From Leucoraja erinacea (taxonomy: Eukaryota), in NCBI RefSeq assembly GCF_028641065.1, contig NC_073385.1, positions 59,148,001 to 59,212,000 on the forward strand: DNA of 64,000 nucleotides. Direction: 5' to 3'. Of this stretch, positions 1-64,000 are shown piece after piece (positions within the stretch are counted from its first letter, which is position 1; every line of letters starts with the position of its first letter). The notes beneath the pieces are model-generated. The model had not been told where the DNA came from. It ran no database searches and saw nothing but the letters and a program-made list of their open reading frames with translations. The position numbers and the translations under genes were made by a program.

Positions 1-278
1 TGACATTCTAATAACTCTGGCACTGGCCACTCAAATCAGCTGCCCTGGACATTTTAATGATTGTTTTTACTGTATTTTAATGTTGCTCTTTTTACCTGCT
101 TTTAACTATTTATACTGTTTCATCAGGGACTGGATTGTTTTTACTGTTATTATGTGTGAAATGTTTTAAGTTTCATGTGCGATGCTCCGGTATTCCCTGG
201 GAAACGTCTTCTCATTTTGCACTGTACAACTGTTGCTTTGCAAGATGACAATAAAGGTTGATTGATTGATTGATTGAT

Positions 279-880
279 ATTTACCCAGGAAAAAGACAAT
301 AGGATGGAGGAAATTGGAGCAGTCACTGGAAGTGTCTTGAGAGCAGTCAGGGTTACCGTCAAAGAAGTACTGAAGGTACTGTCGTGTATGAAGGAAGACA
401 AATCTCCACGGCCTGATCAGATATATCCGAGGACATTGCGATAAACTAGAGGAAATTGAGGGAGCCCTGGTTGAAATTTACGAGTCGTCCTTAAATACAG
501 GAGAGGTGCCGGAAGACTGGAGGGTGGCAAATGTTGTGCCTCATTTCAAGAAGGGCTGCAGGAAAAATGCTGGGAACTATAGGCCGGTGAGCTTAACATC
601 TGTAGCTGATAAATTACTGGAGAGTATTCTGACAGATAGGTTATACAGGCATTTGGATGGGCAAGGGCTAATTAAGGACAGTCAGCATGGTTTTGTATGT
701 GGGAGGTCATGTCTCACAAATCTGATTGATTGTTTTGAAGATGTGACCAAAAAGGTTGATGAGGGCAGAGCTGTAGATATTGTATACATGGACTTCATTT
801 CAGTAATGCGTTCGACAAGGTTCCGCATGGTAGTCTGCTCTGGAAGGTTAGATCGCATGGGATCCAAGGAGAGATGGAAA
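279..880 (+). mobile_element. CR1-type LINE ORF2 (reverse transcriptase) fragment
   Basis: PEDWRVANVVP..KKG....GNYRPVSLTSV...SQHGFV.GRSCLTNLI...AVDIVYMDF, typical CR1 RT; frameshifted. Confidence 0.9.
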
Positions 881-1629
881 TATTCTCTCCACGTATGAAT
901 TACAGGATCGCATAGACCCTTGGGCCAACTTCACCTGATGACCCTAATACTAGTCACCATGATCTGGACTCCACTGCTTGAGAGCGTGATGGAATCAGAT
1001 TTAATAGTAGTTTTCAAACAGGGAAACATTTACTGGATGAGGAGTAGAAATAGAATTAATTAGATAGCACGGCGAGAGCAAGGCACTGCTACAACGTCAT
1101 CTTTCTGGGTAGAGTCTCCCGTTACCATCCTGGACCCCCCCATTGTCATTATCTGATCAGAAACTCAACTGGACTGCACACACAAATACAGTTTCAGTTA
1201 CATTTATTGTCACGTGTACTAAGGGACAGTGTCCAAGCTTTTGTTGTGTGCTATCCAGTCAGTGGAAAGACAATACATGATTACAATCGAGCCATTTGCT
1301 ATTAGATACATGATAAGGATGGTACTGCGGCGTCAAGAGCAGGCCAGAGATTGGGTGTCTGCAAGGCACAATCCAGGAGTGTGATGAAACATTGTCCGCT
1401 TCCAGCAGCTCCAACGACACTCAAGAGAATCTACACCATCCAGATCAAAGCTGCTGCTTGCTCGGCACCCCATCCTGCATTCTAAACATTCAATCCCTCC
1501 ACACAGTGGCAACATTATCTACCAACTACAAAATGATGAATAGTTACTCATCCAGGTTACTCCCATTGCCATCCCCATGGGACTAAGGAGAAGGCAGAAG
1601 GTGCAGTGGATCGCCACCACCTGCAAGTT

Positions 1630-2015
1630 CATAGGGTCATAAGTGAGAGGAGTAGAATTAAGCCATTCGGCCCATCAACTCCACCCCACCATTCAATCAT
1701 GGCTGATATATATCTCCCTCCTAACCCCATTCTCCTGCCTTCTCCCCATAACCCCTGTATGATACTAATCAAGAATCTATCTATTTCTGCCGTAAAAATA
1801 CCCAACTGACTTGGCTTCCACAGCCTTCTGTGGCAAAAACTCCACAGATTCAACACCAACTACAGACATTTCTCCTCATCTCCTTCCTAAAAGAACATCC
1901 TTTAATTCTGTGGATATGACCTCTAGTCCTAGACTCTTCCGCTAGTGGAAATGTCCTCTCCATATCCACTTTATCCAAACCTTTCACTATTCTGTACGTT
2001 TCAATGAGATCTCCT
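1630..2015 (-). mobile_element. CR1-type LINE 3' end
   Basis: Reverse complement of the CR1 3' tail (cagccatgattgaatgg...gggccgaatggc) seen repeatedly in this window. Confidence 0.75.
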
Positions 2016-2209
2016 CCAAGTCATGTAGGAGGTAAAACCATGCTTCATCATTGGTGGGTCAACACTTTGGATCTCTCTCCCTGATAATACCATGGACGTC
2101 CCTTCACCAGAGGGATGGATGGCAGTGGTTCAAAAAAGTGGGTCACCACCACCACCTGCCCAAGGGCAATTAGGGATAGGTGGTGATGCCTAGATCCTGA
2201 AAATAAAAA

Positions 2210-2310
2210 GAGGTCTGAAGAAGGGTCTCAACCCGAAACGTCACCCATTCCTTCTATCCACAGATGCTGCCTGTCCTGCTGAGTTACTCCAGCATTTTGT
2301 GCCTATCTTC
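2210..2310 (+). mobile_element. Penelope-derived short element with hammerhead core
   Basis: CTGAAGA-AGGGTCTCAACCC-GAAACGTC at 2215-2242 followed by the family tail; flanked by (G)AAATAAAA repeats. Confidence 0.75.
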
Positions 2311-2532
2311 GAAATAAAATTAAATATAGCTTGACAAATAAATTTGTCAATATTGAGAAATTTATTCTTAGTCTGTGCTATAAATTATTTAATGGCCTAT
2401 TTTGAAGATCAATAATAAATAAGTAGAAACATTTAAATTTTATTTTTGCAGGTAGCGTAAAGAGTTCAGGTGAACAAAGGAGGGGCATAGGAGTAGACGG
2501 TTGGGAGATCGAACAGCAAAGGAGAACAGGAA

Positions 2533-2715
2533 TGTGTAGGAAGAAACTGCAGATGCTGGTTTACACTGAAGATAGACACAAAATGCTGCAGTAACTCAAA
2601 CGGGTCAGGCAGCATCTAGAAAAGGAATAGGTCTCGACCCAAACTGTCACCTTTTCCTTTTTTCCAGACATGCTGCCTGACCCGCTGAGTTATTCCAGCA
2701 TTTTGTGTCTATCAT
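2533..2715. mobile_element. Penelope-derived fold-back element
   Basis: Two inverted copies of the family tail; 13-bp TSD AGGAGAACAGGAA at 2520-2532 and 2716-2728. Confidence 0.75.
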
Positions 2716-4589
2716 AGGAGAACAGGAAGTTGGAAGACAGGGGGAAGAGGGGTAGAGAGAGGAGGGAGGTGAGGAAATGGACATGAGGAAGGAAGTCCAA
2801 ATAACGAATGGCAGAGGCTGGGAGGAGAAACAGACAAAGGGGAAAGCACTTGGCATGTCAGACGGTGCCTGCAGAAGGAGCAGTACACAGTTGAGGTTCC
2901 AGGTCACTGACATTTCCCCGAAAGGAGCAGAAATGAAACAAGTTTTCAGTTGCAGTGAAAGGTGGTGTGGGGAGTAGAGGGCAAGGGGCGTGTCAATGAC
3001 TGATAATCAGATGGCATGTGGGCAGGCACCAGCATTACAAGTGGTGACGGTGAAGGAGGGCAGAAAGTGTGGTCTGGAGTCAGTGTAAGCGAGGAGACGA
3101 GCTAAGCGGAGGCTCAGTATCAGTATCAGTATCAGTATATCTTTATTGTCATTTCCTGAGTACTCATATACCCAGAGGAAACAAAAAAACGTTGCTCAAC
3201 CAGTGTCCATTCAGTGTGCAGTACAAATAACAACAAGTAAATAGAAATAAAAATACATATATCATGAACAAATTAAATTAAACACTACTCTCTACTAAAC
3301 ATCAACAGGCGTTCCGATCGACAGCTGCTGCAGTGTGTCCAGGTTGGTGGTTGGTGCGTGATACTTTGGCAGGGGGCTAAGTCCGTTTATCAGTCTTATA
3401 GCCTGCGGGAAGAAGGCTTCTCACGAGGCGGAGAGAGGAATTACGTAGAGAGGAGGAAGGAAAAAAGCCGAAATGTGAGGTGCAAGACCTGATGTTCACA
3501 AAATGTTTCAATCAATGTGCAATCCTCTGGGTATCTCTTGTCAGCTGAAGGATAAACACAAAATGCCATGATGACGAGAGGACAGAAATTACTCTCTGAG
3601 TTGGGGTAAGGATGATTTCAATATCACAAAACAGGACCATAAAAGTAGACCAGCGGCAACGACTGACAGTAAACCCACATCTAACAAGTCGAAACAGAAT
3701 GAGTGAAAATTCAGGCCATCATAAGGATCAATGGACTAAACAGTAAATTCAAGGATCTTTTTACACAAGGGTTGGTGGGGGTATGGAACAAGCTGCCAGA
3801 GGAAGTAATTGAGTCAGGGACTATTCCAACATTTAAGAAACAGACATGTTACATGGATATGGACCAAGCGCGGGCAGGTGGGACTGGTGTACCTGGGACA
3901 TGTTGGCCTGTGTGGGCAAGTAGGGCCGAAGGGCCTGTTTCCACATTGTATCACTCGATGATCTAGGATGTGAGGGATATCAGGAACTTGGTAAAGAAAA
4001 GAATGGAAGCAGCTCTGGAGAACTGAAAATAGGGGAGACTACACCTTCAGAGGTATGGAAAGCGTGGGGGATGGTACTTAGAGAGATTAGCAGGGCAAAG
4101 GGCACTACAAAATATCACTGGTAGATAGAATTAAGGGAAATCCCAATGTTTTTAATGTATATTAAGAACCAGATGGAAAGCAGAAAGAGGGTAGGGCTCA
4201 TTAAGGACCAAGACGCAATCTGTGCGTGGAGCTGGAGGACGTAGATGAGGACCTCACTGAATAGTTGTGTGTTTACTGAGGAGAAGGACATGGTAGTTGC
4301 AGAATTCAGAGAAGGTGATGATGACATTCTCGAACACGTTATCAGCAAAAAGTGAGTATTAGATGTCTCAAGAGACTTATAGATGGAAAAATCTCCAGTG
4401 CCTTAGATGTCTGCAGCCCTATCAGACCCAAGTAGAAGAGAAACAAGTTTGTTGAGGTAAAGGAGAAAGTGGTGGAGCAGTGGGTGGGACAAAGGGAATT
4501 TATTTTATGTTGCAGCATGGCCAACAGGAACACGCACTGCTGGCTAGGAAATACAAAATGAAAGGAAAAGACTGAGAGGAGCAGAAATG

Positions 4590-5700
4590 GCCTCACACCA
4601 GTGGGGGCTCAGCGATTGAGTTGCCAGAGACCAGGGTTCAATCTTGACTGTATGGAGTTTGTACATTATGGAGTTTGTACATTCTCCCTGTACCCCCACA
4701 TGGGTTTTCCCCGGGAGCTTTGTGGGTTAATTTGCTTCTGTAAATTATCCCTAGTGTCGAGGTTAGAACTAGTGTATGGGGATTGCTGGGGTGCTGCATT
4801 GATGGCAGCCTCCGTCTGTTTTTCCATCTTTTTAGTAATTTTTAGTTTGTTTAAAAAGTATGTGTTGCAGTTTCCTAGTATTTTTATGTGGGGGAGGTGG
4901 GTAGGGTAAAGGAGAAACCGTTTCCCAGGCACTTCCTGGCGAGGATGCGACTGTTTCCCGAGTTGCATCATCACCCGCCCCCCCCCCCGGCCTACCATTT
5001 GAATTGGCGAGGCCTTTCCTGCCGGAGACCGGAGACCGGCCAGAGCTTCAGCAGCGGTGCAGCGCTGGATACATCGCGGAGCGGGCGATGCCTTACCTAG
5101 GATCGCCGTTTGAAGTTCCGGAGTGTTGAGCCTGCTGCTTCAACATTGGGGAGCTGTGGTTTGCGGAGCTCAGCCGCGGGCAGCTCTGACTTTAACATCG
5201 CAGAGTCCTGGGATCCCTCTGCCGAGGGTCGCCAGTGTGAATCTCCGCCCAGCTCGGAGTGGACTTCGGGAGCCGCAGTCTCCGGTAGGAAGTGGCCGAT
5301 TCTGAACGCCAAGCCGCTGAGGGTGTTCTTCCGTTCCGAGGTCGGAGTTCCATCATCCCGGCGAGAGGGCCTGAACATCGGGCCTCCCGTAGCGGCGACT
5401 GCGGAGGCCTCGATAGGCCCCGACCATGGGTGAACATCAAAGAACATCAAGAGGAGGATGACTGAACTTTGGTGCCTTCCCTCACAGTGGGAAACTTTGA
5501 TTCCGCTGTGTGGGGATGTTTATGTTAAAGACTATCGTGTTCTGTGCTTTTTTTATTCGTCTGGGGTCACCATACGGATGGGTGTATGTACCAATTGGTG
5601 TATGTGACAATACATGTCTCTTGTCTCTCTTGTCTTGGTCGGCGTGGACTTGGTGGGCTGAAGGGCCTATTTCCGCGCTGTATTTCTAAACTAGACTAAA
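4590..5700 (+). mobile_element. tRNA-derived SINE interrupted by an ~840-bp CpG-rich unclassified retroelement (~4790-5636)
   Basis: SINE 5' half (4590-4790) and 3' half (ggtcggcgtggact...ctaaactagactaaa, 5637-5700) match the intact SINE at 53395; the insert ends tgacaatac + (tgtct)n tail. Confidence 0.6.
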
Positions 5701-7315
5701 GGTAGGGCATGTTATCTAATGTTGGAAAATTTCATATCAGCTGCAACAAGCCCAGACAAAAGATAAAGTGTTGTTCGTAGAGCTGGTGTTGGGTCTTATT
5801 GTAGCGCTGCAGGACACCAAGACAGAAAGGTCAGAGTGGAAGTGGGGAAGGGGGTGATTTCACCGGTGGCAGGTGACCACCCACGTGCCCCAAAATTCTC
5901 AGGTCCACATCCGGTGGGAAAAATCGCATCTCTGCGGACTGAAAACGCGCAAATGCAATTTACTTGCAAAGCACTGTGAGGCACAGCCGATCCTAGATTT
6001 ACAGTCTAATGTAAATTCAAGAGGACTGAAGGTGCCTATCCATGGTGAAGGAGCCGACAATGGGGATGCAGTACAAAATTGGGAAATTCGCGTTTTCCCG
6101 CTGTTCCATCATTTTTATTCATTTGTTAATGTTTTTTAAAAGTGAAAAATCCTCGCTATTCAAAATCGTCCGTCCTGAGGTTGGACGCAAGCCTCTGAAG
6201 CTGCATTTACCATTTAAATGGAACACCAATGCACAGATGTCGCAATAGATGATGCTGTGTTGGAGCAGGACATTTTAGCTTTGCCAGGATAACTTCCAAT
6301 GTTTCCAGCCTGCACATGCGACATAAGTTGTTTGGACGCTATTTGCTTTGGGGCTTTTAAATACCTCGGCAATTGTCGGCTCCTGGACTTCCGTGGAGAG
6401 GCACCTTCAGTTCCCTCTTGAATTTACCTTACTTGATCATCTTTTTTTCCCCTGTAAATCAGAGCTGTGCCCACAGTCACCCCGATTGCACCAGTAAATT
6501 GGCTCTCATTAGAATAGAATAGTTTTTTCTTTTTCCCATCATTGTAACATGAACCATGTACAACGAAATTTAAAATTTTGGTCACGTGGGTCGGATCCAC
6601 GCCAGTGACCTTTAGTGAAATCACCCTATACCGGTGGCAACCACATTTGGTTCTAAAAGCTAACGATACGTACAAGATAAAATATTAAAAGATAAACAAC
6701 TAAAATAAATATCATGAAAATAGCACGCATAAACACCCAACCCTCCATCCTTCTGTCGATTTCACAGTGTACCACAGTCCCTTAGTATGTATCGCCCCTG
6801 CGTTCCTTGGCGGGAGAAGTAGAGGTGAATCAATTACATCTTTCCCATCAGATGCCCGTTTGTTGATTGCTGCCAGGGGTATTACAAGCTGAGTGAGCTT
6901 GTGCCCCTCGACATGGAATATACAAGAGATGAGTGTTTGCCACACACACACGAGCAGCAGACTGAGAAAGAGTTGGTTGTATCACCAGTGCAATATTGTC
7001 GCTATCTAATATCTGGATCATTGGAAGATAAAATTCTACTGGGCTAGCAGAGACAAATGGGGATGACCGTTCAGGGGAGAGTAGCAGCAGCCAGATGTGT
7101 GGCACCGGGACTGGCTCTGAGGCACAGAGGGGTAGGGTGAATTCATGCAGAGTGATAGTGATAGAGGACTCAGTGGGGGAGGGCCACAGTCTAAAGTTTA
7201 GGGGATAGACAGGAGATTCTGTGGCAGCACACGGGACTCCAGGATGGTCTGTTGCCTTCCTGGTGCCAGGGTCCCAGATATCTTGGAGCAGCTGCAGAAC
7301 ATTCTCAAGGGGGAG

Positions 7316-7735
7316 ATGCTGCTGCACTCGCTGAGTTTCTCCAGCAATTTTGTGTACCTTCGATCTTCCAGCATCTGCAGTTCCTTCTTGAACACTTTGA
7401 CTACTTCACTGCGATATCTCCTCAAGGTATGCCTACTTTGAAGAAGTTCTCCTCCTCTCTAACTGCACCAACACCGGAAATTGGAGGAGCAGCACCTCAT
7501 ATTCCGCCTGGGCAGCTTGCGTCCTGCTAGCCCTTGCTGTCTCCTCCCCTTCCTTAACCCTCGAGCTGTCTCCTCCCATCCCCCCGCCCTCGGGCTCCTC
7601 CTCCTCCCTTTTTCCTTCCTTCTCCCCCCCACCCCCCATCAGTCTGAAGAAGGGTTTCGGCCCGAAACATCGCCTATTTCCTTCGCTCCATAGATGCTGC
7701 TGCACCCGCTGAGTTTCCGCAGCAATTTTGTGTAC
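7316..7735 (+). mobile_element. Non-autonomous Penelope-like element with terminal direct repeats, GIY-YIG C-terminal remnant and hammerhead motif
   Basis: 16-bp TSD CATTCTCAAGGGGGAG (7300-7315 and 7736-7751); RKLEEQHLIFRLGSLRP; CTGAAGA-AGGGTTTCGGCCC-GAAA at 7644-7667. Confidence 0.85.
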
Positions 7736-8396
7736 CATTCTCAAGGGGGAGGGTGGGCAGCCAGAAGCCATTGTGCACATTGACACAAATGACATAGATA
7801 GGATAAGGGATAAATGTCCTGCTGAGTGAATATAGGGAGATGCCAGATCTCAAGGGTGGTGTACCCCTAGATTACTACCTACAGAGGAGGATTAATAAAT
7901 TGGAATGATGAAGATAGCACATCTTGAGGCAGACAACATTCCCATGGAATTGTTCACCTGATCTGGATCACTGCCTCATGAATGTGAGGGTAGCCATAGG
8001 AGAATAGGACAGATGAATGCATGACTGAGGAGTTGGTGCAGGGGACAGGGAATCAAATCAGATTTTTGGGTCTTTTCTGGGGCAGGGATGACCTCCACAA
8101 GAGGGACAAAGTTGCACCTGAACTGGTGGGGCACCAACATCCTTGCTGGGAGGTCTGATAGTGCTACTCGGGAGGGTTTAAACTGTAATGGCAGGGGAGT
8201 GGGATCCAGAGCGGCAGGTCAACAAATGGAAGGGGTGATGAGAAAGTTGAGGTTATGACAAGGTAATCTCAAAGGAAGGACAGGCAGGGAAAGATTCATG
8301 AATATGGGGATAAGGAAGGGCAGAAGTGTGTTTACTTCCATGCAAGGAGTATTGTGAGTAAAGCTGATGCACTTAGATCCTGGATTAGTGCTTGGG

Positions 8397-9640
8397 TTTT
8401 TTTTTTTTAATTTCAAAATAGACTTTATTCAAGTAATAAATATATACAATACAGGAACCATGCAAAAAATTAATCGGACATTCTCGGAGGCTATACAAAC
8501 ATTCAATACTGTTTACACAAATTTATCCCCCACCCTTGCCACTCATGTGGCCCACTGGCGTGGAATCCCTTCCCTTATTTTTGAGGGGCTTCTCCACCAC
8601 ACCCTGTCCCCCATGTCCAGCAGTGGAAGGACTTTAGATTGTGGTCCTCCCCCAATGAGCCTTGGCATTGGCTGCACCGAGCTTCAGTGCATCCCTCAGC
8701 ACGTACTCCTGCAATCTGAAGCGGGCCAGTCAGCAACATTCCTGGGCGGACATCTCGCTCAGTCCTCTGGGACAGAGATGTTCGGAATAAATCGTGACAG
8801 GGACCTTTGCAAACCTCTCCACATTCTGCAAAGAGGTGGGCAACCGTCCCCTCTCCATAGCAGCCGTCCCGAGGGCGGCATGCACTGGTAGTGAGGTTTC
8901 CGACGGTACAGGAAGGATCTGACTGGGAGGGCTCCAGTCATCGCCAGCCAAGCCAGGTCTTGGTGCTTGTTGGTGAGTTCTGGCGATGAAGCATTTTGCC
9001 AGACAAGCTGGGCAGTCTGCTCTGGGAACCACGACACAGGATTCATGGAGTCATTTCCCTGCAGGACATTCCGTGCTGACCAGTGCCCGATGGACTTGTG
9101 GTCAAACGTGTTCATCCGGAAGAACCTTTCCACGTACGACAGATGGGGCGGCAATGTCCAGCTGACTGGCACATTGCGTGATATTTGCGCCAGGCCCATC
9201 TTTCGCAACACCGGGGGCTTGTAGAACCTCAGCAGGTAGTGACACTTGGTGCCCACGTGCCTTGGCTCTATGCTCCACCTGATGCAGCCACACACGAAGG
9301 TGGCCATCGTGGTGAGGGCGACGTTGGGCACCCTTTTACCCCCGTTGTCTGCCGACTTGTGCATTGTGGCCCGTCGCACCCAGTCTATCCTTGGCCCCCG
9401 GATGAAGTGGAAGACGGCCCGGGTGATCCCTGTGGCGTAGGAGGGAGGGACAGGCCACACTTGCACCAAGTACAGCAGCCCCGAGAGCACCTCACACCTG
9501 ATGACCAAATGTTTTCCCGTTATGGAGAGGGAGCATTACTTCCACAGCTCCAGTTTCTTCCCCACCTCCAGCCAATTCTTGTCACACAGCTCAGGCCCCC
9601 CCGAACCAGATCCCCAAGCACCCTCAAGAAGTCAGGCTTG
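8397..9640 (-). mobile_element. Tx1/L1-clade LINE 3' fragment inserted into CR1 ORF2
   Basis: ORF 8759..9508 (VLSGLLYLVQVWPVP...RVRRATM-like...GG.RVPNV...QDLAWLA..GALPVR) resembles the Tx1-type post-RT region; minus-strand AATAAA and poly(A) tail at 8397-8430. Confidence 0.75.
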
Positions 9641-10003
9641 ATGGTGATGATGATGTTGTGTCCATTATGGAAACTTGGTTGTGAGAGGGACACGACTGGC
9701 AGCTCAATGTGTCTGGGTTTCTATATTTCAGATGAGATAGAGCGGGGGTAAAGAGGAGGAAGAGCTGGTTTGGTTATCAGGGAGAATATCACGGTGGTAT
9801 TCAGAGAGCATGTACAGGACGAGACGTCTAATGAGGCATTATGGTTTGAGCTCAAAAATATGAAAGGAGCAATTACTCTAATGGGATTATATTATCGCCC
9901 ATCCAATAGCCAGTGGGAGACAGATTACAGAAGGATGCAAGTACCACAGGGTTATTGTGGATGACTTTAACTTCCTCAGTATTGACTGTATTACTTGGGG
10001 CAT

Positions 10004-10378
10004 TGGATCATTGCACGATAAAACTCCACTGGGCTAGCAGAGACAAGTGGGGACGACCGTTCAGGGGAGAGCAGCAGCAGCCAGGTGTGTGGCACCTGAC
10101 TTGACTCTGAGGCACAGAGAGGTAGGGTGATGTCAGGCAGAGTGATAGTGAAAGAGACTCAGTAGTTAGGGAGATAGACAGGAGATTCTGTGGCAGCACA
10201 TGGGACTCGAGGCTGGTCTGTTGCCTCCCTGGTGCCAGGGTCCTGAATATCTTGGAGCAGCTGCAGAACACTCTCAAGGAGGAGGGTGGGCAGCCAGAAG
10301 TCATTGTGCACATTGACACAAATGACATAAATAGGAAAAGGGATAGGATCCTGCAGAGTGAACATAGGGAGATGCCAA
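10004..10378 (+). repeat. Duplicate of the CR1 ORF1 segment 7014-7846 lacking the Penelope insert
   Basis: Near-identical gggctagcagagaca...ctcaagga ggagggtgggcagccagaag...agggagatgcca, uninterrupted. Confidence 0.8.
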
Positions 10379-10499
10379 TAGGTTGAAAATTGTCCTAAGT
10401 GTTTAAGATAGAGCTAGTGTGCGGGGGTGATCGCTGGTCGGCGTGGACTTGGTGGGCTGGAGGGCCAGTTTCCATGCTGTATCTCTAAATTCTAAAACT

Positions 10500-10822
10500 G
10501 CAACTTAGACCGCACACAAACTGGAGAAACAGCACCTCGTATTCTGCTTGGGTAGCTTACAACCCAGTTGGATAAACATTGAATTCTCCAATTTAGGCAA
10601 CAGCCTCCTCCCCCCCCCCCCCCCTTAACTGTGCCCAACCCGGGTACAAAACCATTTCCCCCACAATCCTACCCCTCCCCTCTCCTCCCCTCCCCTTCCA
10701 CTCACATTCCCTTCCCTGGCTTCACATTTCACATCCCCTCCACTTAAATCTGACACGATTTAAATCTGACATAAATTTGAATTATTTTCAGCAATCTACC
10801 ACCAAAACCTGCCCCTCACCTG
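10500..10822 (+). mobile_element. Penelope-like 3' fragment (GIY-YIG end and pyrimidine-rich 3' UTR)
   Basis: HKLEKQHLVFCLGSLQPSWINIEFSN; continues after the Rex1 insert at 11637. Confidence 0.7.
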
Positions 10823-11636
10823 GTCGATGGTTGAAAGGGTCAAGAGCTTCAAATTCCTGGGCTTGCACATCTCTGAAGATCTTTCCTGGTCCGAGAACAC
10901 TAATGCAATTATCAAGAAAGCTCACCAGCGCCTCTACTTCCTGAGAAGATTACGGAGAGTCGGTTTGTCAAGGAAGACTCTCTCTAACTTCCACAGGTGC
11001 ACAGTAGAGAGCATGCTGACCGGTTGCATCGTGGCTTGGTTCGGCAATTTGAGCGCCCTGGAGAGGAAAAGACTACAAAAAGTAGTAAACACTGCCCAGT
11101 CCATCATCGGCTCTGACCTCCCTTCCATCGAGGGGATTTATCGCAGTCGCTGCCTCAAAAAGGCTGGCAGTATCATCAAAGACCCACACCATCCTGGCCA
11201 CACACTCATCTCCCAGCTACCTTCAGGTAGAAGGTACAGGAGCCTGAAGACTGCAACAACCAGGTTCAGGAATAGCTACTTCCCCACAGCCATCAGGCTA
11301 TTAAACCTGGCTCGGACAAAACTCTGATTATTAATAACCCATTTTCTGTTATTTGCACTTTATCAGTTTATTTATTCATGTGTTTATATATTAACATTAT
11401 GGTATATGGACACATTTATCTATTTTGTAGTAAATGCCTACTATTTTCTGTGTGCTGAATTAAAGCAAGAATATCATTGTCCTATACAGGGACACATGAC
11501 AATGTTTGTGTAAATTGTGTTGTTTCTTGGTTCTTTTTCTTGTGCGTATAACTGCAGAAACCAAATTTCAATGAGGTTGAAATGGCACAAATAAATTGTA
11601 TTGTATTGTATTGTAATAAACTCACTTGAACTTGAA
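10823..11636 (+). mobile_element. Rex1/Babar-type LINE 3' fragment (5'-truncated), with a nested (ATTGT)n-tailed fragment in its 3' UTR
   Basis: ORF 10827..11327 VERVKSFKFLG..ISEDLSWS....KKAHQRLYFLRRL...CTVESMLTGCI.AWFG...LPSGRRYRS; aataaa + (cttgaa)2 tail; 8-bp TSD CTCACCTG at 10815-10822 and 11637-11644. Confidence 0.85.
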
Positions 11637-11659
11637 CTCACCTGTGTCCACCTGTCACT

Positions 11660-11824
11660 CGCCAAGGGGGGAGGGGCAGGGCCAAGCCCAAGCTCCTCCC
11701 CCTGCCCCTGCGGCCTGCGGTGATTGGTCGGTGGGCGTGACCGCGGGCCGCCGCTGTTTCCGGTCGGGTCGGGCCGCTGTTTCCGGTCGGGCCGCTGCTC
11801 CACCATGAGCAACGATCTTTGACC
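11660..11824 (+). promoter_or_regulatory. VPS18 CpG-island promoter / 5' UTR
   Basis: GC-rich; GGGGAGGGG GC-box, reverse CCAAT (GATTGG ~11722), tandem GCCGCTGTTTCCGGTCGGG repeats with ETS-type TTCCGG cores, directly upstream of the ATG. Confidence 0.7.
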
Positions 11825-11936
11825 ATGAGTTCCATCCTGGACGACTACGAGGATTCGCAGGCTCGGGCCCGCCTGCGGCCCACCGGCCTCTCCCACCAGC
11901 ACCAACAGCGCGGCGGCAGCGGCATCGGACAGTCCG
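11825..11936 (+). CDS. VPS18: VPS18 (CORVET/HOPS core subunit) coding exon 1
   Basis: MSSILDDYEDSQARARLRPT...GIGQS(G) resembles the vertebrate VPS18 N-terminus (MASILDEYE...); lies in a CpG island; donor G|GTAGCG at 11937, phase 1. Confidence 0.9.
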
Positions 11937-12463
11937 GTAGCGCAGCGGGACACGGGGACAGGGCAGGAGGGAGGAGGAGGAGGAGGAGGGCAGGGAGGGG
12001 TGGGTGGGGAAGGGGAGGAGGGAAATGAGAGTGAGAGGGAGGCGAGGAGGGGGGGGGGGGGAGAAAGGAGGAATGAAGAGGAGAGAAGGCAGGTATGGGA
12101 TACTGAGTTGGATGATCAGCCATGATCACATTGAATGGCGGTGCAGGCTCGAAGGGCCGAATGGCCTACTCCTGCACTTAATTTCTATGTTTCTATGTTT
12201 AAGAGAGAATGAAGAGGGACTTGAGAGGCCTGACTGACCTGCACAACTGGGAAGTGGGGTTAGGCTGTGAGCTGCAACATGGTGGGTCAAAAGGCTGGTT
12301 TGCTGTTTCTCATGGGTTTAGGGATGAGACAGGATGGGGATTGAGCAGATGAAGCCATTCTTACTGCTCCTGATCGCTGGGGATTGACACCAAACGCGGG
12401 TAATAACGATGGTTGTCAGGCCATGGTGTCGGTCGGTCAAACACTTATTTCTGGTTGTTGCAG

Positions 12464-12605
12464 GCTATGTCAGCGCCCGGCTGGAAGAGGAAAAGCCCAT
12501 CTTTTCCAAGCAGAGAATTGACTTCACTCCTCCGAATGATATCACCCACCTCGTGGTGTGTAACAACCAGCTATGCATGAGCATGGGCAAGGACACACTG
12601 CTAAG
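12464..12605 (+). CDS. VPS18: VPS18 coding exon 2
   Basis: ttgcag|GC acceptor; GYVSARLEEEKPIFSKQRIDFTPPNDITHLVVCNNQLCMSMGKDTLLR; donor AG|GTGAGG. Confidence 0.95.
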
Positions 12606-12639
12606 GTGAGGCTCACCCCTCCCTCCCTCCCCCATAGAA

Positions 12640-12970
12640 ACATGTAAAATTATAAAAGGACTGGACAAGCTAGATGCAGGAAAAATATTCCGAATGTTGG
12701 GCCAGTCCAGAACCAGGGGCCACAGTCTTAGAATAAAGGGGAAGCCACTTCAGACTGAGGTGAGAAAAAACTTTTTCACCCAGAGAGTTGTGAATTTGTG
12801 GAATTCTCTGCCACAGAGGGCAGTGGAGGCCAAGTCACTGGATGGATTTTAGAGAGAGTTAGATAGAGCTCTAGGGGCTAGTGGAATCAAGGGATATGGG
12901 GAGAAGGCAGGCACGGGTTATTGATTGGGAACGATCAGCCATGATCACAATGAATGGTGGTTCTATGAAT
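12640..12970 (+). mobile_element. CR1-type LINE 3' fragment in VPS18 intron 2 (another tail at 12080-12200 in intron 1)
   Basis: ttcacccagagagttgtgaatttgtggaattctctgccacagagggcagtggagg...cagccatgatcac. Confidence 0.8.
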
Positions 12971-13340
12971 GCCATGTGTTCCTCATATCCTGCCTCCCAG
13001 AACTGGATGGATATTTTATTTGTAGTGCAAGGAAACTCATTTTTGTATACAGTTCAGTACGTATCACTGTACATCTAAGCACTTGGATACATATTAGATT
13101 AGCTTCTCAGATACAGTACAAGTCTATAGCAATAGTACACTGAGACAATATACAGAGTCACCAGTTTCAAGTCCCAGTTGTAAGTGCAGGGGTCTTGATC
13201 TGACCATGAAGGTCTGTTGTCCTGGCGGCTTTGCAGAGTTGGCCTGGCCAGGCGTAGCCATGTCGTTCTGCAGGCATGTGCTTCCGATTCCAAACTGGGA
13301 CTTCTTCCCAGCTCAACTCTTCTTCTCTTGCCCTCTCCAG

Positions 13341-13432
13341 GATTGATCTTGGAAAACCGGACCAGCCAAACCAGATTGAAGTGGGACGCAAAGATGACGC
13401 TCGGATCCACAAACTGTTCTTGGATCCCTCGG
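13341..13432 (+). CDS. VPS18: VPS18 coding exon 3
   Basis: Polypyrimidine tract + ccag|G; IDLGKPDQPNQIEVGRKDDARIHKLFLDPSG; donor G|GTGAGT. Confidence 0.95.
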
Positions 13433-14077
13433 GTGAGTGGCCGCTGGTTTTGATGCCGTGATGAGCATGTGGACTGCTGCCACTCCTGCTCCAGCAGCAT
13501 GCTGTTTACCAGCTGCTCGTCCACTGTTCGGCCTGAGACGAGTCCCCCCCTCATCCATCCCCCACTCCAAGTCTCCGTACCAACCTCCTCCCGCTGGTCG
13601 CCCCTTCCTCCCCTTTCCCCCTGTGTGGCCTCCTCCCACACTTCCTAGGTCTTGCTGAAGCGTACGCACACCTGGTCTGTCCCATGTCTCAGCTGCCCTG
13701 TGGGAGCGAGGATTTCCGGTTTACCGGATATCATGGTTGACCAAGGATAGATCTTGGTTTATCCAAGGTGAATCACTTTGTCGCTGCTTGGAGCAGCAAC
13801 CATGGTTTATATTGCTTGGACCCAAATGGTCTAAATAGGCAGGAATGCGTATATTTGCAAAGCTAGCATATACTTTGACCTGTCACACTTGGCACGAATG
13901 TGAGCTGTACCACATTAGAGCCAGGCATGTGCTGCTTGAACTGCCCTAGATAGACACAAAGTACTGGAGTAACTCTGTGGGACAGGCAGCATCTCTGGAG
14001 TGAAGGAATAGGCGATGGTTCGGGTTGAGGCCCTTCTTCAGACTGACCTCACTGAGAGCAGTTTTCTCTTGCTGCAG

Positions 14078-15948
14078 GCTCCCATCTCCTGATCAGCCTC
14101 ACCTCCAACGAGTGCCTGTACCTCAGCAGAAACTCCCAGAAGGTGAAGAGCCTGAACCGCTGGAAGGGACACCTGATCGAGAGCATTGGGTGGAACAAAC
14201 ACCTGGGCACGGAGAGCAGCACGGGCCCTATCCTGGCAGGGACCAGCCAGGGGCAGCTGTACGAGGCGGAGATAGCGGTGTCAGAGGAGCGACTGTTCAC
14301 CTCCGGCCCAGACCTGTACTTCAAGAACGTCTACACCCTGGAGGAGGACGGGTGTCCGGCACCGGTCTGCTGCTTGGAGATCGAGCGCAGCACTGATACC
14401 CGCCTCTTCGTCATCGTCACCACCCGCAAGCGGCTGTACCAGTTTGTGGGCAAGGCCCCGGAGAGCTCCGACCCACTCATGTTCCAGCCCATGTTCAGCC
14501 AGTACACCAACACCTTGCCCAGCTTCCAGGAGTTCCCTGCCAGCCTGGGCTACAGCGAGATCTCCTTCTACACCTCCAAGCTGCGCTCCAGCCCCCGGTC
14601 CTTCGCTTGGATGATGGGCAACGGCGTGCTGTACGGCACCGTGGACTTCACCCGGCCTGACTCCCTCCTGAGTGACGTGCAGGTGTGGGAATACTCGGCC
14701 GACATCTCCCCCGAGACTCAGCCTCCCCGGTCCATCGTCCTCACCCAGTTCCATTTCCTGCTGCTGCTGCCCGACAGGGTGAAGGCCGTCTGCACGCTGA
14801 ATGGACAGCTGGTCTTCGAGGACGCCTTCCCCGACAAGTTTGGCCGCGTCCTGCGAATGGTGAAGGACTCGGTGGCCGGGCTGGTGTGGGTCTACACGGA
14901 GAGGGCAGTCTTCCGCTACCACATTCAGAAGGAGTCCCGGGATGTGTGGCAGATGTACATGAACATGGGGAAGTTTGAGCTGGCCAAGGAGTACTGCAAA
15001 GACCGGCCCGAGTGCCTTGACACTGTCCTTGCCAGAGAGGCGGACCACTGCTTCCGAAACAAGAAGTACGTGGAGAGCGCCAAGTACTACGCCCTGACGC
15101 AGAAGTACTTTGAGGAGATTGCTCTGAAGTTCATTGAGGCCAAGCAAGAGGAGGCCCTGAAGGAGTTTCTGCTGAAGAAGCTGAAGAACCTGAAGTTGGA
15201 GGACAGGACGCAGCTGACGTTGTTGGTGACCTGGCTGACTGAGATCTACCTGAACCGGTTGGGCAGGCTGGAGGATGACAAGAGCAAGCGCGGCCAGTTT
15301 GACGCCAGTCGGGAGGAGTTCCGCAAGTTCCTGAGCGGCTCCAAGATAAAGGAGTGCCTGCTGAGCAACCGCTCGATCATCTACGACCTGCTGGCCAGCC
15401 ACGGCAACGTGGAGGACATGGTCTTCTTCTCGGTGGTCATGCAGGACTACGAGCGGGTGGTGGCCCACCACTGCCAACACGACGACCATGCTGCTGCCTT
15501 GGCCGTCATGGCCAAGTGCCAGGACCCCAACCTCTTCTACAAGTTTTCGCCCATCCTCATGCAGCACATTCCCAGGCAGGTGGTGGACGCCTGGATCGAC
15601 ATGAAGAGGAGGCTGGATCCCAAAAGCCTCATCCCGGCGCTGGTCAACTACAGCCAGATGGGCAGCTCGGCCCAGGTGAGCGAGGCCATCCGCTACCTGG
15701 AGTTCTGCGTGCACCAGCTGCAGGTGACGGACCAGGCCATCCACAACTACCTGCTCTCGCTCTACGCCAAGTACAAGCCCAAGGCCCTGCTCTGGTACCT
15801 GGAGCAAGCCGGCTCCAGCGCCCACCACATTCACTACGACCTCAAGTATGCGCTGCGCTTGTGCGCAGAGAACAACCAGAACCAGGCCTGTGTGCACATC
15901 TACAAGACCATGGAGCTGTACGAGGAGGCGGTGGACCACGCGCTCCAG
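14078..15948 (+). CDS. VPS18: VPS18 coding exon 4 (1871 bp; Pep3/Vps18 beta-propeller and alpha-solenoid/clathrin-repeat region)
   Basis: ctgcag|GC acceptor; GSHLLISLTSNECLYL...RWKGHLIESIGWN...ELYEEAVDHALQ; donor CAG|GTATGG; overlaps ORF 14143..16167. Confidence 0.97.
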
Positions 15949-18303
15949 GTATGGGCGGGGAGATTGGCCGGGCCACTGTGCTTATTTCTTTACACAGTCT
16001 ACAATTATGTACCACATTTACCAACCCTGTCATGTCACAAAGCAAGTGTAGCCAACCAGGTGCTCCCCAGGGTACAGATGCCTGACTTACGGACACTACA
16101 GTCGGGCATTTGGGAGACTGGAAATAAACAAAACCAGCGTGTGGGATGGATTCTCTGGTCGCTATAGGGATGCAGGAATTTTGTGCAGGATGGGATAGGG
16201 GGCATTTCCGCATTCCTCCTCTCCCAAGCTGCAACAATCAGGGGCTGAGTGGGCTTGAGCAGAGTTGGGAGCGCTGAGCAGACCCACTCCCTCATTCACT
16301 GAATCCATGAAGCCGGCCGGCTGGTGGCCGCTGTTCCCACGTCTGCTCGCTCTCCCAGCAGACCTGTGTCTCTGGTCCTCTACCACACACTGATTTTATT
16401 CATTTCCAACTCGTAGAAAGTTCTCAGGGACAGAACTATGACACAACCCGAGGAGTGTCTAGAAAATAATGTTGGACTATATTTGTTATGATAACGTGGG
16501 AAGCAAAGCCGGAAATGTACACACTTCCTATGCGTATTTCTTGAGATTTCCGAGTGACCAGACCAGTAATTATGTCATCTGAGGGATGTATCTTGGGAGG
16601 ACATCCCTGCTCTTCAGAATAGTGCCGTCAAATCTTCTACACTCACTTCCCAGGGCAGGGATGTACAAATCGCTGTTGCTGCCTGGTTCCCATGTGCTGG
16701 TTTAGTGCAAGAAAGGTTTATATTACATTGAGGAAACATTATTTTAAAAAGTTATCAAGGCTAATTAATCCTTTGAGGATTAAGGACTTGTCCAGGTACT
16801 GATACAATCTAGATTTTCTTTCAAACTCTGTTCTCAATGCAGCAAATAAATTTGCACCCTCCAGTTCTAATATCATTTGCGACAGTGCCCAGGATTTTGA
16901 AAGAAGGGTCTCGGCCCGAAGCCATTCCTTCTCTCCGGAAATGCTGCCTGTCCCGGAGCATTTTGTGTCTATCTTGAATTTGCAGACTGTAGCTAGGAGT
17001 CTAGGTAGGTCTGGGAGAGGAGAATCTAGTCGCATTGATGGAGGGTCAAGAGCCAGGGAGCACGGAACAACGGTGATTGGTACATGTTGAGGCCAGGTAT
17101 CAAATGCTAACAACTGCAACAATTCCTCTGGCCTTACATTTAATGTCAAAGTTGGGAGAGAATTTCTGCCGTAACTGGTGCAGTGAGCCAGCTTGTTGGG
17201 TCCACCTCTCCTACACTGTGGATCGCAGGTGCGTGCGCTTATTTTCTCTTCGGCATTTGCTGGTTTAGTTTATTTACAATTGAATTCTTGTAACCTTGCA
17301 GTTTAAGTTGCAGCGATAGGTCGGTAGCCCTTATCTTCCAGGTGATTGCTATTCCCTCCCCCTCCCTTCGCCTGTCCTCCCAAGTTCTAGATTCCCCCAC
17401 AAGATTAAACAATGTTTCAACTTCCACTTCATCACATCCCTCAAATCACAGGTTTCACTGGTTCATTCGTCTTTGTTCCAGATCTTCACCTGTCGCACCT
17501 TCCTCCCTGTTAACAGTGCATGCATATCCCTCCATAAATATGGTCATGACTGGGGTGCTGTGAGTTGGATTTGTGCTGAGACTTTCTCTTTACCACTTCA
17601 CGTCCTCTTTACAATAAAGACCAATGATCCATTCCCCTTCCCAAGGGATTTGTTGCCGTACAGAGGAACATTTCCTCCACTGTGGGAAATACTTCGCAAG
17701 GGAAGGAGGCAGTTTCAGGGCAGATGCTCGTGAGCACTTCATCTTGAGGGAAGTTGGAACACTTTTTCTCAAACTGATACTGAGGCCGGCCGTCAGTTGA
17801 CAACCTCTGAAGTGAGACTTTGAACTTTATTCGGCAATGCTATAAAACCCACACAACCAAGGTAGACAAACCCAGAAAAAAAAGCGCACAGTGCTAGAGT
17901 AACTCAGCAGGTCAGGCAGCATTTGTGAAGGACAGATAAATGACCCTTTTTGGTTGGGACCCTTCTTCATACTGATGCTGCCTGATCCTCTGAATTACTC
18001 CAGCACGTTGTTTCTTATTTCGAAAGCAGCATCTGCAGTTCCTTGTGTCAAGATAAACAAAGATCCAGGTCAGCAATGTTCGAATGAAAGGCAAGTTGAC
18101 TGGGGTGATGACGTGTGTCATTGTTGGACACAATTTTGCATGAAGTCGGTTGGAGAGGAAAACTTACTGGATTCATGGGCAGGTTGGGGTCTAATTGGCC
18201 TGGTGTGTAGGGCATGGTTTGAAGAGTTTACTTGCTTGGCCCGTATGCCTGGATGCTCGCTGTTCTGCCTGCCCAAGGCTTACTGATGGATTTCTGGTTA
18301 CAG

Positions 18304-19023
18304 ATGGACGTGGATCTTGCCAAGTCATGTGCGGACATGCCGGAGGATGATGAGGAGCTCCGTAAGAAGCTGTGGCTGAAGATCGCCCGGCATGTGGTCC
18401 AGGAGGAGAAGGACGTGAAGAAAGCCATGGTGTGTCTGTCCAGCTGCAACCTGCTGAAGATAGAGGACATTCTGCCGTTCTTCCCCAACTTTGTCACCAT
18501 TGACCATTTCAAGGAGGCCATCTGCAGCTCCCTGCAGGAGTACAACAAGCACATTGACGAGCTCAAGCAGGAGATGGAGGAGGCGACGGAGAGCGCCAAG
18601 CGCATCCGCGAAGACATCCAGGAAATGAGGAACAAATACGGGGTGGTGGAGTCGCAGGAGAAATGTGCGTCCTGTGACTTCCCGCTGTTGAACCGTCCCT
18701 TCTACCTGTTCCTGTGCGGCCACATGTTCCACTCAGACTGCCTGCAGCAGGAGGTGGTCCCGCACTTCTCTCCCTTCAAACAGGCCAGGCTGGAGGAGCT
18801 GCAGAGAAGACTGGCAGCCGTGGGGCAGGCAAAATCCCGACAGCGCAGCAAGGAAGCAGAGACCAGCGACCGGGGCCAGCAGTCCCGCGATCAGATCAAA
18901 TCAGACATCGACGATCTGGTGGCAGCTGAATGTGTCTACTGTGGAGAACTGATGATTAAATCAATAGACAAGCCATTTATTGACCCACAGAGATGTGAGG
19001 AGGAGAACAACAGCTGGTTGTAA
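18304..19023 (+). CDS. VPS18: VPS18 coding exon 5 (coiled coil and C-terminal RING-H2), ends at TAA
   Basis: ttacag|ATG; MDVDLAKSCADMPEDDEELRKKLWLKIARHVV...KCASCDFPLLNRPFYLFLCGHMFHSDC...ECVYCGELMIKSIDKPFID..SWL*; total CDS 2937 nt, 978 aa. Confidence 0.97.
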   Translation: MDVDLAKSCADMPEDDEELRKKLWLKIARHVVQEEKDVKKAMVCLSSCNLLKIEDILPFFPNFVTIDHFKEAICSSLQEYNKHIDELKQEMEEATESAKRIREDIQEMRNKYGVVESQEKCASCDFPLLNRPFYLFLCGHMFHSDCLQQEVVPHFSPFKQARLEELQRRLAAVGQAKSRQRSKEAETSDRGQQSRDQIKSDIDDLVAAECVYCGELMIKSIDKPFIDPQRCEEENNSWL

Positions 19024-19160
19024 GTGTGTCCCCGATGTACATTAACGTCCTTCTCTATCGGGCTGCTTCCTACCGGGTGCCTCAGGTCCCAGGAGTTCAG
19101 TCCTATGCAAGTGTGATTTATGCTTCTGCTCTGCAGCTTGTGTGGCTGCCTCCAGTAGCA

Positions 19161-19166
19161 AATAAA
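19161..19166 (+). terminator. VPS18 polyadenylation signal
   Basis: AATAAA about 140 nt after the stop codon, followed by GT-rich sequence. Confidence 0.65.
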
Positions 19167-20836
19167 GCTGAGCTTGTTGCACTGTGAAAGATTGTGTGCT
19201 CATTCTCTATCGCTTGTGCAGCTGAAACTTTAAGGGGTGGCGATGTTTGCGTTAATGGACTGTTCCAGGAGTTGGATGCTGTTCTTGGGGGTTGGAGAGA
19301 GCAAGGAATGTGGGGAGAAAGCTGGACAGGACTTTACACTTCCTCGATGCCTCTCGTGTAACTGTTAATATTTTCTTTAAAACAACTGTAACTGGTAACA
19401 TGTTCTTTAATACAACACCATTTAGCAAGATAAATTAACAAATAAATTAACTCTGAAAATGGTGTTCAGTGTAACACAATTCATTGAAGAGTGAAATGGG
19501 TCTCTGGCCCAGCATGACTTTTAGCTGAACACATGATCATGCAGGAAATGGAAGGATATATGGATCATGTGCAGGCAGTTTATCTTGGTATCATATCTGG
19601 TACAGACATTGTGGGTCGAAGGGCCTGTTTGTGTGCTACACTGCCCTATGACTCTTCAATTAGTGCCGGTCTCTGCTCTTTCCCCACAGCTTCTTTCAAC
19701 TGTGCATTCATTAGTTAGGATACAATTCAGATATCTGCACAAACGCAAGATTCCACAAGTACCTTTGCCCCTTCGTCAGGAATTGAAATCCGCCCTGGTT
19801 ACAAACTTTGTCAGCGGGATCAGTTTCTTCCCCTCTGACCAAACCACTTTCTCACTATCATTCTTACTCTGTTTCACAATTTCATAGCAGTATTTTAATC
19901 AGAATGACACGGATCCTGTGTGATCATAATAAATGTTGCCTAGTATACGCGTGGCAAAGCCCACACTGCACTGAGCGTTGGGCTCCATGGTCAATGGAAA
20001 CATCCTTGCTGGATCAATAATTGTGTAAGCTTCAACTCTCTCTTCCAATCTCTGGTGTTACATCGACTGGATTAAGGAGGGCAGGGCAGGTGATGCGCTG
20101 ATGGAGACACAAGAGACTGCAGGTGTTGGAGCCTGGATAAAAAGGTAGAGCTGCTGGAGGAACTCAGTGGGTCAGGCAGCATCGGTGTAGTGAAATGGAC
20201 TAAAGAATAAAGTGGAAGTAGCCAGTATAGAAGTGGAGGACAAGGGGTGGGTCAAGAGCTGGCAAGCAATAGATCAATCCAGGTGAGGAGATGTTGACTG
20301 GTAGGTTAGACTCAGGAGGAGGAGGGAAGGGTGTCAATAGGAATAGGGGCTAGGTGGGGATATGTAGAGATAACAAAAATCTGATAGGTAAGGAGGGTGA
20401 AGAGTGGAACCAAATAAGGAGACAGTGGAAGATTGGAACAACAGGGAGTGGAGCACAGCGTCCAGTGGGAGGAGTGTGTTGTTGAAGGGTAGGTGGGGCA
20501 GGGAAAGAAACGGGCAGTTGGGCCTGGAAGTTATCATGGGAACATGTTGGAGCTGATGAGAGTCAGGGGAACCAGAACATTGACACAGGACTTTGGAGAT
20601 TGTAGCATTCCTACAATGGTGGGGGCTTTCTTGTAGTGAACTGCTCCATCTTGGGGAAAGCAATTGCATTGAGCCTTGTTGCAGCAGCCAATGGGGAATA
20701 GTTCATTATGCAGGGGATGTTTCATGGGTCGGGCCCGTACATGCAGCCACAGTACCCGGCGTCTGCTCCCAGTTAGTGCTCCTTCCTGCCACCTGTTTGC
20801 AAAAGTAAACTCCAAGACTAGTTCATCATTTCAATC

Positions 20837-20842
20837 TTTATT
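20837..20842 (-). terminator. Probable HAUS2 polyadenylation signal
   Basis: TTTATT on + (AATAAA on -) about 700 nt past the stop, at the edge of unique sequence. Confidence 0.5.
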
Positions 20843-21548
20843 TACAAATTAGTGACACTCCGGTCAATATCTGATAATGGGCAAGTGTAGAAACTTTCCT
20901 TGGAGATCTGCAAGGTACATTAAAAAAATAAAGGATATACGGTACTTTGTACTTTTTGGGCTTTGTCCGATAGAGATGTGTTGATAGCCTCACACTGATT
21001 CGTCCATAGTAACAGTAGATGGTGTTGAGAGAAAGGGGTAGAGCTGAAGGGTCAGTGTCCTCTTCTGCTCACAGGTGTTGGCATTCTTAGTGTGATGGTG
21101 GAGGCCATTCATCAGTGCACTTGCTTGCTGTTATGGCATCCACTCTACAAGATGTTGCACGAATGGATGATGGGAAAGGTGGAGTGTTTGTGGCTCTGGT
21201 CTGGCCTCTGTTTGGGCCGACACTGGTTATCTGACGTATCTCCCCCAACCAGCTTGCATCTAAGTGAGAAGAGGCAAATGCCAGCACAATAAAACACGCT
21301 GGCAGCTTAAGGAAGGGCGAACGATCCATGCTCAGATCATCTCCCCTCACAGGCACCCAAGGTTTCTAGTGTTGAGTCCAACATTTCCACAACCATCATT
21401 CAAGGAAACAGTTGAGTGGTCAGCCAGTCACAAGGACCAGTTGACATCCATTGGGAGCTGGTAAATTCAAATACAAAGACACGTTTTACAAACAGCCGGC
21501 TTCTCTGCGTGGAAGTGCCTTCCTGACGAGAAAGGTGGTTTATCCCGT

Positions 21549-21662
21549 TCATTGCATGTATTCCAAACTGACAGTCTTCTGCTGATCCCTCCACTTCAGG
21601 ATCAATTCCAGCACTCGCTTCAGCTCCAGTATCACAGATGTAAATTTGTCCCCCAGATCTGT
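21549..21662 (-). CDS. HAUS2: HAUS2 coding exon 6, ends at TGA
   Basis: gtttag|ACA; TDLGDKFTSVILELKRVLELILKWRDQQKTVSLEYMQ* (conserved ILKWRxQQ); total CDS 621 nt, 206 aa. Confidence 0.85.
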   Translation of the reverse strand, partial: TDLGDKFTSVILELKRVLELILKWRDQQKTVSLEYMQ

Positions 21663-21699
21663 CTAAACATACAACAGATCATCATCATATAAAATTCAT

Positions 21700-22054
21700 G
21701 TATCATATATACTTCAAGTAACCCTTGCTTTCCCCCTCTCTCCATCCCCTCCCCTTTCCTCGTTCCCCGATCAGTCTTGCTGTCTCCGACTGCATTTTAT
21801 CTCTGCTTTATTGTTACCTTCTCCCAACTAATGATCTGTTCTACATGCTCCTTGATCTCCATTCCCTTTAGTCATTTCACACCTTACACTTCCTTATCTG
21901 TGTACCTCCCACTCCCCTGACATCAGTCTGAAGAAGGGTCTTGACCCAAAACGTCACCCATTCCTTCTCCCCAGAGATGCTGGCTGTTCCGCTGAGTTAC
22001 TCCAGAATTTTGTGCCTATCTTTGATTTAAACCAGCATCTGCAGTTCACCCCTA
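21700..22054 (+). mobile_element. Penelope-derived element with decayed hammerhead core, HAUS2 intron 5
   Basis: CTGAAGA at 21928, GAAA changed to AAAA; family tail; flanked by CATCATCATATA repeats. Confidence 0.65.
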
Positions 22055-22849
22055 CATCATCATATATATATCTATATATATATATTTGTTTACTGCATCT
22101 CTATTATTCACTCGCTGATGGATATCAATGCTGGAAGTAGAAAAAGTGATTTATTTATTGTACTAATGTTTGTGCTAAATATTTCTGGGGCAGCTACAGT
22201 ACATGGAATACTTTCATCAAGCATTTTCAGAACACACAGTGCAAAGGTTATTTAGTGTACACTTGTACCCACTACACTGCCCCAAGTACACCCAGGTCAG
22301 TTACAGTGCAAAGGTACCTCTACAATAGTCCAAATACCCCCAGGTTAGTTACAGTGTAAAACTCCCCTCTGCCCAAATACTCCTCAGATAGATGCTGCAT
22401 GGGTTAGTTACTGAATAAAGCTTCCGCTACACTGGCCCGCATCCTCCAAGGATTGTTGAAGCTCCCTGTAGATGGTTTATGCATGAAACCTATAATGTAG
22501 CTACCTCATCACCATTAACACGCCCTCTCATATCAGTATAACTATGATCTCCTCCCCTCCCCTCCTCCCATTTTTGTCCTGGTACGCCTGAAGGCTGGGT
22601 GCAGCCAGTGCTGGGACGTGTGTGCCATGTGCTATAATAAAGACTCTAGTAAAGGTTACAGTGTGTCAGACTAAGTCCCTTTACACTTCAGACTCTCGCT
22701 TTACCCTGCATGATAAAGTGACGGGGAAAAGGAAGAGGTGGGCACACAGGGTTGCATCCCAGTTGTGCTGTTAAATTGGGTATGGAAAAGGAAAACTAAG
22801 AGGGGGAAAAAATTGCAAATATGCTTGGAAATGTCTTTGAGTCACTTAC

Positions 22850-22958
22850 CATCAGCTTAACTTTCAGCGGCAACAGTGGGATGGATTTCATAAATTGCAG
22901 ATAAGTGTCAAGTTTCTCGATAACTTGAACTGTGATTGTCAGCAGCTCGCAGACGTAT
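22850..22958 (-). CDS. HAUS2: HAUS2 coding exon 5
   Basis: ctccag|A; YVCELLTITVQVIEKLDTYLQFMKSIPLLPLKVKLM; donor ATG|GTAAGT. Confidence 0.88.
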
Positions 22959-24592
22959 CTGGAGGACAACGAATATGGTGAGGAAGAAGGCAGGACAGCA
23001 GCGGAAGGGCTGATTCCTGTGAAAGCTTGACATTAATTATTGTCTCCGTGTTAACCCAAACCCCACAGGAACGGAGAGCGAGCGTTGATATTTTAAAATG
23101 TGCCCACTAAGAGAAAACCTAGGGTGCTCCAATCTGTTGCCCATCAGCTGTTTAGGAAAATACAAAACAGTGTGGAGTAAACAGGAACTCTGATGTCAGA
23201 TGCAGAGCACTTAAGTTGGCAGGTTGCCTCAAGGAGTGACGCAGCTGAATGGCACCAGGAAGAAGCAAGTTTTATGGCAAAAAAGAGAAAGCGAGAAAAG
23301 ATATCAGCAACACGATCAAGGTGAAACTACACAGGTTGTGTAAACGTACAAAAGACCAATTGAGAATGGATTAGGTCCTGTTCAAGACTAAAAAAAATAA
23401 ATTACATGCATCAAGTTGAGTCGAGTTTATTCTCATATGCACAAATACACCGAGCTAGAGGTAAAATGAAAACCTGTTGCAGCAGGATCGAAGGCACAGA
23501 CTCAGGAATATTCTATCAGACAGTGAAAAGAAAAAGTTTGCCAAAAAGACAGTGCAAAACAACATGAAAGTCAGTGGTAGTGCAAGAGGTGGTGTGTTGT
23601 GCTGTTGAGGTAAGATTAGGCATGTTCAGGTCGATCAAGAATATAAACCTTGCACCTGTCTTTACAGATGAGTGCAGCAATAAGCTCATTGTAGTTAATG
23701 GCAATATATTGAATCAGATGACCACAAATAAAAGTCTGCTGCATTTAAACTTAGTTGCAGGCAGGAATGAGTGAAATGTTTCGCAGAACGCTATGAGGAA
23801 GGAAGGAACTGGTGGAGGTTCACCTCATCGTTTTCCAGTCCGATCTGGTTATAAGAGTGGTGTCAGACAACTTCAAGTGTGGCTCTTTGTTTTAAAAAAA
23901 AAAGGAAGGACATAAACTGAATATATACATATCAGTCAGCAGAACTTTGAGGAATATGGCAAAAATAAAAATTGAGCGACAGGATTATCATTTTTAAGAA
24001 GGAGAGAGCAACAGGAGGAGCTGTCGATGCTGAAATCATGTGTCAAGCACAGTCACCCAGTGGGTCAGGCAGCATCTTTGGAGGATGTACTCTAGGGATT
24101 TTTAGCCCCTCAAAAAATTCAATCATCCTGCCCTTAACAAATCCTATCCTTCCCACATAATTACATCCTGCCGCACACTTTTTTGGTATTACTGCTTGGC
24201 TTTTTAATTAAGGTGGCAGGCAAGACCAAAGTTTAATGTCTTATCTCAAAGACATCATCGCCGACAACAACATCTGTGAAAATGATTGAAAAAGGGTCTG
24301 GTTTATGTATTACGTAGGCCTGGACATGAGGAGCTGGGGAACAGATGTGAGATTGAGTGGCCCTACTGCGGGACTGAATGATGCTATGATTGCAGCAGAG
24401 AACTATACTACTCTCAGCCAAACTCTCTTGTGGACTCAGACAGAAAGGTGTAATGCTGCTCAAGACGTTACAGTAAAAGCAGAGTGAAATGTCTTCAGAT
24501 GGTCAGCAATCCTGTTGCACATTTTGTGTGCAAGGTGCTCCAAAGTGTCCTAAAGATGCTCCAAGCACCAGTACACAAGACTTTCAGCTCAC

Positions 24593-24725
24593 CTGTGACA
24601 GTTGGCTTCAACAGGCAGGCACTGATGACAAATAGGCTTCACCAATCGCTGTTTCAGCATTGTCTTCTCCTGTACGATCCTCTCCAGGTGGCTGTTCATC
24701 AGCTGGAGATTTCTGTATTTCTTGG
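24593..24725 (-). CDS. HAUS2: HAUS2 coding exon 4
   Basis: tgtcag|CC; AKKYRNLQLMNSHLERIVQEKTMLKQRLVKPICHQCLPVEANCHR; donor AG|GTGAGC. Confidence 0.92.
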
Positions 24726-25064
24726 CTGACAATACAATAAAACAGTATGTCAAAAATCTGCACACTTCTGTACCTCTTGCCTGATGGTAGAGGGGAGAAG
24801 AGGAAGTATTTGGGGTGAGATGGGTCCTTGATTATGCTGGTGCCCTTGCCAAGGCAGCATGAAGTGTAGGTTGGTTTGTGTCCGCATTGGCAGCATGAAG
24901 GGTAGGTTGGTTTGTGTCTGCATTGAGGTAGGTTGGGAAATCAGGAATACACCATTACTTATGGGATGACCGTTCAGTCGTTTGGTGGTGCGTGCTTTCA
25001 AGATTATGTACCTTCTGCTGATGGGAGAGGAAAGATGGAATAACCGGGGTTAAAATGGTTTTTG

Positions 25065-25158
25065 GGTACACAAAATTGCTGGAGAAACTCAACGGGTGCA
25101 GCAGCATCTATGGAGCGAAGGAAATAGGCGACGTTTCGGGCCGAAACCCTTCTTCAGA
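25065..25158 (-). mobile_element. 94-bp hammerhead mini-element inserted in a Rex1-type fragment (~24990-25760, -)
   Basis: Minus strand TCTGAAGAAGGGTTTCGGCCCGAAACGTC...GTACC; 15-bp TSD TTAAAATGGTT(T/C)TTG at 25050-25064 and 25159-25173. Confidence 0.85.
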
Positions 25159-26409
25159 TTAAAATGGTTCTTGTTTATATTGACTGCTTTCCTGAGGCAG
25201 CATGGAGTAGATGGGCCGATGGGAGAAGGGACAGAGGGGGAAAGTATGCTTTGTGTGTACATCCACAACTCTCAGCAATTTCGTACAGTTTAGGGCAGAG
25301 CTGTTGCCAAACCAACCTATGATACATCCCAATGTGCATTTCTGCACGTATCCATGTAACAGTCGTTGGAGACAGATTGAACTTCCTGAGTATTCTGAGG
25401 AAGTAGAGACATTGGTGTGCTTTCTTGGATGTAGCTTCAATGTGGTTGGTCCAGGACAAATTATTGGTGGCATTTACACCTAGGACCTTGAAGCTCTCAA
25501 CCATCTCTACTTCGGCACCTTTGATGCTGATTGAGGCATGTACATCCCTTTGTTTCCTGGTCAGTGAATAGCTCCTTTGTCTTGCTTCTAATGAGGGAGA
25601 GACACCGTGACACCATGTTTCTAAGCTCTCTATCTCTTTCCTGTACTCTATTTTGTCATTGTTTGAGATTATGATGGTGTCCTCTGCAAAATGTAGGCAA
25701 AATTAAAACATAATTTGGCCGCATATTCGTGAGCCTATTGGGAGTATAGTAAGGGGTTGAGAAGGCATCCTTTCTGAAGCCGGCAGACATGCCCAGCAGG
25801 TCAGATTATACAAATAGATAAAGATAAACAGAAGGTGAAACGGACTCAGGCAGATAATGAGGTGCTGCTCCTCAAGTATTTGAGCCTCTTGGTATCAGTG
25901 CAAGGTCAGAGAGCGAGTAGGATAGTGAATGGTTATATTGACATACAACCAATGTTGGCCCTTCACCCAACTCATCCATACTGGCCAATATGCCCCACCT
26001 AACCTAGTCCATTACGTGCATTTGACCCAAATCCCTCTAAAACTGTCCTATCCATGTACCTGTCAAAATGTCTTTACATGTTGTTAGCAGGATGTTCAAT
26101 AGAGAGAGTCACATTGGGAACATCAAAAGCAGGAGATGCAATACCTGTCCTTTCATCTCTTGTCTTCCCAACCAGGGCCCACAATTGTCTTTCCTGCTTG
26201 CACTTCTTCCGATATACTGTTCGCGTGTCTGAAGGATTACTATCAGCAACACATTATACAGGCAAAGAGCTTAATCTGCCATTCTAACCATTTCATTTAT
26301 TTACTTGGTCCCACCTTTTCAGATACATTCCGTGTTCTACCAATCCCATCCCCTTCCATCTTCTCTGCCTCTGAACTGACGTATTTTCTCTTTCCCCGTT
26401 ATGATTGAT

Positions 26410-26640
26410 TGTTTGATGTAAAGATACAGCATGGAAACAGGCCCTTAGGCCCATTGAGTCCATGGCAACCATCGATCATTAGTTCTATGTTTGATGTGGG
26501 AGGAAACCGGAGTACATGGAGGAAACCTACGCAGTCACAGGAAGAACGTGCAGATGCCTTACAGACAGCCTCCGAGGTCAGGATCGAACCTGGGTCTCTG
26601 GAGCTGCGATGCAGTGGCTCTGACAACTGGGCCACTGACA
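26410..26640 (-). mobile_element. tRNA-derived SINE
   Basis: Minus-strand B-box GGTTCGATCC in agagacccaggttcgatcctgacc; same family as 53395. Confidence 0.75.
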
Positions 26641-27037
26641 AATCCCAAACGTTAAAATCAACTGTTTCTCTCACTACACATACCATTTAATCTGCTGAGT
26701 GCTTCCAACATTTTCTGTTTTCTGATAATAAATAGTCCAATTTTCTTGTCAACTAGAAACAGATTTTTAAGCAGATGAAGGTGCTTTAACCTATTGCTTA
26801 TCATTTTGGGAAAGCAACCAAGTTCAAATCCCAGTTAAATTTAATTTACTCAATCAGGTAATTTGAGAGGTGGTAAAATGACATGAAAAACAGCAACGTG
26901 TCATTGAAACAGATGTATTGGAAGAGAGCCTGATATTCCCTCCATCTATATGGCATCCCAATCACCTCAAAGGCTGGCTCAAAGTATCTAGTTCTGTACA
27001 TGCTTCACAGACTGAGAACTAAATGTGTCAAACTTAC

Positions 27038-27107
27038 CAAGATACTCAGGGTGGGCAATATCTGCTGTGTCCGTCTGCAACTGTAGCAACTTCATATCCA
27101 GAGATTT
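27038..27107 (-). CDS. HAUS2: HAUS2 coding exon 3
   Basis: catcag|AAA; KSLDMKLLQLQTDTADIAHPEYL (human [23 protein letters not shown], from memory); donor G|GTAAGT. Confidence 0.9.
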
Positions 27108-27427
27108 CTGATGGCCAAACAAAATGAACAAACATTAACAGAACATCGCCGAAGGTCCAATCCAACTGGGCTAAGTTACGGAAGTTTGATTCACCAATGC
27201 ATCACCAGTTAATGAAACAGGATGGGAACGTAGACTGACTAAAATGATTGCAGTGTGGAGATGCTGCCTGGTCTGCTGCTTTCTACAGCACCTTTTACCA
27301 CTTCACTCTCCCAGAATCCACTTTGTGAAGTACACACAGCTGGTATGGTATGGCACTTTACTTATCACATGTACTGAGGTACAGTGACATTCATTTTTGT
27401 ATGTAGTTCAGTACAAGTATTACATAA

Positions 27428-27990
27428 GACAATAGATAATAGGTGCAGGAGTAGGCCATTCGGCCCTTCGAGCCAGCACCGCCATTCAATGTGATCATGG
27501 CTGATCACTCCAATCAGTACCCCGTTCCTGCCTTCTCCTCATATCACCTGACTCTGCTATCTTTAAGAGCCCCATCTCGCTTTCTCTTGAAAGTATCCAG
27601 AGAACCGGCCTCCACCGCCCTCTGAGGCAGAGAATTCCAGACTCACAACTCTGTGTGAAAAAGCACAGATACTTCTTAGATAAACACAGATACTTCTTAA
27701 GGATAAGGGGGGAATCCTTTAAAACCGAGATGAGAAGAACCTTTTTTCACACAGAGAGTGGTGAATCTCTGGAACTCTCTGCCACAGAGGGTAGTTGAGG
27801 CCAGTTCATTGGCTATATTTAAGAGGGAGTTAGATGTGGCCCTTGTGGCTAAGGGGATCAGGGGGTATGGAGAGAAGGCAGGTACGGGATACTGAGTTGG
27901 ATGATCAGCCATGATCATATTGAATGGTGGTGCAGGCTCGAAGGGCCGAATGGCCTACTCCTGCACCTAATTTCTATGTTTCTATTCTAT
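27428..27990. mobile_element. Two CR1 3' ends in inverted orientation
   Basis: 27428-27660 (-) is the reverse complement of part of 27700-27990 (+), which ends ...gcacctaatttctatgtttctat. Confidence 0.8.
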
Positions 27991-29804
27991 AAACATCTCA
28001 GATACAGTACATGTCTGCAGCAACAAATACACTGAGACAGTTTGACGCCATTTTCAAGTCCCAGTGTTGTAAGTGCAAGATTCTTGACTCGAACATTGTC
28101 TTGGCGGCGTTGCAGGGTCGGCCTGACCAAGCATAGTCATGGTGTCCTCCGCCACGGCAGGCCTAGTCTGGTCCTCGTGCTCGGCTTCTTGGGGTGGCGC
28201 CCAGTCCAGCCGAGCCTCAGACAGGTGCAGGACCTCCAGCTGCCCACGCCATCGCCGAGGCAGTGCACTGCCTCCTGCAATTGGTCTGCTTACTGGCCCA
28301 CCGAGCGACTCCTTCCACTCAAGGCGGGTCCTCCGTCCGCGGTGGGCTGGAAAGCTTTTTTTTTAAAAGGGGAGCGGGCTGGGGATAGGTGATGGTGAGG
28401 GAAGTGTAGCTGTTTGGATAGAAAACTGACAAAAAGCTTTTGCAAAAGTGAAGGATTATTTTCAAGCTTAAGGGGTGAAATTTCCAGTATGAGTCACTGA
28501 TTATATATTAGTGTCCTTAACTTGACCACACACATTGCATTTAACTGAGAACAAGCTCACCTTTAATAATACTCCCCTCTCTCCCTCAGCAGAGCTATAG
28601 AGTGTAACCCTGTCTGTAATGTGAAGGTTGTGTATTTGATTCCCATTTTGGAGACTGAGGGTGTGATCCTGCTAACAGCCCCATGCAGCGATGACACTGT
28701 TACCCTTCCCGAGGTGGCCTTTCAAAGATTAAACATGGACGTCCTTTCAGATAAAAGATTTTCTGTCATGAATCAGTAGAGCAGCAAAGTTCTTTCTTGT
28801 GTTCTCATCATAGTTTAGCCCTCAACCCATGACAAATAATCGGTTGCATTTTTGGTTACTGCAATTCTTTACGTTTCTGCATTGACAGCGAATGAAGAAT
28901 TGTTTCGACTGCCGTTATGTTAATTTTGTTTTATAAACAGCTGGGACAATTTCAGCGCTGGAATAAAATAAAAATTGACTTCTAATGCCGTCAACGCCGA
29001 CAACGGAACGGATCTCACGTATGGGACAGTAAAGGTAAACCGTTTATTTTACATATAAACGTGCTTCTTAGGATTACCTTAATCCAAATTTTATGTTGCG
29101 AAAAGGTGATTTAGGCCCCATACGAACCGGCAGTGTTTTTCCTGCCGATATGGGGTTTAAATTCACCGCAAACCGTAACGTTCCAAACGATCGCGTTCCA
29201 CAAAATCCCACTCGCAAGATGATTTAAATGGCCATTAATTTACGGGAATTAAACACTAAATTCCTTCCATTTGACCTATAAATTCATGACAATGAGATTT
29301 TAAAATCATGTTATATTATGAATTCTTGTGTGAGTGTTATTTGGACAATTAGGCTATTTAAAAATGTTAATCTTTTCTGAAGAAATGGATAGATGTTTAG
29401 ATCTAGTAATTGCATTTTGTAATTAGCTACAATTAGGTAGCCAAGTATTTATATGCTTGAATTTCAGGTCATCCAAGTAAGATTGTTTCACTTTTTTTTT
29501 CAGAATGCTTCAATCTATAATAACTGAAAATGTATTTCAGTTCTCTTAATTTTTAAGAAAGTTATGGGCATTTGACTGTCCTCGATCACAGCTTTTGTGT
29601 TAAGTCAATGGAAAAGCAATAGGGAACAAGATGCTAATTTCCGTGTATGAAAATGGCCATAACCTTTTTAATACTGAAGATATGAAAATGAATTAGGTGT
29701 CAAATTAAACTTCTTTTTTATGCTTTATCTGATGGGATAAATTGCAGACTTGATATTTAAAATCTCAAAATTTTGTAACATTGCTACTTCAGAGCAAATC
29801 AGTT

Positions 29805-29858
29805 GGGGTGGGAGATTGCAACCTTCACATGGTCCGCCCTGTTTCAACTAGTGCAATC
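29805..29858 (+). ncRNA. HDV-like ribozyme motif lacking P4 (this copy possibly decayed)
   Basis: P1 GGGGUGG/CCGCCCU, P2 GAUUGCA/UGCAAUC, P3 ACC/GGU, 7-nt L3 UUCACAU, J4/2 CUAG, in HDV nested-pseudoknot order. Confidence 0.75.
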
Positions 29859-29955
29859 AACCTGGCATGCACAATCAAATAAGATCAAATAGAACAAGTT
29901 GTCCTACAACTTAAGGCTGTGCACGCCATATGCAAGAAGAAGAAGAAGAAGAAGA
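29805..29955 (+). mobile_element. 151-bp non-autonomous retroelement with 5' HDV-like ribozyme fold and Vingi-type 3' end with (GAA)n tail
   Basis: 14-bp TSD AGAGCAAATCAGTT at 29791-29804 and 29956-29969; 3' end matches the LINE at 34093-34124 (-). Confidence 0.85.
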
Positions 29956-29996
29956 AGAGCAAATCAGTTTATCATCTGGAGTATAAATGCCTGTAC

Positions 29997-30101
29997 CTGC
30001 TGAAGGTCTGCCCTGGCGTGTGAAACCGCATCCAGCAGTTTGAAGCGCTGGATAAATGGCACTGAATTTTCAAACTGCAAGTTATTCCAGTCCAAATCTT
30101 C
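29997..30101 (-). CDS. HAUS2: HAUS2 coding exon 2
   Basis: aaacag|GAA; EDLDWNNLQFENSVPFIQRFKLLDAVSHARADLQQ; donor CAG|GTACAG; phase 0/0. Confidence 0.8.
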
Positions 30102-31189
30102 CTGTTTATATAGAGAAAAACACAGTAATGTTAGTTGAAGCCACAGTGGACCGTATAAATCGTTCATCTACTGTGTCCCTGCATAGCTGTGGACCGTGGT
30201 GCTCCATTTTAAAATGGAATGGGACAGAAAAGGATCATAGAAGCAGTAAATGGAACAGAATCAGCAAGATCAAAGGTTGATGGTAGGAAGCTTGTTATGT
30301 AACACCGTGTTTTTGTAAAAGCCAGTCCAGTGTGGGATGAATCATTAGTCAAAGGATAGCTGGTGCACCAGGGCTTTTAAATAAAAGCAGACATATGAAA
30401 CTCCTTTTCCCGCCTTTGTACACTCATCTGCCATCCACGAGTTCCCCGTTCCCATTTTATTTACACCCCCTTCCCCTTCCACCAATATCCATGCCTCCAG
30501 CTTTACATTTCTTCTTTCCGTATTGGACTCCTTTTGTCTCCTTTTCACGTCTAGCCTTTGCCACTTGCTCTATCCATTTACCAATCTATACCCCTCACCT
30601 GCATAGACCCGAAACCACCTATTTATTTTCTCCAGAGATGCTGCCTGACCCACTGAGTTACTCCAGCCTTTAGTGTCTGTCTTCGGTTTAAACCAGCATC
30701 AGCAGTTTCTCCCTCCACCTTTCAGTCGTCAGGCTTTGTCTCACCCCAACCTCTCTTTTCCAGCTATCTCCCCCATCAACATCAGTCTGAAAATGGGTCC
30801 TGACACAAAACATCACCTGTACATTCCTTCCACAGATGCTGACTGACATGCTGAGTTCCTCCAGTAGTTTATTCCTGGCTCTTTAAAAAAAAATGTTTAT
30901 AGCCACCATTCTTTGTCCTCCGCGAATGATCTCATGAAGTGAGTGACCTGCCAAATCTTTTCAATGAGGGAATTAAGTCTCAGTTTGGAATCGGTGGATT
31001 TCAATCATGTCATCTGGATTCACATACATATTGCTCTTTTGACCCCCTGATGGATCAAGGTCTATTCCTGGTTGACATTATTTCTGAATAACCCCCCTCT
31101 CATACTCTTCACACATCTGAAGTCTTCCATGTTTAAAGTGTTCTATACTTCCTTCTGTTTAGTTAATACCACTTTACATCCAGGACTCC

Positions 31190-31414
31190 CTGGATACACA
31201 AAAAGCTGGAGTAACTCAGCAGATCAGACACCATCCCTGGAGAAAAGGAAAAGGTGACGTTTCAGGCCGAGACCCTTCTTCATACTGAGAGCCAGGGTTT
31301 TGACCCGAAACGCCACCTATTCTTTTCTCCTTAGATGCTGCCTGTCCCGCTGAGTTACTCCAATTTACTGTGTCCGTCTGCAGTTTAGACCAGCATCTGC
31401 AGTTCCTTCCTACA
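31190..31414. mobile_element. Penelope-derived fold-back element in HAUS2 intron 1 (further decayed copies at ~30600-30870)
   Basis: Inverted family tails meeting at two partial hammerhead cores (31256-31320). Confidence 0.7.
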
Positions 31415-31840
31415 CTAAGGATTTCCTGTAGTTGCCTTCCTTATATTTTGCCCTTACAGGGACATGTTAACCCCTGTGTAAAGGTTTCTTGTCGGAGGCA
31501 AGGCTCTGTTGTGACTAGCACAAGAGGACACGTCCACACCGAGTTAGAGTTCAAGAGCCCGTTTAATCTGCAATCACTGCCTTTTATCTTGAAGGTCACT
31601 TGACCTCAGTCACGAGTTTCAGTTACATATATTACATTACAAAGACATCACATCTCCCCCTTTACTTTAAAGACATTACAGGCACTGGTATTTACACTAT
31701 ATACATATTACATGTATTACATAACGTACCACAACATCACACCCTGTACTCTCACTATTTCAGTGTTAACAATGTGTGCTGATTCCCCCACTGTAGGAGA
31801 GGCATTAACCCCACCTTGGAGATAGGTGAGCCAGCCATAC

Positions 31841-31930
31841 CTGCGACAACGCCCCAGATGTCAGGCACCTCTGCAGGAAGCGGGCGGCTGGGTTGGGCGC
31901 TGCTGGATCCCAGGGATTACCGGCCTGCAT
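31841..31930 (-). CDS. HAUS2: HAUS2 (augmin/HAUS subunit 2) coding exon 1
   Basis: MQAGNPWDPAAPNPAARFLQRCLTSGALSQ matches the HAUS2 N-terminal NPWDPA motif; donor CAG|GTATGG; upstream acceptor ttttccag puts the exon start at 31948. Confidence 0.88.
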
Positions 31931-32036
31931 CCTCGCCGCAACTCTTGGCTGGAAAACAAGTTGTGGGGAATGAAAGGTCATCATTCGTGGAGTCAACGCA
32001 GAGTTTAACCCACGAGAACCTCACACACTGAAGAGA

Positions 32037-32267
32037 CGGGGGGAGGAGAGGGTGGACAGGGGTGGGGGGGGGGGGGGGGGGTGGTGAACAAGGGGACTAG
32101 GGGTGAGAGGAGAGGGGGGGGGGGTGAGGAGGGGGACGGGAGTGGGGAGGAGGAGGGGACGGGAGGGGGAGGGGGACGGGGGGGAGAGGGGCAGGGGGGG
32201 GGAGAGAGGAGTTGCTTTTGGGAGAGAGGGGGGGAGATGCTTTTGGGGGGGGGGGGGGGGGGGGGGT
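32037..32267 (+). repeat. G-rich low-complexity tract with long poly-G runs
   Basis: Many G3+ runs, including runs of more than 15 G. Confidence 0.85.
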
Positions 32268-32269
32268 CG

Positions 32270-32930
32270 ATGACCGTTACTAACCGTTTGCCGCTTTGGC
32301 GCCGGCGCCCGCTTCAATCTTTGGCTTTTATGGCGGCGACGTCAGTGTCAGTCGCGCGCCGATGACGTAGTGTAGGCCGCCATGTTGGGAAGGTCGAAGA
32401 CCGACACAAAATGCCGGCGTCACTAAGCGGGTCAATGCAGCCGGAATTTACAGGAGAGAAGGAATGGGGTGACGCCAGCATTTTGTGCATCTATCTCCGG
32501 TTTAAACCAGAATCTGCAGATCCTTCCTGCCCATGTTGGGAAGGTCGCCTGACCCCGTTCCCTTGCAGCCGTTGCCCGGGCAACCGGCCCACAGCGCCCG
32601 CCGGACGTGGCGTCAACGGGCTTCCGGACGGCGCTCGGGCCTTGGCCCTGGAGACGGGAGGAGCGGCCGCGGGTCCAGGTAACGACCGCCGGCCCGGGTA
32701 GTGACTGTGAGCCCAGGCACTGGCTCACCGCGGGGATGTCTCCGAGCACCGGTACTGTCCACTTTCCAGCCGTCTTGTACCTGTTGTCCGTCTCCCGGGT
32801 GGAGGGAGGGAGGCAAGCGCTGTCTCCGGGTGGGTGGGTGGGTTGCCCCAGCCCCAGCCCCCCGGGTGTGGGTAGCGGATGAATGGGAGGGAGAGGAGGG
32901 GTAGGAGGGAATAGAGGGCGGTTTGCGAGC
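32270..32930. promoter_or_regulatory. Bidirectional CpG-island promoter for HAUS2 (-) and LRRC57 (+), with putative non-coding first exons
   Basis: CpG-rich; opposed YY1-like motifs (ATGGCGGC 32330-32337, CCGCCATGTT 32377-32386) and CRE-like ACGTCA/TGACGT; candidate donors ACG|GTTAGT (-, exon end 32285) and CAG|GTAACG (+, exon end 32678); the two genes are also head-to-head in human. Confidence 0.75.
32397..32530. mobile_element. Diverged Penelope-derived fold-back insertion inside the bidirectional promoter
   Basis: 17-bp TSD CCATGTTGGGAAGGTCG at 32380-32396 and 32531-32547; gacacaaaatgc...ccagcattttgtg...tttaaaccagaatctgcag family sequence. Confidence 0.75.
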
Positions 32931-33539
32931 ACCCGGAGTGGATGGGAGGGAAGCCCTCAAACCTCCGCCCCCCCACCATCTCTGCAGCCACTATCAGACG
33001 TGTGAGTGAGGTTCTCGGGTTGTCCCACCCCCCGTGATTTACAGGATGCAGGTGGAACCCACCGGGCTCCACAACTTGTGTTTGGTTCCTTCACTGCGAA
33101 GGAGGTGGACACCGATGCAGTACACAAGATTGGAAACAAATGCCAATGGATTACATTTTGCCCACAATGGTAGTAATATGGTAGTATTAGGTGCACCACC
33201 TGTACTCGTGATCCGTTGATCCGGTATTAGGTGTTACTACCAGTCTTGGTGCATTGATCAAGTATTAGGTGTACCAGAGTCCTGGCAATCAATCGATCCA
33301 GTACTGGATGTTTCAATGGTTCTTTTGCACAGTTCTGGTAATCCATTGATCTAGAAGAGGCCAAACATTGATACATTGACTGGTCTGGGTGTTGATAATG
33401 ACCTGTGAATGGGGGATGAGGGTATGGTCCCAGTCAGGAGGTGGATATTGCATGAGTTCCTCATTGATCATCTTTTCTCTTTCTTTAGATTTGATCTAGT
33501 GTTGGACAGAGTTCTCACCTTAAGCAGAACTGGATGTGA

Positions 33540-33752
<213 letters not shown>

Positions 33753-34084
33753 TAGTGGGCACCTGCTGAAGCTGCTCTGGGAAACTTCAGAGAATCTGAC
33801 CTGATCTCCTCTTCCTTTGGTGTTTCACCGCATTGGTTACTAGAGTGAGCAGGAGCAGGGATCCTGTCTGATGAACCCCCTCACAAAGTGCCAGCTGCTC
33901 GGACCCATCAAAGTGAAGCATAGCAGTTTGTTCCTGTTTCAAAAGTTTAGTTCTGTGGCTCCGAAATTTACGAGTTTGTCAATGGCTCCTCACAATAAAA
34001 TGAGCCTGATGTTACCAGTCACCTCAAAAACACAAGAAAACAGGAATAAGCTACTCGGCCCCTCAAGCCCATTCGGTTATTCAA

Positions 34085-35015
34085 TCTTCTTTTTGCGTAT
34101 GGCGTGCAAAGCCTAAAGTTGTAGATCAAGGGTAGACGTCCAGGCCAGGACAGCATCAGTTGATGGCTTTGATGCCCCCAGGGAAAAGCCTCAGTGAGCA
34201 GTCATTCACAATCTGGGATGATCTGGTCTGGATGTCCACAGTCGCAAGCAGGGCTGTCTGTCGTCCCCCACTTATGCAGGTGATGGGCTGTTCTTGCATG
34301 GAGGGTGTGGATTCTGTTCAGGGTTAGCCATTGCTTGTGATGGAGGTCAAAACCCGGTGGTTTCACTAAGGGGTCTCTGATGACCTCTCCGTTGTTGGTG
34401 TTTCTAGCCTCTGCGCCACAGTCTTGGAGTCAAAGTCTTCCAGGGATTTAACGGAAGACCAGAAGGATTTGCGGGACTTTAGGCGCATGTTGGGGAGATC
34501 GTTCAAGTCAGCATGGATGGGAAGGTCAGGGTTAGTCTCGATGGTGCACCAATCTTTCAACATCCTCGCCCTTCTGGGAGGGGCAATATGAGAGAGGACA
34601 GGGAGCCACTGCAAAGGTGTTGACTTAAGGGTCCCTGTGATGACCCGCATTGCAGAGTTAAGGACAATGTCAACTCGTTTGGTGTGGCAGCTATTAGCCC
34701 AAGCTGTTGAGCAAAACTCGGCTGTTGAGTAGACTAGGGCTAAGCTTGCGGTACAGAGGGTGTGTGCATTGGATCTCCAGCTGTTGCCTGCAAGTTTCCT
34801 GATAATGTTGACCCTTGTTTTCAGTTTATCAGCCACCCTCTTCAGGTGTTCAGTATAGGTGAGGGTGCGATCCAGGATGACTCCGAGGTACTTGGGGAAT
34901 TCTTCATTCTTCACCGGGTTACCACAAAGAGACACTCGGAGCTTTGCGTTGGCCAGCCGATTGTTGAGATGAAAGGCAGTGACAGTTGTCTTAGATGGGT
35001 TAGGGCGGTCGTCCT
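34085..35015 (-). mobile_element. Vingi/Ingi-like LINE 3' fragment in LRRC57 intron
   Basis: PKYLGVILDRTLTY..HL...ADKLKTRVNIIRKLAG.SW...ALVYSTAEFC..AW...TPLQWLPVLSHIAPP; C-terminal HKWG...PACDCGHPDQT; very short 3' UTR with AAGA tail; clade assigned from remembered motifs. Confidence 0.72.
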
Positions 35016-35293
35016 AATTGACTGATCTATGCAGACCTCTACCCCTTTTCTGTGCCAGTTCCCCATAACCTATTTATTTATCAAACATTTATCTCTCTTC
35101 GCCATATCTATACATCTACTGATCTGGCCTCCACCACCCTTGGAGGCAAGAAATGACAATGGTGATAGTAGTTAATTGAGGGGGGGGTGAGGTGAAAGTT
35201 GGCGTTTGGCCCAGAAACACATGGGCAGTGCTTGATGTAAGATCACCCTTGTAATCAACACAGATCTTTTAAAATTTGTTTCTAAATGTTTAG

Positions 35294-35440
<147 letters not shown>

Positions 35441-36349
35441 TAACCCAATGCTGTGGTGTCCTGTTGTTGTTGTCACTTCAGATCCAGCCCTAACACTTTC
35501 ACTTCATCCAATTGCAAATGCAAAATGACCTCCCACTTCCTGCTGCATTTTCTTACCCCCCCCCCCCCCCCCCATCCACCGGTTCTTTTTGCTGCAATAT
35601 TTTTCTACATTCCTTCTATATTTTGGTTAATTTTTTTTTCAAATTATTTATTTCCGTGCTGCTTTAGATATAACCAGCCCAATGGCAGTATTCAGACACT
35701 TACATTTAATAATATCTCTGGCTCTAGTCTTGTTTTAATTGAAGCTCCCACCTCTCCTGCAGGCTACTGTTGACTGATCTTAATCCCAGAAGTCATGCTG
35801 CTCCTTTCCCTGCTTAAAAAAACCTTGATCCCATCTCCAAATCCCACACTCTCGCCTACGTCCCCCGTCCACACACATCCTTGGCATTTCACTCCTATCT
35901 CTCCTTATCTGACATCATTTTGTCTCCACATCACAGCCTTTGTCTAACTCCACCCATTTGCCAATAAACTCCTCCTCACCTGTAAACACACCTATCAGTT
36001 GCCATGCTTTGACCTGCCACCACCTCTTTTTCCTCATCGTTCTCCCCTTCCTCCACAGTCTGAAGAAAGGGGCCTGTCTCAAAATGTCACTGGTCCATTC
36101 CCTCCCCAGATGATCTAATAAGTTCCCCCAGCATTGGTATTTAACTCAAATTTCCAGCAGCTGCAGTCACTGTGTGTCCAGCCCACTGTGCAAACTATCC
36201 ATGCCATTCCCTGCCACTACAGTTCCAGAAAAAGGAATCCTTCCCTCCTGCAACATCTCTAGCCTCAGTGACCAGCAATCAGATGTTGGCACGGGACCTC
36301 GCTAATTCTCAATCTTGCCCACTGAACAAGTTTGCCTTTGTTGGCCTGA

Positions 36350-36655
<306 letters not shown>

Positions 36656-37455
36656 TAGCTCCAGCACTGGAGGATGGGCAAGAAAGGTTGTGTGCACTCT
36701 GAGCATTGGTTGTTCAGTGACAGTCCTTTGCTTCAATCTTCATGGTGTACATTGAGCTGTTAACATTAGTTATGCACAACAGGAGCAGCATACAATAGTT
36801 CTGCTATAATATGATGGGGGGGGGGGGGGGGGGGGGGGGGGCAGCGCCAGAGACCTGGGTTCGATCCTGCTACGGGTACTGTCTGTACAGAATTTATGTT
36901 CTCCCTGTAACTGTGTGGGTGCTCCATCTATCCATTTTCCCCCATAGATGCTGCCTGGCCTGCTGGGTTCCTTCAACAGTGCTTTTTGCTGTTTTTGTGT
37001 AACCTCTCTCCTGTTAACGGAGACCGTTGTCTCTTAAGAACAGCCTTGCAGAGTCACTGCAGGTGACCATTGAAATTGGTAATCGCTACTATTGCCACGT
37101 GCAACAATACTCTAATAAACAATGTAACCTCCACCCTTCAGTATTTTTAGCTTGTAGTAATTAAAAAAACTATTATGAAAGGTCTCTGGTCCCTAAACTC
37201 CCTTTCCCCACTGGCATAGTTTTTATGATGTGATTTTCTACATTGTAGGGTTTCTCAGATGCTATTTACTCCACAGTCTGTATTATACCATCTTTAGTTT
37301 TCAGCATCCCAATGTGAGCAGTGGAAGCCAGCACGGATCTGTAAAGACCAAATCACAGCTACAAGTTTTTGTTTTAGCAGTTAATTATTGTTTGAAGTGA
37401 GGTCAACTGTTGAATATAGGTGAGGTATTATTAAACTAGCATGGACAGAGGGGAG

Positions 37456-37661
37456 TGTTTAAGAAGGAACTGCAGATGCTGAAGAATCAAAGGTAGACAA
37501 AAGTGCTGGAGAAACTCAGCGGGTGCGGCAGCATCTATGGAGCGAAGGGAATAGGCAATGATTCGGGCCGAAGAAGAGTTTCGGCCCGAAACGTTGCCTA
37601 TTTCCTTCGCTCCATAGATGCTGCCACACCCGCTGAGTTTCTCCAGCACTTTTGTCTACCT
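37456..37661. mobile_element. Penelope-derived fold-back element with ~83-bp inverted arms, LRRC57 intron 3
   Basis: 37490-37572 is the near-perfect reverse complement of 37580-37662; TSD-like TGGACAGAGGG(G)AG on both sides. Confidence 0.85.
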
Positions 37662-38086
37662 TGGACAGAGGGAGAGCAAGTTTATGGGAGAGTAATCAAT
37701 AGCTAATGGTACAAAAAGTAATGGCATGCCTCCTTTGCCTTGAAAGGGATGGACTACTGTTCCAATTGGTCCCATTTGTTGCATTGGCACAATTATATTA
37801 TAAAGATAGGCTGCATACACTAGATTAGTATCCCTTTGAAGGTGGGAGATTGTGTAATCCAATTGATATGGAGGAATTATTTCTTTTCAATGGAAATTCA
37901 GAAGAAGGGCAAAACAAAATTAAACTAATTTTATTAATAGATGAAGTCACCAAAGCAAATAGTTACAGATGCTGTAAACTGTTACAAATACAGGATACTC
38001 GGGTCAGGCAACATCTATGGCAGTAGTTACTGTTTTGGGTCAATAATCCTGTGTCAATTCCAAAGGGCAAACTGCTGGTTTGATGA

Positions 38087-38347
<261 letters not shown>

Positions 38348-38630
38348 TGAAGCAGGAGGAACTGCTGCTTGAGGCCGGTGTTCCCAGTGGTTGCAAGAAG
38401 TGGAGACAGAGAGATGAGACCAAGAATTCACCAGTCACTCTCTGCATTTGGAGAACTTGAAAACATCAGTCGGAATATTGTTTGCTCGATTGATTTGTTC
38501 TATACTAAGAATTGCATTACCCTAACCTCTCCGTGTACTTCCACATCCATTCTTCTAAATACTCCCTAAATGCATTTATATCCCAAGCATGTTTATCCTA
38601 CTTTTTCACACACATATTCCCATTATAATC

Positions 38631-38722
38631 TGAAGAAGGGTTTTGGCCCGAAACGTTGCCCATTTCCTTCGCTCCATAGATGCTGCTGCACCCGCTGAAT
38701 TTCTCCAGCATTTTTGTGTACC
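38631..38722 (+). mobile_element. 92-bp hammerhead mini-element, LRRC57 intron 4
   Basis: CTGAAGAAGGGTTTTGGCCCGAAACGTT (38630-38657); 14-bp TSD TTCCCATTATAATC at 38617-38630 and 38723-38736. Confidence 0.85.
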
Positions 38723-38958
38723 TTCCCATTATAATCCCTTTCTTGTACCCTTCAATTTCTCACCAATTCCACAACTTGCTTTTACTTTCTACCTCCTAAC
38801 ATTCCATTTTCCCTCCAGTATCCCACCCCCGTGAGCAGGCACTGAACGAGCATGGTGGTGTTGCATCAGGTCGGGAGCTGGGGAGTGCTGCACTGTCCTG
38901 ATGAGGTAGTTGTGGTACTGCTGCCATCTGACCCATGATTGTTCTTTTCTCCTTTCAG

Positions 38959-39000
38959 TACATGGAACGTTTTACAGCAACAAAGAAGAAATTTGCATAA
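38959..39000 (+). CDS. LRRC57: LRRC57 coding exon 5, ends at TAA
   Basis: tttcag|TAC; YMERFTATKKKFA*, the characteristic LRRC57 C-terminus; total CDS 717 nt, 238 aa. Confidence 0.95.
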   Translation, partial: YMERFTATKKKFA

Positions 39001-39653
39001 TGACCATGCTGGTGAAAGAATGCTTTGTCCGTTGGTCAGCAGGCAGACTAGCCTAGGAATGGCTGGCTATACAGCGGTAGTACTTGTTAGTCCATAAGCG
39101 GACGTACCCCTGATGGACTGGAGGAGAAATGAACATTTCCTTGCCTGTTTGAAGCTGATAGTCTTATGCAGTACTAAATGCTCTAGTTTAAGCTGCTGTT
39201 CAATGAGGGCCTGAGCTCTACTCACTCCAAATAAGCTACTGCTGTTGCACAATTGATCTCTTCAACATTTTTGCACACTACATTGCGGGGTGGAATCATA
39301 CAATAGTCCTTACTCTAACTGTTGGGGTTTAACCTCGGCAGAAATCTGGTTGTAGCAGTTTCTGTGCTGTCACAGCTGTTTTAAGCTATAATTGCAACCA
39401 TATTCACTGGTCTAAACTTTTGCTGATGAGATAGGCCACTGCTTGTGTTATTTAGAAGAGCAGTTTGTATAACATATTTTGCATATAAAATGTTCTGTTC
39501 ATCTATTTTGCTGTGATTTGATGTAATAAGGGAAATAAGGTAGAAGTTTCTCCTGAACCAATCCGAGCCCAATCCCCCACTTTGGGATTGGGACGCGACA
39601 ATCCTTAACTATATTTCAATTACCATGACTACATTTCGAGAATAGACATCTTA

Positions 39654-39665
39654 ATTAAAAATAAA
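39654..39665 (+). terminator. Probable LRRC57 polyadenylation signal
   Basis: ATTAAA followed directly by AATAAA, about 660 nt after the stop. Confidence 0.45.
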
Positions 39666-40694
39666 AAGAAATGAGGCTGTTAAAGATGAAAGCTTTAAAG
39701 TTGTGATCACATTTCGCATTAAACATTATTTCCCAATGTACTCAGTTGGAAACAAATGATTAAATGTACAATATATATTTTACTTTCTGTACACACTTCA
39801 TGTATGTGTAATGAAACCGGAGGAAGATTCACACAAAAGGTCCCTGATAAAGACAAGCCTTGTGCCGAGAATTTTGCCCAAGGGGAAAGCCAGCTTCACC
39901 CAACCAGCAGAGCATGTTTGGCCCTTGCCCCATCTAAGATGACAGAGCATTAACTCTAAAGCCAGTGATCAGAAGACTCAATGGGCACAGAAAGGGAGAG
40001 GTAAAAACAGCCACCATAAATCCAGGCCACTACACGGGCAAAGGGTCAGGGCCTGGACTATCCTTTAATTGTGAAGGGCAGACGGGGTTTTGTACTGTGG
40101 AGAACAGTCCCTCATTATATTAAAAGACAACCAAGGGTTTGGTGTCACAGGAACAAGGACATGAATTATGAAGGGAGAATTGGTGGTAGGCAATGATCTC
40201 CTCAGCTTGGAGTTCAGTGGTCTACACACTGGGAGTGGGGGTAGGGAATATAAAATGACCACTGAACATGGGGATTGAGAACATAAGTAACAAGAGTAAA
40301 TACACCCAGGGCAGAGAAAGAGAAAGTAGTCAGAAACAATATGTCACAAGTATTGGAGGTATGAATCAGTATCCTGCCCAAGGTTCCCTTTCCAGCCAGT
40401 TCTCCAACAGCACGTCGGTGCTTGCTGGTTCTGGACAGGAACGAATAGCTGCAAGAAGTCACACTAGCATTGCACGAATCAGTCACTCATCTAGACAGGT
40501 CTCCAAGGGTGGCTCAAGTCCGACTGGCGACACATGCACAGGTCATAAAAACCCAAGACCACTCAGCACATCTTACACTAATTCAGGGAGAGGTTGGTGG
40601 GAGAAACAGAGACACAGGAAGGCAGCACGGTGATTGGCGCAGAAATCAGACTTGAAGTTGAAGCTGTAATTCAGAGGCAAGTCTTGGCTCCACG

Positions 40695-40760
40695 TTACTT
40701 GTTCATGAGTTTGTTTGCTCTCACGTTGGCATCATCAATCCGAGCTTTGTTAGTTTCCGC
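40695..40760 (-). CDS. SNAP23: SNAP23 coding exon 7, ends at TAA
   Basis: caacag|GCG; AETNKARIDDANVRANKLMNK*; total CDS 633 nt, 210 aa; adjacency to LRRC57 and HAUS2 supports SNAP23 over SNAP25. Confidence 0.92.
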   Translation of the reverse strand, partial: AETNKARIDDANVRANKLMNK

Positions 40761-43700
40761 CTGTTGAAAACAAGTCAGTCAGTCTCAGCTCACTGTACTC
40801 GACACACACACGCACGCAAAACCAATCTAACAGCACCCGATTCAACAAGGATAACATTGGGTGGGGCCAGTTTTTAAACTCAGTTTGTAAATTCACAACA
40901 GCTGCAGTTTGGACTGCTCTGCCTTCTCATCTGATATGAATTGTTTGAGCAGGAGAGGCCATTCAACACATTATACCAGCTACCAGAGGCACAGTCCAGT
41001 TCCACCCCCGTAATCTCACAAATGTTCCTCACCATATAATCATTCCCTCTTGGGAGGCCACGATTGAACCTCCTCCACCACATATGCAGGTGGTATTCTC
41101 CAGATAACATAAACTGCATAAAAGCTTTTCCTCGCGTCTCTCAATTGTCTTGGGAGTTTATTTTGAACCAGTGACCTCTAGTCTGACTCCAACAGTAGTC
41201 TCCATTTTGTCCAGTGTCGTCATTAATACATTTATCTGAAAAGAAACCAGTCGCACCTCTCCAATATATCCTTGTAACTCTCAGGCTTCACTTCCCTTCA
41301 ATTGAATTGAACACAATATTCCAGTTGATCCTGGCCCAGTGTTTTGTAAAGATCTGACAAAAATTGTCTGCTTTTATTCTAATGAAGTGTCTCACTAACT
41401 GCATGCCGTCCTGTCACTTGTGTGCTCTGAGCCTTCATTTATTTTTCAACAGTGTTCTTTGTTCCAAACAGCCTCTAATTTTTCCTTCTGAAATCCAGTA
41501 ACATTTTTTCCGCATTATGCTTAATTTACATCCTGAGCAAAATGCAAACTGCCGTGGGAACTCAGCACGTCAGGCAACAAAAATGGAGGGAAATGGGCAG
41601 ACAATCCTTCAGGTCGGGGTCCTTCTCAGGCAGGACTGTAACCAGTTCAATGCTTGATCTGTGTCCTACCTTTTAACATCGTCAAGGTTTTGGAGGAGCA
41701 ATTTCTACGACCTCCGAGTGAAGTAGTGATTCCTCACTCAATTTTAAACAATTTAAGATTAGCTACTTTATCAAAACATGGATCACACCCGTGGAGTACT
41801 GTGCAGTTCTGGTCCCTGCGCTGCAGGAAGGGTGTGATTACACTGGCGAATGTGCAGAGGAGATTCACCAGGGATAGAGCGCTCAAATGTGAGGAGATAC
41901 TGGGTTTGTTTGCCCTGGAATGGAGGAGACTGGGAGTGGAGGAAGGGGGTGGGGGAGAACTAGAAAAATATATAAAAGTAGGAGGGGGAAGAGATGGAGA
42001 AGATTTTCTCCTAGGGTGGAGGGGTTCAAGACAAGAGAACATAGGTTTAAGGTGAGAGGTAGGTGGCCTCGAGAGGATCGGAGGGAGAACTTTTTCAACC
42101 TAGAATGTGGTTGGAAATTGAGATTTATTGCTTGAAGAGGTGGGAGAGGCAGAGACTCTTTGACATTGAACAGCATCTGGACAAAACCTGAATCACCAGG
42201 GGAAAGAAGCCCCAGATCTAATGTGGGCAAATGTGATTGGTGTAATGGGCATAATGGTTAACACGATGGGTTAAAGGGTCCATTTCTATACTGTACAACT
42301 CTAAGGAACAAATAATGCTACAATGCTGAGAACTATTATGCGCTCTGTAACCTTCTCTTTGCTCTTTTGTACAAGTTTGGCTTGATTGTATTGACATGTA
42401 GTATTATCTAATTTGATCGCATTACATGCAAAGTATTTTACTGTACCTCGGAGCATGTGACAATAATAAATCTAGACATAGTGATGTAACACAGATTAAC
42501 TTTTCAATTCTGTGGCATATTTGTTGTCTAATATCTCCAGTTCCATTGATTTTATCCTCTGACCATCTCAAACAGATTACCCCTTATTCTAGAGTCCAGG
42601 GATGGTGTGATGTATTGCATTTGAGTCAAGACAATAGGTGCAGGAGTAGGTCATTCGGCCCTTCGAGCCAGCACCGCCATTCAATATGATCATGGTTGAT
42701 CATTCCCAATCAGTACCAGAGTTAGCGTTATTCAGCATTGAAAACAGATCTTTGGCCGAACAACAGTTTGTTCAAGGCTTCTGGGCACCACACGTTTGGA
42801 AACATGGCAAAGGATTTGGACAGTAGATTTACCAAAATATTTCACAGGAGTGAGGGATATGATTAGACTGGAGAAGCTGGAATGGTCTCTCGGGAACAGA
42901 GGGGCAGATGGCAAGAGATCCAAAAGAGATATTTTTGATCACGTGGGTTTGGACTGGGTGAGTGAAAACGATTCCCACTGGCAGAGTGGTCAAGAAGAAA
43001 GGGACAAAGAACAAAATTTAACAACAAAGAACCAAAAGTGAAGAAGGAATAGATAGGACAAATGCACAGAATCTTTTACCTAGGGTCGGGGTATTGAGAA
43101 CTAGAGGGCATAGGTTTCATGTGAGAGGGCGAAGCTTTAATAGGAAGCCAAAGGATTACCTTTTCACTCGGAGGGCGGTGGGCATATGGAATGAGCTGCC
43201 AGAGTCAGGTACTAGAACAACATTTCAAAAAAAAAACTTGGACAGATATGTGGATTGGAAATGTCGAGAGGAAAATGGACCAAAGGCAGGCAAACGTTTT
43301 TTTGTTTCCTCTGGGTATGTGAATACTCAGGAAAATGACAATAAAGATATACAATACAATACAATACAATACAAAAAGGACTAGCTTGCATGGGGCATCT
43401 TGGGTGGCATGGACGAGTTGGGCTGAAGGGCCCGTTTCCGTGCTATATTGTTCAATGACTGTACGACAGTGAGTATTTCAGGTATGGAGAGCACTTTCAA
43501 GGGGAGTGGAGGCAGATTTAACACTAGTTTGAGACCTACGGCAGTCTGGTAAATTTCCCCTGCGTTTCCAGCATGACCAATGTATTATTACTGAAATCCC
43601 TCACCCTTTACGGAACACAGGAAACGAGGTCTGAGCAGGATAATGTTCAACTTTGGAGTCATTCGACTCTCTGCAGCAATCCAAATACCACTACTCCAAT

Positions 43701-43899
43701 CCCCATTGTTTAAAGAAGCAAGCCCTGTGTACATTACTGCTATAAACAAATCCGGGGACTATTTGCTCTATTAAGTTAATAAAGTATTTTAACCACTATG
43801 GTGCTTTTTGGGCGAGAAGGAATGTTTTCCAGCTTTCAGGGAGACAAAAGACCCAGCACAGAACATAGCAAGACAAAGATGTATGAAAACTGCCTATGC

Positions 43900-44700
43900 T
43901 CATGGCCCGAACCCTTGGTGAGAGCCCATGGTATGAGAGGGAAGATACTAGCATGGATAGAAGATTGTCTGACTGGCAGAAGGCAAAGAATGGGAATAAA
44001 GGGAGCATTTCAGTCGGCTGCCAGTGGCTACTGGTGTTCCGCAGAAGGATTCCCAATAGGTTAATTTGCAGGATGAATATCGGTAGTAAGGAAGGCAAAT
44101 GCAATGTTTGAATTCACTTTGAGAGGACTAGAATATAAAAGCAGAGATGTAATGCTAAATGCTTAAGGTGCTGGACAGGTCGCATTTGGAGTATTAGGTG
44201 CAGTTTTGGGCTCCATATCTGGGGAAGGATGTGCTGGTGAAGGAGTAGGTCTATTACGAGAATAATCCTGGGGATGATTGTTGGGTTAACACATAAGTGT
44301 TAGACAGCTCTGGGCCTGTACTCACTGGAGTTCAGAATGATCAAAGGGGACCTAATTGAATCCTACCGAATAGTGAAAGGCCTATTTATAGTTGATGTGG
44401 GAAGGATGTTTCCACTAGTGGGAGAGTCTCGGACCAGAGGGTACAGCTTCAGAATAATACCTTCAGAAAGGAGATGAGGTGGAATGATTTAGCCAGAGGG
44501 TGGTGAAACTGTGGAATTCATTGCCAGAGACAGTTGTGGGAGCCAAGTCTTTGGTTATTTTTAAAGCAAGGATTGACAGGTTCTTGATTAGTAAGGGTGT
44601 CCAAGGGGAGAATGCAGGAGAATTGGGTTGAGAGGGAAATATAGATCAGCCATGACTGAATGGCGGAGTAGACTCGATGGGCCGAATGGCTATGACTTGT
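43900..44700 (+). mobile_element. Degenerate CR1 LINE 3' region (other CR1 pieces at ~41750-42300 and ~43060-43460)
   Basis: VRAHGMRGKILAWIEDCLTGRRQRMGIKG; CR1 3' tail cagccatgactgaatggcggag. Confidence 0.75.
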
Positions 44701-44846
44701 GAATCCGATGGCACTGCTTCTCGATGTACATGACTTGCCATAATTCTACTTCATTGTCTATGGCTCAAGTTATAAGAAACACTTTGCTCGCTAGCCAGCA
44801 TCAAACTTGCTCTTAGTAGCATATACCCGAGTTCTTAAAGAGCCAA

Positions 44847-45462
44847 TGGGCCTGTCCCACTTAGGCGACTGCAGGAAACTATGCAGTCGCCACATGTTCG
44901 CGGGTGGTTGCCGGGGAGTCGCCTTCATGGTCGTGAGTAGTTCACGCATTCTGGGAACTAGTTGAGGCCTCATTATGGTCACCGTGAATTTTTCAACATG
45001 TTGAAAAATTTGTGGCGACGAGAATGAAACCGCTGTGGAGAGTAGCGAGAATTCTCGTGCCGTAGGTGGGTTGCCAGGAGGTCCTGGTGGGTTGCCAGGT
45101 CGACGGTTCTCGTAGGTTGTAGCCAGTGCTGCCCGGTGAATTTCAATGGCTCATTGGGGGGGGGAAAAACCGCAAGCAGTAGTTTTCAGAACGAAGGATA
45201 ACCAACAGGTAATGTTAAATGTCTGCTAAGCTTCACGGCCGTATATCTCAGGCTTCTTAAAAGATGTCTCCACTCCTTCTGCCCCCCTCTTTTAAAGGAC
45301 TTACCATACACTGTGCTTTAGCCGTCTTAATTACAACCTTCGAGTTCATTGCATTGTGTGTCTGTATCTGTATCACCTTGGCTTTGCACCGTGTGAATTT
45401 CACTCAGACAGCGCTTCCCCCACTTGCCCTGTCCCCCGCCTGCATAACGGGCTGGTGAAGGA

Positions 45463-45494
<32 letters not shown>

Positions 45495-45635
45495 GTGTCT
45501 GCGTGTGTGCACGTGTGTGCGCCTGTCTGCGTGCGTGTCTGTGTGTGTGTGTGTCTGTCTGTCTGTGTGCGTGTCTGTCTGTGTGCGTTCCACTCTGACA
45601 GTCGCCTGAAAAATCACATAAGTGGGACAGGCCCA
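44847..45635. mobile_element. PIF/Harbinger-type non-autonomous DNA transposon containing a (TG)n microsatellite
   Basis: Perfect inverted termini AATGGGCCTGTCCCACTTA (44845-44863) and TAAGTGGGACAGGCCCATT (45619-45637); TIR shared with the 55499 element. Confidence 0.75.
45463..45586 (+). repeat. Imperfect (TG)n microsatellite
   Basis: Direct reading of the sequence. Confidence 0.9.
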
Positions 45636-45707
45636 TTAGACTCACACTGTTAGAGTCACCCATGTTATTGTAGTCATGGCACTGCAAGAAGGGAGAAACA
45701 CAGTTAC

Positions 45708-45852
45708 CTTCTCGGCAATGCCATCAATCTTCTTGTTGTGCGAATCGATCTCGTTGCCCATGTCGATGGCCATGTTCTTCAGGTTTCCGATGATGCTGCC
45801 CACTTGTTCGAGGTTTTCCTCCATCTCGTCTTCTCGTGCGTCGTTGGTGACC
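45708..45852 (-). CDS. SNAP23: SNAP23 coding exon 6 (Qc SNARE motif)
   Basis: cctcag|G; [48 protein letters not shown]; donor AAG|GTAACT. Confidence 0.95.
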
Positions 45853-46025
45853 CTGAGGGAAGTAGAGTTCTTACATTACTCCTCCTGGCAAAGTGAATGT
45901 AGATTACCAAAGGTTCAGCTGTAGGGACACGGTCCAATTCTGTGCCAGGGTGAGAGATGAAGAACTCTTGCTCCCCTTGCCAGTGGATATGGCAGGACAA
46001 GAGGAAACAGTGATGCAGAGCTACA

Positions 46026-46060
<35 letters not shown>

Positions 46061-46133
46061 CACATGGTCTTCTGCAGGGGATGGGCAGTACTGAGTGGTT
46101 TTGGGATCAAGTCAGAGTTCCAGACCCACCTAC

Positions 46134-46289
46134 CTGTTGATGTAAGCTCCTCCTCCACCGCCCTGCTTGGCCATCTCATGGCTGTTCTGTGACTTGCTGG
46201 GCTGATTGGAGACGACCTTGCCCGTGTTTCCGTCGGAATTGCTGGCCCAGGCTTTTTTGTACTTGTCTCCCATCTCGAAATTCCTCACC
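46134..46289 (-). CDS. SNAP23: SNAP23 coding exon 5 (linker)
   Basis: cctcag|G; VRNFEMGDKYKKAWASNSDGNTGKVVSNQP...GGGGGAYINR; donor AG|GTAGGT. Confidence 0.92.
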
Positions 46290-47859
46290 CTGAGGGAGAG
46301 AGTAAGCAGCGACACATTGTGAGTTGAGTATCCGCAACCAGGATGAAGGAGAGTGTTCCTGACCACATTGCAACAGCGACTGTACTCAAAAAACTAGTGC
46401 ATAGTTATTGGGATGTCCCAAGGCAAGAATGTTTGTGGAGACGGAGGTCTGTTTTCACATGTCGAGTACAGATAGTTTCTCCCTTCTACACCTCATGGAA
46501 CAATGAATCAAACTTGCAGCAGGTAGATCTCTGATCGGTCTTGCTGCTCCTCTCCCATGCTCTGTATTACAACCTGCAGAAAGGTTCCCACAGCTCTCCC
46601 TTACTTGTAACTCACTTCCTTCCCTAGGGTGTCACAGACTGTGGGGGGGGGGGGTCAGGCTTTACATAGCCAAAGCCCACGGTCTGCCCTTTGGGGACTT
46701 GTTACACTTGTACCATGGGTGGCTCGGCAGGAGTCTCACCTATAAATTAGACACTAAACATTCCTACTTCAATTACGCCAGCAAGAATGTGATAACATTG
46801 GTCATTTTTCCCCAACTACTTTTCTTCAAACTTACTTGTCTTTTGCAAATCGAACACCAGGCTACCTGGTCTCTTCCATCTCCCAATCAGTTTGATAATG
46901 CTCTTACTTTTTTATGCCGAACAGAATAATCACATTTTCCCCACACTATAATTACGTTCCAAAATCCTAACCTGTACACTTAACAGATCAATATTATCCA
47001 AATCCTGTTGTCCTTTTTTGACCTCTTCACAACTTGCTTTACAACCTCTGCGTCATCAACACATTTGGCAGCCACATTTGCACTGGCTTCACCCAGGTCA
47101 TGAAATACATGGTGAAAGGTTGATGTGCTGATCAGTGTGGCACACCACTCCTTGTGTGTTGCAATGGAGAGAGAGGTGTTCCCACAGTGCTCTGCACCGC
47201 AGCACTGAATAACACCTCAAAATAGAACACTGTGGAGACCTGCCTTCACACCGCTTCCATGCACACTCCCGTCCCCTAACACACACAGAACAGCCTGCAA
47301 AGTACTGACAGATATTGAGACGGGTGATCATTCATCATCTTGTAGTCCAACAGTCACAGAACAGAAACAGGTCCTGGGGACCACCACAGTATATCAGCGT
47401 ACCTATCTATATCAATCCCATTTACCGTAACGTATCTGAGCTTAGTGACCCTAGACCAACCTGTACACAGCTGTGGGACCAAGATGTGGACTAAGATGAT
47501 CAATATCCTCTTCTCCATCTCCCACTGAACTTCAAACCTTTGTCCAGTGCCGAAAAGACCTTAACCAGGGCTACTAGTGTAATCAATACAGTCATGTTTT
47601 CTGCTACCAATTCCCTTTCCATCTCTTTACACCTTTAACACTATTTCCAGTTCTGCGCTGAGGTGATCACATGGCAAATACAAGACCCCCTGGCTTTCTG
47701 AGGTGGTTGTAGATACTTCTCGAAACCGAACAAAAGTAGTATCTTGTGTGTTAAATATTTACCCTCCACCACGTGATTGATTGCAGGAGACTGCTGTGTT
47801 TGTTTGTCGCGAGTATTCAGCATGTCACTGGATACTATAACAAACCTCTACAGACCACT

Positions 47860-48390
47860 GGATATTTGGCCTGGTACAGCAATTCCAACGTACAGGAAAA
47901 CAAGAGGCTGCAGAGAGTGGTGGACTCGACCACTCCACCATGGGTACATCCCACCCCTCCATCAAAAGCATCTGCATAGGGTGGCACCACAAGAAACTGG
48001 CATCTATCAAGGATCGCCACCACCCGGGCCATGCCCTCTTCTCACTGCTATCATCAGGCAAGAGGTACAGAAGCCTGAAATCCCCCACCACCAAGTTCAG
48101 GAACAGCTACTTACTGATAACCATCAGATTCTTGAACCCACCCGCACAACCCTAGTCCTACCTCACCAACAGAACACAACAGACCAATTCTTGCACTACC
48201 ATAGATTTTTTTAATTACATTTTTTTTGCACCAATGTCTTGTTCTAAAAAATATTTTGCGAATGTTCCAGTAATTTGTTTAACTCGTGTTGTCCGAGTTT
48301 TTATGCTTAGCTCTGTTGTCTGAGTCTCTATGCCTGTGGTGCACGCATGATTTCCATTTTACCTCATCGTACTTGTGCAGATGGTCATAA
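47860..48390 (+). mobile_element. Degenerate Rex1/Babar LINE 3' fragment
   Basis: KRLQRVV...IKDRHHPGHALFSLLSSGKRYRSLKSPTTKFRNSY, homologous to ORF 10827..11327. Confidence 0.75.
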
Positions 48391-51088
48391 ACTCAACGAC
48401 ATCACATGCTCATGGCTCAAATACAGCTCGTCATCTACCAAGCCTTTGGAACATCCCAAAGGTGCGGGAGGAAGTACATAAAGGCTTACAGGGTCAGGAT
48501 TGCAAGCTTATTACACAAACAAACAGGCAGACACCGGCTCATGCAGCGTGCAGTTAAACATATCACCTACTCAGTTCGAGGACAGCACAGGCTGATCCCA
48601 AATCGTCCATGTTTTTCATGCAGATTCCACTGTGTACACCACTGTCTGGCTCTCTTTCCACTCAGGATTACATGAGGGTTAATCTCCATCGAATGAAGCA
48701 CAGGGTAGAGAACAAAGGAGGCAGGGTAGAGGGGTGAGGAAAGAGTAAAAGAGACAGCAAGAAAATGAACTCAAAGGCGACATTCTCAGTGCAGTATTAG
48801 TGGGGAGTCTAGTGTTACAGGAAATAGTTCCTCTTAAGCTGCTAACCGGAGTTAATGTGGTCAGTGGCAGGTCGAATTGATTAGACCATGAGTGCAGAGC
48901 AAGAGCCAAACGTTGGGAAGACTGATCATTGGAGACCAGCGGAAAGCAGTTAGTGCTGACACAGTTCAAACCTCACCCATTGTGCTCAGTCCCTCACACA
49001 CATTAGCCACAACTGCGCTCCGAGCTCAAACTCTGACCACACCCTCTCACTTTTGAACTTGTTTTTTTCTTCCCCATCTCACATTTGCAAAGACTTTTTA
49101 CATATTAAAATGAGAATGAAGCAAATCCATTGGCAAGCGCAGCATGGGTGCGATATTGAGTACAGGCCGTCCCCAGGTCTCCAAAGTCAAACGTATGGAC
49201 ACCCCTACATGGGAACAAGCTCACAGAATGTCAAATTCAAATGCCTGATGTACATACAAACTAGTTTCCTCGCTCACTCTGAAATTCAAATAATTGTTAT
49301 TTTCTTATCAGTCGGATGTGTTTTTCATGACACTTGTGACAACACTGTGGATGGAAGGTTTCCATAATGAGTGATCTTTGTATTTTTATTTAAACATGGC
49401 CAAACTGAACATCTCGACTTATGGACCTGTAAAACCAGAACTCATCTATTACCCGCGGCAACCTGTAAACCCCTCTACACTGTGCCGACAACAATGTTAT
49501 AAACCCAGAGCCAGCACCATTTGTATTTAATTCTCCAATGCCCTTTTTTGACTTATTCCAATCGTTTTAAAGCTGGGACATGCTTTGAATGGCTGCATCC
49601 AGTGTGGACTGATGGGTTGGTCTTGTGCTAGATTGATTGAAAGACACAGCATGGAAACAGGCCCTTCAGCCCACTGAGTCCATATGGACCATTGATCACT
49701 CGTTTACACTAGTCATATGTTTCCCCACTTCTGCATCCATTCCCTACACACTGGGGACACAAGTCAGTGCACAATAAACCCATGAATATGCACCTCTTTG
49801 CGATGTGGGAGGAAACCCGAGCACCCAAAGGAAGCACATCTTGTGGCATAGAGGGCAGCAGCTGAGGTCAGGGTCGAACCTGGTTCTCTGGCGCTGTGAG
49901 GAGCCGCTGCGCTATTAACAGCTGTACATCAGTACATCTCTGACCTCTAGCAGAACTGTCACACTCCGGAGATCAGGCTCCCCTCCTACACTGTCAGAGT
50001 GGCATCAATTTAAACCAACAGCTTGACTGGTTTTTTTTTTTGATGCAATAGGAATTTATCCATCATGGCAGTGGACAGTGGGGGTTACACCTGGTGCTCT
50101 AGCCAATAGTCATCTCCCAACATACAAAACTGAACAACAGCCGACGCTGGAAATCTGAAATAATGGTGGGAAATGCAGGAAACACTCAGCAGGGCAGGCC
50201 GCACCTGTGGGAAGAAACTTGGTGTTTTCAGGTCGGAACCTCTTCGTGAAAACTTAGAAAGAAAACAAGTCCGTTTTGAATAGGAGAGAGGGAAAGGAAT
50301 TATCTGCAATAGGTTGAGACCACATAGTGCAGTTATAAGCACATTAAGTTTCTGTATCTGGGTAACATGATGTTGAAGGTAAGACTGTGGGACTTGCCCA
50401 GCCTGCCAAATTATACGAACAGAACAAGGTAAACCGGGACAGAGCAATGACGGGGAGAAATGGCCACTTCTGAAAGACAGCAAATTATCTGAAGTCGGAG
50501 AATTCGATATCAAGCCAGGCAGCTAGTATGGGCCGAGACAGTAGATGAGGTTCTGTTCCTCAAGCTGGTGTTGGACCTCATTGTAACAGTGCAGGAGGCG
50601 CCAGACTGACGTCAGAGAGGAATGTGATGGTGGACTCAAGTGGTGCAAGGAGAGGCGAGTGCCTTCAGATCACTGATAAGGAACAGAGCTACGAGAAGGA
50701 TTAAACTCAAATCATGAACTAATCATTAAATCAGTAACATAACCTGGCCTCACTGTACCCAAGATAATCCCTTGGTTCCACCCATCCCTCCCTTTTCTCC
50801 CCCCCTGCTGAAAGCCAACTAACGTTTCCTGTTTTCCAGGTGTGCGTATGGTCCTGGACATGAAATGCTAACTATTTCTTTCACCACGGACGTTGCCCGA
50901 CCCGCTGAGTGTTTGTGTTTTGTCAACAGTAGTTTCTGTGGTTAGTATTCCATTGCTGTGTACTGGATCTCACTGTGCACGTGGTTGCTGGGCCCTTCAG
51001 CAGGACGGCAGTAACATCCCGAGTATACAATGCAAATGCAGTGGAGTCCAGGCTAGTTGTGACTAGGCGGAGGTGTACAGATGCTTAC

Positions 51089-51206
51089 CTGCTGCAGGGA
51101 CAGACGCACAGGCCACAGCATTTGCTGAGGTCAGTCAGGTTCTTCTCTGCTTCCTTCATGTCCTGGTTGATCTGATCCAGTCCTTCATCAATGCGCTTCA
51201 GTTGTT
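51089..51206 (-). CDS. SNAP23: SNAP23 coding exon 4 (end of Qb SNARE motif, palmitoylation Cys cluster)
   Basis: gtgtag|AA; [40 protein letters not shown], with the five-Cys CCGLCVCPC of SNAP23; donor AG|GTAAGC. Confidence 0.95.
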
Positions 51207-51672
51207 CTACACAAAGAACAGCAGAAAGCCACCGGTCATGTGTTATGATGCGGACAAAGCTCAGTGGAAATCTTCAGAGAGGTGTTGTTTGAAGCCCACC
51301 TCAATCCACCCAATGCAGTCTGACACTTACCCCTCATGTCTCAGGAATTGCCCAAGAACCCTAAGGGGCAACAGTCCTGCCAGGGGACACATCTGCTCTC
51401 CCATGGGGGCAACAACCCAGCACGATTAATCTTGCTTTGTACACTATATGTGCAGACATCCTGTGGTCTAATTGGCAACATCCTCCTCGTCCCCACTGCT
51501 CTTGCCCAGATGTTTGGGGGCTATACAGGAAAACTCACGCACACCCCTGGGGACGCCCACAGCACAGGCGAGGCTGTCGCTCCCACCTGCCCACATCCTT
51601 GAGAGGAACCCTCCCTCCCCCACCCTCCCCCGGGTCCAAACCAATCGTTACCAAGAGTGGCAGTACACTTAC

Positions 51673-51721
51673 CTCCCTGTTCATCCAACATGATCAGGGT
51701 TTTACCACCAGCATCCCTGCT
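51673..51721 (-). CDS. SNAP23: SNAP23 coding exon 3
   Basis: ttgcag|AGC; SRDAGGKTLIMLDEQG(E); donor G|GTAAGT. Confidence 0.93.
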
Positions 51722-53006
51722 CTGCAAAGAAAGGAAGAGTCAGTGGCCTGACCGATCAGTCACGGGACGGGGCAGACACACTTACTTCTTCTGCAGCAAG
51801 CATGGCAAATAGTGGGGTCTCCCCAAGGATCTGTATAAGCATCATTCCTCTTTGCCATCCAAAGGAATGGTACTAATGGTTTGCTTTCTGCAGTCGTTTT
51901 CTTTTTGCAGTCTTTCAGTTTATTTTCCCCCCCGGGAGGAAATGTCAAAGACTAGAGGGCATAGCTTTAAGGTGACAGGGCAAAGTTTAAAGGAGATGTG
52001 AGGGGCAAGATTTTTGTTAATGCAGCGTGGTGGAGGCAGATACGATAGTCACATTTAAGCGGCTATTATGGATATTTTGCACTTGAATATTGGGGAATGG
52101 AGGGATGTGGATCATATGCAGCCGTTGAGATGAGTTTAGCCTGGCATCGTGTTTGTAATGGACATTTTGAGTCGACGGGCCTGTTCCTGTGGTGTATTAC
52201 TCCATGTTGTTGCAGAATTTGTGTGTAATTTACATATAATTTATGTTTTTGGGTGTTGTCTGAGTCTCCGTGCCGGCGATACTGCCGCAAGCAAGATTTT
52301 CATGATACCTGTATCTCGTCATTCTTGTGCATATGACAATAACTTCAACCTGACACACTATGGTGTCCTAGTTATGATTGTTGTTAAAATCCAACGCTGA
52401 TCAGGATTGAGAGGGGTGATAGCCCCTGTATAACGAGGAGAGGGGTTAATTACTGCAGTGATATAACGATTGCTCATTTAAGATATGAAAGAGGTGGGTT
52501 GTGAGCCTTTGTAATGCTCTGCTTCAAGAGGCAGTGGTAGTGGGATCTGAATGTCTGTAGATGGCCCGTCCACAGTGGAACAGGCTCAAGCGACCACTTC
52601 TGCTCCTAATTGGTGTGCGATAGAGAATACCTCCCAATAACAGAGGAGCTCGAGCTACTCATGGAAGGGACAGAACGGTTTGCAAAAGAACTTCCATTGC
52701 AGGTTCAAGGTTGAACAGATTGTGTCCTGGATATCTTGCATAAGATGAGTTTTCTTTGGGCCTGGTGACCTGTTTGGGTATCACCATTAAGCAGCCAGTG
52801 TTACAAGTGCCTCCCTCCAGTCTCTGTCATTTCTCAACCTACACCTTAGATATTCCCAGAGTCTCTGCAACAATCCTGTGTACATTGCACAACCGCTCGT
52901 TCCAGTGAACCCAAATCAAATATCTGCTTCTGCACTGCAATAAGTTCTGATGGTAGACCCAGGTCGCCTGCAATCATCAGTGCCCACTGCAGAAGATTTA
53001 CTGTAC

Positions 53007-53048
53007 CTCCTCTGCCAACTGTAGCATCCTCCGGGTGCTCTCCAGTGA
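53007..53048 (-). CDS. SNAP23: SNAP23 coding exon 2
   Basis: tcacag|TCA; SLESTRRMLQLAEE; donor GAG|GTACAG. Confidence 0.93.
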
Positions 53049-53394
53049 CTGTGAACAAAAACAGAAGTAGTTATGAATAGTGGACACCTGCACAAACCAA
53101 CCATCCACCCCCCACAAGTCAATAAGAGACAGTAAGTACTAGCCGAGTCAGCACTGATCATCTGGCAGTCAGGCCCTTCAAATACCATGTGCTGTCCATT
53201 CGACAGCAAAGGAAGCAGCCCTTGCCTGCATGCAACAAGACCTGGGCAACATTGGTTGAAAGCAGGTAGGAATTTTTGCATCACTAAACTGCTGGACAGT
53301 GACTATCATAAAATAATTTGGGCAGTTGCTGTGAGCAACGTACCTCCTAACAGCCTTGCAACGCACAAATCATTGTAATATTCTCCACTTGCCT

Positions 53395-53705
53395 GGGTGG
53401 GCGGCAGGGTAGAGTTGCTGCCTTACAGCGCCAGAGACCCAGGTTCGATCCTGACTACGGGCGTTGTCTGTACAGAGTTTGTACACTCTCTCCATAACAA
53501 CTTGGGTTTTCTCCGGGTGCTCCGGTTTCCTCCCGCACTCCAAAGACGTACAGGTTTGTGGGTTAATTGGCTTAGGCAAAGATTGTAAATGGTCCCTAAT
53601 GTGTAGGATAGTGTTAGTGTACGGGGATCATGGTCGGCACAGAGTCGGTGGGCCAAACTGCCTGTTTCCGTGTTGTACCTATAAACTCAACAACTAAACT
53701 AAAAG
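53395..53705 (+). mobile_element. Near full-length tRNA-derived SINE (other copies ~36840 + and ~49630-49910 -)
   Basis: A-box-like ggcggcagggtag, B-box GGTTCGATCC, CR1-like 3' end, (ctaaa)n tail. Confidence 0.8.
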
Positions 53706-54526
53706 TCAGTCCATGTACGCAATATACGCCACATTAAATCTTCCCCATTATTGTGTGATGCAACATTCTCACTTGCCTGTATGAACAATTTCCCATCTCA
53801 GCACCATCCAGGAAAAGCAGCCATTTAAATGGCGCCCTTATTCTTCACCCTAAACATTCATTCTCTTTACCAACTGCACAGTGAGTACCATCCACAAAAG
53901 GCACTGCAGTTACTCGCTCACGACTACCCCGGCGATACTTCAAACAGATTTCCACTTGAGATTCCCCTCCAGGTCCCACGCATTATCCTTCCCCTTCATT
54001 GTTACGAGTCAAAATCTAGAACTCTCTATCCCTCAGCACCGTGGGAGTACCTTTATCAGAAGGACTGCTGCAGTTCAAGAAGACAACTCATCGCATCGTC
54101 TGAAGGGCAGTTAAGAAATGGTCAACAAATAATAACCGTCTCAGAAATGCCCAAATCGTGAAAATAAGTAAATAAATAAAATGAAGGTAAACGAAACTCA
54201 GCGGGCGGGGCAGCATTTACGGGGCGAAGGAAATAGGCAGCGTTTCGGGTCGAAACGAAAAGATAAAATGATATCAGTTTTGCTGCTGGTAAAGTGAAAC
54301 TGGAGCTTCCAATGAATTCAATTGGCAAGTATGCGTCTTGGGCAAGGTCTGTTGTGATGTACAATGAACAATCAGCTGCCATTCAGTTCCAACAGGGAGA
54401 ATTGCACAACCTTTTCCCTGTCCTGGGGGCTTAAAAATGGGAATGCTTTAGTAAAAAGAAAAACATCTACTTTTGTTCCTCCGCAATGATTCAACAGGCA
54501 ACAGAAATCCCACAGTTAGGACTCAC

Positions 54527-54583
54527 CTCATCCGTCACGTTGTTGGCCCGGAGTTGCAAGTCTTCAGCAGACATTTCTGCCAT
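54527..54583 (-). CDS. SNAP23: SNAP23 coding exon 1
   Basis: Exon starts at 54597 after ctgacag; MAEMSAEDLQLRANNVTDE; donor GAG|GTGAGT. Confidence 0.9.
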
Positions 54584-55498
54584 GTTGATCGCCAAGCCTG
54601 TCAGAAATAGAAAGGAGGATGAAATGGGATCAGAAACAAACCTGTTATTTGTCGATTCCTGATGTCTGGGAAGGTTAGAGATAAACAGCACAGAAACAGG
54701 CCCTTCAGCTCAACTCATGCAGGGTGCCTTCCTGAGCTTGTCCTGCCTGCATTTGGCCCATCTCTCTCTCTCCCTCTACACCTTTCCTCTCCATGAACCT
54801 ACCCAATTGTATTTTAAATGTTGTAATTGTACCTGTCTCTACCAGTTCATCTGGCAGCTCACTCCAGATACCCCACCACCAGCATGAAAAACATGACCTT
54901 CAGGTCCCCTTTAAATATCTCCGCTCTCACCTTACGAGGCGGCACAGTGGCGCAACGGTAGAGCTGCCGCCTTACAGTGCAAATTTGCTAATCATTCCAT
55001 CTACATTCTCATTCAAATCATTACTAAATATGACTAAAAAACAGTGGACCAAGCATGGATCTTTGTGTAATATCACTGGTCACATATCTTCAATCTAGAG
55101 AAATCTCCAAAATCCAGTTCCTCAATGGCAGATCCGATGACATTTGACTTTCCAGATTAGCCTACATTTGGACACCTCCCAAAGGCCTTGCTCAAGCCCA
55201 TGTAGACAATGTCCACTGCCCTGACATCTTGGTCACCACTTCAAGAAACTCAAATTCATGAGCTACAATTTCCCACCCACAAAGTAATGTCGACTATCCC
55301 TAATTATCCTTAATTAGTCCTTCACACTTTTGCAGTTGAGACCTTTGGTAAATACATCCTTAAAAGGTTTAGGTGGAATGGTTGGACTAATCAAAGCCTA
55401 ACATTGATGAGCTAAAGACTTTTGTCATGCTAATGCTGATGTGAGGAACACAACCAATTTAAAACTCACCAGCCATGAGAAGTTTTCATTCACCCTTA

Positions 55499-55670
55499 AG
55501 GGCCTGTCCTACTTGGGCGTCATTACTTGGGCGTGATTTGCGCGCTACTGCCTACGCCACCACGTCTCACCACACGCGCGTAATGCATGCCATGAGCGCG
55601 TCGTGTGTTGTGACGCGTAAATGATGTTGCGTAAATGACGCGCAAATAACGCCCAAGTGGGACAGGTCCT
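55499..55670. mobile_element. PIF/Harbinger (Tourist-like) MITE
   Basis: ~22-bp TIR AGGGCCTGTCCTACTTGGGCGT / ACGCCCAAGTGGGACAGGTCCT; TTA TSD on both sides. Confidence 0.85.
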
Positions 55671-55762
55671 TTACTCTGAACACAAATTTCAGGGAAAATA
55701 CATCCGACTGATACTGAGGGAATCAGAATCAGATAGTGCAAAAACAGGCCCTTTAGCATTAC

Positions 55763-56392
55763 TGATGAAGCTGAATTTTAGTTAAAAATATAAGAAGATA
55801 TTAAATTGGCTTCTGGGCTAGCTTACAGCTTATATGTAGGGTCAAATTAGGCTTGCCTTAGGTTGCAGGTGTGTGAGATAATAAATCCTATAGCATTGTC
55901 TCCCAAGTGAGGAAGTGACGGAGAGGAAGAGAGACATAGCTAGTCACATCTTTGTAAACAAATGGCCTATGTTTATGAGGGACCAAGTGACAGAGAGGAA
56001 GCAGCGAAAAGAGCTAGGGTGATCTCTTTGGAGATAAAATGACCTAAAGCAAATGGCCAATGTTTTTAGTATATCTTGTACCATGTAAACAAAAGGCCTT
56101 TGATGTGATGCATTCTGTGGAAACCTTTTCCTGTACCTCTGACCATGACTAATGTCTGTGGAATGTGCTAAGGGGACAAAAAAAAACCCTATTTAAGGCA
56201 ATGTAATTCTGTTGTTCGGGGAAGGTGGCTGAGCACAGTTAAGTGTCTACATTGGTCACTTAGCTGGAATTCTCGCTCCCTTCCATCGGCCGATGTTAAG
56301 TAAAGTTTTGAACTGGTCTACCAAACAGTTTGTGTGGTGTCTGTTTATTAAGAAGCGAACCTGGTTTAGTAGTTATAAAAGTAACTTTTTCA
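55763..56392 (+). mobile_element. Solo LTR, copy 1
   Basis: TG...CA termini; 4-bp TSD TTAC; TATTTAA box; near-identical to 62334-62933. Confidence 0.9.
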
Positions 56393-56469
56393 TTACTAGT
56401 CATTGTAACCCATCAGGTACAAGTTTACACTCATCTCATTTACCCGCAATTAGCTTTTGGCTTTCAATA

Positions 56470-57105
56470 CCTCAGTCTTTCAAGGGAAGGAACAGGGAGA
56501 CACCGATCTGAATGTGTGGCTGAGGAGCTGGTGCAAGAGACAGGGATTTAGCTTATTAGACCACTGGGATCTGTTTTGGGGTAAGGGTGAATTGTACAAA
56601 ATCAACGGGTTGCACCTTATCAGGCGGGGGACCAGCATTCTGGCAGGTAGGTTTGCCACTGCTACACGGGTGGGTTTAAACTAAATGGGGAGGGGGGAGA
56701 CAAATTAGAAATACAAGGATGGAGTTAAAGGGAAAGAGAGTATAAGAAAAGTTAAGAAAGACACTAGAATTAACGGGACAGAAAGCTCACAAAGGGATAG
56801 GAGAGTAGGGCCAAGTTAAATAGCAATCAATGTGAAAGGTGAGGTGATTAAAGGATTGAAAGTATTATATATGTTTGTGCAAAGTATAAGAAATAAAGTG
56901 GATGAGCTTGAGGCTCAGTTCGAGATTGGTAGATATGATATTGTGGGGATAACATATACACGGCTGCAGGAGGATGGGGGTTGGGAACTGAATATTCAAG
57001 GTTATACATCCTATAGAAAGGACAGGCAGGTGGGCAGAGGAGGTGGGGTAGCTCTGTTGGTGAGGGATTAAATTCAGTCCCTTGCAAGGGGTGAGATAGG
57101 GACTG
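56470..57105 (+). mobile_element. CR1 LINE fragment (ORF1 end, ORF2 endonuclease start)
   Basis: LNVWLRSWCKRQGFSLLDHWDLFWG...GLHL..RGTSILAGRF; SIRNKVDEL...YDIVGIT..L...IQGYTSYRKDRQ.GRGGGVALLVR. Confidence 0.85.
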
Positions 57106-58199
57106 ATGATGACGATGCCATGGTGCAGTCCTTCACACACCATGGTTACTGCAGGGCTGATCTTCTTTGAGCAGATTATGGGAGCACATTGTTCTTTTGG
57201 TGCACAATCCATTGTAGGATTCAGATGCTTTATCAGATAACCAAATCAAAGGGGCATTTCTTACATGATTAAGTAAAATACCTTATTATCTCAAGCAGTT
57301 ATACTCAAATTGTGTGAAATTTGGGATTACATGTAGATCAAATTTGAAATACCTGTATCATTGAGACATTTTGCTACTGTATGACATGTAACAAAGTTAT
57401 CTTTACATGGATACAAAAGGTATTGCAGATGCTGGAATCTTGAGTAAAAATCAAAGTAACACAGGAACTCAGTGGGCCTGTGGAGAAACTGGATTGATGA
57501 CATTTCAGGGTCAGGACCCTTCTTCCGACTGATTGGAGGAGGGGAGAGAAAGTTGCAAAATAGAGGTGGGACAAGCCCTGGTAATAGGTGGACACTGGCA
57601 AAGGTGGGATGGGGGTGGGAAATCTGTGGAGAGAAACAAGATAAACATAAAATGCTGGAGTAGCTCAGCGGGACAGACACCCTTCTTGAAAGAGCATCTC
57701 TGGAGAGAAGGAATGGGTGACGTTTCGGGTAGAAACAAGGTCACGCTTTGGGTCAAGGACTTTTTAATCGCAACCACTTAGATAAGAAAACAAACATGTT
57801 TTTTGTTGAAGGGTGGAGAGAAAAGGGAAATGTTTATGACCAGCTTATAGAGGTGTATAAAATCAAGAGGGGAATTGATAGGACGAATGCACAGTCTTTT
57901 TCACAGGGGAAATAAAAAAATTCAGAGGACTTAGGTTTGTGGTGAGAGGAGATAGATTTAATAGAAACGCAAGGGGCAACTTTTTCATGTTGAGAGTAGT
58001 GGTACATGGAACAAGCTGTCGGAGGAAGTAGCTGAGGCATGTACTATAATAACATTTCAAAAACATTTGGACAGGTATGTGGATAGGAAAGATTGAGGGA
58101 AAGGTTGAGGGAAATGGGCCTAGCTTAGATGGAGCCACCTTGGTCGGCATGTTCAAGTCGGAACAAAGGGTCTGTTTCTATGCTGTATGACTATGAATT

Positions 58200-59160
58200 G
58201 CTGGTTCAACAGCCAAGATTGTTTGGATCCCTTTATGGTGGGTGGGGAAAGAGGTGCAATGTGTTGAATTGCTTGCAGTTGCAAGGGAAAGTAAGTGGGA
58301 ACAGAAGAGCAATCCAGTGAATTGCAAAGAAAGCAATCCCTTGAAAATGCTGGATGTGCTGGAGAGAGGACGACGAGTCTGGAGGAATCTTGTTGGAGCT
58401 GGGAGAAATTGCAAATGATCTGTTGAATGCCGAGGCTAATAGAGTGGAATGTAAGGATCCGTGGAATTCTGCTCTTGCTCTCTCCAGGAGGAAAGATGGC
58501 GAGAGCAGAGGTATCGGAAGTAGATGAGGTGTTGCCCAAGGCTCTGGTGTGTGGACAGATTATACATCCATGGTGAAGACGAACAGGTTTGTGCCAGGGA
58601 ATGGAAACTACCGAAGTGGCGAAGAGCATGTGAAGTGTTCCCACTGTGAAAGGGTCAAGGATGGAGCAGGGAAAAAGGTAGCTGGAGATACTCTCCCACT
58701 CTCCTGACATCAGTCTGAAGAAAGATCTAGACCCAAAATGTTACCCATTCCTTCTCTCCAGAGATGCTGCCTGTCCTGCTGAGTTACTCCAGCATTTTGT
58801 GTCTATCTTTGATTTAAACCAGCATCTGCATTTCCTTCCTACACATAGTTTGAGATGCACCCAGTGCTTCCTACTGCCCACCATTGTAGGGCAGTTTCCC
58901 ATGCAACCACAAGAGACCAGGGACCCATACAGTCTTTCCAGGCAAAGGAGTGATTCCAATGCACTCGTGTACTACATCCTGTGTTCACAGTGCAGGCCGT
59001 GAACATTGGAGAAACCAAACACAGTTTGCGTGATCCCCTCCTGCACTGTTGCAAGAAGGCCCAACATAAGCTTGAGGCATGGCACTTTGTCATTAACCTG
59101 GGTATGTTGCAGTCTGCCGAGCCTCCAGAGTACAGAGTTCTCCAACTTTCCGTATCTCAC
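58200..59160. mobile_element. Degenerate Penelope-like ORF remnants in opposite orientations around a hammerhead-bearing terminal repeat
   Basis: Minus strand RIPRILTFHSISLGIQQII.NFSQLQQD (post-RT linker); plus strand LVYYILCSQC..IGETK (GIY-YIG); decayed core at ~58714. Confidence 0.65.
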
Positions 59161-60399
59161 TCTCTGTACCACAACCAGCCATTTCTCCCGGTCTCCATTT
59201 ATTCAGATTTTGCAGGGTTTTTTTTACACTATCTTCCTGCTTGGCAATCTGTATAACTTGATCATTCATATTAGGGCATTGGGTTCCCCCCCCCCCCCCC
59301 CATGCCAAAATATATTCTCTTTGTCCTACCCATCCCCCACCAGTTTCTCCGCTACCTTGACTAACTTGTTTTCTCTCTCAGTACCGACGAACAGCATTTG
59401 CCCTGAAACGCTAACCGCTTCTCTTTCTATCTGCTGAGAACTCTCAGCGTTGCTTCCTTCATTTCAATTTGCCGGCATCTGAAGTCTATTTTGTCATTTA
59501 ACATCCTTTTTTAAACTCTGCCCCATACGAAATAAACCTCGGAGCCAACTTGGCGTTTTGTATAAGAATTGGTCATGTTTTCTTGTGCTGCAGGCTTTTA
59601 CTGATTTGTATATTAGGTGACTGCAGACAAGATTGACGGTGTGCAGCTTTAAATATTTCTCATGCTGCATAACCTGTCCTCATGCAAAATTATAAACAGG
59701 AACAGTTCAGATGCATGGGGCTAAAACATTCATCTATCAATAATTGCATTAATATATAGTTTAATCTCAAGAGCCTTTTTTCAACTGTTACATAAGCACT
59801 ACTTGTTACATACAAACCAAACAAAGCCGGCACCTCACAGCAATCAGCCCCTTTGTGCCCGTTTCCTCTCCATAACTACCCTGGTTTCCCCTCGCATTCC
59901 TTTCTTCCAATCTTACATCACCCAGCTCTCACCATTCTCTGGTGCAGTTTCTTCCGACACAATTTGTCTACTCCAGCTCTCACCATGTTTCCTTATCCCC
60001 ACCGGCAAATAAAAACCCACTCCTCCCAACGGATCCTCTAATGCTCTCCCTTCCCGTCCCTCTGCTGTTCTCACCTGCCACTACTCCTCATCATTCAGTT
60101 ACATTCTTCACTTTCCTTTCCCACCCTATTCCAGAATCCGTTACCTTTTTCTTCTCCACTCATCACTTCCCGGCCTCAGTCGCAGACTGCACCCTTTCCT
60201 CCGCAACTGACCATTGTCTACTAATCAACCCCGCCTCACCTGCATTCACCTATCGCGTGCTGGCTCTTGCCCCACACCTCTTTATGCTGCCCATTCCCCC
60301 TCACACTGGGAATGGGCACATTTACAGAGAGGCATATGGAGCCATGCACAGCAGCTGGTTGAAGATAAAGGTTTACAACCAGGAGTTATTTTAACCTGA

Positions 60400-60729
60400 A
60401 GGTACACAAAAATGCTGGAGAAACTCAGCGGGTGCAGCAGCATCTATTGAGCGAAGGAAATAGGCAACGTTTCGGGCTGAAACCCTTCTGCAGACTGATG
60501 GGGGGTGGGGGGGAGAAGGAAGGAAAAAGGGAGGAGGAGGAGCCCGAGGGCGGGGGGATGGGAGGAGACAGCTCGAGGGTTAAGGAAGGGGAGGAGACAG
60601 CAAGGGCTAGCAAAATTGGGAGAATTCAACGTTCATGCCATCCGGACGCAAGCAACCCAGGCGGAATATGAGGTGCTGTTCCTCCAATTTCCGGTGTTGC
60701 TCACTCTGGCAATGGAGGAGACCCCGGAC
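60400..60729 (-). mobile_element. 5'-truncated Penelope-like insertion (GIY-YIG end, 3' UTR, hammerhead motif, tail)
   Basis: VRGLLHCQSEQHRKLEEQHLIFRLGCLRPDGMNVEFSQFC*; 12-bp TSD ATTTTAACCTGA at 60388-60399 and 60730-60741. Confidence 0.88.
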
Positions 60730-61626
60730 ATTTTAACCTGACTCTTCACTAGAATGTTGCAAAGTTAACAATTTCACCCTGCTCTCTTTCTGGAACCCTG
60801 TAATTTTCTCTAGTGTGCTATCATTTCAAATTCGCACTTTCTGCAGGGCAAGTTGGTAGCAGGTTCAATCTGCAGTCCAGGTCTGGCAGTCAAAAGTACT
60901 GCGTTTTACATTACAGGGCCACATGCCAATTTATACACCTTGACGACTGGAGAAAAAATAGGAGAACTAACATGGGTGTCAACAACACCACAAACGTTAA
61001 ACCCTTCAACAACACCACAAACGCTGCTATTTGTGACAGCTTGTTTCCTGCACATTGGCTATTGTTTCCTTCAACAGTGGTCACACTGCACTTCCAAGCT
61101 TTTCCCGGAGCGGATCACTGGCAGGCTTCCGAATGCCCCCCCTGGATGCAAGTGGAGAATTGTCCCCTTTGCTCAGTTACAAAATCAATGACTTTTGCAA
61201 CAAAAGAGGGTCTACACAGGACAGGGGACAGTCAGACAGTAACAGGGAAGGAACTGTGAGCTGTCACATTGCTACCAAGCAATTAACATTTGACTGGCCT
61301 TATTTTACTTTGGTGAGAAAAGACTTTGTGAAGCAAGAATTCTAACCACATTTACAGCATTGCTGGGGAAATTTACCCTGGAAGATTTTTAAACAAAATA
61401 CACCAGAACATGTATTAAAAAATATTTACATTCCCAAACAATCACAATCCGCAATATCCCAAACAAAAGATTCCTTTGGACGAGTTTCATTTCTATTCAT
61501 TAGAAAAGGAGAAGCAGGGCTCTACATATGGAACCTGTTATCACGAGGGAGTTAGATTTAGCTCCTAGGGCTAAAGGAATCAAGGGATATGGGGAAAAAG
61601 CAGGAATGGGATACTGATTTTAGATG

Positions 61627-61755
61627 TGTTCAAGAAGGAACTGCAGATGCTGGAAGATCGAAGGTGCACAAAAATGCTGGAGAAACTCAGCGGGTGCGGC
61701 AGCATCTATGGAGCGAAGGAAATAGGCAACGTTTCAGGCCGAAACCCTTCTTCAG
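61627..61755 (-). mobile_element. 129-bp hammerhead mini-element inserted into a CR1 3' tail
   Basis: Minus strand CTGAAGAAGGGTTTCGGCCTGAAACGTT; 14-bp TSD ACTGATTTTAGATG at 61613-61626 and 61756-61769. Confidence 0.85.
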
Positions 61756-62333
61756 ACTGATTTTAGATGATCAGCCATGATCATATTGAATGGTGGTGCT
61801 GGCTCAAAGGGCCGAATGGCCTACTCCTGCACCTATTTTTCTATGTTTCTATAGACCAGTTCAGAATAGGAACTTCGGGCTACGACGGGTGTCGAACATG
61901 ATGCCAGGCTGAACTAATTTCCACTGATTGCACACAAACCATATCCCTCTCTTTTCCCTGCATATCCATGTGCCTATCTAAAAGCCTCTTAAACACCAGT
62001 AAAGTATCTTCCCCCACCACCACCCCAGGCTATGACTGTTCTATTTAGCCCATTCTCTCCTAAATGCAAGAAGATCCTATCCTGAAGACTTCTCCCCAGT
62101 AGCATCCCTGCCATTGAGAGGCTCAGCGGCAAAGAAAAGAACAAAGAAAAGTTGGTTACTTTCCAATATTCAAGGACACATCTGTGGATGGAGAAGATAC
62201 AGATATTTGTCACAGCCCCTGAAATCTCATTTTAATAACCTGGGATAGAACCCATCATGCCCTGGGAATTTATCCACCTTAATGCTTTTCAAGAGATCCA
62301 ACACCACCTATTCTCGATCTCCAACAGCCCAAG

Positions 62334-62933
62334 TGATGAAGCCGAATTTTAGTTAAAAATATAAGAAGATATTAAATTGGCTTCTGGGCTAGCTTACAGC
62401 TTATATTTAGTGTCAAATTAGGCTTGCCTTAGGTTGCGGTGTGTGTGAGATAATAAATCCTATAACATTGTCTCCCAAGTGAGGAAGTGACAGAGAGGAA
62501 GAGAGACATAACTAGTCACATCTTTGTAAACAAATGGTCTATGTTTATGAGGGACCAAGTGACAGAGAGGAAGCAGCGAAAAGAGCTAGGGTGATCTCTT
62601 TGGAGATAAAATAACCTAAAGCAAATGGCCAATGTTTTTAGTATATCTTGTACCATGTAAACAAAAGGCCTTTGATGTGATGCATTCTGTGGAAACCTTT
62701 TCCTGTACCTCTGACCATGACTAATGTCTGTGGAATGTGCTAAGGGGCCAAAAAAACCCTATTTAATGCAATGTCATTCTGTTGTTCAATATTGGTCACT
62801 TAGCTGGAATTCTCGCTCCCTTCCATCGGCCGATGTTAAGTAAAGTTTTGAACTGGTCTACCAAACAGTTTGTGTGGTGTCTGTTTATTAAGAAGCGAAC
62901 CTGGTTTAGTAGTTAATAAAAGTAGCTTTTTCA
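62334..62933 (+). mobile_element. Solo LTR, copy 2, inserted into a degenerate minus-strand CR1
   Basis: TG...CA termini; 4-bp TSD CAAG; AATAAA near the 3' end; flanking IKDNPKVFYTCIQNK CR1 ORF2 remnant. Confidence 0.9.
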
Positions 62934-63954
62934 CAAGCATATCATCACTCCCCACACTGATCTCAATGTTCCATGTCCTTCTCCTGGGTGAATACAGATG
63001 CAGAGTACTAATTTAGTACTTTGCCTATATCCTGACTGCAGCATAAATTTTCCTCTTGATCTTTGAGCAGTCCTACCTGCTCCTTGATTACCTTCTTGTT
63101 TTGAATACATGTATAAAAAACCTTGGGATTGTCTTTGATCCAACTTGTCAGTGATATTTCATGGTCCCCTTGGATCCTTCTAATTGGCTCACTTGAGTTC
63201 TTTACTGCTCGCTTTATATTCATCAAAGGTGTCTGATTTATTTCAAAAGCTTACATCGGCTTTCATATTTGGTCCAAATTTACAATCCCTTTGGTTATCC
63301 AAGGTTTCCTATCCGTCCTCCTAGGTAGAACAAACTAGTCTTGAATGCTGATCAGATGGCCTTTAAACAACTTCCACATCAGATGCGGACTTACACAATA
63401 TCAACTACTCCAAATTTACTCTCACAAGCTCCTGCCCAACAGTGCCGCAATCAATCACGCCTCAATTTAGTACATACCCTCAAGGTTCAAATGTATCCTT
63501 ATTCATAGCTACCTTAACATTTATGGAATTGTTATCATAGTTACCAAAGTACACTGTACACTAGGTATTCCTACAGATCCCTGGAGGTGATCGTGGGACC
63601 TCCTCAAGTTTGTATTAGCAACACTTCCAACTCCTACCCTCAGTCTCTATTGCCTCCTCGTCCCCAACTCCTACAATGTCTTCCTATCACCTCTTCCCTC
63701 TGCCCCTTCGCCACCGTGTCCACACTCCTTGTTTCTTCCTACCCCCTTTTCCCAATTCCCCTTTACCCCTCCTCCATCTGTGCCTGCATTGCTGGTACGT
63801 TCCGACCCTCCACTATCCCCAGTGTCCCTCCTTGCCCCTATGCCCACACTCCGACAGCGCCTTTCTACCTCTCCTCCCCAGTGCCCCTTTCTTCCGCCAG
63901 TGCCCCCACTATCCTCTCCCCTTCCCAGCCGACCGCGCCCGGCCCGGCTCTCAC

Positions 63955-64000
63955 CGTGGATCCTTCCTGCGACTCGTCAAGCGCTCCCCGCCGTCTGCGC
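63955..64000 (-). promoter_or_regulatory. SNAP23: Putative non-coding first exon of SNAP23 (runs off the window), edge of a CpG island
   Basis: CpG-rich end of the window; minus-strand donor CACG|GTGAGA; the first coding exon has an acceptor 14 nt upstream of its ATG. Confidence 0.55.

Follow-up and report, generated by a model that had tools for sequence, protein, structure and literature searches.

The question raised by this locus is what kind of repeat carries a hammerhead-like motif through the window (the whole 64-kb stretch of skate DNA that was analysed), and what sets the ends of its copies. An earlier note had read the repeats as Penelope-derived elements bearing a minimal hammerhead ribozyme; that reading is partly supported, and the repeats are real and of a known kind. 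A profile HMM search of the window returned 33 fragments at E<=0.01, as against none in a reversed-sequence control, and 37 rows at the looser threshold of E<=1. A repeat was found at all 17 positions listed earlier, each on the strand claimed. The exact core pattern has four window matches (0.00 expected from 100 shuffles), and the core is intact in 4 of the 33 fragments: exactly the four cores previously called intact (2215 plus, 25157 minus, 38630 plus and 61755 minus) pass the strict descriptor, that at 61755 with G10.1-U instead of G10.1-C. The spacing given earlier, one copy per 3-4 kb, did not hold: it is about 2 kb for fragments and about 16-20 kb for intact cores. The GIY-YIG C-terminus reported upstream of the motif at 7316-7735 and 60400-60729 is present. 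An Rfam scan of the window gave a hammerhead match at no copy, and only sub-threshold miRNA models, best on inverted pairs. The features are as follows.

2212..2333, plus: subfamily B unit; intact core 2215-2242, predicted cut after 2242
2546..2723, both strands: inverted head-to-head pair lacking the 5' core (2546-2633 minus, 2629-2723 plus)
7300..7315, plus: left copy of a 16-nt TSD (right copy 7736-7751), read from the sequence
7316..7470, plus: upstream piece of a composite insert, with pLTR end, 38-nt tail (~7359-7395) and start of the element body
7471..7638, plus: GIY-YIG C-terminus (RKLEEQHLIFRLG, followed by a deletion), then pyrimidine-rich 3' UTR
7639..7735, plus: subfamily A unit ending at tail site 1; core 7644-7671, palindrome broken by G16.2>A
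13920..14046, minus: decayed B unit with broken GAAA, just upstream of a large VPS18 coding stretch
16901..16984, plus: decayed unit between two VPS18 coding stretches
17884..18039, both strands: old head-to-head pair (17884-17975 minus, 17969-18039 plus) between VPS18 coding stretches
20151..20194, minus: 3' fragment without core
21923..22048, plus: B unit with tail and G12>A, preceded by pyrimidine-rich sequence
24051..24083, minus: short 3' fragment
25066..25158, minus: subfamily A short unit; intact core 25130-25157, start at -1, end at tail site 1, TSD of ~15 nt
27258..27294, plus: weak 3' fragment (E 0.008)
30604..30706, plus: unit truncated within stem II, tail present
30782..30875, plus: old decayed unit
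31160..31406, both strands: head-to-head pair (31160-31288 minus, with C3>A; 31294-31406 plus)
32391..32524, both strands: old inverted pair of 3' fragments
36056..36162, plus: old decayed unit whose flanks, read from the sequence, could pair as a 4-bp helix I (CAGU/ACUG)
36937..37004, plus: 3' fragment without core
37452..37666, both strands: young head-to-head pair with 86-nt arms, 94% complementary; minus arm with tail, plus-arm core with U4>C and a stem II mismatch; 11-nt TSD
37997..38043, minus: weak decayed fragment
38629..38722, plus: subfamily A short unit with an intact core (38630-38657) adjoined by a 14-15-nt TSD
41526..41626, minus: old decayed unit
50171..50245, minus: old decayed unit
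50853..50937, plus: old decayed unit
54193..54256, minus: A-type unit truncated in stem II
57463..57532, minus: old decayed unit
57636..57736, minus: B-type unit truncated within stem II and carrying an internal insertion
58710..58835, plus: B unit with tail; stem II and G12 decayed
60398..60729, minus: 5'-truncated copy with GIY-YIG C-terminus and stop (60610-60729), 3' UTR and core with A6>C; end at tail site 1, 12-nt TSD
61626..61761, minus: subfamily A short unit with tail; core 61728-61755 with G10.1-U, end at site 2, TSD with microhomology to ATCAGT

The affiliation with Penelope is borne out by a shared ORF C-terminus, by domain matches and by the continuity of tail and element body. 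Natural open frames of 838 and 727 amino acids have the same C-terminus as the window copies, and the single ORF comprises a reverse transcriptase (RT) followed by a C-terminal GIY-YIG endonuclease (EN), as in EN+ Penelope-like elements (PLEs); RVT_1 (E 5.3e-6) and GIY-YIG (E 8.6e-4) both score just under the Pfam gathering cut-offs. The protein has 1,569 homologues, the best named ones being from sharks (63-70%). In seven cases (L077, L081, L082, L091, L100, L102 and L104) the pseudo-LTR (pLTR) and tail run into the ORF start as partial tandems. Read in order, the unit runs from the ORF stop through a pyrimidine-rich 3' UTR and TCAGT to the minimal hammerhead, then through end site 1 (+91 from C3), a 38-nt tail and end site 2 (+129) into the next ORF start, with the first in-frame ATG ~160 nt beyond C3. 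The insert at 7316-7735 is a composite of these parts (pLTR end, tail and 5' body, then a jump to the EN C-terminus) within its 16-nt TSD. We conclude that these repeats represent a Penelope-like retrotransposon's pseudo-LTR end. By its linker motif alone the element is classed as Neptune-type: the L061 ORF has CNRKKCNTC, which fits the CX2-5CxxC zinc-finger-like linker between RT and EN, a type of linker that, in the excerpted text of PMC8557442, occurs in Nematis as well as Neptune. A classical SINE was considered and rejected, as Rfam found no tRNA-, 5S- or 7SL-derived head in the window and the unit is collinear with the PLE pLTR.

As had been anticipated from the window, the family is very large: a genome-wide pattern count gave 40,789 exact 28-nt cores, and we estimate ~10^5 intact motifs and ~10^6 fragments per genome. 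The 100-nt unit alone makes up ~3% of sampled DNA. The core pattern had no match in metagenome contigs.

The motif has the CUGANGA, GAAA and UH core of the minimal type I hammerhead of PLEs, together with a G10.1-C11.1 pair, an extra nucleotide that lies after position 9 and before 10.1 (used by 19 of 21 descriptor matches in a random sample) and a palindromic 15.2-16.2 without loop 3, which reads ACGU in the main subfamily consensuses and ACAU in one three-copy group picked via a decayed query. The proposed pattern, with its extra A and ACGU, is supported and matches the PLE motif in the excerpted text of PMC4209133. The UUCG loop proposed for stem II is present, but the pair closing it is U.G, not C-G, and CUCG takes its place in about half of the copies. 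Cleavage as a monomer or dimer is putative, and folding disfavours it. In six A and six B copies the predicted probability of helix I is ~0 and that of stem II is 0-0.04 (A) or 0-0.93 (B), whole units fold with no greater stability than shuffled sequence (z -0.4 to +0.5), and tail-to-core pairing is predicted in several A copies.

It is possible, if on balance doubtful, that the hammerhead is a dead relic in this lineage, its bases being kept as promoter or RT-binding sequence; this would be compatible with the explanation that we favour below. Helix I has two contiguous bp in every subfamily consensus, as against the 4-5 bp typical of PLE minimal hammerheads, the youngest subfamily barely forms the predicted stem II, and the double-hammerhead dimer fold (-6 to -7 kcal/mol) is ~15-18 kcal/mol worse than the competing duplex (-21 to -25). 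Neither insertions nor reads end at the cut site, where fragmented RNA-seq reads showed no cut ends. However, subfamily changes spare the catalytic bases: all five differences within -2..+29 are ribozyme-compatible (chance ~0.02-0.03). N7 is also more variable than A6 (1,714 versus 1,010 variants), an excess of only 1.7-fold for which mutational context could account. Because conserved blocks are also present downstream of the ribozyme, the constraint is not ribozyme-specific. Poor folding of the naked RNA is to be expected: helix I is likewise 2 bp in the Drosophila virilis ribozyme, and in Anolis the ribozyme needs its protein in order to cut.

Insertion took place one copy at a time, with TSDs of 9-17 nt, and left either solitary copies or head-to-head pairs, which later decayed. 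TSDs of at least 10 nt flank 12 of 35 copies (control, 0 of 290), and TSDs of at least 9 nt flank 23 of 41 short-start copies, as against 2.8% in shuffled pairs. Among 210 matches there were 34 head-to-head pairs and one tail-to-tail pair, the inverted 5'-truncated arrangement known from PLEs, and about a third of fragments sit in head-to-head pairs.

We sampled 80 consecutive exact cores at one contig end, requiring an intact core, and assigned short and long classes by a score gap (<=22 versus >=46), as automatic length bins are unreliable for low scores. Ten cores were inverted, 41 lost homology within ~11 nt upstream of the core and 29 ran on. Hence, 41 of the 70 non-inverted copies start within ~11 nt upstream, at TCAGT, and intact-core copies mostly start a few bases from C3. 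We take TCAGT to be initiator-like, by an assumed initiator consensus that is only 7 nt long. In the young subfamily, 15 of 26 non-inverted copies start at -7..+2 and none at +19..+40, around the cleavage site. TCAGT is kept across subfamilies with unlike upstream UTRs. All five of its bases occur in 13 of the 41 short copies, for only some of which microhomology accounts, so some 5' ends lie upstream of the predicted +1. Nested exact-match counts fall genome-wide from 45,142 (+8) to 24,385 (0) and 7,137 (-10). At the other end, 3' ends cluster at +87..+98 and +123..+131, and RNA-read junctions lie at +90/+91 and +128, consistent with an optional tail of 30-40 nt. A lenient all-against-all extension gave no 5' hot spot; as it overextends, through lenient scoring and shared inverted arms, we discounted it and instead judged 5' ends by reference-, TSD- and count-based tests. 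The fixed start just ahead of the ribozyme may be where the element RNA begins. Within the literature searched there was neither a description of a fixed PLE 5' end nor a published account of a hammerhead-Penelope family in skates or sharks.

Raw RNA reads from three runs under the same species label gave top 5' junctions at -3/-2; no site where many molecules begin was listed from them, and the transcription start was not observed. Depth was ~2,800 on the unit and 0-25 on the element body, and of the bulk reads 95-96% continued into unlike sequence, indicating that the RNA signal is host read-through.

Taken as a whole, we consider it probable that these PLE pseudo-LTR ends were produced by internal priming. 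By analogy with an Anolis PLE, the RT-endonuclease would nick DNA and begin to reverse-transcribe the RNA internally, at sites 1 and 2, and from the first internal site synthesis would run to the 5' end of the RNA. On the specific step we lean, by a small margin, towards a transcript that starts at the initiator-like TCAGT, so that cDNA primed at the 5' copy of the sites would be complete at 95 or 130 nt, its 5' end fixed. Such a start would account for why short, SINE-like copies are so abundant, why helix I has only 2 bp (C3 has just ~3 nt upstream of it) and why chimeras jump at that point. Priming at the 3' copy would give the rarer, randomly truncated long copies. The template would be uncut RNA, the ribozyme probably cleaving only slowly, aided by protein, in master elements; the cut would dampen transposition rather than define the unit, because the cap would be lost or the ORF parted from the priming sites. 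The dispersed copies would be mostly inert passengers. More tentatively, and at somewhat less than an even chance, the PLE makes its own SINE-like progeny, 5'-copy priming copying the capped leader from initiator to tail (95/130 nt), which is the ribozyme domain. If so, some 10^5 intact hammerhead motifs, along with ~10^5 long head-to-head hairpins, would owe their spread through the genome to a by-product. An internal promoter, if there is one, could let every short copy be transcribed and give rise to further copies, and the ribozyme, lying right at the 5' terminus, would serve as a protein-triggered off-switch, taking off the cap.

The same element could instead have a 5' end fixed by an RT stall or template switch on long RNAs, at a protein on the C-rich tract or at RNA structure around the core (the tail pairing with GAAGAAGG, as predicted in several A copies, or the subfamily A GUUUCGG/CCGAAAC hairpin). 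We regard this as unlikely. Inverted junctions do gather at +2..+10, 46% of exact +8 matches fall short of C3, above the loss from divergence alone, and no start site is visible in the RNA reads. However, when RT stalls at a structure it normally does so on the 3' side, and the fixed end lies past the structure. The hot spot is also found in subfamily B, where 14 of 30 non-inverted copies are short despite a different UTR and no hairpin, and copies that extend past -10 nearly all continue much further.

Still less probable is that the pyrimidine tract and CAG before TCTGAAGA form a 3' splice site that lengthens helix I or sets the 5' boundary, as the D. virilis intron, which ends at helix I, would suggest. 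The polypyrimidine-CAG is present in all subfamilies, but no GT-AG joint was found among the joints listed from the three RNA runs (126 weaker joints lie outside these), short copies adjoin TSDs with no common exon, and body-to-core chimera junctions are variable and non-GT. The link to retrozymes made in the earlier note, and with it any element defined by self-cleavage and copied via circular RNA, is largely refuted and barely credible: the unit is short, non-coding and bears a type I hammerhead, and part of it is repeated at one locus as a 66-nt tandem array, but that array lacks CUGANGA, complete units nowhere form tandem arrays in the window, a same-strand neighbour within 500 nt was found for only 10 of 109 core-bearing matches, unit boundaries lie ~30 nt upstream of the cut rather than at it, and the copies are dispersed and TSD-flanked with PLE tails.

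Because the link between this ribozyme and Penelope is already known, the finding itself is ordinary. Its scale adds value, as a unit making up so much of the sampled DNA is yet invisible to Rfam, and the young insertions, in their tens of thousands, amount to an in vivo record of the points at which cDNA begins and ends. This record agrees with the two internal start sites shown in vitro for another PLE, argues against self-cleavage defining the transposed unit and points to a single position for the RNA 5' end. The skate family makes the role of the PLE hammerhead directly testable.

Minimal hammerheads in the pLTRs of metazoan PLEs were described by Cervera and De la Pena (2014, PMC4209133). 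As far as the excerpted text goes, those share with ours the type I core, the extra nucleotide after A9, G10.1-C11.1 and the palindromic 15.2-16.2 without loop 3, and are mostly single dispersed truncated-PLE copies with some close opposite-strand pairs. Helices I and II have 2 and 4 bp here versus 4-5 and 7-8 bp in Schistosoma, and a D. virilis variant with a 2-bp helix I is included there. The ~9,000 Xenopus and ~4,000 coelacanth motifs compare with our 40,789, though counting methods differ; we found no cartilaginous fish in that text. As in Neptune-clade EN+ PLEs in the parts of Craig et al. (2021, PMC8557442) consulted, there is a single RT and C-terminal GIY-YIG ORF with a CX4CX2C linker and DKG motif, along with partial tandems, inverted 5'-truncated copies and a 30-40-nt tail. 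Unlike in that description, the clade here being assigned by motif only, TSDs are clear, the flanks inspected have no obvious microsatellite bias and the 5' end is fixed, a feature not described there for Neptune PLEs. Poseidon PAc of Anolis, in the portion of Frangieh et al. (2024, PMC11167929) available, likewise has two 3' ends bounding a tail and a hammerhead near the ORF start, and uses uncut RNA template, with no reads ending at the ribozyme cut and protein-assisted cleavage; that portion maps neither a transcription start nor genomic-copy 5' ends. PAc belongs to a different clade, and its ORF starts at stem II rather than ~160 nt past C3. Penelope of D. virilis (Schostak et al. 2008, PMC2377424) shares the 2-bp helix I and has an internal TATA-less promoter with an Inr in the pLTR; its start lies 46 nt before a 75-nt intron ending at helix I, whereas here no intron was seen and the putative start lies directly against the core. 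Animal non-LTR retrozymes (Li et al. 2026, bioRxiv 10.64898/2026.07.22.740005) are also non-coding, PLE-related and bear a type I hammerhead, but they need at least two consecutive complete-ribozyme units, whereas the copies here are dispersed or inverted, with TSDs.

The recurrence of the motif in the window is real. The exact core pattern has four matches against 0.00 expected, and a profile built on 10 copies from the window detects 33 fragments (E ≤ 0.01), against none in the reversed window; all 17 motif positions listed in the earlier note are among them. Exactly four copies pass a strict minimal-hammerhead descriptor, and these are the cores that the note had called intact (2215 +, 25157 −, 38630 + and 61755 −). 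In the remaining copies the core or stem II is altered, with many changes at CpG sites. No hammerhead in the window has an Rfam match. Unit coordinates count from C3 of CUGANGA (= 0), with the predicted cut between +27 and +28.

A 40-residue frame at 60610–60729 matches two proteins (three candidates), both from skates. P0001 is a LINE-type RT fused to the same GIY-YIG nuclease as the element; P0002 (netrin receptor DCC isoform X2, Amblyraja radiata) has, near residue 1280, ~30 residues of the element's GIY-YIG C-terminus in frame, which could be either exonisation or an annotation artefact. When the 2.19-Gb skate genome was searched with the endonuclease part, 98,403 candidates emerged at first look, of which 150 were scored, and we fetched 15 loci from among those with the longest frames. 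Two carry natural open frames of 838 aa (L061) and 727 aa (L062) that share the C-terminus of the window copies, match RVT_1 and GIY-YIG, each slightly below gathering scores, and show a DKG motif and, ahead of the nuclease, a CX4CX2C linker; such a linker is given for Neptune and Nematis in the available text of PMC8557442. The element protein has 1,569 homologues, the closest named being from sharks (63–70%) and the next from marine invertebrates (about 50%). Partial tandems reveal the order stop codon, ~110-nt pyrimidine-rich UTR, TCAGT, hammerhead, end site 1 (+91), 38-nt tail, end site 2 (+129) and ORF start near +160. The Penelope origin proposed earlier agrees with these frames and this pLTR order, and the element is an EN+ PLE, of Neptune type judging by motif.

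Other features of the window and of L067, a locus fetched from the skate genome
7316–7735: composite insert of element parts within a 16-nt TSD
14056–16167 and 18223–19023, +: VPS18 coding stretches (Pep3_Vps18, E 7.5e-82; RING at end)
36350–36658, +: exon of a leucine-rich-repeat protein
27432–27977: inverted repeat, 245 nt, 76% complementary, 56-nt spacer, not of the skate PLE family
55479–55765 and 6007–6431: smaller inverted repeats
392–898, 10770–11327, 25175–25702, 34366–35013 and 8759–9751: other retroelement-like fragments
L067 2131–2693 and 7082–7605: tandem array of a 66-nt unit piece, GAAAC to the T-rich end, without CUGANGA

Three repeat fragments lie between the two VPS18 coding stretches, and one directly upstream. 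Pfam gives an RT match at 392–895 and ALKBH8_N matches at 10770 and 25178, and none for 34369–35010 and 8762–9532. The L067 array is satellite-like, with inverted pieces interspersed. At another fetched locus (L077 861–1484), minus-strand reads of the single-cell RNA run X21 outnumber plus-strand ones 3–11 times in most bins; internal oligo-dT priming on antisense transcripts is a possible reason.

That the family is very large genome-wide, as the note had supposed, was borne out by a whole-genome count of 40,789 exact 28-nt cores (control 0). A random sample of 40 evenly chosen 10-kb stretches, drawn from contigs C1–C10 only, holds 178 fragments, of which 94 span the core and 21 satisfy the descriptor (20 belonging to the skate PLE family; reversed controls 0). 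The unit makes up 3.3% of its bases. Scaled to the whole genome, the sample implies about 1.0 ± 0.1 million fragments, with intact motifs numbering about 10^5.

Most intact-core copies have a fixed 5′ end. Among 26 non-inverted copies of the young subfamily A in the unbiased sample, 15 begin at −7 to +2, five at +11 to +48 (none at +19 to +40) and six farther upstream. With a method based on TSDs only and covering all subfamilies, a repeat of at least 11 nt flanks 55 of 202 copies (control rate 9%), and 10 of the 5′ ends fall at −8 to +4 (control 0.4%) against one at +24 to +32. The first 80 exact cores of contig C1 include 10 inverted; 41 have at most about 11 nt upstream in common with any other copy and 29 extend at least 30 nt upstream, with no scores between these classes, and a TSD of at least 9 nt flanks 23 of the 41 (control 2.8%). 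Genome-wide subfamily A counts fall from 45,142 (+8 to +24) to 24,385 (from 0) and 7,137 (from −10); since 11 of 13 long copies have the −10 pattern, the 5′ end of roughly two thirds of the intact-core copies falls within those 10 nt. In two bulk RNA runs the 5′ junctions are commonest at −3 and −2, one locus giving about 60% of the −3 reads. At many junctions, microhomology of 1–9 nt to the target blurs which base is the exact end. The peak was absent in one lenient all-against-all extension analysis.

We infer that RNA starts at TCAGT. The initiator consensus is YYANWYY, and TCAGTCT fits it. The pLTR of D. virilis Penelope carries an internal promoter that includes an Inr (PMC2377424, as far as its available text goes), and an Inr-like TCACT is described for rotifer pLTRs. 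Element RNA would begin at the initiator-like TCAGT just ahead of the hammerhead, and reverse transcription primed where the tail sites first occur would yield a complete 95- or 130-nt cDNA. Such a model would account for the fixed start of copies, for the read depth on the unit, roughly tenfold that on the nuclease region, for a helix I with only a few bases available ahead of C3, and for chimeras in which the 5′ body is linked, with variable joints, to about −5. Most of these chimeras come from loci chosen for carrying body. A fair rival is that RT stalling on long RNAs causes the fixed 5′ end. As to a start at TCAGT, no pile-up of molecule ends was seen in the RNA runs, whose fragmented libraries are poor for caps and cut ends, and no GT-AG joint occurs among the RNA-read joints listed. 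The element body has almost no RNA reads, and 95–96% of bulk reads continue into unlike sequence, as expected of passengers in host transcripts. How PLE RNA begins and is used can be tested directly through this fixed 5′ end.

Is the ribozyme alive? Subfamily consensuses differ at five places within −2 to +29 (two loop II bases, a stem II U·G/U-A, U·G/U-A at 1.1 and C/U at position 17), all ribozyme-compatible; with 14–16 of 32 transitions being so, the chance of this pattern is about 0.02–0.03, post hoc. Variants are commoner at N7 (1,714) than at A6 (1,010). Both observations would favour a live ribozyme. Against it count the conservation of downstream blocks too; a helix I of 2 bp, as the note's caveat of 2–3 bp had warned; a stem II that in fold predictions hardly forms in A copies and varies among B copies; a predicted double hammerhead of −6 to −7 kcal/mol, where a competing duplex reaches −21 to −25; and the rarity of same-strand neighbours within 500 nt (10 of 109). 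Copies paired head to head would instead fold into long hairpins. In the predicted fold of 61626–61758 (−), the tail end pairs with the core sequence GAAGAAGG, and AGAUGCUG pairs with CAGCAUCU; this encloses the 130-nt unit and hides the catalytic bases. Known min-HHRs cleave weakly even as dimers (PMC4209133), and the Anolis hammerhead cuts only with its protein and is dispensable for insertion (PMC11167929), according to the available parts of both papers. We lean towards master elements keeping protein-assisted cleavage; dispersed copies are mostly inert.

Inverted pairs are strongly one-sided: 34 head-to-head (68 hits) vs one tail-to-tail among 210 hits in the window and random sample, with TSDs enclosing the whole head-to-head pair. 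Their transcripts (e.g. window 37452–37666) would form 60–130-bp hairpins, a possible source of double-stranded RNA and false miRNA calls; 34 pairs in 464 kb extrapolate to about 1.6 × 10^5 genome-wide.

In a search of mainly open literature, we found no paper on a fixed PLE 5′ end or on the family in skates. We conclude that the element is of a known kind, correctly caught by the note, whose value is raised by copy number and the fixed 5′ end. The link drawn to retrozymes is not supported: the available text of bioRxiv 10.64898/2026.07.22.740005 defines these by a tandem criterion, and by that criterion the unit, with its scarce same-strand neighbours, is not one. 3′ ends of copies concentrate at two tail sites, with RNA-read junctions at +90/+91 and +128, in agreement with the pair of internal sites at which reverse transcription of the Anolis element starts in vitro, according to the accessible part of PMC11167929. 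The minimal hammerhead stands as a motif, agreeing with the min-HHR description as far as PMC4209133 was available except that helix I is short. The same source gives about 9,000 motifs for Xenopus and 4,000 for coelacanth; the skate's exact cores are more numerous, but counting methods differ.
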